From the IMG/VR virus record IMGVR_UViG_3300021406_000010, positions 102,489 to 166,488 of that record: DNA of 64,000 bases; one strand, 5' to 3'. This DNA comes from a virus. The position numbers were made by a program, and so were the translations under genes. The notes under the pieces were generated by a model. That model was given only the letters and a program-made list of their open reading frames with translations. It ran no database searches and had not been told where the DNA came from. Positions within the stretch are counted from its first letter, which is position 1. Each line of letters starts with the position of its first letter. Shown in pieces: positions 1 to 64,000 of the stretch.

Positions 1-78
1 AGATGTCCCGGTCAGCCGGGACGGGCAGCACGAACGCGTTGCCGTCCCGGTCGATGATCACGATGGCCTCACGGATGC

Positions 79-276
79 TCATGCGCCCTCCTCGCCTACG
101 ATCTCCACGGTGGTGTCGTTCATGTACTCGTTGACCGCCTCTTGCCACGCGACATCCAGGTACTTCTCGCAGGCCTTGGGATCGTCCGGGATGTGGTCAT
201 CGGGAACCTCGATGTAGTGCGTGCCCTGCACGCCGATGTTGTGGCTGCTCCCGTAGGTGATCTTCAGGTATGGCAT
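79..276 (-). CDS. small hypothetical protein (leaderless)
   Basis: 65-aa ORF with protein-like composition; ATG 6 nt after an extended -10 (TGC-TATAGT). Confidence 0.75.
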   Translation of the reverse strand: MPYLKITYGSSHNIGVQGTHYIEVPDDHIPDDPKACEKYLDVAWQEAVNEYMNDTTVEIVGEEGA

Positions 277-282
277 GGTCCT

Positions 283-303
283 ACTATAGCAAGGAAAGCT
301 GTA
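283..303 (-). promoter_or_regulatory. copy of recurrent phage promoter motif (TACAGCTTTCCTTGC-TAnnnT)
   Basis: Near-identical copies at 43443, 46569, 50842, 51841, 53339, 61979 and 26903. Confidence 0.8.
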
Positions 304-3300
304 TTAGAGAACGGCGGCGAGAGCCTGGTAGGCGGCCAGCATCGCGGGCGGCGCGGTGGTAACCGAGTAGCCGCCGGTGCCCAGCCAGTACGCGTCGGAG
401 CCGGGCTTGCCCGCTGCCCGGCGGGAGGCGAAGAACGAGGCCAGGTAGGCGGTGAAGGCCTCCCCCTGCGCGGCGGTGAAGGCGGCCAGGTTGACGCCGG
501 TGCCCGCCAGGCCCAGCGGCTTGCCGTGAGCGTCGGCGAACGCGGCGGACGCGGCCAGGGTGGCTGCCCCGCTGCCGGGCGGCGGCCCCGTGCAGAAGAA
601 CGTCGGGGCGATGACGTCGACCAGGTCATCGCCCGGGTACCAGGCCTGCAGCCACCCGGAGTCGACCGAGGCGGCGGAGACCGTCACGACGTGCCGGTAG
701 CCGTTCTGGCGGATGACGGCCGCGTAGCCGGGCAGCATGGCCAGCCAGTCGGCGGGATTGATGAACGCCGAGTCGGCCCCCGCCCAGATGCTCACCGACG
801 CCTGCAGGCCACCTGCCTGGCAGGAGGCGAGGAAGGCCCCCAGCCGGGCGGGGGTGGTGGTGGCATCGGGGCGGAAGTCGAGGAGCACCCGGCGCACCCC
901 CGCGTCCCCCGCCGCCAGGGAGGACGCCAGGGACGCCGGGATGACGTTGCCCAGGGCGATCCGGCGGGCGGGCAGCGGCAGCCCCGTGGCGGCCAGCAGG
1001 GCGGCCACGGACGGGTCAGAGGCGGGCACCGGGCCGAGGTCCGCGCCCAGCCCCCAGGCGGGCACCGGGATGACCAGGGCGGCGGCGGCGAGGGAGGCCG
1101 GGGCGGCGAGGGCAGCCGCCGCCGGGCGGACGGTGCCGGTGAGGACCTGGTAGTCGGCGCCGTACCCGTCGGCGTAGGGGTCGGCGTAGACGTCGCCCGC
1201 GCCGCCGGGGGCGTAGGTGTCGGTGAAGATGTCAGTGAAGATGTCGGTGAACGCCTGCGGCTCCTGTCCCTGGGCGGCGGGCGGCTCCCACGCCAGGGCG
1301 CTGCCGAGGACGGCGTCCGGCGGCGGCTGCGGCGGCCCGGGGAAGTCACTGGCCGGGGAGGACACCCCCAGCGCCTGCCGGGTGGCGAAGAACCAGTCGC
1401 TGGGCAGCGGCCCGGACGGCGCCTGCCAGCGGGGGTCCCTGTCCACCGTGCCGTAGCGGTCGAGCGGGGCGAGGTTCGGGCCGTGGCCAACCCCCGCCGC
1501 CCTGGCGGGGACGCCGTGCGGCCAGGTGGCGTACCAGGGGCGGATGGCCAGCGAGGAGATGAACGTGCCCGGCTGCCAGGCGGTGGCCCGCCACATGAGC
1601 TGGGCGCCCTGCCCGGGGGCGGCCGGGGGGAAGGACAGCACGCCGTGCGGGTCGTTGCGGACGTCGTAGGCGGGGCACCAGGTGGCGCCGCCGTCGTTGG
1701 AGAACTCCCACAGCACGGAGTCCTGGAAGATGCTGATGTTATCGACGGACCACGCGTCGCCCGTCGACTCCTTCTGGATGAGCTGCACGGTGAGGGTCGT
1801 CCCCAGCGGGGCGGTGCTGGTGTCCGCCTGCGCCCAGGTGACGGCCCCGATGGCCGCCCACGCGGGGTAGGCGGAGGCCACCTGCGCCCAGTCAAGGGAC
1901 GAGACGATCCCCTGGCCCATGGTGAAGCCGGCGAGCCACTCGGTGACCGATCCCCCGGCCACCGCCTGCTCCGCCTCGGCGATGACCATCCCGGTGGCGC
2001 CGTCCAGCAGCTGCAGGAACAGCGGGGCCGACAGCGCCGCCGGGGAGAACACGCGGGCGGCGGCATAGGCGCGGGCCGACCCGGTGGCCGTCACCGGCGG
2101 CCCGGTCCAGGCGATGCCGCCCATCGCGGTGGACGCGGGCGCCAGCCCGATGTCCAGCCACGCGGGAACCGCCGCCATCGCGCCCGCCCAGGTGCCCCAC
2201 AGCGGCTGCAGCGCCCCCCAGGTCACTGGCTGGGCCGAGGCGCCCGGGGCTGGGGAGGCGCCGCGCGTCACCTGGGCCATGGCCCCCAGCTGCGCCTGCT
2301 GCGGCGACAGCGACAGCGGCAGCGCGTCGCCGACGGCCAGCCAGCCGCCGAAGGACGGGCCGGAGAAGTCCGCGTCCGGAAGCAGCTGCGCCGGGCCCGA
2401 CTGGACGGTGGCGAACTGCACCCCGGTGACCGCGTGCGCGGACGGCAGCACGAGGCTCCGCACCTGGGCGCCGCCCGGCGGGACATTGCCGGACAGCACC
2501 AGGCCGGTGCCCGGCTGGAGCGCCCATCCGCCCGGGGTAATGGTGGCCGGGTCGGCGGTCCCCGGGTCGGAGAACGTCTCAACGTACTGCTCCGTGTCGG
2601 CGGTCGCGGTGTAGGAGACCCTGAACAGGGCGACCGCCGACAGGGCGACGAAGTAGGCGACCCGGCTGATCACGGCGTAATCGGCCTCCTGGCAGGCCGT
2701 CGGGCCGGCTAGCTGGGCGGGCGCGGCGGCGGCGGGCGGCTGCCAGGGCTGCATGTTGTACAGGCTGCCGCCGCGCAGCGCGAGCGCCGAGGCGGCGGCC
2801 AGGTCCGGCGCGTAGAGCGCCTCGGTCGGCAGGACGGTCCCGGCTGGCGGGAAGCGCGGCGCCGCCGGGGTGTCGGGGAAGAACGTCGCCGCCGAGATGG
2901 CGGCGCTGGCCTGCAGCCCGGCGTCGGGCGCCGACCCCGCCGGGGGACCGCCGTCCGGGGGCAGGGGCGGCAGCCGGGCGGTGGCCGTGACGGGCCTCAG
3001 GTACTCGTAAGGCTCCGGCTGCAGGCCGGTGAACTCCAGCTTCCAAGCGGCGGCGAGCACCGGCTCCAGCTGGACGTACCCCCGCGCCAGCGTGAAGCTG
3101 CCCCGGACCGGGACCCACGCGCAAGCCTCGTAGGCGCCGCCGAGGCCGCCGGCGAACCCCCACGGGCTGACCGGGGGGAGGATGAGGGGCGGGGCGAAGC
3201 GCAGCACCGCGTTCGCGGTGGTGGCCTGGCTGCCCGCCAGCGGGGGCGTGACGTAGGCCCCCGGCCCGGCGGCGAACTCCGCCAAGTCGGCCGGAATCCC

Positions 3301-4730
3301 GCCGGACAGGCCGAGGGCCTCCTGCTTGACGACGAACGCGGTGAGGGTGTAATTGCCCGCCAGGACCTGGATGCCGCCGGAGGCTGCAGCAGGCCGCCGA
3401 AGCAGAAGGCCGGGCCGCCCTGCAGGGGCAGCGCCAGCGGGGCCTGGAACATGGCACCCGCCGGAGCCCAGCAGAACAGCCGCAGGCCGTCCTGCCCGAA
3501 CGCGAAGGCCAGCCGGTCCCCGGGCGCGAAGCTGAACGACCAGGTGCCGGCCGTCCCGCCGCCGGGCAGGGTGACGGCCCAGGTGCCCGCCGAGAAGGTG
3601 AGCGTCAGCACGCTGGTGTCGAGGATGACGTAGGTTCCCTGGTCGGTGCTGGCGAAGGAGGGCATCAGCTCGATCCCGGCCCACCACGGGGAGGAGGCGA
3701 TGGTGCCGGACGCCTGGCCGGGCACGGTGAGCCAGCCGGGCTGGGCGGGGAAGGAGATCCCCGCCGCGACGGCCGACGGCGGGACGGTCCCCCCGGTCGT
3801 GATCAGCCCCGGGGGCACCGGGTCGTCGAGGGCCGCGAAGGAGGCTCCCGGCGGCGGCGGGGAAGGCGACCAGTAGATGCTCATCCGCACCCCGCTGGTC
3901 ACCGGGTCGATGAAGATCCGGTCGGTGACCTGCGGGTTCCCGTTCGCGTCGCGGGAGTCCAGGTACAGCTGGACGACGCAGGACGAGGCGGGCTGCGGGG
4001 CGCACCGCCACGGCAGGCCGCCCAGCAGGCCGACGGCGCGGTTCTCGCGCAGCTGCACGGTGACGGGGCTGCCGTTCAGGTCGGCGGTGGTGGTGAACGG
4101 CTGGCGGAGGGTGGGGACCGACGGGCTGCGGGGCATCGGCGGCACGTCCGAGGACGACAGGACGCGGGTGCCGACGTCGAGGTTCATCGCCCCCAGCGGG
4201 TAGGGGACGGGATGCCCGGACGGGCCGAGGGGGACCTGCTGCCACGGGGCGGGCGCGGCCCGGGTGAGGCGCAACAGCAGCCGGGACGTAACGACGGGCT
4301 GGACCTGCTCGTCGTGGTGAGCCCAGTGGCCGGCCCCGTAGTGGTAGGGGTTCAGCCCGGCGTCCAGGGCGACGGGGCTGTCCACCATGGCGGGCACCGA
4401 CCCGCTGGTGGCGACGGACAGCGGGGCGCCGGAGGATCCGGCGAGCGGCTGCCACAGCGACCCGTCCCACCAGAAGAACGCGGCCACGTGCGGGAAGCGG
4501 GGCAGGTCGACGGCGACGTAGTTGACGATGCGGTCCTGGCCGAGGGAGACGGCGAGCTCCTCGACGGTGGGATCGCCTGCCAGCCGGGGCTGGGAGGACC
4601 AGAACCGCTGGCTGGCCGGCGGGGAGGACGCGGCGGCGGGCTGCGCCTGCGCGACGGGGATCCCGTCGGCGTAGACCGGGGCCACCGAGGGGATGGCGAA
4701 GGACCCGGGAACGCGCAGCGGGGTGGTCAT
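304..4730 (-). CDS. large baseplate/tail protein with C-terminal GH26-like domain; frameshift near 3380
   Basis: ORF 2997..4730 and the C-terminal part of ORF 304..4470 join into about 1475 aa with one indel. Lies directly after baseplate genes. YPGDDLVDVI and AHGKP motifs. Confidence 0.7.
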
Positions 4731-6106
4731 GACGACCTCATCACCGGCACCCGGGGACCGGACCAGGGGGCCGCCTTCACCGCGACGGAGGACGCCGCGC
4801 GGGCGGCGGCGGCCCTCGCGACCGGGATGACCGCCTCCTGCGGGAGGTACTGCACCGTCCCGCCGGCCTGGGGGCGGAACGTGACCGACTGGAAGTCCTG
4901 GCCGTCGGTCACGGTCACGTCATTGGGGTCGGCGCCGGTCACCGCGCGGGCGGTGACCGCCGTGACGTCGGGCGCGTAGCTGCACTCGAACCCCGAGGAG
5001 CGGGACAGCGGCGGGGACGGCGTGACGTAGGACCCAGGCGGGAGCGAGGATCCGGACGGTCCCTGGTAGGACCCGGCAATGGCACTGTAAGCGCTACTCG
5101 AAGCCGGCGGGGTGACGACGGTGACGACCTCCCAGTACTGGCTGGGCGACCAGGCCGACCGGGCGGGGACCGGGACCAGCACCCCGGTCGGGCCGGGGAT
5201 GACGGAGACGATGCAGGAGGCGGGCTTCAGCACCTCGGCGACCGCCAGGATGGCGTAGTAGTCGGCGGACTGCCGGGCGAGGCCCTCGGTGGTGGGCGGG
5301 TACTGGGCGGACGGCACGATGACGACCTCGCCGGGGGCGTTGCCGGCGAGCAGCCCGGTGTAGGCGGGGATGCCCTCCACCGATTGCCAGGGAGTCCCGG
5401 CCGGGAACGCGGACCACAGCGGGTACTGGGCGGCGACCTGCGCCCAGGACAGGCCGCCCGGTGGCGGCCCGGGGGCGCCGCCGGTCAGCCGCCACATCTC
5501 GTAGACCTGGCACTCCGAGCTGGTGACGGCCTCCGCGATGGCCCTGATGCCGGGCACGGTCCCGCCGAGGGTGATCGCCCGCGCCAGGGCGATGACGCGC
5601 TCCCGGTACAGGGCGTCGGCGGCCTCCACCGCGTCCCACCCGTCGGGGCTGGCCAGGTCGGAGTACGGGTTGACGGCAGCCCCGGTGGCCGGGTTGACCG
5701 GGATGGCCCCCGCCGGCCCGCGCTGGGCGCCGAACAGCGCCCCGTAGAAGGAGTCCAGGTCGTAGAACCGGGTGCTGGTGATGGCCTGCTGCAGGCGGGC
5801 CACCAGCTGCCGCTTGCGGAGCTGGCCGGCGCCCCCGGCCCCCAGCAGCGCCTGCATCAGGAGCGTCAGCAGCGAGCCGGGCGAGGTGTCGTAGACACTG
5901 GACGGGAAGTTGACCAGCTGGGGCGGCACCTGCAGGTCGGGAGACAGCAGGCCGGTCGCGGTGGCGGTGCCCGGCGGGAGCGGCTGGGCCTGCGGCGCCT
6001 GCAGCGACAGCACCGACGGCCGGGCGACGTTCGGCCAGGAGAACAGGTCGGTCCCCTCGTTGACGATGATGCTCGTCAGCGAGGGGTCAGTCAGCACTTG
6101 CGGCAC
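4727..6106 (-). CDS. baseplate wedge protein (gpI-like position)
   Basis: 459 aa, GGGAGG RBS before GTG, follows baseplate J; DLDSFYG...YRERV...GGTVPGIRAIAEA motif. Confidence 0.65.
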   Translation of the reverse strand: MPQVLTDPSLTSIIVNEGTDLFSWPNVARPSVLSLQAPQAQPLPPGTATATGLLSPDLQVPPQLVNFPSSVYDTSPGSLLTLLMQALLGAGGAGQLRKRQLVARLQQAITSTRFYDLDSFYGALFGAQRGPAGAIPVNPATGAAVNPYSDLASPDGWDAVEAADALYRERVIALARAITLGGTVPGIRAIAEAVTSSECQVYEMWRLTGGAPGPPPGGLSWAQVAAQYPLWSAFPAGTPWQSVEGIPAYTGLLAGNAPGEVVIVPSAQYPPTTEGLARQSADYYAILAVAEVLKPASCIVSVIPGPTGVLVPVPARSAWSPSQYWEVVTVVTPPASSSAYSAIAGSYQGPSGSSLPPGSYVTPSPPLSRSSGFECSYAPDVTAVTARAVTGADPNDVTVTDGQDFQSVTFRPQAGGTVQYLPQEAVIPVARAAAARAASSVAVKAAPWSGPRVPVMRSS

Positions 6107-6149
6107 GGCGTCCTCCCTTGCTTCCGCGCCCGGGAGAAGGCTGCCCAGT

Positions 6150-6840
6150 TGGCAGCGCAGCCTACGGCACCGAAGGTTACCGGCTAGTAGGAGAAGGGCC
6201 AGTGCAGCGAGTGCACGGGACCTGGCGTTAAGGCTCCCATTGAAAGCTAAAGAACGTAAAACATAACTACTACTACTATTTTTTAATTATTTAGTATTTG
6301 TATTTACGTATTTAAGTCTTAGGAGGAGCTACGCGGGGGTCGTCCCCTCCCCCCTTTGGATGGCTACGCGGGTCGGCCCCCTCCCCCTCTGCCCACTGGA
6401 GGGCTACGCGGTCGTCAGTGCACATCGAACGGGGCCAGTGCACATCGCCTCTTTTTCGATTCATGCTATTGGCCAGGTGCAGTGCACATCGCCAGTTTCG
6501 CCAGTGCAGATAGCGTTTTTCGATTCATGTACCTGAGCTGGTATTAGTGCACAAGTGCAGTTCGATTGGCCGTTTTGGGTTCCCTCACGCGAGGCCCCGG
6601 ATGGTAGTGACTAATACGCTACTTACCGTGGTCAAGTCTCATGCTGGGTATGGCAAGCACGTTGCTAGCTATTGCAAGCAATTTGAGTCTCCCCCGGGGC
6701 GATGCGTTCGCCAGGCGCCAAAATGGCGATTTTATCTGCACTTGTGCACTATCCGCACTTCAGCAGAACTTTTCGAGCGTCAGTTCTGCACTTTCATCTG
6801 CACTGGAAGTGCACTGGCCCTTTCCCGATGTGCACTGGCA
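6150..6840. other. origin-like iteron element A
   Basis: AT-rich tract with CTA repeats at about 6240-6320; GCTACGCGG x3; AGTGCA repeats 6417-6560 and mirror TGCACT repeats 6737-6836; homologous to 39581-40178. Confidence 0.6.
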
Positions 6841-6867
6841 AGCGCATGCCGTGGTCGTGCAGTGACC

Positions 6868-8688
6868 CTAAGCGAATGCGCCGAGAGTGTTGATGGCCTT
6901 CGTGACCAGGACGACACCGCCGAGGACGGGCAGCGCTGCGGCGGCCATGGTCACGGGAAGCGGGTTCCCGGCGGAGTCGACGTACGAGGCGATCGTCACG
7001 CCCCCCAGGACCTGCTGGATCCCGACGTCGTAGTTGTTCGCTGCGGCGCCCGTGAAGCCGGGGTAGTCGGCCCCGGTGAGGAACCGGCAGGCGGTGATGC
7101 CGGGGGTGCCCTCCACTGCCTGCAGGACGCTGGACGGGTACACGACCGCCCCGAACCCGATGGCCCCGAGCCAGGAGGACAGCGCCTGGGTGACGGCCGC
7201 CTGGGCGGTCGCGGGAGTGGCTCCCGGGTCGTAGACGACCGCCAGGCTGAACTGCAGCTGCAGCTGGATGGCCTGGTGGGCCTGCACGTCGGTGCCCGCC
7301 AGCCGCCAGTTCTCCAGCTGCTTCTGGATGGCGGCGGGGACGTCGTTGTAGGTGTAGCCGTCGCTGATCGTCAGGGGGGTCCCGCCGGGGGGCTGCATCC
7401 CGGCGGCCCACTCCAGGCCGAAGTCGGAGTAGGGGGACCAGCCGAAGGCCCCCGTCCGGTGGGCCACCTGGTAGGCATAGCTGACGCCGCCCGCGACGCT
7501 GCCCAGCGGCTGCGCCAGGGTGGCCTGCCCGTAGGTGACCCCGTTGACGACCATCACCGGCGGGACGGTGAGGACCGGGCCCCATGGCAGGGCGATGAAG
7601 GCGTTCCCGGGGGCGGGGGAGCTGCCGTCCGGCCGGGTGAAGGACCCGGCGTACCAGGGGGAGGAGCCGGAGGCGGAGAAGACGGTGGCGGCCGAGAACC
7701 TCAGCGACGCGGCGGCGGCCATGGGGCGCTGCCCGGAGCACCAGACGTCGACCCGGCTGTAGATCCCCTGCGCCGGGGAGTTGCGGGAGTAGGCGTCCAT
7801 GTACAGGAAGCTGACGTCGATCAGCTGCCCCTGCGGGAAGTAGGAGGCGTCCACCACCTGCACCGAGGGCGGGCTCGCGGCGGAGTTCCAGGTGTACTGC
7901 AGGCCCGGGGCGGCCACGTCCCCGTTGTCGATGTCGCGGCCCACCACCTGGCCCGCCGGGTAGGTGAACTGGGCGTCCGGGATGGTGGTGGCGGCCTGGC
8001 CGCCGGACACCTGCAGCTGCTCCCGGTACCTGGTGGCGCCGTCGATGACGTTGGCGGCGGTGCACTCCGGGTCGGCGAGGGCGATCCCGAGGAACATCTG
8101 GCTGGTGCCGGCCATCGACCGGAACGCGGTGGCGCTCCAGCGGGCCTGCAGCTGGGCGTCGGCCTCCTGGCTCGCGCCGCCGGACAGCGCGTTCAGGTTG
8201 GTGACCCCCGAGACCTCGGAAACCGGGGTGAGCAGCTGGGTGAGGGACCCGGCCGCCGCGTTCCCGGCGGGGCCTGCGATCACCGCCTGGACCGGGAGGG
8301 TGACTGACAGCGCCCCCGGGTTGAGGATCCCGGCGGTGACCGTCTGGATCACCACGGTGCCGTCGGCGGTGGCCACCTGGGTGGCGACCGGGATGGTGAC
8401 GACGTCGGTCGCGGTGCCGCGCGTGAAGGTGACGGTGCCGTAGGAGCGGGCGGCCGGGTACCGGGACAGGCCGAACAGCTGGACGAAGGCGTCGAGGTCC
8501 GCGCCCGCCTTCGAGGTGACGTCGTAGCTGTAAGCGAGCATTTGCTGGTCTATGGTGGCTGATGACACCGACGCGGCCACCACGTCGATGATCTTGCGGA
8601 CCACGCTGCCCAGGGAGGTGTCCAGGTCGGGCACGCTGGCGGCGAGCACCGCGATCATCTGGGACGCGACGTCAGCCTGGCTGGCCAC
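6868..8688 (-). CDS. baseplate J-like protein
   Basis: 606 aa; GADLDAFVQLFGLSRYPA, GPAGNAAAG, VTNLNALSGGASQEADAQLQAR motifs typical of Baseplate_J. Confidence 0.9.
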   Translation of the reverse strand: MASQADVASQMIAVLAASVPDLDTSLGSVVRKIIDVVAASVSSATIDQQMLAYSYDVTSKAGADLDAFVQLFGLSRYPAARSYGTVTFTRGTATDVVTIPVATQVATADGTVVIQTVTAGILNPGALSVTLPVQAVIAGPAGNAAAGSLTQLLTPVSEVSGVTNLNALSGGASQEADAQLQARWSATAFRSMAGTSQMFLGIALADPECTAANVIDGATRYREQLQVSGGQAATTIPDAQFTYPAGQVVGRDIDNGDVAAPGLQYTWNSAASPPSVQVVDASYFPQGQLIDVSFLYMDAYSRNSPAQGIYSRVDVWCSGQRPMAAAASLRFSAATVFSASGSSPWYAGSFTRPDGSSPAPGNAFIALPWGPVLTVPPVMVVNGVTYGQATLAQPLGSVAGGVSYAYQVAHRTGAFGWSPYSDFGLEWAAGMQPPGGTPLTISDGYTYNDVPAAIQKQLENWRLAGTDVQAHQAIQLQLQFSLAVVYDPGATPATAQAAVTQALSSWLGAIGFGAVVYPSSVLQAVEGTPGITACRFLTGADYPGFTGAAANNYDVGIQQVLGGVTIASYVDSAGNPLPVTMAAAALPVLGGVVLVTKAINTLGAFA

Positions 8689-8705
8689 CTGGCGTCACCC
8701 GCCCG

Positions 8706-9140
8706 TCACGGGGAGACCGTCCGGACGGCCGACAGGCGCTGGCCGCCCTGGGTGGTGAGGGAGACGGCCACCGCGATCGCGTCCGGCCGGGAGCCGGGCG
8801 CGGCGGTGACCGAGTCGACGGAGGCGATGACGTCGTCGGCGGCCAGCTGGCTGCGAGTGCCCGCCATCGCGGTGGCGGTGATCACCTGCTGCTGGGCCGC
8901 CATCAGCTGCGCCAGCACCCGGGACGCCTCGGCGGTGACCATCGCCCCGGTCCCGGCCAGCTGGGGGGAGCCGAGCATCCCGGTGAGGGCGGATCCCCAC
9001 TGCGGGTGGAACGGGTCGCTGCCGTACGGCTCGGACAGCGCCGTGGCCACCCGCTGGCGGAGGTAGTCGGTGCCGGTGACGGTGGCCAGGTCGCCGCCGG
9101 ACACGAGCAGGTCGCCCCCCACGATGGCGAGGTCCCTCAC
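8706..9140 (-). CDS. baseplate wedge subunit (gp25-like)
   Basis: 144 aa; GDL...LRQRVATAL.EPYGSDPFHPQWGS motif; RBS GGGAGG. Confidence 0.8.
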   Translation of the reverse strand: MRDLAIVGGDLLVSGGDLATVTGTDYLRQRVATALSEPYGSDPFHPQWGSALTGMLGSPQLAGTGAMVTAEASRVLAQLMAAQQQVITATAMAGTRSQLAADDVIASVDSVTAAPGSRPDAIAVAVSLTTQGGQRLSAVRTVSP

Positions 9141-9171
9141 GAGGGCATCACCTCCCAGGCCTTCCGTGCCC

Positions 9172-9486
9172 CTATGACGGCAGCGGGCCGATCACCTGCG
9201 CCTGGCTGCCGGCATAGACGTAGCCGGAAGCCGGCTGCGGGTAGCTTCCCGGCGGCAGGCCAGTGGTATGGATGAGGTACTCCGCGTTGCCGTCCGCCAC
9301 CGCTGACAAGACGGTCGGCGCCTCGGCCTCAGTCCAGCCGGAAGCCGCCGCCAGCTCCGCAGCGGACAGGCCGCTCGTCCACTCGTACAGCTTATTGATG
9401 GTCACGAGGGCGTTGCGATGCGCCAGCAGCGCCTGCTGGATGAGGGTCATCACCTGCGCCTGCGACAGGCCGGTGTTGATCGCCAA
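9172..9486 (-). CDS. hypothetical protein (possible tail-fibre chaperone)
   Basis: 104 aa, AGGAGG RBS before TTG, directly after fibre gene. Confidence 0.6.
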   Translation of the reverse strand: MAINTGLSQAQVMTLIQQALLAHRNALVTINKLYEWTSGLSAAELAAASGWTEAEAPTVLSAVADGNAEYLIHTTGLPPGSYPQPASGYVYAGSQAQVIGPLPS

Positions 9487-9494
9487 GGGTCCTC

Positions 9495-12400
9495 CTAGAA
9501 GTCGAGCGGATAGGTGCCGAAGATGCGGACGGTGTCTCCTGCCGTCGCGTCGTAGACGTGCACGACCCCGGTGCTGAGCATCTCGCAGACCAGCGGGATG
9601 CCGAGGAACGGCGACCCGGCGTTCTGCACGCAGCCTAGCGGCTGGTTGGAGGCCGGCCAGTAGGCGGCCGGCAGCGCCACGGTTATGTTCGAGTTATTCG
9701 CGACTCCGGAGGGGACGTTGAGGATTCCGGAGACCATGACCGTGTTGTCGGACCTGTACTTGTACTTGAAGGTCCCCGTCCAGCTGTTCGCGAGGGAGAA
9801 CGAGTGGGGCACCTCGGGCACCGCCGGGATGACGCCCGGCTGGAAGGCGGTGACCGGCCCGGTGTACCCGGCCGCGTAGGCGTTGCCGCCCGGGTCGGTG
9901 CCCGCCTGCGGCGACAGGGCGCACTCCAGGACTGAGCTGGACACGTAGGTGATCTTCACCTGGCCGTCGGCGCCGGATCCTCCGATTGGCTGGGAGCTGG
10001 ACCCGGAAGTGCCGGTCACCGTGACGGAGGCCGAGCTCGCTCCCCCGGCGAAGTACCCGTACTGGGTGAGGTCCGGCTCGGAGGTGGACGGGCCGGTCAT
10101 CAGCGACTTGGCCGCGCCGGACTTCAGGGCCGCCCCCAGGCCGGGCGGGTTGATGACCTTGGTCGCGCCCTCGGTGATGCCCGCCTGGTACTGGCCGTGC
10201 TTGTCGCCTGAGCCGAGCGAGGAAATGGTCCCGGGGAACGACGTCCGGTTCGACCACCCGAAGGTGATCGTCATGCCGCTGCCGTACCAGGAGTGCTGGT
10301 TGGTGATCTTCACCGACGCGGACGTGATGGTCACCCCGGACAGGTCCGACTGGACCGATGAGGGCAGCAGCCAGAACCCGAACTGGTTGCCGGCCGGAGC
10401 GCCGCTCGACGCCCCCTGGTAGACGGAGCCGCCGGCGTTCCGCTGGGCCCCGCCGATGTCGGTGCCGTAGTACGACGCTGAGCTGCTGGCGTTGTAGGTC
10501 CTGCTGAACGGCGAGGTAGTAGTGGACTGCCCGGAGCCGCCGCCGCCGCCGCCAGGGCCGCTGCCGCTGGCCCCGCTTGCCGCGCTGCCGCCGCTCGCCC
10601 CGCCTGCGCCGCCGCCGCCCGCGCCCGCAGCCCCGCCAGGGCCGTTGTAGACGCCGTTGCCGCCCGCCCCGGAGGGGCCCCCGGAGCCGCCGCCGGAGCC
10701 GCCGTCCGCGTGGCCGCCGGTAACTCCCATGCCGCTGCCGCCGTCGTGGTGGATGGTGTTGGCCGACCCGGTGCCCCCGGCCCCGCCCGTCCCCTGGGCG
10801 GGTGAGGCGTCTCCCCCGTTGGCGTAGACCCCGGTCCCGTCGAAGAAGGTGTCGCCGCCGCCCTGCCCGTCGGAGTTGCCGGTGTACGCGCCGTTGCCGC
10901 CGTTGCCGACGGTGTAGCTGTAGGTGGTGGCCCCGGTCGGGTCGAGGGGGTAGCTCGGCTCGCAGGCGTACTCGCCGGCTCCCCCGCCGTCCTGGCCGGT
11001 AGTGCCGTTTCCGTGGTTGGCCCCGGCGGCGGCGCCCCAGCACTCGATTTTCCCGGACGGGATGCCGGGCGGGGGCGTGAAGGAGTAGGTTCCGGCGGCG
11101 GGCTGGGTGATGGTCGTGGTGGTGGTCGTGTAGGCGTAGAGCACGCCGCCGACGGTGTCGAAGGTGATGTCGGTCTCCGTCATCGTCCCGCCGGAGATGG
11201 CGGTCGCGGCGATGGTGGAGGCGGAGATGGACCCGTCCTGGAAGCTTCCGCTGGCGATGGAGCAGGAGTTGACGTTCAGCCCGGAGATGCCGCCCTGCGC
11301 GACGAAGAGGCCGGCGGGGTAGGGGTTCCCCTGGCCGTCGGCGCCGGCCGCAGCCGACCACGACCCGATGAGGTTCCCCAGTGCCGGGGTGCCGGAGTAG
11401 ACGAGGATCTCGCCGGAGGTGCCGAAGGCGATGAACTGGCCGCCCTCGATGGTGGTGCCGTCGACCACGCCCGCCAGGACGATGCCCGCCGCGATCTGCT
11501 CGGCGGTGATGGTCCCGGCGGCGATCTGCGCGGCCGTGATGGTTCCCGCCGCGATCTGCGCGGCCGTGATGGTATTGGCGGCGATGAGCGCGGCGGTCAC
11601 CGACCCGGCCGCGATGGACTGGGTGCCGAACTGGAACGGCACCCAGTTGGAGCCGTTCCAGGTGGTCAGGGCGAAGCCCTGGTTGCCGTTGAACCACAGG
11701 TCGCCGGCGGCCGGGGACGAGGGCTGGGAGAACCCGACGCTGGTGGTGACGCCGCCGATGTCGGAGGCGGTGAAGTCGACCTGCCCGGGGGTGATGCCCG
11801 CGTTGGCGGCCAGCTGCAGGGCGGTGAGGCTGCCCGCCGCGATGGCCCGGGAGCCGAACTGCAGGAGCCGCCACCCGCCCCCGTCCCATACCGACACCGA
11901 GTTGCCCTGGGCCGGGTTGATCCAGATGTCGCCCAGGACCGGGGCCGGCGGCTGCGACGTCCCGGTGATCACGGAGGTGCCCCCGAGGTCGGAAGCGGTG
12001 ACGGACAGCTGGCCGGCGGTGATCCCGGCGGCCGGGGCGAGCTGCGCGCCGGTGATGGTGCCGGGTGCTATCTTGGCCGCCGTGACGGCCCGGTCGGCGA
12101 TGGCGTTAGTGCCGACCTGCAGCGGCACCCACCGGGACCCGGACCAGCTTGTGAGGGCGTTGCCCTGCGCGGCGTTCACCCACAGGTCCCCGGGCGCCGG
12201 GGCTGCGGGCGCGGCGGCGGAGGCCGTCACGGCGGGCGCGGCGGCGGCGGGGAGGTCTGCCGGGGAGGCAGCGGCGAACGCGGCGAACGTCCACGTGCCC
12301 AGGTCCTGGGTGATGATCCACATCTCGCCCGGGGCCGGGGGCGGCGCCTTGCTGCGCTGCATCAGCATCGTCACGGCGACCTGGGTGCCCTGCCGGTCGA

Positions 12401-12509
12401 CGGTGATGGCGGTGGCCCCGTCGGCGGATATCGACCGGACGGTGACCAGCTTGGCGGACAGGCCGACGCTGTGGGTGGCCGGGTTGAGCGGCTGGCGGGG
12501 AGCGGCCAT
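9495..12509 (-). CDS. tail spike/fibre protein with glycine-rich domain
   Basis: Start at ATG 12509 (TGATG overlap), 1004 aa; three GD(L/I)W.N...W.G..W units, ITAAQIAAGT repeats, Gly-rich region. Confidence 0.8.
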   Translation of the reverse strand: MAAPRQPLNPATHSVGLSAKLVTVRSISADGATAITVDRQGTQVAVTMLMQRSKAPPPAPGEMWIITQDLGTWTFAAFAAASPADLPAAAAPAVTASAAAPAAPAPGDLWVNAAQGNALTSWSGSRWVPLQVGTNAIADRAVTAAKIAPGTITGAQLAPAAGITAGQLSVTASDLGGTSVITGTSQPPAPVLGDIWINPAQGNSVSVWDGGGWRLLQFGSRAIAAGSLTALQLAANAGITPGQVDFTASDIGGVTTSVGFSQPSSPAAGDLWFNGNQGFALTTWNGSNWVPFQFGTQSIAAGSVTAALIAANTITAAQIAAGTITAAQIAAGTITAEQIAAGIVLAGVVDGTTIEGGQFIAFGTSGEILVYSGTPALGNLIGSWSAAAGADGQGNPYPAGLFVAQGGISGLNVNSCSIASGSFQDGSISASTIAATAISGGTMTETDITFDTVGGVLYAYTTTTTTITQPAAGTYSFTPPPGIPSGKIECWGAAAGANHGNGTTGQDGGGAGEYACEPSYPLDPTGATTYSYTVGNGGNGAYTGNSDGQGGGDTFFDGTGVYANGGDASPAQGTGGAGGTGSANTIHHDGGSGMGVTGGHADGGSGGGSGGPSGAGGNGVYNGPGGAAGAGGGGAGGASGGSAASGASGSGPGGGGGGSGQSTTTSPFSRTYNASSSASYYGTDIGGAQRNAGGSVYQGASSGAPAGNQFGFWLLPSSVQSDLSGVTITSASVKITNQHSWYGSGMTITFGWSNRTSFPGTISSLGSGDKHGQYQAGITEGATKVINPPGLGAALKSGAAKSLMTGPSTSEPDLTQYGYFAGGASSASVTVTGTSGSSSQPIGGSGADGQVKITYVSSSVLECALSPQAGTDPGGNAYAAGYTGPVTAFQPGVIPAVPEVPHSFSLANSWTGTFKYKYRSDNTVMVSGILNVPSGVANNSNITVALPAAYWPASNQPLGCVQNAGSPFLGIPLVCEMLSTGVVHVYDATAGDTVRIFGTYPLDF
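11489..11585 (-). repeat. 30-bp coding tandem repeat (ITAAQIAAGT)
   Basis: gcgatctgc...gtgatggt repeated three times at 30-bp period. Confidence 0.8.
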
Positions 12510-15136
12510 CAGGGGCCGGCCGTCCCTGTCCCGGGCAGCGGCAGGTTGGTGCCCGCCGTGAGGCCCCCCGCTACCGGCAGGCCGATGAGCTGGCCGCCGG
12601 AGTTGTTGCCGCTGCCGGGCAGCCGGGCGGGGGCGGCGATGTTCACCTGGGTGGTGAAGGACCCGCCGGGGCCGGTCTGCCAGGTGTGGGTGACGGTGGT
12701 GACGTAGGCCTGGAAGCCGTAGGCGGGGACCTGCAGCAGCATGCCGGGCCACAGCTCCGGCATGAAGGTGAGGGCGACGTCGGAGTTGTACTGGTAGGCC
12801 CAGCTCCTCATGAACAGGAACAGGGCGGAGAAGAACTCGCCCGACGGGCCGATGACCCCCGGCATCTCCTCCAGGTCTGGGCGGGCGCCGAACCGGCCGT
12901 AGACGTAGCTGATGAACTTCTGCGCCTGGGCGGCGGTCGGCTCCAGGCCGAACAGGGCGTACATGATGGCGGGGATGTCGATGGTCGCGATGCCGGTGGT
13001 GGACAGGGCGTAGATGACGTCGAGGGGCAGCGTCTGGCCGGTGGCGGACAGGGTGATCCCGGACGCGGTGCCGCTGCCCAGGTCGACCTGCTGGGCGGGC
13101 GGCGCGACCACGTACTGGTGGGTGACCAGGTTGGTGTCGTCCCACGTGACGCTGAAGTCGATCAGCTCGATCGGCTCGACCTGCATGATGGCGGCGGTGC
13201 CCCAGATCCCGTAGTAGTCGGGGAACCACGCGATCAGGTCCCCGTTGGGGGCCGAGCAGTAGCTCCGCATGCAGGACCCGAGCAGGTTGCGGATGTAGGG
13301 CAGCAGCGGCTGGTCGTTGAGCAGGACGCGCGGCCCGGTGAACACGGCGGAAATGGCGGCCGACTCGGAGTCGAACGTCGGGAACCAGGGACTGGGGCCG
13401 AACAGCTTGTCGAACTGGTCGTTCGGGTTGTACCACGGCTGGGTGGAGGACGGGGATACTTGCAGCGCCTGCCCGCTGGCGGTCGCGGAGACCGCGCCGC
13501 CGGAGGTGAGGGCGCCGCCCGTCGGCACTGACTTGAACGCGGCGACGGTGCCGTTGTAGGCCGAGTAGTCGAACCCCGGGGCCAGCCCGGCGCACGTCCA
13601 GTAGGAGGCGGCGTTCCCGACGACCCCGGCGAATGTCCCGGTGTGGTGGGCGCCGACCGTGCTGCTGCCGGTCCCGGTGCTGATCTCGACGTGGCTGGAC
13701 GCGCCGGGGCCGCCGAGGAACATCAGCGCGCCGGGGATGTTCATCCCCGCCTGGGCGGACACGATCTGCCCTGACGACTGGCACCAGGCGCTCTGCTCGG
13801 CGGCTGTGCGAGGGCACCCGCCGAGGCTGCCGAGGGCGTGGAAGACGCACCACTGGACGAACGAGGAGCAGTCGAGCTGGGTGGGGACCGCCACGTTGGG
13901 GGCGGAGTCGCCGCCCAGCTGGTAGGGGATGTGCGGGTCGGACTGGACCAGCCCGAGGGCGGTGCCGAGCAGCTGGGTGCAGCTGGCCTTGCCCGCCTTG
14001 GCGTTGGAGGCGAGCGGGGCGAAGCCGGGGGAGTTGCCGAGCGAGCTGGCTCCCTGGGCATTGGACAGGACGCCGACGATCTGGGTGGCCATGTTCAGCC
14101 ACTGGTCGTAGTACGCCTGCCCCTGGGCGGCGGTGTTGAACGCCACCTGGACCATGTTCGCGACCACGCCGGGGTCGATCGACGCCCGGTTGCCGATCTT
14201 CAGCTCCACCGAGAAGAACTTCTGCGTGGCGTAGGTGACGTTGGTGACCTGCGCCACCGTCCCCCACCCGGCGGCCGGCCGCTGCTGGAACAGGCCGTAG
14301 GCCCCGTCAATGTTGGGGGTCGGGATGTTGGTGAGGGTCGACTCCCCCATGGCGGTCTCGATGCCGATGACCGCGTCCCGGGTGGTGCCGCCCATCTGCA
14401 GCGCCGTGTTGTAGATCAGCACCGCGAGGGAGGCCTGGGTGGCGTCGAGGCTGAACCCGGCGTACGTCCCGGCCTTCAGCGCCCCCGACGGGACGGTCCC
14501 GCCGCCGCCCCCGGGCAGCGAGCCGCCAACCGACCCGCCAACCGTCCCGGCCGCCCCGAGGGTGGCGTAGAACTGCTGGGCGAGGGCGTCGGCCGCCGCC
14601 GTGTCCGCCTTGACCGCCTGGGCGATCTTGTACGCCCACGCGGTCCAGCCCTGCGGGATCCCGGCGATGTGGACCTTCTCGGCCGGCCAGCCGGTGACGT
14701 TCTGCAGGATGGCCAGCACCGCCGCCGTGACGCCCCCGTCGTCGGGGTTCTTGGCGCTCGCCATCGCCTGGGCGACCATGTTCTGCGAGGCGGCGAGGCC
14801 GGGGTCCCAGAACCAGTACTGCAGCCTCTTCAGCGAGCACGACGCGGTCAGCTGCACCGACGTGGGCCAGGCGGTGACCAGCGGGACCGAGTTCAGGTAG
14901 CCGGTGAAGACCCTGAGCCAGGTGATCCGCTTCATCATGACGATGATCCGGTCGTTGGGAACGAATATCCCGGTGTACTTCCGGAACGGGTTCTGCAGGG
15001 TGAAGGCGAAGGTCGACACCCCGTCGGAGCGGCGCACCATGGTCCCCTGGGTGACGTCGTCGCTGATGTCGATGATCCCGTTGGCCTGGGTGAGGATGTA
15101 GATCTTGCAGGCTGGCGAATACATCAGGACCGCCAC
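12509..15136 (-). CDS. baseplate hub / tail-associated peptidoglycan hydrolase (lytic transglycosylase-like + NlpC/P60)
   Basis: GGAGGGG RBS before GTG 15136; AMGESTLTN...YGLFQQRP lysozyme-like motif; PYQLGG..LDCSSFVQW..HVEI NlpC/P60 motif. Confidence 0.85.
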   Translation of the reverse strand: MAVLMYSPACKIYILTQANGIIDISDDVTQGTMVRRSDGVSTFAFTLQNPFRKYTGIFVPNDRIIVMMKRITWLRVFTGYLNSVPLVTAWPTSVQLTASCSLKRLQYWFWDPGLAASQNMVAQAMASAKNPDDGGVTAAVLAILQNVTGWPAEKVHIAGIPQGWTAWAYKIAQAVKADTAAADALAQQFYATLGAAGTVGGSVGGSLPGGGGGTVPSGALKAGTYAGFSLDATQASLAVLIYNTALQMGGTTRDAVIGIETAMGESTLTNIPTPNIDGAYGLFQQRPAAGWGTVAQVTNVTYATQKFFSVELKIGNRASIDPGVVANMVQVAFNTAAQGQAYYDQWLNMATQIVGVLSNAQGASSLGNSPGFAPLASNAKAGKASCTQLLGTALGLVQSDPHIPYQLGGDSAPNVAVPTQLDCSSFVQWCVFHALGSLGGCPRTAAEQSAWCQSSGQIVSAQAGMNIPGALMFLGGPGASSHVEISTGTGSSTVGAHHTGTFAGVVGNAASYWTCAGLAPGFDYSAYNGTVAAFKSVPTGGALTSGGAVSATASGQALQVSPSSTQPWYNPNDQFDKLFGPSPWFPTFDSESAAISAVFTGPRVLLNDQPLLPYIRNLLGSCMRSYCSAPNGDLIAWFPDYYGIWGTAAIMQVEPIELIDFSVTWDDTNLVTHQYVVAPPAQQVDLGSGTASGITLSATGQTLPLDVIYALSTTGIATIDIPAIMYALFGLEPTAAQAQKFISYVYGRFGARPDLEEMPGVIGPSGEFFSALFLFMRSWAYQYNSDVALTFMPELWPGMLLQVPAYGFQAYVTTVTHTWQTGPGGSFTTQVNIAAPARLPGSGNNSGGQLIGLPVAGGLTAGTNLPLPGTGTAGP

Positions 15137-15222
15137 GGGCCGTCCCCTCCGCCGTGCCGCCTGATCCACACGACGATCAGCATCGCCGCCAGCACCCCCA
15201 GGACCAGCAGGAGCGCGCTCAC
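15124..15222 (-). CDS. small membrane peptide
   Basis: 32-aa ORF MSALLLVLGVLAAMLIVVWIRRH..., GTGA overlap with upstream stop. Confidence 0.45.
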   Translation of the reverse strand: MSALLLVLGVLAAMLIVVWIRRHGGGDGPWRS

Positions 15223-15851
15223 GGGCCGGTCCCGGTCAGGTTCGGGGGCGGTCCCTGCCCGGGGGCGTAGGGGATCGTGACGGGCGACGACGGCGCCACG
15301 GTGCCGTAGTTGAACGGCACCTGGGTCCCGGACAGCTGGTCGCCGAACGGGTAGAAGTACTGGATCGCCGGGTCGGACGCGAACGCGCTCCACTTGTTGA
15401 CGACGGAGCTGGCGGCCACCACGGCGGGCTGGTGGGGCGACAGCCCGGCCTCGAAGATGAACTGCGGGGTGAACATCATCATCCCGGTGTGCGCTCCCCA
15501 CTCGTAGCCGACGAGGGGGATGCCGTGCTCGGTGAAGCCCCGCGACGGCACGGTGACCACCATCAGCGGGAAAGACGTCCAGGTGATGTTGGGGTCCAGC
15601 ACCAGCTGGGCGAAGGACGCCATCCAGGCGTTGAAGTCGAGCCGCTCGTCCCAGTCCTTCAGCAGCACCTGGACGGAGAACTGCTGGCGGGCGCTCTTGT
15701 GCGGGTAGTAGGCCCGGGTGGTGCGGCCCTGGTCCTCGGCGGAGATCATCTGCACGCCGTGGGACAGGTCCCCGGCGCGCACCTGGTAGGCGTGGGTGAC
15801 GCCCTGGGCGTCGGGGTAGCTGAACGTGGCGTTCAGGCCCTGCCGCGTCAT
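15219..15851 (-). CDS. minor tail/baseplate protein
   Basis: 210 aa, coupled to upstream gene, between tape measure and hub. Confidence 0.65.
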   Translation of the reverse strand: MTRQGLNATFSYPDAQGVTHAYQVRAGDLSHGVQMISAEDQGRTTRAYYPHKSARQQFSVQVLLKDWDERLDFNAWMASFAQLVLDPNITWTSFPLMVVTVPSRGFTEHGIPLVGYEWGAHTGMMMFTPQFIFEAGLSPHQPAVVAASSVVNKWSAFASDPAIQYFYPFGDQLSGTQVPFNYGTVAPSSPVTIPYAPGQGPPPNLTGTGP

Positions 15852-16081
15852 CAGCGGGGCCGTGCGTCGATGCCGGCGGAGTCCATGACGACGGGCCCGG
15901 CGGCGGCCGGGGCGTAGACGGGCACGGCGAGGGACTCGTACTCGGCGGCGGTCATGTCGGGGACCAGCCGGTACTGGGTCATCCCGAACCCCATCATGGG
16001 GACCATGACGGCCTCCCCCGCCGGGAGCGGCATGGATATCGGGACGTCGGACGCCCAGGCGGGGCGGTCGGCAACGGGCAC
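15851..16081 (-). CDS. hypothetical virion-region protein
   Basis: 76 aa, strong GGAGGAGG RBS. Confidence 0.65.
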   Translation of the reverse strand: MPVADRPAWASDVPISMPLPAGEAVMVPMMGFGMTQYRLVPDMTAAEYESLAVPVYAPAAAGPVVMDSAGIDARPR

Positions 16082-16117
16082 GGGGACCTCCTCCCTACTT
16101 CCGGGGAGGAGCCTCGC

Positions 16118-16725
16118 CTAGGGCCCGCCGAGCGTTCCTGTTGCCTGGCCGTTGAATTTTGTGAACTTCCAGCCGATTCCGTCGGATATGCGGGCCATGA
16201 AGGCGCTCACCGCGTCGTAGGCCTGCTGGGAGAAGGCCCCGTTGGTGGTGCCCGCCTTCACCAGCGACGGGCTGCCGTCCTGCACGATGAACAGGGTCAG
16301 GACGTACTGGTGGGAGAACTTGCCGTAGCGCATGATCACGCTGGCGTCCCCGTCGGGGTCGGCGAGGCCCTTGACGTAGACCAGGAAGTTCCAGTTGCGG
16401 GGCGGATAGGAGAAGACCGCCGGCGGGTGCATCTGGGCGTTCGCGGTGGCGTCGGCCGACTGGGCCTCCATGATGGCGGTGATGCCGCCGAGGAAGGCCT
16501 CGGCCTGCTGCCAGCTCTCCCCCGTCACGGCGTCGGAGTGGTCCTGGCCGAAGGACCCGCGCACCGTCAGGTCCGACAGCCGCGAGCCGGTCACCTGGAT
16601 GACGCGCCCGCCGATGGTCTCCGTGACGGAGGTAAGAGGACCTCGTAGCTCCAATCGATCGCGTCAGGATCGATTCGGAAGGCTATCGAGGGGCCGCCCG
16701 GATATCCGAGCGTGGCAGTTCCCAT
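16118..16725 (-). CDS. tail tube initiator/minor tail protein; frameshift near 16635
   Basis: GGGAGGTG RBS + ATG 16725 gives MGTATLGYPGGPSIAFRIDPDAIDWSYEVL, which continues as TSVTETIGGRVIQV only after a frame change. Confidence 0.6.
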
Positions 16726-16830
16726 AAGGCACCACCTCCCTTCAGTGCCCTGGCCCTGGCGAGCGATCCCCTGGCAAGGGCAAGTTGCTTCAGCGTCTCG
16801 GGCGTTTCGTCGTCCCTCCTTCCGGGCCGG

Positions 16831-18729
16831 CTACCGGCTCGCCTGGTGCACGTAGGGGTTGGCGGGCACCTGCGAGGTGGCAGCCGCCTGGTCGTTGTTC
16901 GCGGGCAGCACCTTCAGGAGCTGCCGCGCCTCGGGGGTCAGCGCGATGGTGAGCGCCTGGGAGAAGGGGCCGGCCGCCTGCGGCTGGGCCGGCCCCAGGG
17001 GGACCGGGGCCGGCTTCGGGACGGGGACCCTGGCCGGCGGCGTGACAGGCGGCGTGACGGGCTTCGGCGAGGTTCCGACGGGGATGCCGCCGAGTACGTT
17101 GCCCTGGGACCCCGGCGACGGGGACTGCCCGACGGGGATGCCGCCGAGCACGGTCGGCACGACGGCGGGAGGCGCGCCCCCCGTGCCGCCCGTCGTCGTG
17201 CCGCTGGTGCCGAGGGTGGCCTCGTTCACCCCTACCGTCTGCGAGACGATCCACTGGAACGCCTGGGCGGAAGTCATCTGGACGCCGGTGAGGGCGGAGA
17301 TCTCCTGCGCCCACAGGTTCTCGTTGATGTTGCCGCTAACCTGGTTGGCGTTCAGGAACGCGGTGGCGACGCTGTCGCGGAGGCCGGGGTTCCTCGCCAC
17401 GGCGGCGGCGCCGCCTGCCTGCGCGATCAGCTGCTGCAGGGACTGCGTCATCTGGGGGGTCATCAGCCCGCCCAGGGTCAGGAACTGCATGTTCTGGCCG
17501 GCCAGCTGCTGGGCGTACAGTTGCGGGTTGTTGCGCGCCGTGTACTGCAGCTGGGCGGGGGACTGGCCGGTCATGCCCGCCAGCAGGTACTGGCGCTGCT
17601 GCGACAGCTCCCCGGAGAAGTTCACCCCGGCGAACTCCTTGCCCAGCAAGCCCTGCATGTTGGCGATCCCGCCAGCCAGGGCGGTGGCGCCGTTGCCGGC
17701 CCCCATGCCGAGCGCCTGGGAGAAGTACGCGTTGAACTGCTGGCGGGCCGTCTCGGCCGAGGTGCCCGCGTTGCCGGCGTCCTGCGACAGCTGCTCCATG
17801 GTGCGCGACAGCTGCTGCAGGTTGACGTTGGCGTCCTGGGTGGCGGACTGCAGGACGGACAGCGAGTCGTTCACGTCCATGCCCATGGAGTTGTAGTTGT
17901 GGTAGACGAAGTTGAGGGCGCTCTGCCGGTTCTGCGGCTGCTGGCCCTCCCCGATGGCCCCCTGGTTGAACCCCATCGCGGTCACCCCGGCGAACGACTG
18001 CGCCGCCGCGCCCTGCGGCATCAGGCCCGTCATGCTCAGCTGGTAGACCGCCTGGTGCAGCCGCTCGGTCTGGGCGTTCCAGTTGCCGCCGCCCTCGACC
18101 TCCTGGTACGGCCGGGCCGCCTCGCGCTGGGTGAGGTAGGGGTTGCCGTTGGCGAACCAGTTGTACAGGTCGGTGACCAGGCCCACGCCGGGGATCTGCT
18201 GCAGCAGGCCGGCCGGGGTGCCGCCCGAGGCTGCCACCCGTGCCCCGACCTGCTGGCCGAAGGTGAGGGCCGCCGCGCCGCCACCGGGGGCTCCGCCTCC
18301 TCCTCCGCCGCCGCCGCCGCCGCCTCCACCGCCTCCTCCTCCTCCGGGCGGCCCGTAGAGGGTCCCGCCCCCGGCCTGGCTGTAGAGCCACGAGCCCAGC
18401 TGCTGGGCGCCGTAGGCCTGCAGGTTCTGCAGGGAGGAGGCGGCCCCCATGGGCGACAGCTGGGTGGCGCCCGCCGTGGCCACGGCCGACCCGCCGCGCT
18501 GCAGCTGGGCGATCACGTCCGGGTCCATGTTCGTCGTGGGCGGCACCTGGCTCGCCTGGTAACGGCGCGATGCGCTGCTGGTCCGGGTCAGCGCGCTGGT
18601 CTGCGCGCTGATGACCTGCTCCAGGGACTGCAGCTGGCGGACCACCACCTGCAGCCCCTGGGTCATCTGGGCGGCGGCCGATGCCGCGCCCACCGTCGAC
18701 TGCGGCTGGCCTGGCCAGGGGATGGTCAC
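16831..18729 (-). CDS. tape measure-like protein
   Basis: 632 aa, Ala/Gln/Gly-rich, directly after tail chaperone; poly-Gly tract at about 18285-18350. Confidence 0.7.
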   Translation of the reverse strand: MTIPWPGQPQSTVGAASAAAQMTQGLQVVVRQLQSLEQVISAQTSALTRTSSASRRYQASQVPPTTNMDPDVIAQLQRGGSAVATAGATQLSPMGAASSLQNLQAYGAQQLGSWLYSQAGGGTLYGPPGGGGGGGGGGGGGGGGGGAPGGGAAALTFGQQVGARVAASGGTPAGLLQQIPGVGLVTDLYNWFANGNPYLTQREAARPYQEVEGGGNWNAQTERLHQAVYQLSMTGLMPQGAAAQSFAGVTAMGFNQGAIGEGQQPQNRQSALNFVYHNYNSMGMDVNDSLSVLQSATQDANVNLQQLSRTMEQLSQDAGNAGTSAETARQQFNAYFSQALGMGAGNGATALAGGIANMQGLLGKEFAGVNFSGELSQQRQYLLAGMTGQSPAQLQYTARNNPQLYAQQLAGQNMQFLTLGGLMTPQMTQSLQQLIAQAGGAAAVARNPGLRDSVATAFLNANQVSGNINENLWAQEISALTGVQMTSAQAFQWIVSQTVGVNEATLGTSGTTTGGTGGAPPAVVPTVLGGIPVGQSPSPGSQGNVLGGIPVGTSPKPVTPPVTPPARVPVPKPAPVPLGPAQPQAAGPFSQALTIALTPEARQLLKVLPANNDQAAATSQVPANPYVHQASR

Positions 18730-18741
18730 GGGACCACGTCC

Positions 18742-19173
18742 TCACGTCCACTCGGGATGGGGCTCCGGGGCCGGCGGCGGCGGCCGGGACGGCTCGCGGA
18801 TCGTCACCCGGCTGCTGGCGGCCACCAGTGACTCGAGCGCGGCCATGTCGGAGGCGAACGAGGCGGGGGTGGCCCTCTCCAGCCGCAGGGCGCTCCCGGC
18901 GGGCGGCGTCCCGTCCCCGGGGGCGGGAGCTTCCTCGAAGTGACCGGGCCACGCTTCCAGGGCGCTGACCAGGCCGGAGGCGACCGCTGCGGACAGGATG
19001 AGGTCCTGGCGGTCCTGCAGGCGGCGCCCCTCGTCGAGCCAGTGCAGGACCTCGGTGGCGGCCAGGCAGGCGCGGGGGAGGTGCCGTCCCGACAGCTGCC
19101 CGCGCCTTTCCGCCAGCCGCAGCTGCTGCTCTACCCAGGGATCGCAGTGCCCGCCGGGGCTGGTGCTTTTCCC
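18742..19173 (-). CDS. tail assembly chaperone, -1 frameshift extension (GT form)
   Basis: Open -1 frame from slippery GGGAAAA (19173-19167) to TGA 18742, with no early start codon of its own. Confidence 0.8.
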   Translation of the reverse strand, partial: GKSTSPGGHCDPWVEQQLRLAERRGQLSGRHLPRACLAATEVLHWLDEGRRLQDRQDLILSAAVASGLVSALEAWPGHFEEAPAPGDGTPPAGSALRLERATPASFASDMAALESLVAASSRVTIREPSRPPPPAPEPHPEWT

Positions 19174-19640
19174 AGGGCCTCGATCACCTCCCGCTGGCGG
19201 ACCTCCAGTGCCAGGTAGGCGGTGAAGATCGCGTCAATCGTCGGCGGGAACCACCGGCGGGCGTAGTTGTACCGCTCGTAGGCCCACTTGCGCTCCTGCC
19301 CGGGGTGCTCGCCGAGCGGCACCGGCATCGGCTGCCCGTCGATGGCGGTGACGCACATCCCGGCCATCGCCGTGGCGTAGGACTTGGCGCCGCCCAGGCC
19401 GCCCTCGTGGTCGCGGACCAGCGACGCGACGAGCAGCTCCTCGTCGGTGGTGAGGGTCTTCAGCTCGATCCGGTGGCCGCACCAGTCGAACCACGCGGTC
19501 AGGTACCCGAGCCGCAGCAGGCCGGTCAGGTCGTCGCGCCACGAGCCGGTGTCCGGCTCGTCGAGGTGCAGGTCGAGGACATCCTCCGGCGGCGGGACGG
19601 CAGACGCCGCCGGGGATTCCTCGTCGGGGAACGCGGTCAC
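19131..19640 (-). CDS. tail assembly chaperone (G form)
   Basis: 169 aa; slippery GGGAAAA near the 3' end; upstream of tape measure. Confidence 0.85.
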   Translation of the reverse strand: MTAFPDEESPAASAVPPPEDVLDLHLDEPDTGSWRDDLTGLLRLGYLTAWFDWCGHRIELKTLTTDEELLVASLVRDHEGGLGGAKSYATAMAGMCVTAIDGQPMPVPLGEHPGQERKWAYERYNYARRWFPPTIDAIFTAYLALEVRQREVIEALGKAPAPAGTAIPG

Positions 19641-19816
19641 GCCGGGCTGCCTCCCCAGCGCAGCTGCATGGCCTGGCTGCGCATCCGGAGGTTCGGGTCC
19701 TCCTGCTCGAGGGAGACGCTGGCGGAGGTCGCGCCGGGCACGGTGACCGTCACCTCCGCCGAGCCGGTGGCAGTGCCGTCCGGCCCGGTGACGGTGGCGG
19801 TGATGGTGACGATCAC
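19637..19816 (-). CDS. small beta-rich hypothetical protein
   Basis: 59 aa, GTGA coupling at both ends. Confidence 0.5.
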   Translation of the reverse strand: MIVTITATVTGPDGTATGSAEVTVTVPGATSASVSLEQEDPNLRMRSQAMQLRWGGSPA

Positions 19817-20124
19817 GCCGGCAGCGCGGGGATGACGCCGGTGAAGACGGCGGTGCCCGCGACGTTGGACTGCTGGGTGTAGGCGGTGCTGACCGAGTCG
19901 GACACCGCGACGGTGAGCGGGAGGGCGGGAGCCGCGCCGGCGGTGTAGGTGGCGCTGCCGGTGGACGCGGTGCCGTCGAGGGCGGTGACGCTCGCGGTGA
20001 CGGTGACGGTGACGCCCGGGTTGGCGGGGTCGAGGTACTCGACGGTGACGGTGATCGGGTCGCCGACGGCGTAGGCGGCCTTGTCGGTGGCGACGGTGAC
20101 GGCGGGCGGCACGGGGGTGGTCAA
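19813..20124 (-). CDS. Ig-like accessory virion protein
   Basis: GGAGG RBS + TTG; TDKAAYAVGDPITVTV motif, Thr/Val-rich. Confidence 0.6.
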   Translation of the reverse strand: MTTPVPPAVTVATDKAAYAVGDPITVTVEYLDPANPGVTVTVTASVTALDGTASTGSATYTAGAAPALPLTVAVSDSVSTAYTQQSNVAGTAVFTGVIPALPA

Positions 20125-20191
20125 GGTTCCTCCACGGGCGGGGCGGGCAAGGGGTCTCACTTCTTCCGGGGGGCATCGCTATGCTCGCTGC

Positions 20192-20482
20192 ATGACCGTT
20201 CGCGCGCCCTTCACCCCGGCCCAGGTCGCCAGCCTCAACGGCTACCAGGCGTCCGCTTCCTTCCACGGGTTCACCTGCGGGGATGATGCCTGTCCCGGCG
20301 CCGATGGCGAGCGTGTCGCCCTGCGCGCGCAGGAGGACGGCTGGCACTGCCCCGCGTGCCCGTACACGCAGGACTGGGCGCATGACTTCATGGCCGACGG
20401 GTCGTGGCAGCGGCTCTCCGGCGTTACCGTCACCGTCGGCGGCGTGCGGGTGAGGGGCGAGATCGGGGAGATCACGGGCTAG
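20192..20482 (+). CDS. Cys/His-rich hypothetical protein (leaderless)
   Basis: TATGCT-6nt-ATG; HGFTC...GWHCPACPYTQDWAH motif. Confidence 0.7.
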   Translation: MTVRAPFTPAQVASLNGYQASASFHGFTCGDDACPGADGERVALRAQEDGWHCPACPYTQDWAHDFMADGSWQRLSGVTVTVGGVRVRGEIGEITG

Positions 20483-20596
20483 GCTGGGCGCAGGATTCCC
20501 GCAGGGGGACGCTCAGGAGATGGGATGGCCGGCGCAGCACGGAGCCGGCGGGCGCCAGCGGCCCGGAAGGCTGGCCCCTGTCCCCCATCGCAACAG

Positions 20597-20635
20597 CGAG
20601 GCCCGCGCCCTATGTCAAGGGGCACGGGCCTCGCG
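20597..20635. terminator. GC-rich stem-loop between convergent genes
   Basis: gcgaggcccgcgccc / gggcacgggcctcgc inverted repeat. Confidence 0.5.
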
Positions 20636-20877
20636 CGTCCGCTAGGATGGCCGCCATGCTGCGGTGAGTACCGGGTGACGCCGGGAGGGGCCAGCAGACA
20701 GCGCGGGAGCCGCCGCAGGAGCCCTGGTACCGGGGAGACGCCGCGAGCACAGCGCGCCGGGCTATGCCCGCCCGCCACCACCGTATGCCGGCCTCCGGCC
20801 GGCCTGGGGGCCGTCTGCCTCCGGACGAGACTGGCGGTCGCCCGGACTATCCCCCTCGCCAGGACATCCTTGCCGGA

Positions 20878-21409
20878 TTATGTCGGATTGAACTGGTTCG
20901 AGTTCAAGGGCACGTAGTGGGTATACGCGAACGTGATTCCTTTTGTTACAGCCAGTGCGCCTACGGTGACTGTCTCCCCGTCGTTGATGTCCACTACCGT
21001 GACGTTCTGGTAGACCTTGCCGCGCCAGGACCCGGGAGTGCCCTCCGTGCCGGGCGGCTTGATCACCATCGAGGCCGTCACGTAGTTCGGGTCCTTCTGC
21101 AGCGCCAGGAAGATGTCGACCATGTTCCAGGTCCCGGCCAGGCCGGCCAGCTGCCACCAGACGGGCTGGTTCCACAGCTCGCGGATGGTCACCATGACGG
21201 TGCCGCCGGAGATCACCCTGGACGTGGCGATCTCCACCGGGAAGCTGGAGCCGATCGGCTGGATGAATTGATAAGGCTGGCCGGCATCCGAGAAGGCCCT
21301 CTGGCCTGAGTCCTCGCATTAACCAGCCTTCACAGAAGGCAATTGGTGCTTTGTTATATGACAACACAGTGTAGCCTGAACCGACTACCCTGGCCTTCGT
21401 GGCGGCGAT
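20878..21409 (-). CDS. tail tube protein; probable ATC start; frame break at about 21316-21322
   Basis: Follows sheath; AATKARVVGSGYTVLSYNKAPIAFCEGW joins EDSGQRAF...PVEIATSRVI in another frame. Confidence 0.75.
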
Positions 21410-21472
21410 GGTGACCACCTCCTTTCGGCGAGTCTCGCGACATACTAACTATCGCAAGATAGTATTGGCTTA

Positions 21473-22336
21473 ATGAACATCATCGAGTACGAGCAGATCC
21501 TTCGTTCCGGAGACATCGGCAGGCTCCCTGAACTGGACCGGTGGTACTGGTCCAAGGTCACTGTCATTGACGACGAGGATTCCTGCTGGGAGTACCGCGA
21601 GGCCACCCGCAAGCGCCCTCGCGGTAACTACGGGGCAGTGAGCATGGTCAACCCGAAGACGGGCCGCCGTGGCACGGTCAATGCCCAGCGGGTTGCCTTC
21701 TGGCTCGTCCATGGCCACATGCCGGAGGTCGGCCGCCATGAGTGCGATAACCCGCCCTGCTGCCGACCGAAGCACATCCTCAACGGCAGCACTGCCGACA
21801 ACAACCGGGACAAGGTCCTTCGCGGACGAGCGCTCGGGATCGGCGGGCAGAATGCCCTGAACCCCGACCTTGTCCGACAAGCGAGGACCATGTACCGCTC
21901 TGGCGTGGGAGTGCCGGAGATCGCGCGCCGCCTGGGCAAGAAGCTGGACGCTCTCCAGCTTGCGGTGAACGGGGTCACATGGGGATGGCTCATGGACCCG
22001 CCGCCGGTTGCGCCACATGAGCGGCGCAAGTCCGGGGGTAAACTCACCCAGCCGCAGGTCGACGAGATCAGGAGACTTCGAGCCGAAGGCAAGGGCATCG
22101 CCGAGCTGGGGAAGAGGTTCGGAGTCCACCACTCGAACATCTCCATCATCTGCCGGGACCTGCCCAGGGTCCGAGCCGTCCGGAAGGATGCCCGGTTCAC
22201 CGATGAGCAGGTTCGCGAGATCCGGCGCCTTGGAGCAGAAGGCGAGAAGAGGGCGGTGATCGGAAGGCAGTTCGGCATCACCGAAGATGCCGTCCGCAAG
22301 ATCGTCTCGCGCTACTCCTACTCCCATGTCGCCTAG
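21473..22336 (+). CDS. free-standing HNH homing endonuclease with C-terminal HTH repeats
   Basis: SCWEY...GRHECDNPPCCRPKHILNGSTADNNRD HNH_3-like motif; repeated LT..QV.EIR.L HTH units; antisense between sheath and tube. Confidence 0.85.
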   Translation: MNIIEYEQILRSGDIGRLPELDRWYWSKVTVIDDEDSCWEYREATRKRPRGNYGAVSMVNPKTGRRGTVNAQRVAFWLVHGHMPEVGRHECDNPPCCRPKHILNGSTADNNRDKVLRGRALGIGGQNALNPDLVRQARTMYRSGVGVPEIARRLGKKLDALQLAVNGVTWGWLMDPPPVAPHERRKSGGKLTQPQVDEIRRLRAEGKGIAELGKRFGVHHSNISIICRDLPRVRAVRKDARFTDEQVREIRRLGAEGEKRAVIGRQFGITEDAVRKIVSRYSYSHVA

Positions 22337-23868
22337 GCCCCCGTCGCCGAGGCGTTCTGCTGCGACTGCACCGCCACCAGGCCGCTGGACAGGTTCACCG
22401 ACATCTGCACCGTAATAAAGTTCAGCGGGATGGCCGGGGCGTAGGAGAACGTCACCGCGATGATGGTCGGGCTGCCCGTCGGGTACGTCTGCTGGATCAC
22501 CGACAGGCTGGAGTAGGCCTGGATCACCGAGGCGCCGATCGCCGCCTCGAGCACCCCGATGACCGCCTCCTGCACGGTGCTGACCGTGGTCGCGGTGATC
22601 GGGGAGCCGATCAGGCCGCTGCCCATCAGGCCCTGGCTGACCGCCAGCAGCAGCGAGTCCGACTGCCGCACCAGGGAGATCTCCTGGAAGTTCTGCGCGG
22701 ACATGTCAGTCGTGAGGCCCTGGCGGCACGCCAGCACGCCGCTGAAGTTCAGCCCGCAGACCGACACCCCGGACGCCGCCAGCGAGTTCATGAAGGCCGG
22801 GGTCATCCTGGCGACGTCAGCCGGGGACAGCCCGGAGGTGCCCTTGATGACCTGGCCGGTCAGGCCGGTGCTGACCGGCAGCGACGACAGGACCGCCCCG
22901 AGCGCGACGGCGAGGTAGCAGCCCGACGCCTGCACGACCTGCGTGGTGACGCCGTTGTACAGCTGGACGACCTCCGGATAGGCGAGCACGGTGCGGCGGC
23001 TGCCGATCGAGGCCGCCAGCGTCGGGACGGGGATGTCGGCCTCGCCGTAGTTGCGGGGCAGCCCGATGATGGCCATCCGGGGGAAGCCGTCGTTGTAGGC
23101 GCTCCACATGGCGGCGTCGGTCTCCTGCGCCAGGGTCTGCAGGAGCGCCGCGACGGTGGTCGGGGACGAGGTGAGGTCGTCGGCGAAGACCGGCACCACG
23201 ATGGTCGCCGCCACCTGGCTGGCCACCTTGGCGTACGCGGAGGCGTACTGCTGCAGGAAGGTTCCGTCGCCCGGGTTGAGGGCCACGCACAGCAGGGTGG
23301 TGGCGCCGTTGGCGAACGCCACCTGGGCGGCGAGCGACAGCGGGTTCGCCACCTGGGACGCGTTGGGAGCGGCGGGCACCGCCGACAGGAACGGCTGCCC
23401 GTAGGCGTTGATGACCGACTGCGGGTCGGTGAACGACTGCGGCCGGAAGTAGGTGCCGTCGGCGTAGGAGTAGGTGATGAAGACCTGCTGGCCGTTCGCG
23501 ATCGCGGTGCTGGTGCTGACCCGGGTGATGGTCGCCCGCGCCAGGGTCGGGTCGCCTGACGGGTCGGGGATGGCGGTCAGCGCGTAGTCCACCCCTAGGG
23601 CCAGGACCGCGCCGGACGCGGTCGCCACGACAGGGGCGGGGATGGCGGGCGGCCCGGACTGCGCGGTGAGGAACGCCCCCGAGTAGGTGAGGGCCGTCGC
23701 GGTGGCCGAGGAGATGAGCAGCGACTGGACGGCGGTCCGGTACCCAGTCGCCGGGCCGACCAGGGTCAGCACCCGGGACGGGACCAGCACGGGGGTGACG
23801 ATGGGGGTGCTGACGTCCTGCACGTACACGCCCGGGGAGATGTATCCCGTGAAGCTCGGTATCGTCAA
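22333..23868 (-). CDS. tail sheath protein
   Basis: AGGAGG RBS + TTG 23868; YISPGVYVQD N-terminal motif; C-terminal FSYAPAIPLNFITVQM motif. Confidence 0.9.
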   Translation of the reverse strand: MTIPSFTGYISPGVYVQDVSTPIVTPVLVPSRVLTLVGPATGYRTAVQSLLISSATATALTYSGAFLTAQSGPPAIPAPVVATASGAVLALGVDYALTAIPDPSGDPTLARATITRVSTSTAIANGQQVFITYSYADGTYFRPQSFTDPQSVINAYGQPFLSAVPAAPNASQVANPLSLAAQVAFANGATTLLCVALNPGDGTFLQQYASAYAKVASQVAATIVVPVFADDLTSSPTTVAALLQTLAQETDAAMWSAYNDGFPRMAIIGLPRNYGEADIPVPTLAASIGSRRTVLAYPEVVQLYNGVTTQVVQASGCYLAVALGAVLSSLPVSTGLTGQVIKGTSGLSPADVARMTPAFMNSLAASGVSVCGLNFSGVLACRQGLTTDMSAQNFQEISLVRQSDSLLLAVSQGLMGSGLIGSPITATTVSTVQEAVIGVLEAAIGASVIQAYSSLSVIQQTYPTGSPTIIAVTFSYAPAIPLNFITVQMSVNLSSGLVAVQSQQNASATGA

Positions 23869-23914
23869 CGCGCCGCCTCCTGTCCCTGGCCCTTCCGGGG
23901 CTAGCAGGCCTTGT

Positions 23915-23957
23915 AGCCTGGAGGCGCACCGCTCTGTCCACTGAGCTGCGCGCATGC
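23915..23957 (-). pseudogene. tRNA-like 5' fragment (D-arm only)
   Basis: AGCTCAGTGGACAGAGC forms a canonical D-arm; no T-arm or acceptor 3' strand follows. Confidence 0.3.
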
Positions 23958-23959
23958 AG

Positions 23960-24042
23960 GGCCATGAGGCCGTTAGCAGCGGCCTCGTGGCCTGGGCGGT
24001 CCCCCGCCGTCCCTTGGCAGGGAAAGATCCGGCGGGGACCGC
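23960..24042. terminator. two adjacent GC-rich hairpins
   Basis: ggccatgaggccg/cggcctcgtggcc and gcggtcccccgccg/cggcggggaccgc. Confidence 0.5.
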
Positions 24043-24672
24043 TCAGGACGTGATGGCAACCGACAGCGGAGGCGCGCCGGGGTAGAACTGGTCGGTCGCG
24101 GTCACCTGGATCTCCTCCAGGACGGCGAGCTCGTAGGTGACCGGGTCGGAGACGAACTCGCCCACCACCTGGACGGCGAACCCGCGCTCGTAGATGACGT
24201 CCATCGTGCCCCACGGGGTGCCCGGGGCGGCGGCCACGGCGCGGTCCTCGACGCTGTCCCAGCCCCAGGTGGAGGCGATCAGCGGATTGGCCTCCACCAC
24301 CTGGCGGAACTGCGACGGGAATGACGACTGGGCGGCGAAGGCGGTCAGCGACACCAGCTGGTCGTACACCATGTCCCGCTCGTTGGACGTCAGGGCGACG
24401 ATGGTGAAGGTCACGTGGCCGGCGAACTTCCAGCGGGCGTAGGCGTTGCCCGCCGGGTCCTGCTCGGTGTAGGCGATGCCGACGTTGCGGAGCTCGGCGC
24501 CCTCGTAGTCCACCCAGATGGCGGGGTACTGGGCATCATCGACCGGATACTCCACGGACACGTACGGGGGCCTGGTGCCCCCGGCCGGGTCCGGCTCGGG
24601 GTAGCGCACCCGGAAGGACTGCTCGATGGCCTGCACGGCAGAGGTCTTCAAAGACCGGAGGAACCCGCTCAC
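24043..24672 (-). CDS. tail terminator/completion-like protein
   Basis: 209 aa upstream of sheath; VSVEYP...YPAIWVDYE...FTIVALTSNERD motif. Confidence 0.7.
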   Translation of the reverse strand: MSGFLRSLKTSAVQAIEQSFRVRYPEPDPAGGTRPPYVSVEYPVDDAQYPAIWVDYEGAELRNVGIAYTEQDPAGNAYARWKFAGHVTFTIVALTSNERDMVYDQLVSLTAFAAQSSFPSQFRQVVEANPLIASTWGWDSVEDRAVAAAPGTPWGTMDVIYERGFAVQVVGEFVSDPVTYELAVLEEIQVTATDQFYPGAPPLSVAITS

Positions 24673-24745
24673 ATGGCTTCCGTGGCACCCGGCAGTTGCA
24701 GCTGCCGGGATGCCCGTTCGGAGCCTGCACCTCCCTCCCAGAGGA

Positions 24746-25045
24746 TGTTAGCAAGGAATGCCGTATGCTTGAGGCGCTTCGCAGTTGCAGGGACTTGCTC
24801 TCGCCGGGCAAGACGGCCCGCCTGGGGTGGTAGCCAGGCGGGCCGTTCTCGTCCTTGGCAAGGAATGCCGTATGATGGCCATGGCTATTCGCAGTAGCCC
24901 TGGCCGGGTGAAAGCAGGCCGCCCTCTGGTAGCGAGGCGGCCTGCTCCCGACCTGGCAAGGAATGCCATATGATGGCATCATCCCCGCCAGGGGTTAGTC
25001 CCCCTGGCCCGACGGCCCGCCACGGCGGGCCGTTTCCGTTTCCGG
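24746..25045 (+). ncRNA. array of three putative small-RNA transcription units
   Basis: GCAAGGAATGCC(G/A)TATG at 24751, 24858 and 24956, each followed by about 60-75 nt ending in a GC hairpin plus pyrimidines. Confidence 0.6.
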
Positions 25046-25204
25046 CTATCCTTGCCATCGGATGCGCAGCGTAGACGGACGTCCCGCAAGGGGCGGCGTA
25101 AGGCGGGGCCGGCTGGCCGGCGGCCGTCCCGCAGTCCAGCCTGGCGCCAGGCGGCACCGAGCGGCATCCTCGGTCCTGGGCCACGGCGCTCCCGGCCCGG
25201 GACC

Positions 25205-25906
25205 CTAGAACCGGGCGCGCCATCCCCGGTCGGCCGCGTAGACGCGAACCGGGAGGATGCCACCCTGTTCAGCGGCCAGCGCCATCGCGTGGTTCAGGAA
25301 CTTGCGGGGAGACAGGCCGGGGTGCCGCCAGCGGACCCCGACGTTCCCCGCCGCGATCGCCCCGCCCGTGCGGCCCGCCGTGGTCCAGGGCGCAGCGGCC
25401 TCGCGCCTGCCGATCCGCCCGGGGGCGCCCGGGTAGGAGGCGAGCACCGTGTACTCCTCCATGGTCCCGTCGGCCTTCCTCCGCCGCCTGGTCAGGCGCT
25501 GGCCGATCGGCGCGGCCCGGCGGAAGATCAGCACCTGCGTCCTGCCCGACAGGGTGACCCTGGTGCGGGCGCGGGGGTTCCGCTCCCGCTCGGTGCCGGA
25601 AGGGTCGTCGACCCACATGGGGATCGTCTTGCCCGCCAGCCCGGTCATGGTGAACGGCCGGATGCCCTGCTCCTGGAACCAGACCCACGAGTCCGCCCAT
25701 CCCACCCCGAAGAATCCCGCTCCGTACAGCGGGAACAGGCGGCTGGCGGAAGCTCCGGTGAGCTTCGGCATGACGCGGCGGGCCTCCCGGACCGCCGCGT
25801 TGGCCATGACGCGGGCGGCGGGTCCCTTGAGGCCGGGGATGAGCATGACGAGGCGGTCCGGGTGCTGCGAGATCATCATCTCCTGGATCTCGGCGAGGGC
25901 GGGCAT
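25205..25906 (-). CDS. neck/tail-completion protein
   Basis: 233 aa, basic, in head-tail region; VRWRHPGL.PRKFLN motif. Confidence 0.65.
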   Translation of the reverse strand: MPALAEIQEMMISQHPDRLVMLIPGLKGPAARVMANAAVREARRVMPKLTGASASRLFPLYGAGFFGVGWADSWVWFQEQGIRPFTMTGLAGKTIPMWVDDPSGTERERNPRARTRVTLSGRTQVLIFRRAAPIGQRLTRRRRKADGTMEEYTVLASYPGAPGRIGRREAAAPWTTAGRTGGAIAAGNVGVRWRHPGLSPRKFLNHAMALAAEQGGILPVRVYAADRGWRARF

Positions 25907-26889
25907 CAGGAGACTGCCGCCCAGAAGCTCACTCCCGGGACGTTGGCCGACGGGGCGATGCTTCCCGGCAGCGCCGACAGGCTAGTGCCGTTGACCGCGT
26001 ACCGGTACGCCGCCGGGGCCAGCCCGGCGCCGTAGGCCACCGGCGAGGCGCGGACGAGGACGGGCTGCGTCCCGCCCACGCAGAGGATGTCGGCCCAGTA
26101 GGTCCCGGCCGTGACGGCCTGCGGCACCGCGAGGGTCACCGGCGCGTCCCCCGCCGCGCCCTGCAGGACGGAGAGGGCGCTCCCCTGCGACAGCAGGGTG
26201 CCCGTGGGGCCGACCAGGCCCATCGCGGCGGACGTCATCCCCGATCCCGGGGTGGCGAGGAGCACGTGCACGGCGGAGATGACCTGCGCCGACCGAACGG
26301 GGACCCGGATCAGGTAATGGGTGCCCGAGGCGGTGGCCTGGGTGCCCTGGTACAGGTTCGGGTCCCCGTTCCAGGCGATGTACCCCTGGTCGGACGGCAT
26401 CCACCCGCCGAGGAGCTGCTCCATGGACGACAGCGGGACGTCGTCGCTCGTCACGTACCACAGGCCGAAGGTGGCGCTGTACTGCAGGAGTGTCCCCTGG
26501 CTCATCAGCAGCAGGCTGGCCGAGACGCCCCCGGACGCCCGGTTGATGCGGTCGAGGCCGCTGGCGGTGACCGTCAGGGCGTACTGCAGCGCCGGGGCCG
26601 CGCCGACGACCTTGAAGCCCGCCAGGGTGCCGTCGGCCGGGGCGGCGGGCAGTGTCGCGGTGAAGGACCCCGCGCTGATGTCGCACGGGTAGTAGCCGTT
26701 GGGGGTGACGGCGAAGGAGGCCGCCTGGACGGCCTGCGGTATCAGCGCTCTGGCCGTGGACGACTGGGCCTGCAGGGCCGCGACGGCACTGCCGAGCCAG
26801 GCCAGCGCGTCGGAGATCTCGTTATGGTCGGCGATGTGCCCCGGCTGCCCGGCCGCGCGGGTGTCCGGGGGCGGCGCTGGCATCGACAT
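25906..26889 (-). CDS. accessory virion (fibre-like) protein
   Basis: 327 aa; SFTATLPAAPADG beta-sandwich motif; N-terminus shared with 37998..38858. Confidence 0.65.
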   Translation of the reverse strand: MSMPAPPPDTRAAGQPGHIADHNEISDALAWLGSAVAALQAQSSTARALIPQAVQAASFAVTPNGYYPCDISAGSFTATLPAAPADGTLAGFKVVGAAPALQYALTVTASGLDRINRASGGVSASLLLMSQGTLLQYSATFGLWYVTSDDVPLSSMEQLLGGWMPSDQGYIAWNGDPNLYQGTQATASGTHYLIRVPVRSAQVISAVHVLLATPGSGMTSAAMGLVGPTGTLLSQGSALSVLQGAAGDAPVTLAVPQAVTAGTYWADILCVGGTQPVLVRASPVAYGAGLAPAAYRYAVNGTSLSALPGSIAPSANVPGVSFWAAVS

Positions 26890-26902
26890 GGCGTCTCCTG
26901 GT

Positions 26903-26993
26903 CAGCTTCCTTGCTATGATGGCGGTGGTTATCATGAGTTCGTCTTGTGGAGGACGACGCGAAGGGCGCCTGGTTCGTGCCGGGCGCCCTTTC
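26903..26993 (+). ncRNA. putative small RNA with own promoter and terminator
   Basis: CAGCTTCCTTGC-TATGAT promoter; hairpin tcgtctt/gaggacga; terminator aagggcgcctgg/ccgggcgccctt-t. Confidence 0.45.
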
Positions 26994-26994
26994 G

Positions 26995-29142
26995 TCATCC
27001 GGGCAGCGGGAAGGTAACGGGCGCCTGGTAGGCGCCGGACGCAGCGGGCGGCGGCTGCTCACCGGGGATGAGCGGCCCGTTGACCTGCTCGATCCAGGCG
27101 TAGCTGGCCGGCAGCCGGGTGTAGGTGCCCAGCACCCGCGCCAGGAGGTCCTGCGCCGGGGGGATCACGTACGCGACGGACGCCACGGGGTCCTCCAGGG
27201 CGGCGCTCATCATGTCGTAGGAAATGGCTGCCGTCGCCTGCCACGGGGAGGCGAAGCCGGTGCGGAGGGTGACCCGGGCGGGCACGGCCAGCTGGTAGCG
27301 GCGGCCGTCGGACCGGAACAGGTAGTCCAGCGGGTAGGCGCGGAAGTCAGGTACCGACTGGACGTTGACGGTGCCGGGCGCGACGGTGCCCTTCGCGGTG
27401 CGCTGCTGCCCCTGGTCGGCGTCGGTGAGGATGGCGGGCCGCACGATGAGGGCCCGCACCCCCGGCACCTGCGCGGGAACGGCGGCGATCAGCTGGGTGC
27501 CGTAGCACAGGGTGCACCGGTACTGGTTGCCCTGCCCGTAGGCGGCGGAGACCTGCGCCTCGGCCGACGCCGAGTAGTCAGGAGTGGGTAGCGGCCGGGA
27601 GATGACCGACGACGGGGAGAAGCAGCGGGCGCAGCGGACGGCCAGCCCGGCGGCCAGGTCCGGGGGGCGCCACAGCAGGGCGAGCATGACCAGCTCCCCG
27701 AACTGCCATAGGGCCTGGGCGTGCCGCTGCCGTTCCTGGTCGATGGCCCATCCCTGGACGTCCCGCTGCCAGGCGGGCTGCGGGCGCCCTGGACGCGGCG
27801 GCGAGGACGGGACGGGCAGCGCCGCCCCGGTGGCGGCCAGCGACGCGGTCGCGGCCATCGCGGCGCGGGCGGCGGACTCGGCCAGCGGGACGGCCCGCAG
27901 CAGGGGGGCCGCCGCGAGCCCGGCGGGAGCCGGGACGGCCCCGTGGGCGGTAGCGGCCAGGACGGGGCGGGCGGAAAGGACGGCGCCGGCCTGCCTGGCG
28001 GCCAGCGCGGTGGCGTGCAGCAGCGGGGAAGCGGAGAGGTAAACGCCAGGTGACGTGCTGGCGACGGCGTGCAGCAGCGGGGAAGCGGAGAGGTGCACGG
28101 CACCCGGCGCGGATCTTGTTCCCCGGGCAGTGAGGGCGCCGCCCGCCGTGAGGTGCGCGGCACCCTGCAGCAGCCCGTGGGCGTTCGCGGCCAGGACAGG
28201 GGACGCCGCCAGGCGGACGGCTCCGTGGCTGGCCAGCGTGGCGGCGACGTGCAGTGAGGAGACTGCGGCCAGGGCGGCGGCTGCCTGCCGGGAGGAGGTG
28301 GCGGGAGCCGCGAGGGACGCGGCGGCTGCCAGCGCGGCACCCCCGGGGCGCGCCACGGTGCCCGTGGCGGACAGCACGGCGGCAGCGGGCAGCCGGGCAC
28401 CGGGAACGTACCCCGCCGCGCCCAGCGTGGCCGCCGCCGCCAGCGCTGCCCCGCCACGGGCTGTCGCCGTCGCGGCGGGGACCAGGAAGGGTGCCGCCGC
28501 CAGCGCGGCGGACGCCTGGTCAGTCACCCTGGCGGCGGCCGTGAAGGACGCCGCCGCCGCGAGGGACGCGGCGCCGGGCATGAAGCGCTGGGAGGTGGCG
28601 GTCAGCGAGGTGCCCGCCGCCAGCACGGCGGCGGCAGCGCGGCCGGGGGCCAGCAGGGCGGGGGCGGCGGCGAGGTGCGCGGTGACGGCCGACGCGGTCG
28701 CCTGCAGCACGGGGGACGCGGCGAGGTGCGCCGGGGAGGTCCTGGCGATGGTCGCGGTGGCGGCCAGCAGCGGGGCGGCGGACAGCGCCGGGACGATCCC
28801 GCCTGCCGTCATGACGGGGGTCGCGGAGAAGGAGGCCGCCGCGACCTTGATGACCCGTCCGGCGGCCCTCAGGACTGGTGCCGCCGACAGGGCCGTGCCG
28901 GTGCCGCCGACGCCGAGGACCGGGGCGGCGGACAGGCGGGCCTGGCCGCGCACCAGGGCGGACCCGGTGGCCGCGAGGGCCGGGACGGCGGCCAGGGGGG
29001 CCTGCGCCTGCCGGGAGGTGACCGCCGTCGCGTGCAGCAGCGGGGCGGCCGTGAGGGAAGACGAGCCGACCTTGCCGCGAGTCCCCGCCGGGCTGACGGC
29101 GAACGCGGCCGTGAGGGCGGCGGCGCCGTTGACGGTGGGCAC
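26995..29142 (-). CDS. head-closure/neck protein with long Ala-rich repeat N-terminal extension
   Basis: 715 aa; many L(S/A)A(A/S)P.L.A repeats, then CxxC...CxxC domain (ERQRHAQALWQFGE). Confidence 0.7.
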   Translation of the reverse strand: MPTVNGAAALTAAFAVSPAGTRGKVGSSSLTAAPLLHATAVTSRQAQAPLAAVPALAATGSALVRGQARLSAAPVLGVGGTGTALSAAPVLRAAGRVIKVAAASFSATPVMTAGGIVPALSAAPLLAATATIARTSPAHLAASPVLQATASAVTAHLAAAPALLAPGRAAAAVLAAGTSLTATSQRFMPGAASLAAAASFTAAARVTDQASAALAAAPFLVPAATATARGGAALAAAATLGAAGYVPGARLPAAAVLSATGTVARPGGAALAAAASLAAPATSSRQAAAALAAVSSLHVAATLASHGAVRLAASPVLAANAHGLLQGAAHLTAGGALTARGTRSAPGAVHLSASPLLHAVASTSPGVYLSASPLLHATALAARQAGAVLSARPVLAATAHGAVPAPAGLAAAPLLRAVPLAESAARAAMAATASLAATGAALPVPSSPPRPGRPQPAWQRDVQGWAIDQERQRHAQALWQFGELVMLALLWRPPDLAAGLAVRCARCFSPSSVISRPLPTPDYSASAEAQVSAAYGQGNQYRCTLCYGTQLIAAVPAQVPGVRALIVRPAILTDADQGQQRTAKGTVAPGTVNVQSVPDFRAYPLDYLFRSDGRRYQLAVPARVTLRTGFASPWQATAAISYDMMSAALEDPVASVAYVIPPAQDLLARVLGTYTRLPASYAWIEQVNGPLIPGEQPPPAASGAYQAPVTFPLPG

Positions 29143-29145
29143 CGG

Positions 29146-29655
29146 CTATCCCCCCCGGGGGCGGGTCATGGTCGCGGCCAGCGCCCGCAGCACCCGCTCC
29201 TGCGCGCCAAGGGCGTCAAGGACCTCCCTCAGGCCGCCCTCGGTGGTCACGTCGAGGCGGTCCAGGGCGACGGCGATGCCCTTCCTGGCCTCCTCGGCGT
29301 CCTCGAAGGTCTTCGCGGCCCGCGCGTCCGAGGCCGTGGCCTGGACGGCCTGCCCGACCATGATGATGGACAGCAGGACGAGCTGCAGGAAGAACGAGGC
29401 CGTCCACTGCACGATGCCGTACAAGCCCCCGTGGATGGCGGTGGGCAGCGCCAGCAGGTCAAGCGCGGCGAAGGCGTAGGCGCACCACATCGTCCCCACG
29501 GCCCGGGTGATCCGCAGCGCCAGCCACGCGTTGGCCCGGGTGACCCACGGGCTGCCCGGCGGGGGCCGCAGGTGGTCGGCGGCGTGCAGGTGCACGGGCA
29601 TCCCGCGCCTGGTGAAGCCGAAGTGCGGCCTGCTGGCGTGGCCCGGCTGCGGCAT
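29146..29655 (-). CDS. membrane protein (DUF1003-like)
   Basis: GGGGAGG RBS; ITRAVGTMWCAYAF...LQLVLLSIIMVGQ motif. Confidence 0.7.
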   Translation of the reverse strand: MPQPGHASRPHFGFTRRGMPVHLHAADHLRPPPGSPWVTRANAWLALRITRAVGTMWCAYAFAALDLLALPTAIHGGLYGIVQWTASFFLQLVLLSIIMVGQAVQATASDARAAKTFEDAEEARKGIAVALDRLDVTTEGGLREVLDALGAQERVLRALAATMTRPRGG

Positions 29656-29692
29656 GGCACCTCCCCTGTGCCACTTCCGGGGACCGGAGCTG

Positions 29693-30007
29693 TCAGGGCG
29701 AGAGCAGGCGCCCCGCGAGGGACAGGCGCCCCGCTGCCGCCGACAGCTCCCGCACGGCCACATCCGCGCCCTCGCGGGTGAGGACGTAGTACCTGCGCGG
29801 CGGACGGCCGGCCCTGACAGGGTCGATTTCCTCCCACGAGGACGAGATCCAGCCGAGGCGCTCCATCTTGTGCAGCAGCGGGTACACGGACCCCGACGTG
29901 ATCCCGGTCTCCCGGATGAGGCTCAGGCCGAACAGGGGAGCCTGCGGGTCCCTCATGAAGACGCGGAGGATCATCAGGAGCTGGAGCGTGACAGGAGATC
30001 GAGACAT
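29693..30007 (-). CDS. PadR family transcriptional regulator
   Basis: GSVYPLLHKMERLGWISSSWE...GRPPRRYYVLT. Confidence 0.9.
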   Translation of the reverse strand: MSRSPVTLQLLMILRVFMRDPQAPLFGLSLIRETGITSGSVYPLLHKMERLGWISSSWEEIDPVRAGRPPRRYYVLTREGADVAVRELSAAAGRLSLAGRLLSP

Positions 30008-30042
30008 AGATCAATTCTACATAGGGAGCAGCAGGACACGAA

Positions 30043-30078
30043 CGAGGCCCGGCCCCCGTCACTGGGGGCCGGGCCTCG
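30043..30078 (-). terminator. intrinsic terminator
   Basis: 15-bp perfect stem cgaggcccggccccc / gggggccgggcctcg downstream of 30110..31012. Confidence 0.75.
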
Positions 30079-30109
30079 CCATGCAGAAGATATTCAACCC
30101 GGAGACATC

Positions 30110-31012
30110 CTACGGGATGGCGGTCACCGTGAAGGCCGATCCGACTCCCGGGGGGCTGGGCTGCAGGGTGACGGCGCCGGAGGGGGTGCCGTCCTGGGTG
30201 CCGATGTACTCCCGCAGGTTCTCCGCGTTCAGCGTCAGGCGCGAGTTGGTGCCGCCCGCCTTCAGCTGCGGCGCCAGGAGCTGGGTGAGGCCGTCGCGGG
30301 TGAAGGCGGCCAGGGTGCCGCCCGCCAGCAGGCTGGCGTCCGCGCCGCTCGTGGTGTCGGTGCCGACGCCGAACTGGTGGAAGCGGACGTTCGGCCCGAA
30401 CAGGGACAGGCCGCTGAAGCCGAGGGCGTTGCCCGGCTCGGTGTCCCCCGCCACGAAGGCGATCTCGTTGAGGAAGGTGCTGTCGTGGATCTCCATGTAG
30501 TACTTCTGGCCGGCCGGGACGCAGAAGATGCCAGCCCCGTCGGGGATGGGCTTCAGGTTAGCGGGCGGCAGCGGCACTCCGGGCGCCCCGGTAAACGTCA
30601 GTCCCTCCTCCAGCGTCCACTGGTCAGACTGGGCACCGCCGTCGGCGCAGGTGCCGGGGTGCACGGTGTCGTCCCATACCAGGCCAAGGCCGACAGTGTC
30701 ACTGGGGATGTTGGATACCGCCTGCAGGACGCCGCCGACGGCGATGGTGTCGGCGGGGACGCTGGCCGGCTCATCGGGCGCCACCACGTTCCAGCGGACG
30801 TCGTTGAAGGCCTTCAGCCCGTTGTTGACCCCCGCGTACCCGGCCAGGTTCTGCGACCAGGCCGGGGTCCCCACCACGGACGCGCTCGCCGTGCCGATCA
30901 GGGCCACCGCCCCGACCGTGACGGCAGCGGCGGCGGCGAGGAAGATCACCATGCTGACGATGCCGGCCAGCGCGTTCCGGAAGGCCCGCCTCAGGAGCCT
31001 CTTGGCAATCAC
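30110..31012 (-). CDS. secreted protein, possibly G1 peptidase-like fold
   Basis: Signal-peptide-like N-terminus; WSQNLAGYA and C-terminal PS...SAFTVT motifs. Confidence 0.6.
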   Translation of the reverse strand: MIAKRLLRRAFRNALAGIVSMVIFLAAAAAVTVGAVALIGTASASVVGTPAWSQNLAGYAGVNNGLKAFNDVRWNVVAPDEPASVPADTIAVGGVLQAVSNIPSDTVGLGLVWDDTVHPGTCADGGAQSDQWTLEEGLTFTGAPGVPLPPANLKPIPDGAGIFCVPAGQKYYMEIHDSTFLNEIAFVAGDTEPGNALGFSGLSLFGPNVRFHQFGVGTDTTSGADASLLAGGTLAAFTRDGLTQLLAPQLKAGGTNSRLTLNAENLREYIGTQDGTPSGAVTLQPSPPGVGSAFTVTAIP

Positions 31013-31100
31013 CTGTCATTACCTCCCTGTAGGATGCGCCCCCTGCGGGGCACGCTGGCCAAGCCTAGCGAGAGGGGGGCATGGCGGGCGACGGCGAGTT

Positions 31101-31511
31101 CTATCCGTGACCTTCCTTGCCATCGGCTATAGGTCCGGCACTGGCGGTCACCCCACGGCCTTCCGCGATCCTTTCCAGGGCCAGGCGCCCTTCGGCAATG
31201 CGGGCGCGGTACCGGCCTGGGCCGTCGCACCCGTCGGGGAGGTCACCCTGGCCCGCGAGCCGGACGAGGGCCTCGTGCACCGGGCAGCGGAACAGCTCGC
31301 CGCCCAGCCGCTCGCGCAGCGGGTGCTGGACGGCGAACCCGTCCCCACTGATGACGACGACGTCGAGGTGCTCCTGGCTGGACAGGATCTTCTGGGCGGC
31401 TCCCCGGTCGGGGCACAGGGGGGCCAGGCACTCGATGAGGCCTCCCGCCATGAGGTGCAGGGCTTGGCCGCAGCCCATGGGGCAGTACGCGCCGCTGATG
31501 TCGCGGATCAT
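31101..31511 (-). CDS. DUF6085-like protein
   Basis: YCPMGCGQ.L...C....CP...HPLRERL...LF.C motif; leaderless TAAGAT-7nt-ATG. Confidence 0.7.
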   Translation of the reverse strand: MIRDISGAYCPMGCGQALHLMAGGLIECLAPLCPDRGAAQKILSSQEHLDVVVISGDGFAVQHPLRERLGGELFRCPVHEALVRLAGQGDLPDGCDGPGRYRARIAEGRLALERIAEGRGVTASAGPIADGKEGHG

Positions 31512-31901
31512 GGCAATGATCTTAACCATGACGATGAACAGTAACCGCCTTTCCCTCATGGCGGCTACCGTCGCCTCGTTCACGTCCCGCATCGGGTGCG
31601 GGACGTGCCGGGTGGCGATGACGTGCTCCAGGAGGGAAGCGGCCATGGCGGCCGGGGTCTGGCAGTCAATCCACGCGCCGCATGGTCGTGCCCAGTTCCT
31701 GCCGGTGACGGTGCGGGCGCTCACGTGGGCGGTGCACATCAGGACGGTGTCCTCGTAGCACTGGCCGATGGCCAGCGGCCATTCGGCCATGTCGGTCACC
31801 CGGATGACCTCGCACTCAGCGCGGATGAGGTCCTGCTCTTGCGGGGTCATCTCACGGCCCGCCAGGTTGGCGAGGTGAATGGTGTCCTGGATGCCGATCA
31901 C
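31512..31901 (-). CDS. hypothetical protein (reads in frame into DUF6085-like gene; stop possibly lost)
   Basis: N-terminal half of ORF 31101..31901. Confidence 0.45.
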
Positions 31902-32069
31902 CAGCTCATCATGCCAGGGAACGGAGATGGCCCCCGCCGTTCTCGGGCCGAAAGCGCGGGGGCCATAACAAGGAAGCCTACATCGTCGTGGTCACGCTGG
32001 CAAGCCGTGGCGCTGCGGAGGGTGACTAGCCAGCCCGAGACATACGTCATCCGGGCATAAAATCGCCCC

Positions 32070-32249
32070 TCATGCCCACCCCGCGTCCAGCTCGAGCATG
32101 GTGAGGATGATCGTGTCACGGTCCAGGTGCCCGGCCTCGCGGTAGAGCCGGGACCGGCGCTCCAGCTCCTCCGGCGGCAGTGGCTTCACGAACGGGCCGA
32201 GGGCGCGCAGGCAGTCCTCGGGGGAGGGGCCGTCATCCGGCGTGGTCAT
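32070..32249 (-). CDS. hypothetical protein
   Basis: Small ORF in coupled accessory operon. Confidence 0.5.
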   Translation of the reverse strand: MTTPDDGPSPEDCLRALGPFVKPLPPEELERRSRLYREAGHLDRDTIILTMLELDAGWA

Positions 32250-32481
32250 CGCACAGCCCCTGGACACACTTGTGGCGGGGGTCGCCGGGCGGCAGCAGGG
32301 CGAGCCGCATGACCTCCGCCCAGCCTTCGGGCGCCGGCTGGTCGGCTGCCGACACCCTCCGCCAGGACAGGGCCGCCACGCAGGTCACGTCGTTGCACAC
32401 CCGCAACCCGGCCCGGTGCTTGTCCGGGTCCAGTACCCACTCCGCGTCGGGAGTGTCGGGCAGCTCAACCTCGATGATCAT
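32233..32481 (-). CDS. hypothetical protein
   Basis: GGAGG RBS, ATGA coupling. Confidence 0.55.
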   Translation of the reverse strand: MIIEVELPDTPDAEWVLDPDKHRAGLRVCNDVTCVAALSWRRVSAADQPAPEGWAEVMRLALLPPGDPRHKCVQGLCDDHAG

Positions 32482-32774
32482 CTTGCCTCCTGCGGCATCA
32501 GCCGACGGTACTCGGCCTCGTGCAGCATTTCCAGCGTCGGGTAGCCGAACGCCTCGATGTTCATGTCCCATAGCGCGATCCTGTCCTGGAGCCGCTTCAG
32601 GGCCGACAGGCACGGCGGGCATAGCCTGAACGTCCCGGCGTTCGCGCCGGGCCACAGGTCCCACTCCGGCCTGGGGCGGGTCGCGGTGACCTCGCAGCAG
32701 TCCCGGCCATCGCAGGTCCCGGGGTGCCCCCATGCATCGCAGGCGCACTGGCAGAGGCGCTCAGGCGCCGACAC
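32478..32774 (-). CDS. Cys-rich hypothetical protein
   Basis: 98 aa, CQCAC...CPPC. Confidence 0.6.
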   Translation of the reverse strand: MSAPERLCQCACDAWGHPGTCDGRDCCEVTATRPRPEWDLWPGANAGTFRLCPPCLSALKRLQDRIALWDMNIEAFGYPTLEMLHEAEYRRLMPQEAR

Positions 32775-33069
32775 TTACGGTCACCGCCCTCCGGTAGCCG
32801 TGGGCGGACGGCGGGCAGTTCATGTCGGGCCTGACCGTCAGCCAGAAGCCGCCGTCCATCTCGGCCCCGAAAGCGCAGCAGCCCTCGCCGTCCCAGCCGT
32901 GGCAGAGCCACCAGTCCCCGGCCGCCTCATAGCGCATCGGGCCGTGCACGGCGCAGCGCGGGACCGGCAGGACGCGCACGCTGCCAGCGGCCAGGACGGG
33001 ATCGGGCGGGATGGGCTTGGCGAAGGCTGCATGCACCTCAGGGCTGGCAAAGAAGTCGGCATCTGGCAC
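32761..33069 (-). CDS. hypothetical protein (C..HG.M...W.C.GWDGEGC family; paralog of 52556..52786)
   Basis: GWDGEGC motif shared with 52556..52786. Confidence 0.65.
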   Translation of the reverse strand: MPDADFFASPEVHAAFAKPIPPDPVLAAGSVRVLPVPRCAVHGPMRYEAAGDWWLCHGWDGEGCCAFGAEMDGGFWLTVRPDMNCPPSAHGYRRAVTVSVGA

Positions 33070-33108
33070 CCTTCGATCTTGCCATGCTGCCGTCCGGGAC
33101 AGCTCCTG

Positions 33109-34016
33109 TCAGTACCAGGTCTCCAGCGCGCCCACATACGTGGACGCGCCGCAACACTCCCTGCTATTCTAGTCGGGGCGTATCTGCCATAACTGCCGCC
33201 GCTCACTAGTACACGAGGATTGCCGGCCATGATATGGCGGATCTTGAAGACGTCCAGCAGCCCCTTGAGATCGGCTTCCTCGTCCTTGATGACCTGCCGC
33301 CACCGGTCGGCGTAGTCGCGGCGGTCCAGCCGGGCCACCGGCGGGCCGGACATCATCGGCTGCTCGGTGTAGGACCGGACCAGCTGCCGGCAGCACTCCG
33401 TGTAGGACCAGCTGGCCAGCAGGCCGCCCCACAGCGCGACCGGGTACATCGGGCCCGAGATCCCGTCGAGGGTGTAGTTGCTCCACGGCTGGGCGGAGGC
33501 GTTGATCTTGGACAGCGCGATGGCCGCCATCTGGGCCATCCGGCCCCGGGACCAGTGCGCCTGGAAGTAGGACTGCAGGTTGGGGCCGCCGCCCGCGCTG
33601 TCGAACGCGTCCCGGAACCGGGACCACACCTGGGCCTCCAGGAAGTCCTGCATGGCGGGCGGCAGCGCGTCCCAGGACGGGTTGGCGGGGCCGATTTCCA
33701 GGTAGGACGCGTACTGCTGCGGCACTCCGCCGATCGCGTAGGACCAGTCCAGCTCCGCGTATCCGACATACTGCGTCTGGGCGCTGGTGGGGGTGATGAC
33801 GTAGGTGCCGGACCCCTCGCGGGTCGCGGCGGCCGACCCCAGCCCGGTGACCGTCCCGTCGGGGTTGCCCAGCACCAGCTGGCCGGCGACCGCAGAGCCG
33901 TCCGGGTCGGCGAGGACGCCGCCGATGTAGGTGAGCAGGGTCAGCGCGGGAGCGGAGAACTGGGAGACGTACGTCCGCTCGCGCCAGTCGATCAGGCCAG
34001 GGTCGGTGACCGTCAC
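33109..34016 (-). CDS. head-tail connector/neck protein; frame break just before natural stop
   Basis: GTGA-coupled start; RFRDAFDS.GGGPNL...RLDRRDY.DRW motifs; ends RW-Y-stop if 8 nt are removed. Confidence 0.7.
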
Positions 34017-34672
34017 AGGGAGTTTCCGGACGTGTACGCCATCAGCAGGGCAATGACCTTCATGCCGGTCACGCCGATCGCCGTCGGGTAACTGGACGAC
34101 ACGGTGACCGTGCCGCCGATCTTGTGCTGGCCGGGCAGGACGGACGGGATGACGGCCATCGACACGGCCTCTATTCCCAGGCTGAGGCCTGAGTCCCCGG
34201 GAGTGCCGGCGAAGCGGATCCCCTCGGGGAAGCCGCCCATCTGCTGGTTGACGCCGTCGAAGCTGATCTGCTGGTTGGCGCCCTGCGTCTTGTTGTTGGG
34301 GCAGGTGTAGGAGCCGGTCAGCCAGATGGCCAGCGAGGACGCCCTGGGGGTGCTGACGGTGAGGACGTTGTAGGAGCCGGACGACCCGGGGCTGACGGAG
34401 GAGTTGACGAGGGCGCCGCCGGCGAAGCCGGGGGCGGAGTCCCGCAGGTCGGCCCATCCGGTCCCGGTCCAGTAGGTGAGCTGCTTGGCGTCGGTGAGGA
34501 AGGCGAGCCGCCCCGCCTGGGCCGCCCCCCACGCAGGACGGGTGGCTGACGTGCAGATGAACACGCCGGGGTTGGCGTCGAGGATGCCCAGGTTGCCGGT
34601 GAAGTCCGACAGCTGGAAGGGGTCCGTGGGCTGGTTGAGCTTCAGGCCGAGGACCGTGCTGAATGTGGCGAT
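34013..34672 (-). CDS. fibre-like virion protein with probable ATC start
   Basis: AGGAGG-5nt-ATC; N-terminus ATFSTVLGLKLNQPTDPF...GNLGILDA resembles common fibre N-terminal motif. Confidence 0.7.
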   Translation of the reverse strand: MATFSTVLGLKLNQPTDPFQLSDFTGNLGILDANPGVFICTSATRPAWGAAQAGRLAFLTDAKQLTYWTGTGWADLRDSAPGFAGGALVNSSVSPGSSGSYNVLTVSTPRASSLAIWLTGSYTCPNNKTQGANQQISFDGVNQQMGGFPEGIRFAGTPGDSGLSLGIEAVSMAVIPSVLPGQHKIGGTVTVSSSYPTAIGVTGMKVIALLMAYTSGNSL

Positions 34673-34673
34673 G

Positions 34674-37019
34674 TCAGCCTCCTAGCCCGGTTCCTGCCTT
34701 GATGGTGCCTGCTGGGGTGTATATCGGGTTCACGGTATTTGCCGGGTCGAGGGAGCCGGTGCCGGTCGTGATGGACCCCTCGTGTCCGGGCTGCGCCTCG
34801 TTGTAGTTCAGCGGCACCACGTACCCCGAGTAGGCGCTCCACGGGCCGAGGCCCAGCTGGTTGCCCGCCGCCACCCGGAACCGGTACCCCTGGCTGTAGG
34901 GGGTGGTGCCGTCCGGGCGGTAGATGACCGGCGTGTTGGGGGTCAGGCCCTGCGTGAAGGTCGCCGATATGGAGGCCGGGTCCGCCCCCCACCAGTACTC
35001 GGCCACGATGGAGTCCCCCGCCGCCGCGTTCACGGACCCGGCGGCGAGGGCGATCTGGTACTGCGCCCACGGGCCGGTGCCCACCTGGGCGATGGTGTAG
35101 TCGTACCCGTACTCCAGCACCTGCGCGTCGGCCTGCAAGGGGTCGGCCTCGCCGCCGGCGATCTCGCCGCTGGCGAGGACCGACTGGGCAGACGAGGTGA
35201 GGTCACGGACGACCACCTGGCCGGGCGGGGTGATGACGCCGGACTTGCTGGTGGTCGCCAGGGTGGTGTTCAGGGCGGGGGGCGCGGCGCCCGTCGAGGT
35301 GGGCGGCGCGGTGAGGGTGAGGTTCGTCGCGATGGCCGTCGGCGATCCTGCTGCCTGCTGCCGGGTGTAGGTGCTGCCGCCGACCTGGGTGACGTAGGCG
35401 TACCAGCCGGTAGCCGTGCCGCTGGCGGCCGGGGAGGTGATGACCATGTTGTCGGTGGCCGTCACCGTGACCGAGGTGGACGCCGAGCCGACCGACTCCC
35501 CGTTGGCGTTCACGTAGGTGACGATCACCTTGTACACGCCGCCGGCCAGGGTGGACCCGGAACCGGTGTTGCCGGTGACAGTGGGGGCCGCCGGGGCGGC
35601 GATGGCGGCGGCGAGCAGGGTGAGGGCGTCAGCCTGGTACGTGGGCTGGCCGGTGACCGACCCGCCGGACGGGGACGGCTGGCCGTAGTTGGCGGGCTGC
35701 CCGGTGGCGGGCACCCACATGGTGCCAAGGTCCTGGCACTGCAACAGGTAGTACTGCACCGGGGCCAGCCCGGCGGGCGGCTGCCAGGTGACCGTCGCGC
35801 CCCGGTTGACCGCCACCGCGCTCGTCATGACGGGGGCGCCCGGCACCGAGGACGGCGCGTTGGAGTCCCAGTAGGTGGCGTCGCCCCAGGAGTAGGCGAT
35901 GGACACGCTATTGCCGCTGGCGAAGTGGGCCGCCACGATGGGCGTGACGTACGCGACGGTGGTAGGGCCGTTCCCGGCCGTGGTCACGGTGTAGTCGGTG
36001 CCCAGCACCATCAGGGTGGACGTAGTGGTGTTGGTCACCACGATGGTGCTCGCGACGACGCCCTGCTGGGACAGGTAGTCGGGCACCCCGGGGAGGTCGG
36101 CGGCGAAGGCGTCAACCTGGGACTGCAGGGCCGTCGGGGCGGCGGGAGCCCCCGAGTAGCTGGTGTCGGCGACGATGGCCGGGTAGGCCGAGTTGAGCAG
36201 CGTCGGGGTGGCGTTGACCTGGTTGCCGAGGATGTCGGTCAGCGTCGTGTCCTTGACCCCCGCCGCGACCCCCGCCGACGGGGCGCGGTACGCGTTGGGG
36301 GACGGGAACATCGCCGGGACGAGGTTCCCCCCGGCCCCGGCGATGGTGTCCAGGGTCCCCGACAGGTAGTTGGTCGAGGGGGCGAAGGTCTCCGGCAGCT
36401 GGCCGCCGTAGGCGGACTCGGTGTCGGGCGCCCCAAGTGGCCAGCCGGTCGTCCCGGGGACGGTGTCGGTGACGGCGTACTCGCTGCCCGGGGCGCCGGT
36501 CTCGCTGGAGGACTGGGCGCCGGCGGCAGGGTCGGTCAGCGACCCGCCGGCGGCCTGGTCCCCGATGCCCGCCACGGTGGAGCCGGTGGTCGGGTCGACG
36601 GACGCGAACCCGGCGGTCCCGGGGGGAGCGGAGGTGGTCCCGGCGGGCTGGCCCTGGAAGTCCCCGGCCGCGTACCCGGGGTCGGGAATGGTGCCGTACC
36701 TGTAGGTGACCCGGCAGGAGTCGCCGCTGGACGCGCCGCCGGTGGAGACCCAGGTGACGGAGTAGGTGAGCGTCTCCCCCGCTCCGCTGGCGGTGAGCTT
36801 GTAGTCGGTGCCGAGGGCAAGGGCCTTGGAGGCGGTCACGTCGTAGACGGCGATGACGTCCGCCGTCGGGGTCGCCCCGGCCGCCTCCTGGGACGGGTAG
36901 GAGGTGATCGCCGTCTTGCTCAGGGGGGACGGCGTCGCCGTCAGCGTGATGACGTCGGTCTGCGTGACGACGCCCTCGGCGACCACGCCGAAGAAGTCGG
37001 GAGTGGAAGGGGTGGTCAT
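34674..37019 (-). CDS. large virion protein with FN3/Ig-like domains
   Basis: 781 aa; VPGAP..ATVTWQPP and YRFRVAAGN.LG.GPWS FN3 motifs; LGTDY repeats. Confidence 0.8.
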   Translation of the reverse strand: MTTPSTPDFFGVVAEGVVTQTDVITLTATPSPLSKTAITSYPSQEAAGATPTADVIAVYDVTASKALALGTDYKLTASGAGETLTYSVTWVSTGGASSGDSCRVTYRYGTIPDPGYAAGDFQGQPAGTTSAPPGTAGFASVDPTTGSTVAGIGDQAAGGSLTDPAAGAQSSSETGAPGSEYAVTDTVPGTTGWPLGAPDTESAYGGQLPETFAPSTNYLSGTLDTIAGAGGNLVPAMFPSPNAYRAPSAGVAAGVKDTTLTDILGNQVNATPTLLNSAYPAIVADTSYSGAPAAPTALQSQVDAFAADLPGVPDYLSQQGVVASTIVVTNTTTSTLMVLGTDYTVTTAGNGPTTVAYVTPIVAAHFASGNSVSIAYSWGDATYWDSNAPSSVPGAPVMTSAVAVNRGATVTWQPPAGLAPVQYYLLQCQDLGTMWVPATGQPANYGQPSPSGGSVTGQPTYQADALTLLAAAIAAPAAPTVTGNTGSGSTLAGGVYKVIVTYVNANGESVGSASTSVTVTATDNMVITSPAASGTATGWYAYVTQVGGSTYTRQQAAGSPTAIATNLTLTAPPTSTGAAPPALNTTLATTSKSGVITPPGQVVVRDLTSSAQSVLASGEIAGGEADPLQADAQVLEYGYDYTIAQVGTGPWAQYQIALAAGSVNAAAGDSIVAEYWWGADPASISATFTQGLTPNTPVIYRPDGTTPYSQGYRFRVAAGNQLGLGPWSAYSGYVVPLNYNEAQPGHEGSITTGTGSLDPANTVNPIYTPAGTIKAGTGLGG

Positions 37020-37441
37020 CCTGCGCTCCGGTCGGCTGTCTCGTCAACGGTCACCATGGGGCCGAGGCTGGCCGCCAGGGCGCGGAACGGCGCGCTGTGG
37101 TCGCGCGTCCTGACCTCGCCGGTGCGCGGGTCGACCTCCATTCCCGCCTCTTCCAGGGCGAGGCGGGCGCGCTCGGCGGCGGCGGCCACCCGGTTGCGGT
37201 CGCCGTCGGGGTCCCCCCGGTTCACGGTGAGGCCCGGGGAGGTCTGCACGATGTTGGCGGACACCGCCTCGTCGAGGGGGTCCATCCCGCGAAGCGCCCA
37301 CGCCAGGTCCCCGGCCCGCGCGATGTCGAACGCCGAGGTGACGCCGCTCAGCTGGGCGTGCGGGGCGTCTGACCCGGCGGTGTCCGAGGTGTCGTAGGTG
37401 CCCGTCATCGCCGACAGGTCGCGGGCGCCGTGGTAGGGCAC
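37016..37441 (-). CDS. hypothetical virion-region protein
   Basis: 141 aa, between coupled genes. Confidence 0.6.
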   Translation of the reverse strand: MPYHGARDLSAMTGTYDTSDTAGSDAPHAQLSGVTSAFDIARAGDLAWALRGMDPLDEAVSANIVQTSPGLTVNRGDPDGDRNRVAAAAERARLALEEAGMEVDPRTGEVRTRDHSAPFRALAASLGPMVTVDETADRSAG

Positions 37442-37442
37442 G

Positions 37443-37967
37443 TCAGGCCTCGAGCACCCAGGGGCCGTCGCCCCTCTTGACGCAGCGGGCGGACAGCTGC
37501 CGGTGCCGGTCGCACAGCGGCGGCCTGCCCGCCTGCTCCAGCTCCTTGACCGGCACCTGCTCGCCGCACGCCAGGCCGTCGCGGGCGCCGGGGCCGATGC
37601 ACATGGCCACGATGATGTCGGCCGCGTGCGGGGCCTCCATGGACTCCCGGGCGGCCGTCTCCTGGGCCGCGTTCCGGCGCCGGAACGCGTCCGTCTGCTT
37701 GGCCATGGCCGCGACCACCACCGGGTGGTCATCGCCCTCCACCACCTCGAAGATGCCCTGCCGCAGCGCCCTGGCGAACTGCGGGGTGCGCAGCAGCGCC
37801 TCCGGGATCGGCTGGACGTCCTCCCCGTCGGGGTGCCCGCGCCCCTGGAAGAGGATCTCGTAGTTACGGCGCGCGTCGGCCGCGATGGTGGTGGGGCCGG
37901 ACATCATGTTGCGGCACATGACGGTCGCCGTGTCCAGGAACCCGGGCGGGGCGTAATCGGTAGTCAC
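37443..37967 (-). CDS. conserved head-region protein
   Basis: 174 aa; RN..GPT...W/F.G.G.P.GED.Q motif; C-terminal C..C..PPLC..H. Confidence 0.7.
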   Translation of the reverse strand: MTTDYAPPGFLDTATVMCRNMMSGPTTIAADARRNYEILFQGRGHPDGEDVQPIPEALLRTPQFARALRQGIFEVVEGDDHPVVVAAMAKQTDAFRRRNAAQETAARESMEAPHAADIIVAMCIGPGARDGLACGEQVPVKELEQAGRPPLCDRHRQLSARCVKRGDGPWVLEA

Positions 37968-37997
37968 TGGGCCTCCTGCCCCTTCCGGGGCAGCGGG

Positions 37998-38858
37998 TCA
38001 GCACCCGGGGGAGGCGAACAGGAACAGCCAGCGGCCCCGCGCGGCCGAGTAGCGGAACACCAGCTGGTCGGCGACCCCCGGGGTGGCCGACAGCACCGGG
38101 TGCCCCTGGGTGCCGAAGGAGTAGCCGCCAGCCCCGGTGGTGTTCACCGACGGCGCGGCGGCCCCGGTCCAGGTTGGCGGGGCCGCCAGGATCAGCGGGA
38201 CCCCGGGGAGGGACGGCGAGCCTGGTGGCTGCTGCCGGGTGTAGGACGATCCCCCGGCCTGCGTCGAGTAGGCGTACCAGCCGGCGGCGGAGTACGCGGC
38301 GGGCGGCGGCGGGACGGTGATCACCGACGCGGCGCCGGTGGTGGTGACCGGGGCCGAGACCGACGCGGCGGTCTCCCCGGTGGCGTTCACGGTGGTCACC
38401 GCGAGCCGGTAGGTGCCCGCCGCGACCGTGCCGCCCGACGGCGCGAAGGAGGGCGCGGGCGCGGGCGGGACGGCGAGCGGGCCGGGGAAGACCGCCGTCC
38501 AGGGGCCGCCGGAGAGGGGCTGGCCCAGCTCGAAGGAGGCCCACTGCCCGTCCGACGGGCCGGCGGGGAGGCCCATCACCCGGTTCCCGCCAAGGGTCAC
38601 CCGAAAGTCATTGCCGAGGAGCGCGCTCACCGCGATCACCGGGGCGTCGGCCAGCGGGACCACCGCCGGGGAGGCCGCCCCGGACATCGCGCCGCCCGCC
38701 AGCCGCAGGTACCGGGCGTCCAGCTGCGGCAGGCTCAGATCCCCCGCCTGGACCGCCGCGACCAGCCAGGAAAGGGCGTCGGAGATCTGGGCGTGGGCCT
38801 GGACGTGCCCGGTCTGCCCGGCGGCGGGGGTGTCGGGCGGGATCAGGGGTGTCGTCAC
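37998..38858 (-). CDS. accessory virion protein with inserted Ig/FN3-like module
   Basis: 286 aa; AGGAGG RBS; LDARYLRLAGGAMSG and GNDFRVTLGGNR motifs. Confidence 0.7.
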   Translation of the reverse strand: MTTPLIPPDTPAAGQTGHVQAHAQISDALSWLVAAVQAGDLSLPQLDARYLRLAGGAMSGAASPAVVPLADAPVIAVSALLGNDFRVTLGGNRVMGLPAGPSDGQWASFELGQPLSGGPWTAVFPGPLAVPPAPAPSFAPSGGTVAAGTYRLAVTTVNATGETAASVSAPVTTTGAASVITVPPPPAAYSAAGWYAYSTQAGGSSYTRQQPPGSPSLPGVPLILAAPPTWTGAAAPSVNTTGAGGYSFGTQGHPVLSATPGVADQLVFRYSAARGRWLFLFASPGC

Positions 38859-38903
38859 GCTGGCCTCCTGCCCCTTCCGGGCAGCGCCAGGGAGGGGGAA
38901 GGG

Positions 38904-39093
38904 CTAACCGGCGGCGCGGGGATTCCCCTAGCAGCCTCCGGACCTCCGTCTCCCGGTACCGCCGGTGCCCTCCCAGCGTGCGGATGGACGTGAGCTTCCC
39001 GGCCTTCGCCCACCGCGTGACCGTCTTGGGGTCGACGCGGAACATCGTGGCAACCTCGGCGGGGGTCAGCAGCGGCTCGGCGATGGGCGGCAC
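38904..39093 (-). CDS. bldC: BldC family MerR-like DNA-binding protein (3' end affected by probable 1-nt indel)
   Basis: EPLLTPAEVATMFRVDPKTVTRWAKAGKLTSIRTLGGHRRYRETEVR is nearly identical to actinomycete BldC. Confidence 0.9.
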
Positions 39094-39169
39094 GGGGGTC
39101 CTTCCGGAGGGCGCGGGGGCCTGGCGGGGAGATTCTATGACTTTCCGGGGCAACTGGCAGCCAATTGCC

Positions 39170-39502
39170 CTATCCCGGGATAACGGGCGGCATGGTGATG
39201 ACGCCTGACTGGGTCGTGAACGGCAGGTCGAGGGCGACCACGACCATCTGCACCAGGACGTAGGACTGCCGGGTGGCCGCGTCCAGGTCGTCCCAGCGGG
39301 CGACCAGCGGGCGGGTTGCCCGCCACGCATCGTGGACGTCCCGGGGCAGCAGGCCGCGCCGGGCGCCGGCCACCGCATGGCGGTACCACTCCTGCTGGGC
39401 GGCTGACAGCAGCGCCCAGCAGGAGTCACGGGGCAGCCCTGACTCGGAGCGAAACTGGGACACGGCAGCGTGGCATATGCGCGCGAGTGGTTCGGTACTG
39501 AT
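39170..39502 (-). CDS. RyR-domain-like phage protein (start uncertain)
   Basis: LARICHAA...W...HDAW...PLVARWDDL motif. Confidence 0.55.
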   Translation of the reverse strand: MSTEPLARICHAAVSQFRSESGLPRDSCWALLSAAQQEWYRHAVAGARRGLLPRDVHDAWRATRPLVARWDDLDAATRQSYVLVQMVVVALDLPFTTQSGVITMPPVIPG

Positions 39503-39580
39503 GAGAATTCCCCGAGTGGCGGTAGTGACTGGCAGCACTCCCAGGAGGCCATCCCATGGTACTAAGCCTGCCGACGGCCG

Positions 39581-40178
39581 TGCCCAGTGCAGAACGGAGC
39601 ACGGCCAGTGCAGTGCCAGTGCAGTTGAAAGTGCAGAACTAGATGTCGAATAAACGATCCTGGCTGCGGATAGTGCACAAGTGCAGATCGAAGCCTGTTT
39701 CCGGCAACGCGGAGCGTCCTGCCCACCGCCGTCCACAGGGTGTGGATAACTTGCTAACGCTAGCTAGCAAAGCGCTAGCCATAATGATAGACGTCCCCGC
39801 GTAGGCTCTCCCGTGGACGACCAGGCCCATGCGCGTGGACGCCTGGCCGGCTCAGCGAGGAGGGCGGCCTGGGGAGATCGCGCGGGGCAACATGGCGAAA
39901 GCATCTGCACTTGTGCACTTTCCGCAGGTCAGGGGCACTTTCGATCTGCACTCAGATCTGCACTCAGATCTGCACTGGCGCTCCGGGGATGTGCACTGGG
40001 GTTCCCCGCGTAGGACTGCCCAGGACCAAGAACATAAAGCTAATGATAATAATTTAAAAGTTGTAGTAGTAGTTAGTTATTAGTAGTTGTATAGAGGCTG
40101 TTTGTTCGACTTCACGCGCACTTAGTAGGCTAACTTGTTACTAGCGGGTAACCTACGCTGCCGTAACTAGCGCTGACG
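39581..40178. other. origin-like iteron element B (inverted homolog of A)
   Basis: AGTGCA arm 39586-39686, TGCACT arm 39906-39997, AT-rich TAG tract about 40030-40092. Confidence 0.6.
39729..39749. promoter_or_regulatory. DnaA-box pair
   Basis: CCGTCCACA-GGG-TGTGGATAA; second box is the perfect complement of TTATCCACA. Confidence 0.6.
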
Positions 40179-40180
40179 GC

Positions 40181-40405
40181 TCACTCCCCCGGCGGGGAAG
40201 CCTCCACGCGTTCGGCTTGCCCTTGCGCCGTTTCAACGCTGGCGAGCAGCAGCGGCACGTCGCAGTCGTACAGCTCCACCAGGTGGCCCACGTCCGGGTG
40301 AGATCCCCAAACAAGGAAGGGCACCCGCTGCTGGACGTCCTCTAGCGCGCTAGCGGGAAGCGATAGCTGGTACCAGCACCGCCGGACTGACCGGGACGCG
40401 ATCAC
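40181..40405 (-). CDS. hypothetical protein
   Basis: GTGA-coupled to upstream ORF. Confidence 0.45.
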   Translation of the reverse strand: MIASRSVRRCWYQLSLPASALEDVQQRVPFLVWGSHPDVGHLVELYDCDVPLLLASVETAQGQAERVEASPPGE

Positions 40406-40641
40406 TCCGGCCACGCCTTCAGCGCCAGTCTCACCTGCGGGTCGCCGTCACCGAGGACCTCCAGGAGCTGCGCCCGGAGCGGTAGCGGGGCCAGCCCCCC
40501 GCCATGGAGGGCGACCTGGTCCCGGAGCGCCTCGATGATGGCGGCCCTGGCGGTCTTCGCTCCGAGGGTGTCCCCGGTGACGCGCTCCCTGGCCAGCCCC
40601 AGGGCGGCGGTGACGACGGCGGCTGCCTCCTGCTGGTCCAT
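40402..40641 (-). CDS. hypothetical protein (leaderless)
   Basis: TAGAAT-6nt-ATG. Confidence 0.6.
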   Translation of the reverse strand: MDQQEAAAVVTAALGLARERVTGDTLGAKTARAAIIEALRDQVALHGGGLAPLPLRAQLLEVLGDGDPQVRLALKAWPE

Positions 40642-40742
40642 GTCCCTATTCTAGCCGCGCGGTCTTTTGCCTGATTGCGGGCTTTATTGCTATGCTGGCA
40701 CGCGATGCACCAGGGCAAGACACCAGCGACGAGAGGGCATGC

Positions 40743-41561
40743 ATGAAGTACCTGCAGATCGAGCGCACCGAGCCGGATAGCGGCGGGCCGAAGCGCACCC
40801 CGCGTGAGGAGTTCCGCCCCCTGGTCCGGGCCGAGCACCTGGAGGCGCTGAACATCGGCGCCGAGCCGGAGCTCTACCCGGACACGTCCCCCTCGCAGGG
40901 CTTTCCGTGGGAGAGCGACCCTTCCATGTGCACCTGGTTCATCCAGACGCAGGTCGTGAAGGGCCTCCTGGAGCCGTTCGCGGTACTGGACGTCAAGGGC
41001 GACGGCGTATTCGCCTACCCGTACTCCCACAGGTACCTCCAGCTGGGCGACAAGCCGGATGACGGCGACCTGGCGCCTGGCAACGTGGACGCCAAGATGG
41101 CCGCGTTCATGCGGAAGTACTTCAAGGGCGCCGACCGGCCGCAGAACCCCGGCGGCACCTGCATCATGTCCGCGATCATGGCCGGGGACGCCCACTACCT
41201 GGGGACCGCCGAGGACCCGGGGGAGTACTTCAAGACCCCGTTCAAGGACCGCCCGCTGCGGATCCGCATCGGCCCTGGCGATGGGGCGCTGGAGGACCTC
41301 TCCCGCCTCATCGCCTACCTGGAGCAGGCGAAGCCCACCGATGAGGGGTACGGGCTGCACGGCGAGTGGCGCGAGGTCTGGGGCTTCCCCATCCTCGGCG
41401 AGGACGCGGACGGCAAGGCCAGCGAGGCCTACGAGCAGCTCCGGGAGGTGCAGGAGAAGCACCCGTGGGTGCACCCGTGGCTCTTCCAGGGCGTCCGGAG
41501 CGTTCCTGAGATCGTCGAGGACGTGGCGCTCGCCCTCGTCCCGCAGGACACCAGCGCGTAA
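40743..41561 (+). CDS. hypothetical protein
   Basis: 272 aa, strong GC3 bias, GAGAGG RBS, TTGCCT..TGC-TATGCT promoter upstream. Confidence 0.8.
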   Translation: MKYLQIERTEPDSGGPKRTPREEFRPLVRAEHLEALNIGAEPELYPDTSPSQGFPWESDPSMCTWFIQTQVVKGLLEPFAVLDVKGDGVFAYPYSHRYLQLGDKPDDGDLAPGNVDAKMAAFMRKYFKGADRPQNPGGTCIMSAIMAGDAHYLGTAEDPGEYFKTPFKDRPLRIRIGPGDGALEDLSRLIAYLEQAKPTDEGYGLHGEWREVWGFPILGEDADGKASEAYEQLREVQEKHPWVHPWLFQGVRSVPEIVEDVALALVPQDTSA

Positions 41562-41626
41562 TCGCCCTGAACGCGAGAGAAGACCGCTGGCATCCCGGGG
41601 GCTGCCAGCGGTCCTCTTGCTTCCCG

Positions 41627-41842
41627 TCAGGATCCGAAGTGATCGAACTCGCCGTTAACGGCGCCGCCGAGGAAGGCATGCCACTCGGCAGGGGTGAACC
41701 GGAGCACGGGGCCGGACGGGTCCTTGCTGTGCCGGACGCCGACCATCCCGCCCGGGAGGTCGGCGACTTCGGCGCAGGCGCCGTTGGAGAAGCTGAGCGA
41801 GCTCTTGACCCAGCGCGGGCCGGAATCATCGGTCTCAGGCAT
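41627..41842 (-). CDS. DUF397 domain protein
   Basis: WVKSSLS..NGACAEVA...VGVRHSKDPSGPVLRFTPAEW.AF. Confidence 0.9.
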   Translation of the reverse strand: MPETDDSGPRWVKSSLSFSNGACAEVADLPGGMVGVRHSKDPSGPVLRFTPAEWHAFLGGAVNGEFDHFGS

Positions 41843-41935
41843 GAGCGCTCCCCGTGAGGGTTTCGGCGGAAGTTGCCATGAACCCGATCATAGGAATAAT
41901 TGCCATCAGGCGCAGCTGAACGCGCCAGCCTGCAT

Positions 41936-42199
41936 TCACGTCGTCTCGTCCAGCGTGACCGCGAGCGGGATGCCGCACGGTCCCGGCGCGGCGTGCAGGT
42001 GCCTGACGACGTACGCGCTGGTTCCCCATTCCTCCTGGACCCGGCAGATAAGGCCCTCGGCCTCCAGGTAGTGCATGACCGTGATGACGCGCCCCCGGGG
42101 GAGGCCGGTCAGCGCCGCCGCCTCCGTGGCGCTGACGCGCCCGGTGCCGTGCCGTCGCAGCCACTCAAGGACCGTCGCCCTGTCCCTGCCCGCTCGCAT
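41936..42199 (-). CDS. winged-HTH protein
   Basis: SATEAAALTGLPRGRV...LEAEGLI. Confidence 0.65.
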   Translation of the reverse strand: MRAGRDRATVLEWLRRHGTGRVSATEAAALTGLPRGRVITVMHYLEAEGLICRVQEEWGTSAYVVRHLHAAPGPCGIPLAVTLDETT

Positions 42200-42683
42200 C
42201 GCCCTCCCTGTCCTCGGCCCTTCCGGGCGGCGAGATGAAGGCGTGGCACCAGCCGCAGTAGCCCTCGTCCACGTCCGGCGGGTGGTAGCTGACCTTGTGG
42301 CACTTCGGGCACCTGACCGAGCGGAGGGGCACCGCCCAGGCCGGGCTTCCCGGCTCGCCAGCCCCGCCCTGGAGGGACGGCCAGCCGAGCAGTTCCTCCA
42401 GGGCCTTCTCGATTCCCGGCATGATCGCCGCCACGGCCGCGTCAGTTTCGTCCAGCGTTCCATTGTCGGCCCTAGGCCACCCGTGGCGGGCGGCCAGGGC
42501 GGCTGTCTCTCCCGGGCGGTATCCGTGCAGGGCGATCCACATCCTCGGCACCGTCCAGGTCCCGGCCGGGGTGATCACCTCGATGCCCGGCGGCCGGTCC
42601 TGCAGCATCTCCTGGATGGCCTCCCAGGAATCGGTGGTGACCTGGTGAACCTGCCCGCACGGGCAGTCAGTTACCTCGTGCAT
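42165..42683 (-). CDS. hypothetical protein with Zn-ribbon
   Basis: CPCG..H; RCPKCHKVSYHP.D..EGYCG.CH. Confidence 0.65.
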   Translation of the reverse strand: MHEVTDCPCGQVHQVTTDSWEAIQEMLQDRPPGIEVITPAGTWTVPRMWIALHGYRPGETAALAARHGWPRADNGTLDETDAAVAAIMPGIEKALEELLGWPSLQGGAGEPGSPAWAVPLRSVRCPKCHKVSYHPPDVDEGYCGWCHAFISPPGRAEDREGDASGQGQGDGP

Positions 42684-43023
42684 GATTAGCCCCTTCCCCT
42701 GGGACCAGCGACTCGCCGGGGTAGAAGTACAGCCGCAGCATCAAGTCCAGCTCGCAGGCGTACTCCATGGAGCTCAGGCCGCCTTCGGCGTACCTGGACG
42801 AGGCGCTGTCGAACTTGTCCTTGAGCGCCGCCTTGGCCAGTGGCCGGGGAGGGGCCGCCCGCGCGGCCAGGACGGCGCGGACCTCCGGGATGCTGAACCG
42901 GCGGTGCCCGCCAGGAGTGACGTCAGACGGGATGATCCCGCTTCGGGCGTAGCCCCGGACCGTGGCGGCGCTCAGCGCGAGGTCGGCAGCCACGTCGGCC
43001 ACGGGGGAAGTTCGTGAAGCCAT
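42667..43023 (-). CDS. MerR/BldC-like HTH protein
   Basis: VAADLALSAATVRGYARSG.IP...TPGGHRRF; leaderless TATCAT-7nt-ATG. Confidence 0.75.
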   Translation of the reverse strand: MASRTSPVADVAADLALSAATVRGYARSGIIPSDVTPGGHRRFSIPEVRAVLAARAAPPRPLAKAALKDKFDSASSRYAEGGLSSMEYACELDLMLRLYFYPGESLVPGEGANHARGN

Positions 43024-43052
43024 GAGGATCATGATATCGCGCTTCCATCGCC

Positions 43053-43436
43053 TTACATGCAGGGGAGCACCGGCTCGTCGCCCAGCACCAGGACCCGCCC
43101 GCCCGACGGCTGGCGGGCGGCCATCAGGTCATCCCACTCGGAAGAGCGCATCCTGCGCCGTGGCCGTTCCTCCTGGCACGGCGGCTCCCCGGACCGCAGT
43201 CCCGCCATGAACCGCACGAGCTCCATGCCCTCCCGGTTGCCGCGCCGCTCATTGCACCACTTGTGCGCGGGGCGCAGGTTCTCCGGTGAGTCTGGCCCGC
43301 CGCGCGCCAGGGGGATGACGTGGTCGCGGGTGGCCCGCATCCGGTCGCGCTGCCCGTCCCGCCTGAAGTCAATTGGCCGCAGGCACAGCCAGCAGTCATC
43401 GCCGTAGAGCTCGCGAAGCTGCCGGATGCTGATCAT
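43053..43436 (-). CDS. HNH endonuclease
   Basis: CWLC...TRDHVIPLARGG.D..ENLRPAHKWCN. Confidence 0.85.
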   Translation of the reverse strand: MISIRQLRELYGDDCWLCLRPIDFRRDGQRDRMRATRDHVIPLARGGPDSPENLRPAHKWCNERRGNREGMELVRFMAGLRSGEPPCQEERPRRRMRSSEWDDLMAARQPSGGRVLVLGDEPVLPCM

Positions 43437-43442
43437 GACTTG

Positions 43443-43463
43443 AGTTTAGCAAGGAAAGCTGTA
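43443..43463 (-). promoter_or_regulatory. recurrent promoter motif (leaderless, drives HNH)
   Basis: TACAGCTTTCCTTGC-TAAACT-6nt-ATG. Confidence 0.8.
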
Positions 43464-43467
43464 ACAG

Positions 43468-43749
43468 TCAGCCCTGTTGCCTGCGCCGGGCAGGCTCCTG
43501 CCCTTGCGCCGGATGCAAAGAGCGAGAACGTAACCGCCGCCACATGCCTGTCACCCGCCACAGGGTGACCGCCGCCCGCCCCATCCGGTGCCCGCATAGC
43601 CAGCATCCCGCCCGGTCAGCGGCCCGCTCCGCCGCCAGCCGCAGCCGGGTGCGCCACGGCAGCGGAGTCATGAGCCGGGGATGGCCGCCCCGGGAAAGGG
43701 CCTTCTCGAGCCGGGCCTCGAGCTTGCGCAGCTCCTCGTCGCTGATCAC
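43468..43749 (-). CDS. hypothetical protein
   Basis: Coupled small ORF. Confidence 0.5.
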   Translation of the reverse strand: MISDEELRKLEARLEKALSRGGHPRLMTPLPWRTRLRLAAERAADRAGCWLCGHRMGRAAVTLWRVTGMWRRLRSRSLHPAQGQEPARRRQQG

Positions 43750-44027
43750 CGGGCCAGCACGTCCAGGGCCACTCTCACGGACTTGCGCACGTCATGCTCT
43801 TCCGGCGGCCAGGAGGCGTGCACCCGGCACCACCCCGGGCGTCCCCTCGCTCGCGGCAGCCCGCTGGTCACCATGATGGCGATGCGCGGGCGCCCGTGGT
43901 CGGCGAGCATTACCCAGTACCCCAGCTGGCCGGGAGGCTTCCCTCCGGCCGCCTCCTCCGCCTGGGCCAGTTCCAGCTCGTCCCCGACCCAGGCGCTCAC
44001 CTGCGCGTGCAGGTCGCCGCCGCTCAC
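43746..44027 (-). CDS. hypothetical protein
   Basis: GTGA coupling at both ends. Confidence 0.55.
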   Translation of the reverse strand: MSGGDLHAQVSAWVGDELELAQAEEAAGGKPPGQLGYWVMLADHGRPRIAIMVTSGLPRARGRPGWCRVHASWPPEEHDVRKSVRVALDVLAR

Positions 44028-44338
44028 CGGCCAGACCTCCCCAGCACCGTGCAGTCCCGGTGGGTGATCATGACTGCGTCCTCCTCGCGCTCCCCGCCCG
44101 TCACGTCGCAGTGATCGTGCCGGGTCATCTTCCATGACCCTGGCGGGCCGTCCGGGGAGACGATGACGTTCACCCCGAACAGGAACTCCCATGATGAGTA
44201 GCGGCGGGCGGGAACGTGGGTGCTGGCTGCGGCCAGGGCGTCGCAGACGTCCTGCGCGCACGTCAGCACCTTATGGCAGGGGGTGCCATAGTGCTCTCGC
44301 AGCAGCGCGAGGACCGGCTCCAGCTCCTGGGGCGTCAT
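44024..44338 (-). CDS. hypothetical protein
   Basis: ATGA coupling. Confidence 0.6.
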   Translation of the reverse strand: MTPQELEPVLALLREHYGTPCHKVLTCAQDVCDALAAASTHVPARRYSSWEFLFGVNVIVSPDGPPGSWKMTRHDHCDVTGGEREEDAVMITHRDCTVLGRSGR

Positions 44339-44649
44339 GCCCGCAGCCTCCCGTCAGCCAGAGCCCGATCCATGTCCCGGATGAGCGCCAGGCGCGTGAC
44401 GAACGGCCGAAACCGCAGCGTGATGTCCAGCACGTTTGCCTTCGCGGTGACCTGCAGCACGTTAGTCCTTGTCTTCCCGCTGGGGATGGAGCGGATCCAC
44501 CCGTGGCCCAGGATGCGGTTGAACTTGACCAGCACCTCGCGGTCCTTCTCGGTGACCACGATGATGATCGCGGCTCCCTTGAAGTGGTAGCTGCCCTTGG
44601 CGTCGAAGTACCCGGTCGCCCACCACAGGTCCTGGTCGGTGATCGTCAT
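44335..44649 (-). CDS. single-motif LAGLIDADG-like protein
   Basis: WATGYFDAKGS degenerate LAGLIDADG helix; EKDREVL..F..ILG.G.I. Confidence 0.6.
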   Translation of the reverse strand: MTITDQDLWWATGYFDAKGSYHFKGAAIIIVVTEKDREVLVKFNRILGHGWIRSIPSGKTRTNVLQVTAKANVLDITLRFRPFVTRLALIRDMDRALADGRLRA

Positions 44650-44969
44650 GCCGGCTGCTCCTCGTGGTGGGAAGGGTTAGCGCAGTACACCGAACAGCCT
44701 CCTGGGTGCCGGAGGTGCTCGCGAGGGCGCGCGCAGGCCTGGAAACCGGGCCGCTGCTCCCAGTCCCACCCGTGTACCATCGCCGCCGCCTCCGGCTCGG
44801 TGACCGGGTTGATCGCGGTGACGTGCGTATGGCCCAGCGCCTTCAGGTCGTGCTCCATGCCCGCGCGGCAGGTCGCCATGTGCCCGGACCATCCCTTGTG
44901 CGGCCCGTCGGGAACGAGGCGCAGCACGAAGCACCGGTGTCCGCAGAACTTGCAGTAGGACCCGGCCAT
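44646..44969 (-). CDS. Cys/His-rich hypothetical protein
   Basis: GSYCKFCGHRCFV...HMATC. Confidence 0.6.
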   Translation of the reverse strand: MAGSYCKFCGHRCFVLRLVPDGPHKGWSGHMATCRAGMEHDLKALGHTHVTAINPVTEPEAAAMVHGWDWEQRPGFQACARPREHLRHPGGCSVYCANPSHHEEQPA

Positions 44970-45163
44970 CAGGGGACTTCCTTCGGGTCCGGCATGCCAG
45001 GGCTGGTCTCCCATAGCCGGTTCTGGATGATCGACTCGGCCTCGTAGGCGGCACTTCCGATGTCGTCCCAGCCGCCAGAGGAACCGAACCCGATCTCCGT
45101 GAAGTCCTCCTCGTAATGGCCGCGCCGCTTGACGGAGAACTCGATGAGGTACATGTCGGACAT
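44969..45163 (-). CDS. hypothetical protein
   Basis: TGATG coupling. Confidence 0.6.
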   Translation of the reverse strand: MSDMYLIEFSVKRRGHYEEDFTEIGFGSSGGWDDIGSAAYEAESIIQNRLWETSPGMPDPKEVP

Positions 45164-45417
45164 CAGGGGACTTCCTCCCGTACGGTTACCGTCACGGCGC
45201 ACAGGTGCGGTTCGCGGCCCGTGGCGCAGTTATTGCAGGTAACAACGCTTTCCCCTAGCTCGGCTAGGTGCCAGGCGCAGATCCCGAGCCTGATCGCGTG
45301 CTCATGCACGCAGGCCGCCTCGATCAGCGTCACGGGATCTGTCATGCACGTGAATCCGTTCAGGGACCAGGTGCAGAACAGGACGGCGTCCCCGGGCGGG
45401 ATGTCCTCCAGCCTCAT
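45163..45417 (-). CDS. Cys-rich hypothetical protein
   Basis: CVHEH...C..H...CNNC. Confidence 0.6.
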   Translation of the reverse strand: MRLEDIPPGDAVLFCTWSLNGFTCMTDPVTLIEAACVHEHAIRLGICAWHLAELGESVVTCNNCATGREPHLCAVTVTVREEVP

Positions 45418-45468
45418 CGCGCGCTCCCTGGACGGAAGGGCGGCCTGTCAGCGGCGGCCATCGGCATG

Positions 45469-45666
45469 TCAGGCGTCCTTCACGTCGGCCGGGTAGGCCC
45501 AGGAGGCGAAGGTGCACTCGGCCTCGGCCCTGGCCATGCGGCCCAGGGCATCCTTGCGCTGGGCCGCGCTCATCGCCTCCCACTCGGCGCGCGGGACGAC
45601 CTCGATCCGCTCGCTCCGGCGGGCCTCCCCGTGCCCGACGATGATCCGCACTACGTCCCCGGTCAC
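45469..45666 (-). CDS. hypothetical protein
   Basis: AGGAG RBS, GTGA coupling. Confidence 0.5.
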   Translation of the reverse strand: MTGDVVRIIVGHGEARRSERIEVVPRAEWEAMSAAQRKDALGRMARAEAECTFASWAYPADVKDA

Positions 45667-45905
45667 GATGCCGCGCTCCTTTCCTGTAGGGCCTCGCAGG
45701 TCCTGCTGTGCTCGCTCAGCCAGTGGACCCCGGGCGTCCCGTTCGGGACGGCCACCATGCCATGTCCCTGGCAGTGATCGCAGGAATCGCAGCAGAACGG
45801 CCTGACCCCGTTGGTCAGCCGCTCGCACCCCGGAGACTGGCACTTGTGCAGGTCCCCGGGAGGGCAGCCGAGCACCCGGCAGTCGTGGGCCCGGCCGCTC
45901 ACCAT
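45663..45905 (-). CDS. Cys-rich hypothetical protein
   Basis: 80 aa, multiple CxxC. Confidence 0.55.
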   Translation of the reverse strand: MVSGRAHDCRVLGCPPGDLHKCQSPGCERLTNGVRPFCCDSCDHCQGHGMVAVPNGTPGVHWLSEHSRTCEALQERSAAS

Positions 45906-46063
45906 GGCTCCGCGCCTCCCTGCAGGGGCCTGCCGTACAGCTGCTCGTACATCCGGGCGATGGTCATCCGGTCCTTCTCGCGGCTGCTGACGTAGTCCTC
46001 GGGCAGGTTGGTGATGAGGATCAGCGCGCTCTCCTCGGCCGTGCTCAGCTTTTCCGGCTCCAT
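45899..46063 (-). CDS. hypothetical protein
   Basis: MEPEKLSTAEESAL..., coupled. Confidence 0.5.
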   Translation of the reverse strand: MEPEKLSTAEESALILITNLPEDYVSSREKDRMTIARMYEQLYGRPLQGGAEPW

Positions 46064-46065
46064 GC

Positions 46066-46380
46066 TCAGCCCCTGAGCTCGTCGGGGCCGACCGGGATCC
46101 AGGCCGACTCGATGAACCGGACCTCGTAGGGCCAGGCGACGCTGTTCTCCGCCACGTGGCGGGCGATGTGCTCCTCGGAGTTGCACTGCGACTGGCCGAT
46201 GCCGCTGAAGCGGCGGCGGCCGTTGGCCTTCCTGCGGTTGACGAAAGCCGCGCCGCGCTCCGGGTGGACGGTCCACCAGCACCTCACGACGTGCCGGAAG
46301 TAGATCCCGCCGGCGGGAGCTGCCAGCTCGTCCAGGGAGATGAAGTTGAAGTCATCCTCGGGCAGCTTGTCGCTTGCCAT
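46066..46380 (-). CDS. hypothetical protein
   Basis: GGGAGG RBS, TGATG coupling. Confidence 0.6.
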   Translation of the reverse strand: MASDKLPEDDFNFISLDELAAPAGGIYFRHVVRCWWTVHPERGAAFVNRRKANGRRRFSGIGQSQCNSEEHIARHVAENSVAWPYEVRFIESAWIPVGPDELRG

Positions 46381-46562
46381 CAGAGAGTCCCTCCCGGGCA
46401 CAGCGCGACGTCGTCGAGCTGCCAGTTTCCGTCCCCGTGCACGACCGGCTCCAGCGCCCTGCGCATGTCCGCGTCGACCTGGGAGACCACCTCAAGGTCG
46501 GCGGTTCCCTCGGGGACCAGCACCCTGACGGCGACCACCACCATCTTCCGGTTCTTCGTCAT
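46380..46562 (-). CDS. hypothetical protein (leaderless)
   Basis: TGC-TATCAT-6nt-ATG. Confidence 0.65.
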   Translation of the reverse strand: MTKNRKMVVVAVRVLVPEGTADLEVVSQVDADMRRALEPVVHGDGNWQLDDVALCPGGTL

Positions 46563-46568
46563 GCCCCC

Positions 46569-46593
46569 ATGATAGCAAGGAAAGCTGTATAGT
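46569..46593. promoter_or_regulatory. bidirectional promoter motif
   Basis: ATGATA-GCAAGGAAAGCTG-TATAGT, back-to-back -10 hexamers. Confidence 0.75.
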
Positions 46594-46642
46594 AGAAGCA
46601 CGACGGGAAGCCCGGAAGGGGTGCCGGATAGCCGGGAAGGCG

Positions 46643-46783
46643 ATGAGCGTAATGCTCAGCATCAGGGAGTACATGGAGGCCAGCGCTGACCACCGGCCGC
46701 TGACCCCGCAGGAGCAGGCGGACGCGATCACGGGCAACACCGACCTGGAACAGGACCCTCAGGCGCTGCCGGTCCCCTGTTAG
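46643..46783 (+). CDS. small hypothetical protein
   Basis: 46 aa MSVMLSIREY..., GGGAAGG RBS. Confidence 0.45.
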   Translation: MSVMLSIREYMEASADHRPLTPQEQADAITGNTDLEQDPQALPVPC

Positions 46784-46830
46784 CAACCCTCCTTGCCAGC
46801 GCCCGCCTTTCCACGGTAGGCTTCCTGGCT

Positions 46831-47988
46831 ATGCCCGGAATGGACCCGAAGCTCCTGCAGGCAAGCCTCGACGCGGTGGCCGGGCGCGAGCGGGAGCTGG
46901 CCGAGTTCTTCTACGCCCGCCTGTTCCTCCTCGCCGTCAACCGCGACCAGCCTGAGGTCCAGGCCATGTTCCCGCTGGTGATGACCGCCCAGCGGGACCG
47001 CCTGCTGGGTGCCCTGGTGCAGGTCGTGCAGCTCGCCGCCAGCGGCGACACGGCCGCGCTGACCGCCCTGCTGGAGGACACGGGCCGCAGCCACCGGATG
47101 ATCGCCGCCCTGCGTCCCGAGCACTTCCCGCTGGTCGGCGAGGCCCTGCTCGCCACCCTCGCCGAGTACGCCGGGAAGGCCTGGACGGCCGAGGTGGCCG
47201 CCACCTGGAACGAGGCCTACGCCCTGGTGTCCTCCGTGATGGTCAAGGCGATGGAGGACGACGGGTCTCCCCGGTGGTGGGACGCGACGGTGATCTCCTC
47301 GCGGATGCTGTCGCGGGACGTCCTGGGCCTCCTGGTGCACCTCGGCCAGCCGATGGCGTGGGAGCCGGGCCAGTCGGTGAAGGCCGAGATCGACGGGCCG
47401 CCCGCGCCGTCCGTCCGCCGCTGGCTCACCCCCGTCAACGCCCCGCCCGGCGCGGGCGACCGGCTGGAGTTCCACGTCCGGGTCATCCCCTGGGGGGTGT
47501 TCGGTCCCGCCCTGGCAAGGGCGGCCAGGCAGGGCGCGGCGCTGAGGCTCAGCGCCCCCGGCGGGACGCTGCGGCTGGACGGGGAGTCATCCCGGCCGGT
47601 GCTCATGATCGCCGGGTCTACCGGGCTGTCGCCGATGCTGGCGATGCTGGAGGCCCTCGCCCGCCGCCCGGACCCGCCGGCGACGTCGCTGTACTTCGGG
47701 GCGCGCGACCCCGAGGGGCTTTACGCGGCCCCCGAGCTGGATGGCATGACCGCCTCGCGCCCGTGGCTGTCCGTCACGTACGCGGTGGAGGCCCCGGCGG
47801 GAAGCACCCCCGGGTACCAGGGGGCGCACGGCACCGTCACGAGCGCGGCAATGCGGGACGGCCGCGACTGGAGCGGCCATGACGTGTACGCGTGCGGGCC
47901 GCCGACCATGGTCCGGGCGGCCCTGGACCGCCTGGCCAGGGCAGGCGTCCCGCCGGGCCAGGTGCACGCCGAGGAGTTCCTGTCCTAG
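46831..47988 (+). CDS. flavohemoglobin-like protein (globin + FAD/NAD(P)-binding oxidoreductase)
   Basis: FYARLF..P..F.....QRDRL...LG/TGRSH..PEHFPLVGEAL globin; PGQSV, IAGSTGLSPM, LYFGAR, VYACGPP FNR motifs. Confidence 0.9.
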   Translation: MPGMDPKLLQASLDAVAGRERELAEFFYARLFLLAVNRDQPEVQAMFPLVMTAQRDRLLGALVQVVQLAASGDTAALTALLEDTGRSHRMIAALRPEHFPLVGEALLATLAEYAGKAWTAEVAATWNEAYALVSSVMVKAMEDDGSPRWWDATVISSRMLSRDVLGLLVHLGQPMAWEPGQSVKAEIDGPPAPSVRRWLTPVNAPPGAGDRLEFHVRVIPWGVFGPALARAARQGAALRLSAPGGTLRLDGESSRPVLMIAGSTGLSPMLAMLEALARRPDPPATSLYFGARDPEGLYAAPELDGMTASRPWLSVTYAVEAPAGSTPGYQGAHGTVTSAAMRDGRDWSGHDVYACGPPTMVRAALDRLARAGVPPGQVHAEEFLS

Positions 47989-48007
47989 CCACGAGAGGGA
48001 GGGGTCA

Positions 48008-48538
48008 ATGGCACCCGCCAGCACGGGCCCGCTGCGGCGCAGGCTCACCGCCGACGACATCAGGAACTACGATTTCCCCGCGCGGTTCGGGCGGCCGGAC
48101 ATGGACGACGTGCGCATTTTCCGGGAGCGCGTGGCCGCCGAGGTGGAGCAGCTCGCCCTGGAGGCCCGTGACGCGCGCCGGTTCCCGGCCGCCGAGGTGG
48201 CGGCCCGGGAGGCCACCCGGATCCTGGCGGGCGCCCGGCGCACCGGCGAGGGCGTCATCGCGACTGCCCAGGCGCAGGCCCGGGACGTGACCCTCACGGC
48301 CCGGGACCGGGCCGAGAGGCTGGTCGCCGACGGCCACGCCCTCCGCGACGGGATCCTGGACCAGGCGCGCGGCCAGGCGGAGGCGGTCGTCGCCGAGGCG
48401 GCGGCCCGCTTCCCGGTCGATGCCCAGGCGCAGGTCGCCTACCTGCAGTCATTCGCGGAGCTGCTGACCGGGCAACTGCGCAGCGCCATCGAGGTGCTGG
48501 AGGCCCGGCGCCCGGGGATGCCGCCCGTCACTTCCTGA
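48008..48538 (+). CDS. DivIVA domain protein
   Basis: LTADDIRNYDFPARFGRPDMDDVRIFRERVAAEVE followed by Ala-rich coiled coil. Confidence 0.8.
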   Translation: MAPASTGPLRRRLTADDIRNYDFPARFGRPDMDDVRIFRERVAAEVEQLALEARDARRFPAAEVAAREATRILAGARRTGEGVIATAQAQARDVTLTARDRAERLVADGHALRDGILDQARGQAEAVVAEAAARFPVDAQAQVAYLQSFAELLTGQLRSAIEVLEARRPGMPPVTS

Positions 48539-48647
48539 AGGCTGCGGCCGGGGGTACGCGGGCAGGCCAGGCTAGCACCGGGCTGCCGTAATCCCCCTGC
48601 TTATTAGGGCCGCGAGGGCCACGCCGCGATCTCACGGTACCCGGTCG

Positions 48648-48899
48648 CTACCGCAGTTCGCGGCGGACCACCCGCACCATGTCGCCTTCGGTGCCGTACC
48701 CGCAGAACCACACCCAGTCATCCGTGACCATGGCCTCATTCAGCTTCCGGTCCCGCTCGTCGGCCAGCTCGGGGTGCCGGTCATTGGCCTCGACCTCCTG
48801 CCCGGCATGAGCGATGGCCGCCGCCTTATCAGCGAACGGCGCTACCTCCACGTCACCATGGCGGTCCTCGGTGATCACGATGAAGACTTCAGTCGCCAT
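48648..48899 (-). CDS. hypothetical protein
   Basis: VFIVITEDRHGDVEV motif. Confidence 0.6.
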   Translation of the reverse strand: MATEVFIVITEDRHGDVEVAPFADKAAAIAHAGQEVEANDRHPELADERDRKLNEAMVTDDWVWFCGYGTEGDMVRVVRRELR

Positions 48900-49050
48900 C
48901 TTTCCCCCTGGGCCGTCCATGACGTCTCTCCCACTCCCGGTACCGGCGCGGGCCGACGATGATGATGACGGCCGACCAGGCCATCCCGGCGCAGGACAGC
49001 ACGACGGCGATGATGAGCACCACCGTGCCGATGCCGTGGCTCTCGATCAT
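48889..49050 (-). CDS. small membrane protein
   Basis: One hydrophobic helix. Confidence 0.5.
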   Translation of the reverse strand: MIESHGIGTVVLIIAVVLSCAGMAWSAVIIIVGPRRYREWERRHGRPRGKDGD

Positions 49051-49424
49051 GCCGTGCTCTCGCTCAGCAGCACGTCCTCGGTGACGATCACCAGCCGCCA
49101 CTGGTCCTTCCCGAGGTCCGTGGTCACCTTCACCGGCACCGGGAACCAGTCCTCAAGCTGACTTCCCGGGCCGTCCCAGAGGGCGGGGTCGACCATGAGG
49201 AGCTGCCGGATCGCGGGGTGCATCTCCAGGCGCAGCCCGTCCGGCCTCTTGTCGCCCGGCGCGTAGTTGCACTGCACGTAGCTGACCACGCTGGTGACCA
49301 GGTGCCGGACCGCCTGCTGCTCCGCCGTCCACCCGGGGCAGTCCGGCACGCTGAAGTCGGCGGTGAACTGCGGGTGCGGGCCGTGCGGCTCCTCGTTCCC
49401 GCACGCGGGGTAGGGCAAGTTCAT
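49047..49424 (-). CDS. hypothetical protein
   Basis: 125 aa, coupled. Confidence 0.6.
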   Translation of the reverse strand: MNLPYPACGNEEPHGPHPQFTADFSVPDCPGWTAEQQAVRHLVTSVVSYVQCNYAPGDKRPDGLRLEMHPAIRQLLMVDPALWDGPGSQLEDWFPVPVKVTTDLGKDQWRLVIVTEDVLLSESTA

Positions 49425-49627
49425 GGCGGGAGGGTACCGGAATCCGGGCAGCTGGCGAGGGAGGTGCCGTGCAGCGCCTCATGATGCCAGCCGAGGTTGC
49501 CGATGTCGCTGTCGCCTGGGGTCAGCGATGACATGACGTACTGCTCGCCGGGCGCGATGGGGATCCCGCACCCCCAGCCGCAGCAGTGCACCTTACGGGC
49601 GGTGCGCTCCTGGTAGATGAGGGTCAT
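49421..49627 (-). CDS. Zn-binding hypothetical protein
   Basis: RTARKVHCC..CG.PI.PGE.Y motif. Confidence 0.6.
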   Translation of the reverse strand: MTLIYQERTARKVHCCGWGCGIPIAPGEQYVMSSLTPGDSDIGNLGWHHEALHGTSLASCPDSGTLPP

Positions 49628-49854
49628 AGCGGCTCCTCTAGCTCGCGCACCACCTCGCCGTATCCTTGCTTGGCGATGGCCCACTTGATGTACCCCGGGT
49701 TGCCGTAGACGCGGACGACGTAGCAGCCCTCCACCATTACGTAGTCGGGCGCTCCCGCGACCACGGCCGGGCCGAGCTGCTGGACGGTTGTGTCGAGCAG
49801 CTCCGGGCTGGCCGTGCGGACGAGGATGTCGGTGAACTCAGGCTTCGTGCTCAC
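49624..49854 (-). CDS. hypothetical protein
   Basis: Coupled ORF. Confidence 0.6.
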   Translation of the reverse strand: MSTKPEFTDILVRTASPELLDTTVQQLGPAVVAGAPDYVMVEGCYVVRVYGNPGYIKWAIAKQGYGEVVRELEEPL

Positions 49855-50021
49855 TTCGCGTGCACCAGGACCTTCCCGGACGTCAGCATCCACTTGACCT
49901 CCTCGACCCGCGCTGCGGCCATCAACCTGGTCGAGACGATCTCCCCTACTCGCGGCACGGCGGCCACCTCATACTCCTCCTCCGGAACCCCCGGGCGCCC
50001 CGATATCACCGTGATCTTCAC
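49851..50021 (-). CDS. hypothetical protein
   Basis: VPRVGE motif, GTGA coupling. Confidence 0.5.
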   Translation of the reverse strand: MKITVISGRPGVPEEEYEVAAVPRVGEIVSTRLMAAARVEEVKWMLTSGKVLVHAK

Positions 50022-50572
50022 GTTCCGGCCGCCTTCCGGCCCGCTGCCCATCCCGAGCCGAACTGCACGCTGGCCTCCCGCCTGCCCAGCCCGCGCTCGA
50101 CCGCCGCCGCGAGCAGCGCCTCCCGGGAAGGCTCCTCGCTGGATCCGCCCCGGGCAAGCCTCCAGGCGCAGTTGTAGAGGGTCATCGCCCGGCGGCCCGC
50201 CGGGGCGTCGCGCATCGCCCCGGCCTCCATGGCGATCCTGCCCTCGGGGGAAAGCTCCCGCTGGCGCCGCTCGTACGCCTCCGGCGACCAGAACATGACG
50301 CTGCCCCTGGGGCCGTCGGCGCCGGTCCTGATCAGGGTGCCGTCGCGGGAGAGGGCCTCCAGCGCGCTGGCCACCTGCCCGGCGAGCACCTTCCACGCCG
50401 CCCAGGAGGCGGACTTGCCGCCGCGAGTCCCGTCATCCCTGAAGTCCAGGCCGAGGTCCGCGCAGACGCCGTCGGGGAACTCCGAGTCTGCCAGGGGGAT
50501 GGGCCCTTCCCACCGCAGGGCGCGCTCCCTTGTCGCGGCGAGGACGGCGGCGTAGTCGGCCGTGGCCGTCAT
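50018..50572 (-). CDS. hypothetical protein, C-terminus resembles primase C-terminal helical domain
   Basis: GRRAMTLYNCAWRLA...LLAAAVERGL motif. Confidence 0.55.
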   Translation of the reverse strand: MTATADYAAVLAATRERALRWEGPIPLADSEFPDGVCADLGLDFRDDGTRGGKSASWAAWKVLAGQVASALEALSRDGTLIRTGADGPRGSVMFWSPEAYERRQRELSPEGRIAMEAGAMRDAPAGRRAMTLYNCAWRLARGGSSEEPSREALLAAAVERGLGRREASVQFGSGWAAGRKAAGT

Positions 50573-50623
50573 GATGCGCCGGCCGCCCGGGTCCGGGACG
50601 CCCCGTCCTTCACGCTGTACACG

Positions 50624-50812
50624 TCACGACCTCTCGATCCGCATGCCGATGACGGTGGCCCCGGCCTCCACGACCCTGATGTCCTGCCGGACCGAGGCGG
50701 GACGGTGACGCCCGAGCCAGTCCTCCAGCTCGTCAGCAGCCTCGTGGAGCCCCGGAGAAAACTCGCCGTCCCTGGCCGCGCGCCACTGGGCGATAAGGTC
50801 TTCGAGTGTCAT
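50624..50812 (-). CDS. hypothetical protein
   Basis: 62 aa, AGGAGG RBS. Confidence 0.55.
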   Translation of the reverse strand: MTLEDLIAQWRAARDGEFSPGLHEAADELEDWLGRHRPASVRQDIRVVEAGATVIGMRIERS

Positions 50813-51150
50813 CAGGCCTCCTGGATGTTAGTCATGCGGCCAGCATAGCAAGGAAGCCTGTAATCCGGTAGCGGGCCAGGCCCGGCCGACGCTGCCGACC
50901 CGGGGACGCCGAGGTCGCGCTCCTCGTTGCACCGCGCGTGCGCCAGCCGCATGTTCTCGTCGTCGTCGGTGCCGCCCATAATGACGGGAACGACGTGGTC
51001 CCGGGAGGCGCGCACCGGGTCGGTGCTACTGGTGATCGTGAAGTCGATCAGGAGCCCGCACCACCAGCAGCCATCGCCGTCCCGCTCGCGCAGGCGGCGA
51101 AACTGGGCGGCTACCCGCTTGGGCTTCCGGTGAGGCCGCTTCCTGCTCAC
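50812..51150 (-). CDS. HNH endonuclease
   Basis: RDGDGCWWCG...SRDHVVP..GGTDDDENMRLAHARCN; paralog of 43053..43436. Confidence 0.85.
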   Translation of the reverse strand: MSRKRPHRKPKRVAAQFRRLRERDGDGCWWCGLLIDFTITSSTDPVRASRDHVVPVIMGGTDDDENMRLAHARCNEERDLGVPGSAASAGPGPLPDYRLPCYAGRMTNIQEA

Positions 51151-51380
51151 GTCCCCGCCAGGCCCCACTCGGTCACGGGGCGCAGGTCCAGGAACTTATG
51201 GCTGCCGTCGTCCAGCCGTAGCAGGCAGGTCCACCAGTCGGCGTGGGCCTTGACGAGGGTGCCCTCCCAGGTGCCGTTGTCGGCCCAGGAGGGGATGCCC
51301 CGGTGCCTCACCACGAGGCGGACCCGCTGGCCCTCGAGGGGCCTCAGCTCCTCCGGCCGTGGCCAGCCGGGGTAGCTCAT
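51147..51380 (-). CDS. hypothetical protein (SH3-like)
   Basis: GQRVRL...EGTLV beta-rich pattern. Confidence 0.5.
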   Translation of the reverse strand: MSYPGWPRPEELRPLEGQRVRLVVRHRGIPSWADNGTWEGTLVKAHADWWTCLLRLDDGSHKFLDLRPVTEWGLAGT

Positions 51381-51649
51381 GACGATCCCGCAGCGCGGGG
51401 AGGACGGCCGAGCCGCACCACGCTGGCGCACAGCCGCAGCTTCTCCCGCGCCGCGCCGGAATGGTAGAAGCTCGTCGGCTCGTCATCCCGCGCGTCGTCG
51501 AGCACCTCCTGGGCATGGAACACGTAGCACCCGTCGCACAGCGGCGTTCCCGGGTCGCAGTCGAGGCACAGGTCCCGGGCGTCGTTGGGGGCGGGCCTTG
51601 CGCCGCAGCGGTCGCAGGCGGGTTCCTCGGGGATGGCTTCCGGGCTCAT
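51377..51649 (-). CDS. Zn-finger hypothetical protein
   Basis: CDRC, CLDC, CDGC..H. Confidence 0.6.
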   Translation of the reverse strand: MSPEAIPEEPACDRCGARPAPNDARDLCLDCDPGTPLCDGCYVFHAQEVLDDARDDEPTSFYHSGAAREKLRLCASVVRLGRPPRAAGSS

Positions 51650-51666
51650 TCAGGATCTCCGGCCTG

Positions 51667-51834
51667 TCATGAGTAGAGGGCAGCGGCGATGGCGAATATC
51701 CCGGCACCGAAGCACGTGACGGCAGTGAACCATATGCTCCGGGAGCTGTAGCCCGGGCTTCTCGCTCTCCAGGCGTTCCAGAGGCCGGCGACCGCTGCCA
51801 GGGAACCTGCGGAGACGCAGAGCAGGAATCTCAT
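51667..51834 (-). CDS. small two-helix membrane protein (leaderless)
   Basis: 55 aa, not in ORF track; ATG 6 nt after TGC-TATAGT. Confidence 0.6.
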   Translation of the reverse strand: MRFLLCVSAGSLAAVAGLWNAWRARSPGYSSRSIWFTAVTCFGAGIFAIAAALYS

Positions 51835-51840
51835 GACGCC

Positions 51841-51865
51841 ACTATAGCAAGGAAAGCTGTATCAT
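51841..51865. promoter_or_regulatory. bidirectional leaderless promoter
   Basis: ACTATA-GCAAGGAAAGCTG-TATCAT with an ATG exactly 6 nt away on each side. Confidence 0.85.
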
Positions 51866-51871
51866 AGGGCC

Positions 51872-52423
51872 ATGGGAAAGGACACCGCCAGGGCGGAGGC
51901 CCTCTGGGAGCTGCAGGACGCGTACGAGCGGCTGGTCCTCGCCCGCGCCCACGTCGTCCACGTGCTGCGCGAGGTCCGCTCGGTGGTGACGGAGCGCAGG
52001 AACTACGATGACGGGCGGCAGGTCCCCCGAGTCTCCCGCTACGCCAGCCCGGAGGACGTCATCGCCGGGCTGCACCGCCTCAGCCGCCTGGCCCGGCTGG
52101 TGCAGCCCGGCAGGCAGAACCGGGTGAAGCCCGAGGTGCTCATGCGGCGGTTCGAGTCGGCGGTCGCGGCGGTCGGTGAGCTGGAGGAGCGGATCGGGGA
52201 GATGGAGCGGGAACTGCAGGAGCCGCAGTCCCAGGCGGCAGGGTACTACCAGCTGAAGCCAGTGCTGCCCGCCGGGCAGAACGCCGCCTTGCCGCGCGGG
52301 ACGTGCCCTGAGTGCGGGCGGGAAGTCGGCATCCGGCAGGACGGGACGTTCCGGTTCCACCGGGGCAGGCACAGGGGCACCTGTCCTGGTTCGCACCAGG
52401 AAGCGCCGGGACCGGTGGCCTAG
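51872..52423 (+). CDS. hypothetical protein with coiled coil and C-terminal Zn ribbon
   Basis: CPECGR...H...CPGS. Confidence 0.75.
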   Translation: MGKDTARAEALWELQDAYERLVLARAHVVHVLREVRSVVTERRNYDDGRQVPRVSRYASPEDVIAGLHRLSRLARLVQPGRQNRVKPEVLMRRFESAVAAVGELEERIGEMERELQEPQSQAAGYYQLKPVLPAGQNAALPRGTCPECGREVGIRQDGTFRFHRGRHRGTCPGSHQEAPGPVA

Positions 52424-52555
52424 GCTCGTGCTGGCCCCGGTGCGTCCACGGCGGGGCCAGGGGCTGCAGCTGCCACGCCAGCAGGCAGGGGTGGTGGCGC
52501 GGGTGGCCGCCCGCGAGGACCGGCGTTGAGGCCGCGACCTGCCCGGCCGCAGCCC

Positions 52556-52786
52556 TCACGGACGCGCGCCTCCGACGACATGCACTCCTGGCCAGCGGCT
52601 TATTCCTGCTGCCACGCGTCTGGCAGCACCAGATGGCAGGCCATGGGGAAGGTTCAGGCAGCCCTCACCGTCCCATCCCGCGCACTCCCATCGCTGCCCG
52701 AATGGCTCAGGACGGTCCTTGGGCCTAAGCACGCCTCCGTGGATCTCGCAGGTGAGGCTTGGCATTGCTTCGTCACAGTAGCTCAT
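52556..52786 (-). CDS. hypothetical protein (GWDGEGC family)
   Basis: Paralog of 32761..33069. Confidence 0.6.
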   Translation of the reverse strand: MSYCDEAMPSLTCEIHGGVLRPKDRPEPFGQRWECAGWDGEGCLNLPHGLPSGAARRVAAGISRWPGVHVVGGARP

Positions 52787-52795
52787 TGTTGCGCT

Positions 52796-53332
52796 TCACC
52801 TGACTCCGCTGCCGCGCCGGAAGTTGGATGCCTGCCCAGAATCACGGGTGCGTCCTGGGTCGCGCTCGATGACGATCCCCGCCTGGGCCAGCCACCTGGA
52901 CAGCGTGGGCGGCGAGACGGACATGCGGCGCGAGATCTCGGACTGGCTGGCTCCCTCTCCCGCGAGCCTGCGGATTTCCCCGATCTTCTCGTCGTAGGAA
53001 CTCGGGACACCCCTTTTGCCGACGGGCAGCTCGATGCCGTGCTCGGCGGCGATCAGCTTGAGGGTGTCAGCTCCCAGGCGCAGACCCTTGCAGATCTGGT
53101 TCGGGCTGCTCCCGGTGGCGGCGAGCTCCCGCACGGCCGGGGCCCGCTCGGCTCGCGCCTGGCGTGCAGCGGCGGCCGTCTGGTGCTCGCCCGCCTGGCC
53201 TGCCTCGCGTAGCACCCGGTAAACGGTGGACGGGGAGAGGTTCAGGTCCAGGGCGATCTTGCCGGCTGGGTCGCCGGTCCTCGCCTGGTGATCTAGCACG
53301 CGCTGGCGGGTTTCGGCGGTAGTGGCTGCCAT
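52796..53332 (-). CDS. multi-HTH DNA-binding protein
   Basis: IALDLNLSPSTVYRVL; SQSEISRRMSVSPPTLSRWL. Confidence 0.8.
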   Translation of the reverse strand: MAATTAETRQRVLDHQARTGDPAGKIALDLNLSPSTVYRVLREAGQAGEHQTAAAARQARAERAPAVRELAATGSSPNQICKGLRLGADTLKLIAAEHGIELPVGKRGVPSSYDEKIGEIRRLAGEGASQSEISRRMSVSPPTLSRWLAQAGIVIERDPGRTRDSGQASNFRRGSGVR

Positions 53333-53338
53333 GCCTTC

Positions 53339-53363
53339 ATTATAGCAAGGAAGCTTGTATGGT
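53339..53363. promoter_or_regulatory. bidirectional leaderless promoter
   Basis: ATTATA-GCAAGGAAGCTTG-TATGGT; ATGs 6 and 7 nt away. Confidence 0.8.
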
Positions 53364-53370
53364 GTCTGTC

Positions 53371-53883
53371 ATGAGGCAGACCGAAACATGGCTCCCGGTG
53401 CCTGAACCGGGATTCGAGGAACTGTATGAGGTGTCTAGCCTCGGGCAGGTGCGCAGCCTGCCCCGGCAGACCGCCAGGGGCATCCTGGGCGGCCGGGTGC
53501 TCAAGCAAAGCCCTGATAGCTCCGGGCACCTGGCCGTCAGTCTTTCCAGGGACGGGAAGTGCATCAAGCGGTGCGTCCACAAGCTGGTGGCAATGGCATT
53601 CCTTGGCCTGTGCCCTCCGGGCCTGGAAGTCTGCCACGGGAGCCTTGGGCAGAAGTGCAACTGGGCCTCGAACTTGCGCTATGACACGCACGAGGCGAAT
53701 ATGCAGGACCGACGCCGTGACGGCAATTACGCAAACGCCGAGAAGGAAGTTTGTCCTCACTGCGATCAGCCGTACAGGATTCGTCCGAGCGGAATCGGGC
53801 GGTACTGCGTGCAGCGCGAAACAGAGAACCGCCGTAAGTCCAGGGCAAGAGCCAGGGAGCGCCTTGGTGCGACTGAAGACTAG
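53371..53883 (+). CDS. NUMOD4-HNH homing endonuclease
   Basis: ETWLPVP..GFEELYEVSSLGQVRSL; VHKLVAMAFLG..P.GLEVCH......N.ASNLRYDT..AN. Confidence 0.9.
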   Translation: MRQTETWLPVPEPGFEELYEVSSLGQVRSLPRQTARGILGGRVLKQSPDSSGHLAVSLSRDGKCIKRCVHKLVAMAFLGLCPPGLEVCHGSLGQKCNWASNLRYDTHEANMQDRRRDGNYANAEKEVCPHCDQPYRIRPSGIGRYCVQRETENRRKSRARARERLGATED

Positions 53884-53901
53884 AGTCGACTACATTCTAC
53901 G

Positions 53902-54930
53902 CTAGCTCTTAGTGATCGACGCTAGTCCGCGCGGGTTGAGTATCGACATAGCAATCATCTCGTCAAAAACCCATCCCTTCCAGAAAGCCTCGACGTTGTG
54001 GTTCTCCTCGACGTCGAGGCTGTAAAGAATGGGCAGAACTCCAAGGAAATTCGGTTCAGGAGCCAGGAATATCTTTGCCTGAGGGACGATAATGCTTCTC
54101 TGAAGCTGGAATTCGCCGAATGAGGTAATGGTTTCCCCGGCCACTACTCGGTCTTTAAATGCCCAGCCAGTTTGGTTAATATCCCATCTGAAAAGGTCCC
54201 GGTAGTCGAACGGGTTCATCAGCAGCCGGGCGCTGGGCAGCTCGTGCAGGTCCGTCATCGCGACGGCGGAGTACAGCGACCCGGGGGTAAGGTAGCCCGA
54301 CGCCTCGGTGATGTTGTGGTTCGGGGTGACCACGTGGTCTGGCCGGGTCGCGTAGTCCGTGATCGCGGCCTGCAGGAGCACCAGGAGCCGGGCGTCCTCC
54401 TGCTTGAGGATGGCCTGCTTGGTCTCGTCCTGCGCCTGCTCGACGGCGTTGATCCGCAGGTAGAACAGGTCCTCCTTGCGCAGCGCGGGGCGCGACGCGA
54501 TGCGGAAGAACCGGACCGGGATGCGCTTGCCCTCGAACGGGGTGACGCGGACCTCGCCCTCGGTGCCAGACAGGATGTAGGCCTGGCCCAGGTCGTCCCA
54601 GACGTCGTACTCCACCGGGGTGCCGGGGGTGACGGGGTCCTCGACCAGCACGTTGCGGACGATGCCCTGGTAGCGGAGCTTCAGCTGGATCGGGCCGACC
54701 ATCCCGACGCCGAGGCGGCGGAAGCCGTGCATCTCGTCGGACAGGATGAGCGCCATCTTGCGGACCTTGGCCTCGCGGGTCAGGCTGACCCCGCCGGTCC
54801 TCGCCCGCCGGGCCTCGATCTGCGCGATGTAGTCGTCAGACCGGCGCGACGCGACGCGGGGGCGGAGGCCGCCGCCCTGGGGCGCGAGCGTCAGCTGCCC
54901 GCCGCCTGAGACGGGGACCAGGTCGTTCAT
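53902..54930 (-). CDS. major capsid protein
   Basis: 342 aa; MVGPIQLKLRYQGIVRNVL, AILKQEDARL motifs; follows protease/scaffold and decoration genes. Confidence 0.85.
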   Translation of the reverse strand: MNDLVPVSGGGQLTLAPQGGGLRPRVASRRSDDYIAQIEARRARTGGVSLTREAKVRKMALILSDEMHGFRRLGVGMVGPIQLKLRYQGIVRNVLVEDPVTPGTPVEYDVWDDLGQAYILSGTEGEVRVTPFEGKRIPVRFFRIASRPALRKEDLFYLRINAVEQAQDETKQAILKQEDARLLVLLQAAITDYATRPDHVVTPNHNITEASGYLTPGSLYSAVAMTDLHELPSARLLMNPFDYRDLFRWDINQTGWAFKDRVVAGETITSFGEFQLQRSIIVPQAKIFLAPEPNFLGVLPILYSLDVEENHNVEAFWKGWVFDEMIAMSILNPRGLASITKS

Positions 54931-54960
54931 CTGGCGTTCCTTCCTGCCGGCCCGGCGGGG

Positions 54961-55608
54961 TTAGTTCAGCACCGCGCCGGAGGCGCCGGTGTTGTAGTAG
55001 CCGGCCTGCTGCAGGCCGCCGATGGTGATCTTGGTGGAGGAGTTCAGCTTCAGCAGCCTGCCGATGGGCTGCGTCATGGACGTCGAGTTGGCCGCGTAGG
55101 GGATGAGCATCCCCTGGTTGGCGCCGGTGGTGGACACCGCGACCAGCGCGGAGCCGGAGCCGTTGTTCGCGTCGGCGGTCGCCCACCCCGACTGGGTGGC
55201 GTCGAAGGCGGGGGCGAGGATCTCGAACTCCGCGTCGGGGCCGAGCACCCAGACCGCGAACGCGTTGATGCCGGCGTACAGCAGCTCGTCGATGCCGTCG
55301 CCGCCGACGTAGAGGGCGCCCAGGCCGTAGACCGGCGGGCCCTCCCCGGCGGTGAACGTCGACCCGGTGCTGCCGGTGGTGCCGGTGCCGGTGCCGGCCA
55401 TCGTCCGGCCGCCCATCTGGCTCGCGCCCGCGCCCGCGAGGGTGACCAGGTCGCCGCCGGTGCGCACGAACCCCATGCCGGGCCAGATGGGCACCAGCCG
55501 GGTCCACGCGGGATCGAGGAAGCAGCTCTTGGGGGTCGCCTGGGTCCAGGCGTACAACGGCCGGATGCACCGCTTGATGTACGAGTTGCTCTGGAATGTC
55601 CGGATCAC
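54961..55608 (-). CDS. capsid decoration protein
   Basis: 215 aa upstream of MCP; KRCIRPLYAWTQATP motif. Confidence 0.7.
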   Translation of the reverse strand: MIRTFQSNSYIKRCIRPLYAWTQATPKSCFLDPAWTRLVPIWPGMGFVRTGGDLVTLAGAGASQMGGRTMAGTGTGTTGSTGSTFTAGEGPPVYGLGALYVGGDGIDELLYAGINAFAVWVLGPDAEFEILAPAFDATQSGWATADANNGSGSALVAVSTTGANQGMLIPYAANSTSMTQPIGRLLKLNSSTKITIGGLQQAGYYNTGASGAVLN

Positions 55609-55727
55609 GGCTCGCGCTCCTCCTCGAAGGCCCTGCTGCTACTCCTTCCGGGTTAGCGGGGCGCGCGACAGCACGCCGGGGGGAGGATCATCACTAGCCA
55701 GGCGGCGCGGCACGAGAGGATTGCATC

Positions 55728-56135
55728 GTGGAAGAGGACGCTGAGGCATTCACCTACGAAGAGCTGGTGAAGGCCGACCGGATGCTGAACGTCGGCATGA
55801 GCCTGGAACTGATGTCCGCGTACATGTACGCCAAGCGCGAGGGCACCTCCGCGCCGGAGTACATCATCAGGATCCTGCGTGCCGAGCGCGACCGCCGGCA
55901 GGAGGTCGACGCCGTCATCCGGGACAGGGACATGGTGGACGGGATCATCGATGACGCCCGGAAGGCCGGAGTCCCCATCGTGGAGTACATCATGTCGGGC
56001 GCTCCCTTCAGCAGCCCGGGGGAGCATCAAGTCGCCACCCCCTGGAAGCTCAATCCCGACTTCCTGGCGAAGCTGCTCACCCTGCTGGAAGAGCGCGCCT
56101 CAGGTGACGTGGGCGACCGCCGAGAACAGCGATGA
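55728..56135 (+). CDS. hypothetical protein inserted antisense in head operon
   Basis: 135 aa, GAGG RBS, high GC3. Confidence 0.65.
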   Translation: MEEDAEAFTYEELVKADRMLNVGMSLELMSAYMYAKREGTSAPEYIIRILRAERDRRQEVDAVIRDRDMVDGIIDDARKAGVPIVEYIMSGAPFSSPGEHQVATPWKLNPDFLAKLLTLLEERASGDVGDRREQR

Positions 56136-56276
56136 GCCGCCGGTGCCCTGGTTAGCCGGGGCGAGTACGGAGAACTCCTCGTCCGACAGCACCACGACCG
56201 CGCCGCCCTGGTAGCGCTGCCCGTTGGGCAGCACGACGTCCTTCAGGCCGACGTTCAGCGTCACCGAGTAGGCCAC
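56100..56276 (-). CDS. small virion-region protein
   Basis: 58 aa MAYSVTLNVGLKDVVLPNG..., GAGGAG RBS. Confidence 0.65.
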   Translation of the reverse strand: MAYSVTLNVGLKDVVLPNGQRYQGGAVVVLSDEEFSVLAPANQGTGGSSLFSAVAHVT

Positions 56277-56286
56277 CTGGCGCTCC

Positions 56287-59200
56287 TCACAGGAACAGGT
56301 CGGAGCCGTCCAGGTCGTCGTCGGCGGCGGCCGGGGCGTAGTGGTGCTGCGAGGCTCCCACTGAGGCCAGCGAGGGAGCCTGCCGGGCGGCGGCCCGCTG
56401 CATGGGGCGCTGCGGGCCGCGCTGCATGGCGATGCGGGACAGGGTGCCGATCTCGTGCTCGATGACCGGGCCGCTCAGCGCGGCGTCCCGCTCGATGCGC
56501 TCGGCCACCGCAAGGGGGTCGCCCTGCTCCAGGCCCGCCTGGACCCGCAGCTGCGCCAGCCGGATGGACGCGAAGGTCCGGGCCGCCGCTGACGCCTCGT
56601 CGTGCTGCACGGACCCCTGGCGCTGCTGCGGCTGGGATGGCTGGCCGCCGGGGGCGCCGCCATCGCCGAGCAGCCACGGGAATGCCGTGCCGTTGGTGCC
56701 TGACCCGCCGATGCCGGGGCCGCTGGCCGCCAGCATGTCGGGCCTGACGCGGACGTCGCTCTCAATGCGCCGCTCGCTGATGGGCACCCCGCCGTCCTGG
56801 CTGGGGTTGGTGCCCTGGACGGGGGCGGTCACGTCGGTGAGCATGGTGGCGGGCGGGGTCTGCATCTCCACGCCGGGGGTGATCGCCGTGGTGGTCTGCT
56901 GGGCGGCCACGCCGGAGTTGGCGCCGGGGGTGGAGCCGGGGCGCGACGGGTCGTCCATCGCGGCGGGCTGGAGGGCCTGCTCGGTGGTCTCCGGGGCAGG
57001 CGCCTCCGGCGGGTCGGGGACGGGGCTCGCCGGGTTGAGGATGTCGGCGTGCCGCTGCAGGACGGCCTGCCGGATCCGCGCCATCTGCGGCTCGACCCCG
57101 GCGGCCCGCGACAGCCAGCTGAGCTGCTCGCGCAGGACCTCGTTCTCGGCGACCAGCGCGGCGGTCCGCTGCTGCGCTCCGGTCTTGCGGGCAGGTGGCA
57201 TGTCCTCGTCCTCTTCCTCGTCCCCGGCCTCGTCCTCGGCTTCCTCCTCCGCCTCGGCCTCGGCTTCTGCTCCTTCCGGGGGGCCGCCGGCCGGCTCCAG
57301 GTCGCCCTGGCCGCACGCCGGGCACGGGACGCCCGGCTGTGCGGCGAGGTCAGGCTCGAACTCCTCGCCGCACGCGGGGCACGCCAGCATGCCCTCCAGT
57401 GCCTCCTCGTCCTCTTCCTCCGGGAAGTTCCCCTGGCCGTCGTCCTGCACGGCCGGCACCCCGTCGGGGGCGAGCTGGTCGGGGTGCAGGAGCTGGGCGT
57501 CCGCGTCGTCCCCCGACCCGATCTCCTCCTCGTCCTCTTCTTCCGGCTCGCCTTCCTCTTTCGCTTCTTCCTCCCCTGGCGGCAGTCCCTCCTTGTCCGC
57601 CTGGCCAGGGACGCCCTCCTCGCCAGGCGGGACCTGCTCGCCGTCCGGGCCGAGGTCCACCTCACCCTGCTGGTCCAGCTGCTCGCGCACCTGATGCGCC
57701 TTCGTGAGGTCCGGGTCGCGGAACATCGACGGCGGCACGATGAAGCCGCAGACGGGGCAGCGGTCGCCCGACCACACCTCCCGCTCGCCGCAGACGGGGC
57801 ACTCTTCCATCCGCAGGGTGTCCACCTGGGAAGGGACCCGGGTCTCCCCGTACGCCTCGCGGCGCAGCGAGCTGGCCGACTGGCGCACGGCGTCCCCGCG
57901 ACCCCAGGGCCGGTACCCGCCGCCGCCGCGAACGAGGTCGGGGGCCTCCCACGGCGCCCGGAATCCCGGGAAGCGGTCCGCTACCGGGGCAGCCGCGCAG
58001 TCCGCGCACAAGTGGGGCGCCATCGCGCTGCGCGGCCAGGCGCCAGGGGCCGTCCCGGCGTCCACGTCCTCCACGGGCGCCAGCCGGTTCCCGCAGGCGG
58101 CGCAACTGGGCGCCTCTTCCTGCCAGGAGCCGTGGTAGTGCATGTTGCGCGGCTCGATCGCCTCCGGGTGGTGCAGCCGGTGATGGTGCTCCCACCGTGG
58201 CCTGGCGTTGTCCTGCATCTTCACGCGCCCCTTGCCCTCGCCGCCCTTGGAGGCCGAGTCCTCGGCCTTGTTCCTGCGGACCTGCCGCAGCCAGGTGACG
58301 GCCTGCACCTGGTGGGCCGAGACCTTCTTCCCGGTCGCCCTCGTCAGGATGTGAGCGGCCTCCCGGTAGGCCTGCGCGACGTGCTCGTAGTGGTGCGGCT
58401 TGTCCAGCGGCGCGCCGCTGACCTCCTCCTTGGTCAGCCGGCGGCCGGTGGCGACCGACAGGGCGTGGCGGTCGACCACCACCCGGGAATGGCCGTTCTT
58501 CTCGTCCTCGGCCGTGTCGCCGCCGTGCTCGATGAGGTGCGCGAACGCGGCCGTCTTGGGCGCCCTCAGCACCTGCGAGTGGTGCTCGCCGGCCAGCATC
58601 CGCATCGCGGCCCGCTGCTGCATGCCCATCGCGCCGGTGCCCGGCCCCGGCGGGTCGCCGGTCATGGCGCGGGAGGCGTTGAACAGGTTGACCGGCCAGG
58701 CAGTCTGCGGGGAGTAGGCGGACAGCAGCCCCGCGCCCAGCGCCGCGTCGCCTGACGCGATGGCCTTGGCCACGTGGTGCGCGTCGGAGTACCACCGGCG
58801 GCCGAGGTGCTTCTCCTCGTCCGTGGAGTCGTGCCAGGCGTCCAGCACGTGCGCGGCCGACACCGGGTGCGCCCGGAACCACGGGTGGTCGCCCGGGGCG
58901 GCCCGCTCTTTCCGGGCGGCCCCGGTCGCCCGGATCCGCCCGACCTCGTCATCGGGTATGTCGTCCGGGGACGGGTAGGAGTCCGACCGTTCCCGGCGGG
59001 TGTGCACGAAGTAGCCCCGGTTGTCGCGGTGCAGGCCCACTCCGTCGAACCGGGGGTCGTTCCCGTAGCCCTTCACCGGCTTCCGGTCCTGCCGTGGCTT
59101 CTTCCTCCTGCGGCGGGCGGCGGTGAACGGGTCGGGCGGCATCCGGTCCTCGTCGCCGCGCGGGCGCTGCGGCAGCGGGTGGCCGCTCAGCTGCTCGAAC

Positions 59201-60282
59201 TGCCGGTGCAGGTGCTGGCGCACCTCCTCGCGGGCCTGGTCCAGGCGCGCCCGCTGGCCCGGGATGGCGTCGTGGACGGCCTGCGGGTCGGCCGGGGTGG
59301 CCTCATGATCCGGGCGCCTGTTCCCGTCGGCGTGGTGCCAGCCGCCGTTGACGTCCAGCTTCCGGACGTTGATCCTGACCGGGTCGTCGCAGTGCACGCA
59401 GTGCGTCCCGCCGTAGACGAGCGGCATCGTGACCCGGGACCGGTCATCCGGGTCCGACGGCCGGGCGTCGTGGTCGTAGGCGCTGACCGGGGACAGGTGC
59501 CGCCACCCGCACGGCAGCCGGGTGGTGTAGCGGACCGGCTCCCCGCAGTCCAGGCAGTGGTTGCCCATGTACTCGCGGAAGTCCGGCTCCCGGGCGGCGG
59601 CCTTTTCCAGGCCCCGGGCGTCCGGCTTGTCGAGGATGTACGCGGTCGAGTCGGCGGGGTCCTCGACCAGCAGGGAGTTCTCGAAGAACGACAGCCCGGC
59701 GCAGACCTCGTGGATGAGGCGCTCCTCGAGCTTGCCCGTCGCCGGGTTCCGCTTGCGGATCTTCTTGCCCTTCATCGCGGGCAGGTGCCTGCAGTACTCC
59801 GCCGGGGACGTGGCCTTGTTGCCGCAGGCCGAGCACGTTGACCACTCGACGTCCACGCCCATCGAGGTGCGGTTGACGCGCCCCTCGATGATCGCCCGCG
59901 CCAGCTTCGGGAACCGCACCGCGTCGATCTCGTGCAGGCCCTCCACCCAGGTGTCCGGGGTGCCGTCCGGGTTCACGTCCCGGTGCAGCGCGACCGCGAC
60001 GATGACGCCCCGCGCCCGCCGGTGGTTGGCATTGTGGTGGTTGACGAAGGCCGGCTTGCCGAGGAACGTCTTGTATCCCTTCTCGATCTCCTCGGCGGGG
60101 AACGTGTCGTGGTTGTCGTTGGTGCGGGAGGAGATCATCCGGGCGCGGACGTAGATGTAGCCCTTGCGCGGCTCGTACTCGAAGGCGACCCGGTGGGCGG
60201 CCTTGCGGATGCCGTCCGCGCTGGCCCCGGCGGGAACCCGCCAGGCCTCCAGGACGCTCGCGCTGGCCTGCTTGCGCAGCAA
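56287..60282 (-). CDS. prohead protease/scaffold polyprotein with inserted cargo domains
   Basis: N-terminal ISSRTNDNHDTFP..F.GKP.FVNH...TSMG...CSACG protease-like domain; internal DUF7178-like domain; acidic and scaffold-like C-terminus. Confidence 0.8.
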   Translation of the reverse strand: MLRKQASASVLEAWRVPAGASADGIRKAAHRVAFEYEPRKGYIYVRARMISSRTNDNHDTFPAEEIEKGYKTFLGKPAFVNHHNANHRRARGVIVAVALHRDVNPDGTPDTWVEGLHEIDAVRFPKLARAIIEGRVNRTSMGVDVEWSTCSACGNKATSPAEYCRHLPAMKGKKIRKRNPATGKLEERLIHEVCAGLSFFENSLLVEDPADSTAYILDKPDARGLEKAAAREPDFREYMGNHCLDCGEPVRYTTRLPCGWRHLSPVSAYDHDARPSDPDDRSRVTMPLVYGGTHCVHCDDPVRINVRKLDVNGGWHHADGNRRPDHEATPADPQAVHDAIPGQRARLDQAREEVRQHLHRQFEQLSGHPLPQRPRGDEDRMPPDPFTAARRRRKKPRQDRKPVKGYGNDPRFDGVGLHRDNRGYFVHTRRERSDSYPSPDDIPDDEVGRIRATGAARKERAAPGDHPWFRAHPVSAAHVLDAWHDSTDEEKHLGRRWYSDAHHVAKAIASGDAALGAGLLSAYSPQTAWPVNLFNASRAMTGDPPGPGTGAMGMQQRAAMRMLAGEHHSQVLRAPKTAAFAHLIEHGGDTAEDEKNGHSRVVVDRHALSVATGRRLTKEEVSGAPLDKPHHYEHVAQAYREAAHILTRATGKKVSAHQVQAVTWLRQVRRNKAEDSASKGGEGKGRVKMQDNARPRWEHHHRLHHPEAIEPRNMHYHGSWQEEAPSCAACGNRLAPVEDVDAGTAPGAWPRSAMAPHLCADCAAAPVADRFPGFRAPWEAPDLVRGGGGYRPWGRGDAVRQSASSLRREAYGETRVPSQVDTLRMEECPVCGEREVWSGDRCPVCGFIVPPSMFRDPDLTKAHQVREQLDQQGEVDLGPDGEQVPPGEEGVPGQADKEGLPPGEEEAKEEGEPEEEDEEEIGSGDDADAQLLHPDQLAPDGVPAVQDDGQGNFPEEEDEEALEGMLACPACGEEFEPDLAAQPGVPCPACGQGDLEPAGGPPEGAEAEAEAEEEAEDEAGDEEEDEDMPPARKTGAQQRTAALVAENEVLREQLSWLSRAAGVEPQMARIRQAVLQRHADILNPASPVPDPPEAPAPETTEQALQPAAMDDPSRPGSTPGANSGVAAQQTTTAITPGVEMQTPPATMLTDVTAPVQGTNPSQDGGVPISERRIESDVRVRPDMLAASGPGIGGSGTNGTAFPWLLGDGGAPGGQPSQPQQRQGSVQHDEASAAARTFASIRLAQLRVQAGLEQGDPLAVAERIERDAALSGPVIEHEIGTLSRIAMQRGPQRPMQRAAARQAPSLASVGASQHHYAPAAADDDLDGSDLFL

Positions 60283-60343
60283 AAGGGGCCACCTCCTCCT
60301 CCCCTCTTCCGGGGAGGAGGAGGAGGCCCTCCCGTGGTACCGG

Positions 60344-60679
60344 TCAGTCGCTAATGTAGTCCGGCATGCCGTCGGCGAGCCACTCCTCGACCGCCCGCGC
60401 CCCGGCCATCGGAGGGTCCTCCCCCAGCCACGCCGCGATCATGGGGTGAGACTCGTCAAGGTGCCACAGCATGGCCCTGCCTCGCGGCTTTTCCATCCTG
60501 ACCAGGCCCGCGCGGGCCATCCGGGCCAGGCCGCAGGAGGCAGTCATGGGCGACACCCCCAGCTCCCGGGCGACGGCCCTGCCCGTCGGCGGGCGCAGGC
60601 TTCCCGCGAGCACCTCCAGCATGCTGAGCTCGTTCTTGGTCAGCAGTGCCCGCAGCCCGTCCTTGGCACGCTCGCTCAT
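60344..60679 (-). CDS. winged-HTH protein
   Basis: TGRAVARELGVSPMTAS..L.RM.RAGLV. Confidence 0.75.
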   Translation of the reverse strand: MSERAKDGLRALLTKNELSMLEVLAGSLRPPTGRAVARELGVSPMTASCGLARMARAGLVRMEKPRGRAMLWHLDESHPMIAAWLGEDPPMAGARAVEEWLADGMPDYISD

Positions 60680-61374
60680 AGTTGCTCGTCAGGGTAGGCG
60701 GGCATGCCGCTGAGGTACTCCCCGAGGCTTTCGCCGACGGCCTCGATGACCCGCTGGGCGGCAGTCGGCGGATCCTTCTGGTCCCCTGGCTGCCACGGCA
60801 CAGGAGGGCCAGGAATCACCAGTTCCCCGAGGGGCGGCTGGGATTCCACGGGAGCGAGCCCGGTGACGGTCAGGCCGCCCTGCATCCTGAGGGTGCCGGG
60901 CGGCAGGGACGGGTCGGCCTCTACTCGCAGCGTGCCAGGGGCCGCTGCCCTGGCTAGCACCCCTTCCCAGTCATAGGGCGGGAAGAGCAGGTCAGGGATG
61001 CCGGGCAGCACGGTCGCGGTGCCCTCCAGGGCGCTGGCGCCGCTGAGGGCGGCCTCCCCGTACTCCCTGGCGCGAACCGACATCATGGCCTCTGCCTCTA
61101 GCGGCAGGAGCGGCTCAGGGTCCGGCCGGGGCACCAGCACCGGCCAGGGGGGAGACCCGGCGGTCACGGCCACCGGGACGGTGGCCGTGCTGCTCGGCAG
61201 GTCCATGCGGACAGTGTGCCCGTCGTCGTCCGTGCTCACGGTCAGGGTACCCAGCAGGGACCGCAGGTGCGCCTCGGCGTCCTGGCGTACCGCCTCCTCG
61301 CGCCGGGCCAGGGCGCCGCGCCACGGCATCGCGGCCCAGAGGGCCGCCAGCCGCCTCGCCATCGCCTTCATCAT
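60676..61374 (-). CDS. Pro-rich hypothetical protein
   Basis: ATGA coupling at both ends. Confidence 0.55.
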   Translation of the reverse strand: MMKAMARRLAALWAAMPWRGALARREEAVRQDAEAHLRSLLGTLTVSTDDDGHTVRMDLPSSTATVPVAVTAGSPPWPVLVPRPDPEPLLPLEAEAMMSVRAREYGEAALSGASALEGTATVLPGIPDLLFPPYDWEGVLARAAAPGTLRVEADPSLPPGTLRMQGGLTVTGLAPVESQPPLGELVIPGPPVPWQPGDQKDPPTAAQRVIEAVGESLGEYLSGMPAYPDEQL

Positions 61375-61949
61375 GACTTCGCCCGGCAGTCCGGGCCCAT
61401 GCGGGCGTCGCGGGATGCCTTGTCGGTCAGCAGCGTGCTGCACTTCCTGCACCGGTCGATGCTAGTTGAGAACAGCTCCTGGGACTCAGCCATCCCGTAC
61501 TCATGAATGGCGAGCAGCGCCATCCGCTGCTCGGTGCTGGTCACCTTCTCCGTGCGCATCTTCTTGTCGGTGGGCCCGCCCAGCGCCCGGCGGACGAACG
61601 AGAATCCCTTCCAGTGGCCCTCCTCCTCGACCTTGACCCGCCAGAAATCCAGGTCGTTCATGCCGGTGCGGGACGGGGTGGCGTACCAGCCATCGGGAAC
61701 GCCCCGCAAGGCCCGCAGTCCCGGCAGCGGCGGCTCGGGAGGCGGAGGGGCTTCCCTGGTCACCTCAGCATCCTCGCACCCGCGCAGGTACCGGCGCATT
61801 CTCTCGGCCTGCGGGACGGTCATGACGCCGTCCCGGGCGATCTCCATCATGCGAGGACTTAGCTGGTGCCGTTTGGAGTCCAGCAGGTCCCTGACCTCCT
61901 GGAAAAGTTCTCCGACTGGCCCGGTGCCACTTGCCGCCGCCTGCCTCAT
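61371..61949 (-). CDS. DUF6011-like protein
   Basis: C-terminal CRKCSTLLTD.AS...MGPDC motif; GGAGG RBS. Confidence 0.7.
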   Translation of the reverse strand: MRQAAASGTGPVGELFQEVRDLLDSKRHQLSPRMMEIARDGVMTVPQAERMRRYLRGCEDAEVTREAPPPPEPPLPGLRALRGVPDGWYATPSRTGMNDLDFWRVKVEEEGHWKGFSFVRRALGGPTDKKMRTEKVTSTEQRMALLAIHEYGMAESQELFSTSIDRCRKCSTLLTDKASRDARMGPDCRAKS

Positions 61950-62017
61950 GCTTCCTCCCGGTCGCCTCGCTGGACCCCAGGATAGTAAGAAAGCCTGTAT
62001 TGCGCAACCTAGGAGAG

Positions 62018-62470
62018 TCATCCTCCGGCAGGTGGCTTGAGGGGGCCGCAGTTCCTGGGGGCGTCCACCCTGGCGACGTAGCCCAGGAGCTGGGAGGCTT
62101 CGGGATTCGGCTTGCTCCTGGTGGCCAGCTGCACGAAGAAGCCCCATATCCGCTCGTCGCCGGCCCGGTACTCGTTGCCGGCCAGGCACCCCTGGTAGGC
62201 CTGCCGTGCCTGCGCCTGCGCCTGCCGCGCTAGCACTTGCGCTTGCGCCTGCTGCGCCTGCGCCTGCCGCGCCTGCTGCGCGACCACGGCGCTGGTGCTC
62301 GCCCACAGCAGGCCGAGCGTGATCCCCCCGCCCACGAGCGCGGCGCAGGTGACCCCGAGGACGATGATGAACAGGCGGTAGAGCCTCACCGCCCTGGTCA
62401 GCCTGGTGACCTCCCTGGCCGCCACGGCCGCCAGGCGGTCTTCCTCGGGCATCTCCGGGTGCTCGCTCAT
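62018..62470 (-). CDS. membrane protein
   Basis: One TM helix plus Gln/Ala coiled coil. Confidence 0.65.
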   Translation of the reverse strand: MSEHPEMPEEDRLAAVAAREVTRLTRAVRLYRLFIIVLGVTCAALVGGGITLGLLWASTSAVVAQQARQAQAQQAQAQVLARQAQAQARQAYQGCLAGNEYRAGDERIWGFFVQLATRSKPNPEASQLLGYVARVDAPRNCGPLKPPAGG

Positions 62471-62994
62471 CGCTTCTCCTTCCCCACGTGGTCCACGAGC
62501 GGCAGGAGGATGGCGGCGAGGACCTTGTCCCCGGGATGAACCGGGAAGGCGGCCTCGGCGTCATGGCCCGTCATCTGCCGTAGCGCCTGCTTGAGCTCTG
62601 CCTTCTGGGGTGCCGTGATCCGCTCCTCGTAGAAGGCCTCCAGGAGCGCGTCCACGTGCGCCCTGGCCGGGTCCGGGCTGTGCAGCGCCCTGGCCACCCC
62701 CATGCCCACCTCCCTCCAGAAGACGTCGACCTTTGCCTCCAGCACCGCGATCCGGTCTAGCGTGGCGCCCAGTCCCTTGGTGCCGCGCTCGTCGAGCCGC
62801 GATACCTCCTCCCTGACTTCCCTGATGCGCTCCAGCGGCTGGATCAGCTCCGCGCGGATGACCTCCCGCACCTTCTTGTCCGCTTCCTGGTTGGAGTCCT
62901 TCTTGCGCGAGTAGGTGAAGGCGATGAACGCCAGCACCACTGAGGCTATCGCGGCCAGAAGCGACGCGAGGGCCTCGGCTTCGCCTCCCGTCAC
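62467..62994 (-). CDS. membrane-anchored coiled-coil protein (holin-like)
   Basis: N-terminal TM helix then coiled coil. Confidence 0.6.
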   Translation of the reverse strand: MTGGEAEALASLLAAIASVVLAFIAFTYSRKKDSNQEADKKVREVIRAELIQPLERIREVREEVSRLDERGTKGLGATLDRIAVLEAKVDVFWREVGMGVARALHSPDPARAHVDALLEAFYEERITAPQKAELKQALRQMTGHDAEAAFPVHPGDKVLAAILLPLVDHVGKEKR

Positions 62995-63006
62995 CGCTCG
63001 GCCTTC

Positions 63007-63999
63007 CTAGACGGTGAGCACGTCGTCATCCCAGTCATCCAGGTTGAGTCCCCTGCGCTCAAGTTCTGCCGCCTCATCCTCGTAGTGGGTTCCCTCCAGC
63101 CGCAGCAGGTCCAGGTTCCGGGCGCGGCTCCCGGCCCCCTCGCGGATCAGCTCGTCCGCCTCCGCCTTCGGCAGCGCGTCGGCCGTCTTGGACAGGTACT
63201 GCCGGGCTGCCGCCGCGATGTCGCCCCCTCCCGGCGCGCCGTCGCCGCTGAACTGCCGTGCGGAGGCCGACCGCTGGAACGACGCGATGACGTCGTCGAG
63301 CGATCCCTGCGGCTCGCCCGGCTCCACGGTGACCTCATCAGAGTCGGACCCGCCGCCAGACCACTGCTGCTGGCCGATTGCCTGTATCGACGGGTTGTCC
63401 GGCGACAGCGCCTCGTCCTGCGCCCCCGTCCCGGGCTCCTGGCCGACCGGAGAGGGGGGCCTGGCCTGCGGGGACTCCTCGCGGCCGAGGTCGCCCATCG
63501 AGGTGCCCGTGCGGGTTGCCCGGAAGAAGTCCCGGACTTTCCCGTACTGATCCGGAGCCGTCCGGACTGATCCGGCCGGACAACCGGACAACGCTCCTGG
63601 GTGCTCCTGCACGATCCAGGACGATCCTGAACGGTAAAGGACGGCCCCGAACTCGCCGAGGCCCGCGATCGCGGCGGGCGACTGGTTGTCCCGGCCGTCC
63701 CCGGCATTCTCCTCGCCGATAGTGCCGTCAGCGGCGGCCTGTGCCCGGACACCGCAGTGCGGGCACCCTGCACCATGCACGGCGGGGTCGCGGAATGCCG
63801 GGTCGCACGGCGGCTCCCCGCGCTCAGCCCCCTCCGCCCTGCCGCTCGCGTCACACCGGTAGCACTCGTGTCCTGTAGGGTGCTCGCCGGTCCCGCCACA
63901 GCAGCTGCACCCGCCGCAGTGCGCGTCGGCTGAGCCATCCAGGCCGCAGGCCAGGCATGACCCGTCCGTGGCTTCAGCGAAATCATGGGGGGCGTCCTG
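63007..63999 (-). CDS. C-terminal part of large head-associated protein (runs off window)
   Basis: Frame open to window edge; CxxC clusters; C-terminal ELIREG.G.RARNLDLL.LEGTHY motif. Confidence 0.7.
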   Translation of the reverse strand, partial: QDAPHDFAEATDGSCLACGLDGSADAHCGGCSCCGGTGEHPTGHECYRCDASGRAEGAERGEPPCDPAFRDPAVHGAGCPHCGVRAQAAADGTIGEENAGDGRDNQSPAAIAGLGEFGAVLYRSGSSWIVQEHPGALSGCPAGSVRTAPDQYGKVRDFFRATRTGTSMGDLGREESPQARPPSPVGQEPGTGAQDEALSPDNPSIQAIGQQQWSGGGSDSDEVTVEPGEPQGSLDDVIASFQRSASARQFSGDGAPGGGDIAAAARQYLSKTADALPKAEADELIREGAGSRARNLDLLRLEGTHYEDEAAELERRGLNLDDWDDDVLTV

Positions 64000-64000
64000 G

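Follow-up and report, generated by a model that had tools for sequence, protein, structure and literature searches.

Two inverted iteron elements in a 166-kb phage genome as candidate SaPI/P4-type replication origins

Two inverted elements with mirror iteron arms

The phage has a 166-kb circular, high-GC myovirus genome, and its host is probably an actinobacterium. The window (the whole analyzed stretch of 64,000 nucleotides, positions 102,489 to 166,488 of IMG/VR record IMGVR_UViG_3300021406_000010) contains two blocks, A and B, which were found where an earlier sequence-only reading had located them. As that reading proposed, they are two copies of a homologous iteron element in opposite orientation with mirror arms, and positions 6734-6757 of A are the exact reverse complement of positions 39665-39688 of B. 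In each full element, six helically phased AGTGCA iterons make up one arm and six more its mirror image, with an AT-rich block outside one of the two. Element A lies at the junction of the baseplate J and I genes, and element B between the capsid and neck genes, beside a bldC gene. The features are as follows (window positions unless marked as genome positions).

6163..6190, + strand: outer flank motif of A, with the near-palindrome GTTAC-N6-GTA(G/A) inside; common to B, and most elements of relatives have a similar motif in the corresponding position
6201..6216, + strand: two extra iterons of A, between flank motif and AT block
6230..6320, no strand: AT-rich block of A, 25% GC, with (CTA)n at 6265-6278; the genome's least stable 80 bp and a candidate melting or priming site
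6329..6411, + strand: three CTACGCGG of A (6329, 6364, 6404); relatives mostly have one here
6417..6560, + strand: AT-side iteron arm of A, six AGTGCA at 6417/6437/6481/6503/6546/6554; a 64-bp duplication has rearranged it
6649..6671, + strand: 23-bp spacer motif of A, limited to A and B across 17 genomes
6737..6836, - strand: distal iteron arm of A, clade grammar 21/11/12/42/8, six perfect iterons, 0 mismatches
38899..39093, - strand: BldC-family helix-turn-helix gene, ~500 bp beyond the distal arm of B (NCBIfam NF033787, 107 bits, cut-off 77)
39586..39685, + strand: distal iteron arm of B, six AGTGCA at 39586/39607/39618/39630/39672/39680, 0 mismatches
39732..39749, + strand: one perfect DnaA box and a partial inverted box in the spacer of B; accessory
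39761..39804, - strand: 23-bp motif of B common to A (39761-39783) and central CTACGCGG (39797-39804), the latter conserved in relatives
39906..39997, - strand: AT-side iteron arm of B, spacing 21/12/12/33/8
40006..40013, - strand: CTACGCGG of B between AT block and arm
40030..40100, no strand: AT-rich block of B, 27% GC, with TAG/TAGTT repeats; the genome's second least stable 80 bp
40137..40167, - strand: outer flank motif of B, perfect GTTAC-N6-GTAAC at 40137-40152
Genome 80772-80918 (L005:5772-5918), outside the window: element C, a one-armed copy on the PrimPol-D5 stop codon
Genome 80896-83307 (L005:5896-8307), - strand: PrimPol-D5 primase-helicase, 803 aa, proposed initiator

Inverted matches of at least 20 bp numbered 0 in five order-3 Markov shuffles of the window, and the elements, 1,460 bp in total, contain 36 copies of AGTGCA(C/G), where 0.27 would be expected. 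The helically phased spacings reported earlier (12/11/21 in A; 21/11/12 and 12/12/21 in B) were borne out within the complete series of the A distal arm (8/42/12/11/21), the B distal arm (21/11/12/42/8) and the B AT-side arm (8/33/12/12/21). The AT-side arm of A is irregular (20/44/22/43/8) with a 64-bp internal duplication; three CTACGCGG precede it and none lies in the central spacer of A. The central spacers (55% GC in A, 65% in B) are not AT-rich, and no 80-bp window of the 166-kb genome is less stable than those in the two AT blocks. Element A is unlikely to be a misassembly, as the baseplate J gene is separated from the next by the same 761-bp gap (in gene coordinates) in an independent ENA assembly. 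A LexA-box reading of a GAAC..TTCG stretch in the arms was dropped, since it fits one or two genomes only.

A one-armed copy at the primase-helicase gene

The third copy of the element, C, has one arm and overlaps the stop codon of the PrimPol-D5 (SF3) gene, from which A is 28 kb and B 61 kb distant; one arm alone stands at the gene. Its product combines a Prim-Pol domain, an SF3 helicase and a C-terminal winged helix, and among the cultured-phage primases listed the best matches are 29-35% identical. Profiles for DnaA, DnaB and Terminase_6N were unmatched in this genome. The initiator, left unknown by the sequence-only reading, is very probably this phage-encoded primase-helicase.

When the arm grammar 21/11/12/42/8 was searched with the motif left free (9 genomes, 1.3 Mb), the matches were the elements and the primase-stop arms alone. 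Six genomes have both sites, and in 6/6 the arm at the primase stop codon is closer to the distant arms of that genome than to those of any other (1 of 720 permutations); iteron variants as divergent as GGGGCGC in G013 recur at both. Within a genome iterons are 91% and spacers 46% alike, compared with 65% and 40% between genomes; this points to a common binder at the gene-side and distant sites and not to recent copying.

The C-terminal domain adopts a winged-helix fold resembling RFX5 (Z 8.0), RFX (Z 7.0) and the P4 origin-binding domain 1ka8 (Z 6.7, rmsd 2.8, 77 aligned), scores in a range (6.7-8.0) that may reflect a common fold. Foldseek returned no match for this domain at E below 0.001, and a sequence search against the PDB gave weak matches, the best being ASFV C962R; the whole PrimPol-D5 model matched SaPI5 PriRep (7ola) with E 2.8e-14. 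The wing of PriRep5 reads iteron bases (bioRxiv 10.64898/2026.10.17.759575). Across the genomes compared here, every protein with N at the wing position (9/9) is paired with iterons that have a strict 5' A (fraction 0.83-1.0), and those with G are paired with iterons whose first base is relaxed (A fraction 0-0.71), with several changes on the tree. Three of four (3/4) wing/iteron predictions fixed beforehand held; the strict rule that wing G means a pyrimidine was dropped, as P0051 has G yet 71% A, and the rule kept was N strict, G relaxed. Three lines of comparative evidence tie the iterons to PrimPol-D5: the variant shared between sites (6/6), the wing tracking the first base, and the absence of the element from three DnaB-using relatives. 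Element C probably serves the primase-helicase as a further binding site, either as a partner like P4 crr or for titration/feedback.

Distribution among relatives and the duplicate A

Eight relatives carry one full element each, at the B position, and within the clade the full putative origin lies 45-70 kb from the primase gene. In each of 6 complete genomes the AT block of the element is the least stable 80 bp. Five complete relatives whose capsid protein is 84-86% identical have DnaB and no D5 match, and the element was absent from the three DnaB-using relatives scanned. In the outgroups G007 and G027 a two-armed element stands directly behind the primase and none elsewhere; the AT block was also sought as a separate module near the neck gene, but was not found in G007, and the low-GC spots of G027 lack arms and flank. 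At distant D5 loci, 3+3 mirror hexamers were found behind the gene in 25/134, compared with 0/134 in-gene controls. TACGCG, considered as a motif common to D5 origins, was dropped because 48 vs 39 of 134 loci is no clear enrichment. Exact DNA pattern scans of viral contigs gave no match for a first pattern and only G002 for a second.

A dual origin as a design of the clade did not hold up, as the five complete relatives with a distant element have one copy each and A is particular to this genome; at the J-I junction it is absent from 8/8 relatives checked. The private 23-bp spacer motif common to A and B marks the two as duplicates. By this comparison A is a lineage-specific duplicate, and it looks still maintained. 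Gene order and strand of the A-B segment match G002, G006, G007 and G013, in agreement with the earlier view that no past inversion took place.

The order of events is only a suggestion, because the first tree has two long-branch outgroups and its root is unsure. The outgroup phages would have retained an origin with both arms immediately behind the primase gene. In the clade, the full origin would have become detached to a distant position, leaving one arm (C) on the primase stop codon to co-evolve with the primase, and A would be a later duplicate of the ancestor of B that entered the baseplate junction, a site prone to insertions, only in this lineage. The genomes would then form an evolutionary series: two arms at the gene; a decaying second arm with a distant copy; a half-site with a distant copy; and two distant copies.

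A probable detached origin and its alternatives

Our best explanation is that A and B are SaPI/P4-type origins that have become detached from the gene, with an AT-rich melting site outside the arms (probability about 0.8), and the earlier reading of the blocks as iteron-type origins is supported to that extent. By analogy with SaPI PriRep5, one primase-helicase hexamer would dock per arm by means of the C-terminal winged helices, whose wings would recognize the iterons, and two hexamers would load in opposite directions. The duplex would open at or beside the AT block, where the PrimPol domain would prime and the phage DnaE extend.

A sub-case, not an alternative, is that the primase-helicase binds both elements while B alone is the origin, A being a non-firing spare, an initiator-titrating decoy or a tolerated duplicate; we give this somewhat less than even odds. 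Complete relatives do with one distant element, and A may be partly disabled, since it lacks the central CTACGCGG and its AT-side arm is rearranged; it also lacks DnaA boxes, and its junction is insertion-prone, with unrelated inserts there in other relatives. The detrended GC-skew maximum of the genome falls on B (142,591). However, this coincidence is not repeated in relatives: in the five with a distant element the skew extremes lie at least 7 kb away, and skew at four-fold sites mostly does not change sign across the element. Moreover, A retains six perfect iterons in the exact grammar, even though its spacers have diverged from those of B, as well as the flank motif and the genome's least stable window. 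Whether A fires as an origin is about an even call.

A more elaborate version of the detached origin, which we consider unlikely, would have the clade use an obligatory two-part origin, with a distant origin and external melting site licensed by looping to the half-site on the initiator gene and gated by signals of the host or of development, namely the GlnR/MtrA-like GTNAC-N6-GTNAC flank, optional DnaA boxes and the neighboring bldC, two such origins being active at once here. If true, two simultaneous origins would represent a rare multi-origin theta design for a tailed phage.

It is improbable that the element works not through duplex iterons but by extruding a stem-loop or cruciform, the type of origin proposed for pRN1, or as a structured RNA. 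A and B fold well above shuffles (z -8.5 and -8.4), and the PrimPol-SF3 protein of pRN1 requires a stem-loop (PMC4234260). However, opposite arms agree at the iterons and only ~51% in the inter-iteron spacer, and the one-armed copy, unable to form a stem, is nevertheless kept in 14 primase loci. No Rfam match was obtained at gathering thresholds, an absence that does not exclude RNA.

Distinctly improbable is a transcription control region in which the arms are operator arrays for the neighboring phage BldC, polymerizing head-to-tail on direct repeats. BldC binds phased direct repeats (PMC5859096), and here, as in seven other core-clade genomes, the distal arm has a bldC gene 0.1-0.7 kb away. 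Its consensus is AATT-N4-C, however, not AGTGCA; G007 has arms without bldC, in G013 and G027 bldC is far from the arms, iteron changes follow the primase wing, and a sigma-70-type promoter was looked for and not found.

We regard as very improbable an origin driven by host DnaA with DnaA-trio unwinding. Three of only 4 perfect DnaA boxes in 2.25 Mb are inside elements (B; two in G013), G002 has a one-mismatch box, and TAG repeats are present. The DnaA-box pair described earlier for B proved to be one perfect box (39741-39749) with a partner that is only partial and inverted (39732-39738). In known origins the unwinding element lies ~2 helical turns from the last DnaA box (PMC5043019), whereas the B box is ~315 bp from the TAG repeats. 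Boxes occur in 3/10 elements and never beside the TAG repeats, while 7/10 elements, including A and those of six relatives, have none within one mismatch; the CTA/TAG repeats are often mirror-arranged on both strands.

Least probable of all, A and B would be the ends of a mobile or invertible 34-kb segment, paired resolution/partition sites or a MITE: they are inverted with flank motifs outermost, and A is an insertion relative to relatives, but the A-B segment is not inverted, the flanking repeat is only 6 bp (chance level), the element occurs once per relative and is absent with DnaB-type replication, and its exact arm pattern was found in none of 185,579 prokaryote genomes. A MITE would be expected to show a target-site duplication and to be dispersed in many copies, neither of which was seen, and no tyrosine integrase, resolvase or ParB match was found in the genome (PF00589, PF00239 and PF02195 unmatched; control profiles matched in 10-14 of 14 genomes), although a host enzyme might act instead. 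The DnaA-trio, partition/resolution, MITE and RNA readings are unsupported.

To our knowledge, origins of large phages with D5-type primase-helicases have rarely been mapped. This clade offers iteron variants that arose in nature, together with a single wing residue as a candidate specificity switch, and is open to direct testing of how self-loading helicases read and melt an origin and of the role of a gene-side, P4 crr-like iteron site. Orthogonal iteron/initiator pairs could give compatible replicons for actinobacteria.

Among known systems, bacterial oriC with DnaA-trios (PMC5043019) likewise has TAG-like triplets beside an AT-rich tract, and DnaA boxes are present in some copies here; unlike in oriC, the boxes are missing from most copies and far from the triplets, and the dominant repeats are not DnaA boxes. 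ORF904 of pRN1 (PMC4234260) has the same domain order (PrimPol-SF3-winged helix) and a movable downstream origin, but its origin is a stem-loop without iterons, whereas iterons and their spacing are conserved here.

The proposed arrangement is also similar to that of P4, with one primase-helicase carrying a winged-helix origin-binding domain (1ka8 matched) and the same iteron beside the gene and at the distant origin (6/6 genomes). P4 has a bipartite origin, ori1 and crr, whose iterons are read by the alpha primase-helicase. The winged helix of alpha binds origin repeats (PMC4234260, PMC2777425), and crr is required for replication (bioRxiv 10.64898/2026.03.30.715334). In contrast to P4, with its DnaG-type primase (PMC2777425, PMC4234260), this phage has a PrimPol, the separation is much larger, and the gene-side site is a single arm that is not AT-rich.

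The SaPI/PICI systems (PMC9371898; bioRxiv 10.64898/2026.10.17.759575; PDB 7ola) share a primase fused to a helicase, SF3 here and SF3 or MCM by the definition of the class, that ends in a winged helix, short iterons in two groups of opposite orientation (by the criterion of at least two on each side in opposite directions; six per arm in A and B), iterons that start at the gene end (C; the full two-armed form in G007 and G027) and, in SaPI PriRep5, the TGCA core. Unlike in SaPI/PICI, the full elements are 28 and 61 kb from the gene, an origin directly downstream being found only in G007 and G027; the AT block lies outside one arm and not between the arms, where the spacers are 55-65% GC; one arm alone stays at the gene beside two full copies elsewhere; and the carrier is no satellite island but a phage of 166 kb that encodes its own DnaE. 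The basic design is familiar from SaPI and P4; the present comparison across the clade works out its proposed detached, half-site and duplicated arrangement.

Architecture of elements A and B

Elements A and B were described in the sequence-only reading as sharing one architecture in opposite orientation, and this description held: each runs from an outer flank motif through an AT block, CTACGCGG and an arm of six iterons to a spacer and a mirror arm, and the 24-bp inverted identity between the two is exact and exceeds shuffled sequence.

Window 6150-6840: element A
Window 39581-40178: element B
Window 38899-39093, minus strand: BldC-family regulator gene, nested inside a longer open frame
Genome 80,772-80,918, outside the window: element C
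Genome 80,896-83,307, minus strand: primase-helicase gene, its stop codon overlapped by C

AGTGCA(C/G) is enriched ~130-fold within the elements. The distal arms (away from the AT block) of A and B both hold six perfect iterons spaced 21/11/12/42/8; on the AT side, the long gap of B is 9 bp shorter than in its distal arm, and the arm of A is rearranged by a 64-bp duplication. The two AT blocks are the least stable 80-bp windows genome-wide, and the 761-bp gap at A is also present in another assembly. In the arms of most elements, and likewise in distant D5 origins (L102, L107 and outgroup G027), the long gap between iterons contains a recurrent TGACCTG motif, mainly in high-GC loci.

The DnaA boxes noted earlier are real, since three of the four perfect boxes in 2.25 Mb fall within the elements, but the proposed DnaA-trio is not supported, as only 3/10 elements have a box and none adjoins TAG repeats. 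The outer flank motif approximates GTNAC-N6-GTNAC (perfect in B and in relatives G002 and G005, looser elsewhere), the GlnR box of S. venezuelae; GlnR boxes are reportedly bound by MtrA too (PMC10704036). A GlnR/MtrA-like reading of the flank sequence is offered as a lead only.

The virus record (G000) is 166,488 bp long, the window being its bases 102,489-166,488, with ends overlapping by 144 bp and a GC content of ~72%. Baseplate J, tail sheath and an HK97-fold capsid are encoded, together with a DnaE polymerase and an 803-aa PrimPol-D5 SF3 primase-helicase. No cultured phage is close to G000; Terminase_6N had no match in the whole genome and the terminase gene was not located. From the GC content, the BldC gene and a 63% identical primase labelled 'Actinomycetia', we infer an actinobacterial host. 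The phage also carries a flavohaemoglobin-like gene with globin, FAD- and NAD-binding domains (window 46831-47988, plus strand).

Element C and co-variation with the primase-helicase

Searching the genome by BLAST with A and B returned one further match, the single arm C, whose position on the primase-helicase stop codon points to that protein as the reader. C keeps the spacing grammar of the A and B arms, and a one-armed site lies at the 3' end of 14 clade primase genes. The C-terminal 70 residues of the primase-helicase have a predicted winged-helix fold, with RFX and the P4 origin-binding domain as its nearest structures, and the whole protein matches SaPI5 PriRep. SaPI origins start directly behind the rep gene, and the C-terminal winged helix of Rep binds them (PMC9371898); the PriRep5 wing reads iteron bases (bioRxiv 10.64898/2026.10.17.759575), and P4 crr is required for replication (bioRxiv 10.64898/2026.03.30.715334).

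Iterons vary among genomes (AGTGCA, GTGCGA, GTGCAC, TGTGCA, GGGGCGC), and the gene-side arm best matched the distant arms of its own genome in 6/6 cases (1 in 720 by permutation). Because the excess likeness within versus between genomes lies in iterons (91% vs 65%) and not in spacers (46% vs 40%), the pattern argues for a shared binder of gene-side and distant arms, with common ancestry also contributing to the likeness. A wing residue tracks the first iteron base, with N accompanying strict A (9/9) and G a relaxed base; it changed several times on a tree built without that domain, and three of four wing-iteron predictions written beforehand held. Five complete relatives use DnaB with no D5 match, and arms and AT block were absent in the three DnaB-type relatives scanned, which may be one lineage and hence about one independent contrast.

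As its grammar is kept and its sequence has changed along with the iterons, C is not mere debris. C may be a P4 crr-like partner, or it may act in titration or as a roadblock, lying as it does between the primase gene and the co-oriented genes toward dnaE.

Relatives, origin of copy A and alternative readings

Relatives comprised eight whole phage records with baseplate J 61-68% identical and eight more whole records reached via the capsid gene. The element was present at the junction of A in 0/8 of the first set. This baseplate J-I site is a hotspot for insertions (window 6106-6868; L007-L014 at ~11800-12400): the two genes almost abut in four relatives, and four carry other short, unrelated inserts, one of them PadR-like by eye. 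Eight distinct relatives (G001-G006, G008, G013; G009 repeats G004 and was not counted separately) have one full element each, between capsid and neck genes, and by this shared position B is the orthologous copy. Compared with G000, a neighbouring gene block is inverted in G001, G004 and G008, where the element adjoins the neck gene and still faces the same inner genes; one end of the inverted block lies just outside the flank motif.

The best match of A is B and that of B is A, and a 23-bp motif present in both occurs in no other genome; A is therefore a duplicate made in the G000 lineage. Its iterons are intact while its spacers have drifted, which suggests that A is still under selection. 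The dual-origin system proposed earlier is not supported as a design of the clade, the second full copy being particular to G000. The outgroups G007 and G027 carry a two-armed element directly behind the primase gene and none elsewhere, and G013 combines a decaying second arm at that gene with its distant full copy. Loci in the one-armed state group as a clade with support of 97/91, although the root is unsure.

In the phage genome G002 (143,750-144,000; L043 ~7250-7500), TGTGA/TCACAC repeats cluster between two divergently oriented transfer genes that resemble those of Streptomyces plasmids and look FtsK/TraB-like by eye. In G025 (L374-L378), a motif of the form TTGTACTCC..AATCCTTGTAGTAG is repeated ahead of genes in about ten places and is probably a phage promoter or operator.

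In eight core-clade genomes, G000 included, a bldC gene adjoins the distal arm, and the arms might instead be sites for this neighbouring phage BldC. However, neither the BldC consensus nor the distribution of bldC fits the arms; the family is found in ten related records and is absent from G007 and from the three DnaB-type genomes scanned. The phage BldC could keep the host growing vegetatively. A structured RNA or folded stem would account for the strong predicted fold of the elements, but this fold is a consequence of the mirror iterons, and between iterons the agreement of opposite arms is only ~51%. Rfam gave no match at gathering thresholds, although a structured RNA may be missing from that database. 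Ends of a mobile or invertible segment, a MITE or the partition/resolution pair considered earlier are disfavoured, as no integrase, resolvase or ParB was matched in the genome, no target duplication was convincing, and the A-B segment has undergone no inversion, in agreement with the sequence-only reading.

Proposed mechanism and relation to known origins

What the sequence shows is the architecture, conservation, co-variation and predicted fold; initiation by the primase-helicase is the probable reading. By analogy with SaPI PriRep5, one hexamer would occupy each arm, its winged helices contacting iterons that are spaced by one turn; two hexamers would load in opposite directions before the duplex melts, and PrimPol would prime for extension by the phage DnaE. 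Less surely, the duplex may open at the AT block outside the arms. The CTA/TAG repeats of this block, in many cases arranged as a mirror across the two strands, could serve as sites of priming. The DnaB-type relative G028 (146,050-146,140; L388 ~9550-9650) has, within an initiator-like ORF, a mirrored CTACTA...TAGTAG site whose centre is rich in T. This site may be the origin of that phage, and gives a hint that the AT-block motif predates the iteron arms.

A and B probably function in the manner of a SaPI/P4 origin. In contrast to SaPI, however, they lack a central AT tract and are not positioned behind a rep-type gene, and the primase type of the initiator differs from that of P4; with two SaPI features and one P4 feature failing, they are best regarded as a variant rather than a member. 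What is new relative to these systems is a putative clade-wide detached origin with an external AT block, a conserved gene-side half-site with wing-iteron covariation, and a second full copy shown to be particular to G000.

Follow-up and report, generated by a model that had tools for sequence, protein, structure and literature searches.

A tandem array of three putative small-RNA cassettes antisense to the virion operon of an uncultured actinobacterial myophage

T4-type phages carry promoter-early stem-loop (PeSL) cassettes (Arbiol et al. 2010, PMC2839356), and intergenic non-coding RNAs were shown by RNA-seq in the cluster A mycobacteriophages D29, L5, and StarStuff (PMC5712189). The actinobacterial RNA 6C/B11 pairs via its C-runs with G-rich ribosome-binding sites without Hfq (PMC10470900), and RNA anti-CRISPRs (Racrs) match a known repeat at an identity and coverage of at least 90% (PMC10651486). 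The locus described here shares with the PeSLs a repeated host-polymerase promoter joined to a stem-loop, a position in a variable part of the genome, and plausible recombination handles. With the RNAs of D29, L5, and StarStuff it has in common short non-coding transcripts, here predicted only, in an actinobacterial phage and with no function assigned, but those RNAs are not arranged as tandem promoter-terminator cassettes, and the array has no sequence similarity to cultured phages, for which BLAST (plasmids included) returned short terminator-like pieces only. The original prediction regarded the locus, a cassette of independently transcribed small RNAs, as its best candidate for an undescribed system. 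This novelty has to be narrowed with respect to the architecture, which resembles the PeSL cassettes of T4-type phages, and is retained for the family of the third unit (family B, which is new here) and a companion element of the relatives (element A), both of which are uncatalogued. Judging from sequence comparison, we consider it somewhat probable that the array represents three mini-genes for early trans-acting small RNAs.

The window, i.e., the whole stretch of 64,000 nucleotides that was analyzed, corresponds to bases 102,489–166,488 of a 166,488-bp virus record (71% GC). Its source is a cluster-C-like actinobacterial myophage of 166 kb from soil, the host of which is presumably an actinobacterium in view of the GC content and the relatives. 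The array is located upstream of the tail sheath gene in the virion operon, where a 532-bp gap separates two minus-strand genes, and its units are oriented on the plus strand, antisense to this operon. The gene preceding the tail sheath (24043–24672, minus strand, PHROG 2748) encodes a 209-aa protein with a putative tail-completion role, as judged by position only, which shares approximately 30% identity with genes located ahead of the tail sheath in cluster C mycobacteriophages and Gordonia phage SCentae, and 65–76% with proteins from many uncultured phages. The other neighbor is a 233-aa virion-operon gene with no function assigned (25205–25906, minus strand, PHROG 2819). Since the sequence of the gap was identical in two independent assemblies and its length was equal in all assemblies returned, the array is not an assembly artefact. 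At 24673–24685, and at the same place in close relatives, a conserved GGAAG word replaces GGAGG 4–5 nt ahead of the start codon of the 209-aa gene; on the other strand, this word is part of the sequence preceding the hexamers of elements A and B.

The predicted 17-bp repeat was confirmed as exact at positions 24751, 24858, and 24956 (spacings of 107 and 98), compared with a mean of 0.09 matches with up to three mismatches in shuffled sequences, and was found to extend to 24 nt. Promoter copy 1 (24745–24769) is two-faced, with a leftward extended −10, TGC-TAACAT (24750–24745, minus strand), whose predicted start lies at around 24738 on the minus strand, and a rightward TATGCT (24764–24769). The predicted RNA of unit 1 (24776–24852, plus strand) comprises a weak 5′ part with TTCGCAGT, a 7-bp hairpin (24794–24812), and a 13-bp terminator stem (24813–24846) followed by a pyrimidine tail. 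Copies 2 (24852–24876) and 3 (24950–24974), both on the plus strand, have lost the leftward hexamer and contain only the rightward −10 TATGAT. The predicted RNA of unit 2 (24883–24950, plus strand) opens with a 17-nt hairpin (24883–24899) and contains a terminator-like stem (24913–24946) with a poor T tail. The predicted RNA of unit 3 (24981–25042, plus strand), the family B member, has an unpaired 5′ AUCCCC, an 8-bp hairpin with a 6-nt loop (24987–25008), and a terminator (25012–25033) followed by a T-rich tail. A fourth, degenerate copy of the promoter motif is inverted (25037–25061, minus strand), and the 140 nt beyond it showed no folding advantage over shuffles. A solitary unit of the same design with an unrelated body is found at 26903–26996 (plus strand), comprising an extended −10, TGC-TATGAT (hexamer at 26915–26920), a hairpin, and a terminator (26961–26992).

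The stems of the three units were as originally described, and unit 2 lacks a T tail. None of the units was detected in a standard terminator scan, and a scan of the whole 166-kb genome for stems of at least 10 bp with a T-rich tail produced eight intergenic matches, which included unit 1, unit 3, and the solitary unit (26961). The fold z-scores from the predicted starts versus shuffles were −2.5, −3.1, and −4.5 for units 1, 2, and 3, respectively. The word TTCGCAGT is indeed common to units 1 and 2 and had no other occurrence (chance of 0.16 for the shared 8-mer by itself), and GCCGGG is also shared by both units, but its structural role differs between them.

The claim that no open reading frame fits within a unit has to be modified, as a 30-codon ORF starts at 24881 in unit 2, with its stop codon in the next repeat. 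The units might be micropeptide genes, which we consider very improbable. The ATG of this ORF follows the second −10 by 4 nt, and leaderless genes are frequent in this phage, but this codon is ahead of the expected start site and the frame crosses the terminator. Its GC3 was 0.57 compared with 0.92 for genes, units 1 and 3 have no equivalent ORF, and no coding bias was found in the short ORFs of the array. A CRISPR mini-array, for which identical repeats with 30–45-nt unstructured spacers were the criterion, was rejected because the bodies are 75–85 nt long, structured, and mutually related, and because the repeat is a promoter that recurs throughout the genome. When viral and metagenome collections were scanned for the exact 17-mer and for tandem motifs with a spacing of around 85–120 bp, the only matches were this phage (L058) and unrelated sequences. 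A pattern match that is probably due to chance consisted of three Fur-box-like palindromic repeats on an unrelated lower-GC viral contig (L035:6140–6285, also L049 and L054).

The repeat had been interpreted as a variant of the phage promoter motif ending in a −10 hexamer. It is a variant of a clade-wide motif, but the main −10 of this motif is on the opposite strand. Using a weight matrix, around 35 motif copies were found in the genome, while shuffles yielded none over a score of 15. The motif consists of a 13-bp core flanked by one hexamer per side and reads TGN-TANNNT on the opposite strand, which is an extended −10. This type yields the strongest mycobacterial promoters, and TANNNT is the dominant actinobacterial −10 (PMC3898074). 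Among the 31 copies outside the array, an ATG was located 6–7 nt downstream in 13/23 copies with the opposite-strand TANNNT and in 1/8 copies without it, and the corresponding values for the forward TANNNT were 4/7 and 2/24 (p = 0.014), at a background frequency of 2.3%. Since the association of hexamer and ATG was seen in both directions, both faces of the motif appear usable. In the dispersal of a repeated host-polymerase promoter over the genome, here with leaderless ATGs at 6–7 nt, the phage is similar to those with PeSLs. The rightward −10 of the original prediction is intact as TANNNT in all three array copies, compared with 7/31 copies elsewhere, and only copy 1 retains both hexamers. 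In close uncultured relatives the motif is dispersed, with a variable N in TGN, and it is absent from the three cultured cluster-C-like phages tested. Neither a sigma factor (PF04542) nor a WhiB gene was found as an explanation of the motif. A CsrA-type GGA-loop reading of the repeat was rejected because the predicted starts are located downstream of the motif and because copy 1 is unable to pair.

Structural conservation in relatives, which had been proposed as a check of the original prediction, was found for unit 3 in three other lineages, but not for units 1 and 2, which had no homologues anywhere searched. The 29-nt core of unit 3 was found again at this slot, with its orientation unchanged, in L064/L065 and L001, which form one clade, and in L067/L068. 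Its identity to L064, L001, and L067 was 23–24/29, which was reached by 0/2000 shuffles, with the four-fold sites of the neighboring gene (50–65% identical) as the comparison baseline. L176, which was fetched after the model R2 had been built, gave an out-of-sample match with E = 0.00045 and contains a complete stand-alone cassette that has TATACT as its hexamer and a terminator of its own. The hexamers TATGAT, TATTCT, and TATACT are located 8–9 nt ahead of the C-run, separated from it by unrelated spacers; L064, L001, and L176 thus have T-A-x-x-x-T at the unit-3 distance, with a different hexamer middle. L067 has no −10 directly ahead of the B element, which is joined to element A. The family B terminators are followed by T-rich tails and differ in sequence and length between lineages. 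Since the −10, the 5′ C-run, and the 22-nt hairpin are kept while the terminator varies, the family fits an RNA working in trans. The claim of independent small-RNA units is thereby supported by comparison, in the form of rightward mini-transcription units with a hexamer-ATG grammar, a kept −10 spacing, and varied terminators.

The 8-bp stem of family B was 95% paired in five sequences, with one double change and three G-U changes, and its covariation score was reached by 105/500 shuffles, making the stem covariation among these five sequences suggestive, not significant. Only the first helix of model R2 was relied on, its terminator helix being one column out of register for L064/L065. Template switching can yield paired stem changes without selection, and the high identity of the unit-3 homologues could reflect recent exchange instead of selection. 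The protein tree was poorly resolved and did not reveal in which order gains and losses occurred. Family B was not found in the rest of the 18 phage records, and the cassette is missing from most relatives and is therefore dispensable.

The slot that contains the array is an insertion site. In around 20 relatives it was occupied by 14–31 bp, a cytosine methylase, HNH, endonuclease VII, antisense ORFs, or short hairpin regions, and by a tandem array in none of them. In L066 (1840–2948), the cytosine methylase is leaderless behind a motif with a TAACAT hexamer, the same as in array copy 1. Element A occupies the same slot in L064 (2931–2986), L001 (3368–3424), L067 (2926–2984), L063 (196–251), and L155 (89–150), in all cases on the minus strand. 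It is composed of a TANNNT hexamer, 7 nt, a 9-bp stem, and an inner tri-/tetraloop hairpin, with two covarying pairs, and four different TANNNT hexamers occur at the fixed distance. The hexamer region of L155 and L063 forms additional pairs with the 3′ flank. Element A had no Rfam match and is not present in the genome of this phage. In L002 (3730–3870) the slot is filled by four CGCTTAC copies and several hairpins, and in L140 (1186–3500) by a 2.3-kb antisense insert, the first ORF of which appeared globin-like by eye. Several relatives, namely L002 (151–1805), L003 (575–2086), L004 (241–313), and L144 (137–1186), carry tRNA clusters in antisense orientation to the virion operon, located upstream of the 233-aa gene; this phage has no canonical tRNA but contains the solitary RNA unit in that region.

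As the main alternative, the array might consist of empty PeSL-like cassettes, i.e., duplicated promoter and stem-loop modules left after the gain and loss of accessory genes, with the RNA as a by-product and with a role as recombination handles, terminators, and a restart promoter, which we regard as possible but rather unlikely. The variable slot content among the relatives, the motif that drives the leaderless methylase in L066, the precedent in T4-type phages (PMC2839356), and the restriction of units 1 and 2 to this phage are in its favor. However, the unit-3 body, with its C-run, 22-nt hairpin, and loop, is kept across lineages despite differing terminators and promoters. Moreover, PeSLs end in a Shine-Dalgarno sequence and the start codon of a gene, whereas the array units end in a terminator and no gene follows. 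They also differ from PeSLs in their structured bodies of 30–40 nt, one of which is conserved across lineages. As to the gene shuffling and mini-circles associated with PeSLs, the slot content varies among relatives, but no variation of the array was seen in the assemblies read.

Units 1 and 2 appear to be diverged duplicates. The 10-bp terminator arms of unit 1 are those of unit 3, while unit 2 retains the 3′ arm of the unit-3 hairpin and has three compensatory changes relative to these terminator arms. Two short words are common to units 1 and 2, and both units are devoid of a C-run. From these sequences, we infer that a tandem duplication of a B-type cassette and subsequent divergence may have produced both units. 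The pattern of their 3′ domain had no match in 185,579 prokaryote genomes. A hairpin in the leader of the 209-aa virion gene, downstream of the array (24684–24714), has a 10-mer in common with unit 1 (p = 0.004), which is probably due to common descent.

Six soil RNA runs contained part of the surrounding 3 kb. In four of them the neighboring genes were covered patchily at a depth of 3–8, with no coverage of 24731–25410. These data are assembled contigs from size-selected libraries, and the gap is uninformative for RNAs of 60–80 nt because such libraries lose hairpin RNAs of this size, contigs drop short pieces, and the presence of DNA is possible. RNA contigs from two studies ended at 24730 and 24723, which are at distances of 8 and 15 nt from the leftward start predicted at 24738 and give a weak hint of a leftward start from copy 1. 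At position 20888 of the window, the RNA contigs of two runs continued with the same differing sequence, which points to a strain variant at the junction.

These contig ends are also a weak hint in favor of reading the stacked hairpins as cis elements of the late minus-strand mRNA, which would attenuate, process, or stabilize the virion transcript between head and tail genes. The units fold equally well on the minus strand, where stems 1 and 2 also carry short T runs. Nevertheless, cis elements are an improbable explanation, as T-rich tails and a positionally conserved −10 are found on the plus strand in this phage, L064, L001, and L176, and as the leftward hexamer has been lost in copies 2 and 3.

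An Rfam check, which the original prediction had called for, produced nothing meaningful at gathering or E-value thresholds, with neither a CRISPR nor a tRNA match at E values of up to 10. This negative result bears on anti-defense mimicry, in which unit 3 would be a shortened type I-E CRISPR repeat acting as an RNA anti-CRISPR and units 1 and 2 would be tRNA-loop decoys for anticodon nucleases. Racrs are likewise small intergenic phage RNAs that occur as solitary units behind their own promoters (PMC10651486), and unit 3 is able to fold at its 5′ end into CCCC-GCCA-GGGG with 8 nt thereafter, a structure equal to the E. coli I-E stem-loop (PMC11317134) minus two base pairs. Unit 2 opens with a 5-bp stem and a 7-nt loop, and TGGTAG occurs in the D-loop of 5/15 tRNAs of related phages, this phage being without tRNA. 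Unit 3, however, resembles only a shortened I-E stem, falling below the 90% criterion versus the E. coli repeat, and the repeat-like fold lacks covariation and loses in competition with the 8-bp stem that carries the pair changes. The 7-nt stem-loop is not formed in unit 1, and the loops are arranged in the reverse order to those of tRNA, so that we hold mimicry of this kind to be unlikely.

Other known classes were searched for as well. No tRNA or tmRNA cloverleaf was found in the array units using ARAGORN and Rfam, and the hundreds of calls obtained with relaxed ARAGORN thresholds were rejected as false. There was no Rfam match to bacterial Y RNA and no Ro60/TROVE gene nearby. A TIGR-Tas system was not indicated, with no Nop domain in the genome and an array period of around 100 nt versus the short-period repeats expected, and no reverse transcriptase gene was found that would point to a retron or RT-associated RNA. 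Outside the window, a long, very GC-rich region without called genes contains short repeats and palindromes (G000:C1 86400–87600); the sole ARAGORN tRNA call (Arg) was at G000:C1 86745–86833, without Rfam support, and a tRNA-shaped sequence with altered loops was seen at G000:C1 11215–11300.

In the scheme that we infer, which extends to transcription and its timing, the history of the duplications, trans action, and targets, the three mini-genes would be read by the host housekeeping RNA polymerase from the rightward −10 of the standard motif of the phage. Each mini-gene would yield a non-coding RNA of 60–77 nt that ends at its own hairpin and is antisense to the virion operon, and copy 1 would also fire leftwards and be able to restart the transcription of the tail genes. 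The array would have originated by tandem duplication of one small B cassette residing in the insertion slot of several relatives, with unit 3 as the conserved member and units 1 and 2 retaining the terminator with altered 5′ bodies. Most likely, the RNAs would act in trans early in infection. The unpaired 5′ C-run of unit 3 could bind to host mRNAs at their G-rich ribosome-binding sites by base pairing, in the manner of 6C/B11, or, with about equal likelihood, its fixed-size hairpin could be a protein decoy. As in 6C/B11, unit 3 is a short two-hairpin RNA with an exposed C-run, but the C-runs of B11 are in two loops, whereas the four C of unit 3 are in the 5′ tail. The Rfam 6C model (RF01066) reached 19.6 bits (cut-off of 47), on a terminator of the other strand. 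With regard to the predicted targets on the phage side, no internal target was found, as neither antisense pairing of the units with phage start regions nor pairing with the tail-gene leader was better than in shuffles, and no partner protein was found.

We tentatively propose, as a possibility that is clearly less likely than not, that a mobile small-RNA family B, together with element A in relatives, occupies an accessory-gene slot of uncultured actinobacterial myophages and was triplicated and diversified in this phage into RNA effectors that silence host mRNAs or decoy defense proteins. The non-coding RNAs of actinobacterial phages have so far been almost only unexplained RNA-seq peaks. 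Here, a 60-nt candidate with a defined promoter, a conserved core, and a terminator in four phage lineages can be synthesized and tested in a laboratory actinobacterium, and the two-faced promoter provides a second testable element. If the action in trans is true, small RNAs can occupy an accessory slot in the same way as methylases or nucleases, and diversify by duplication.
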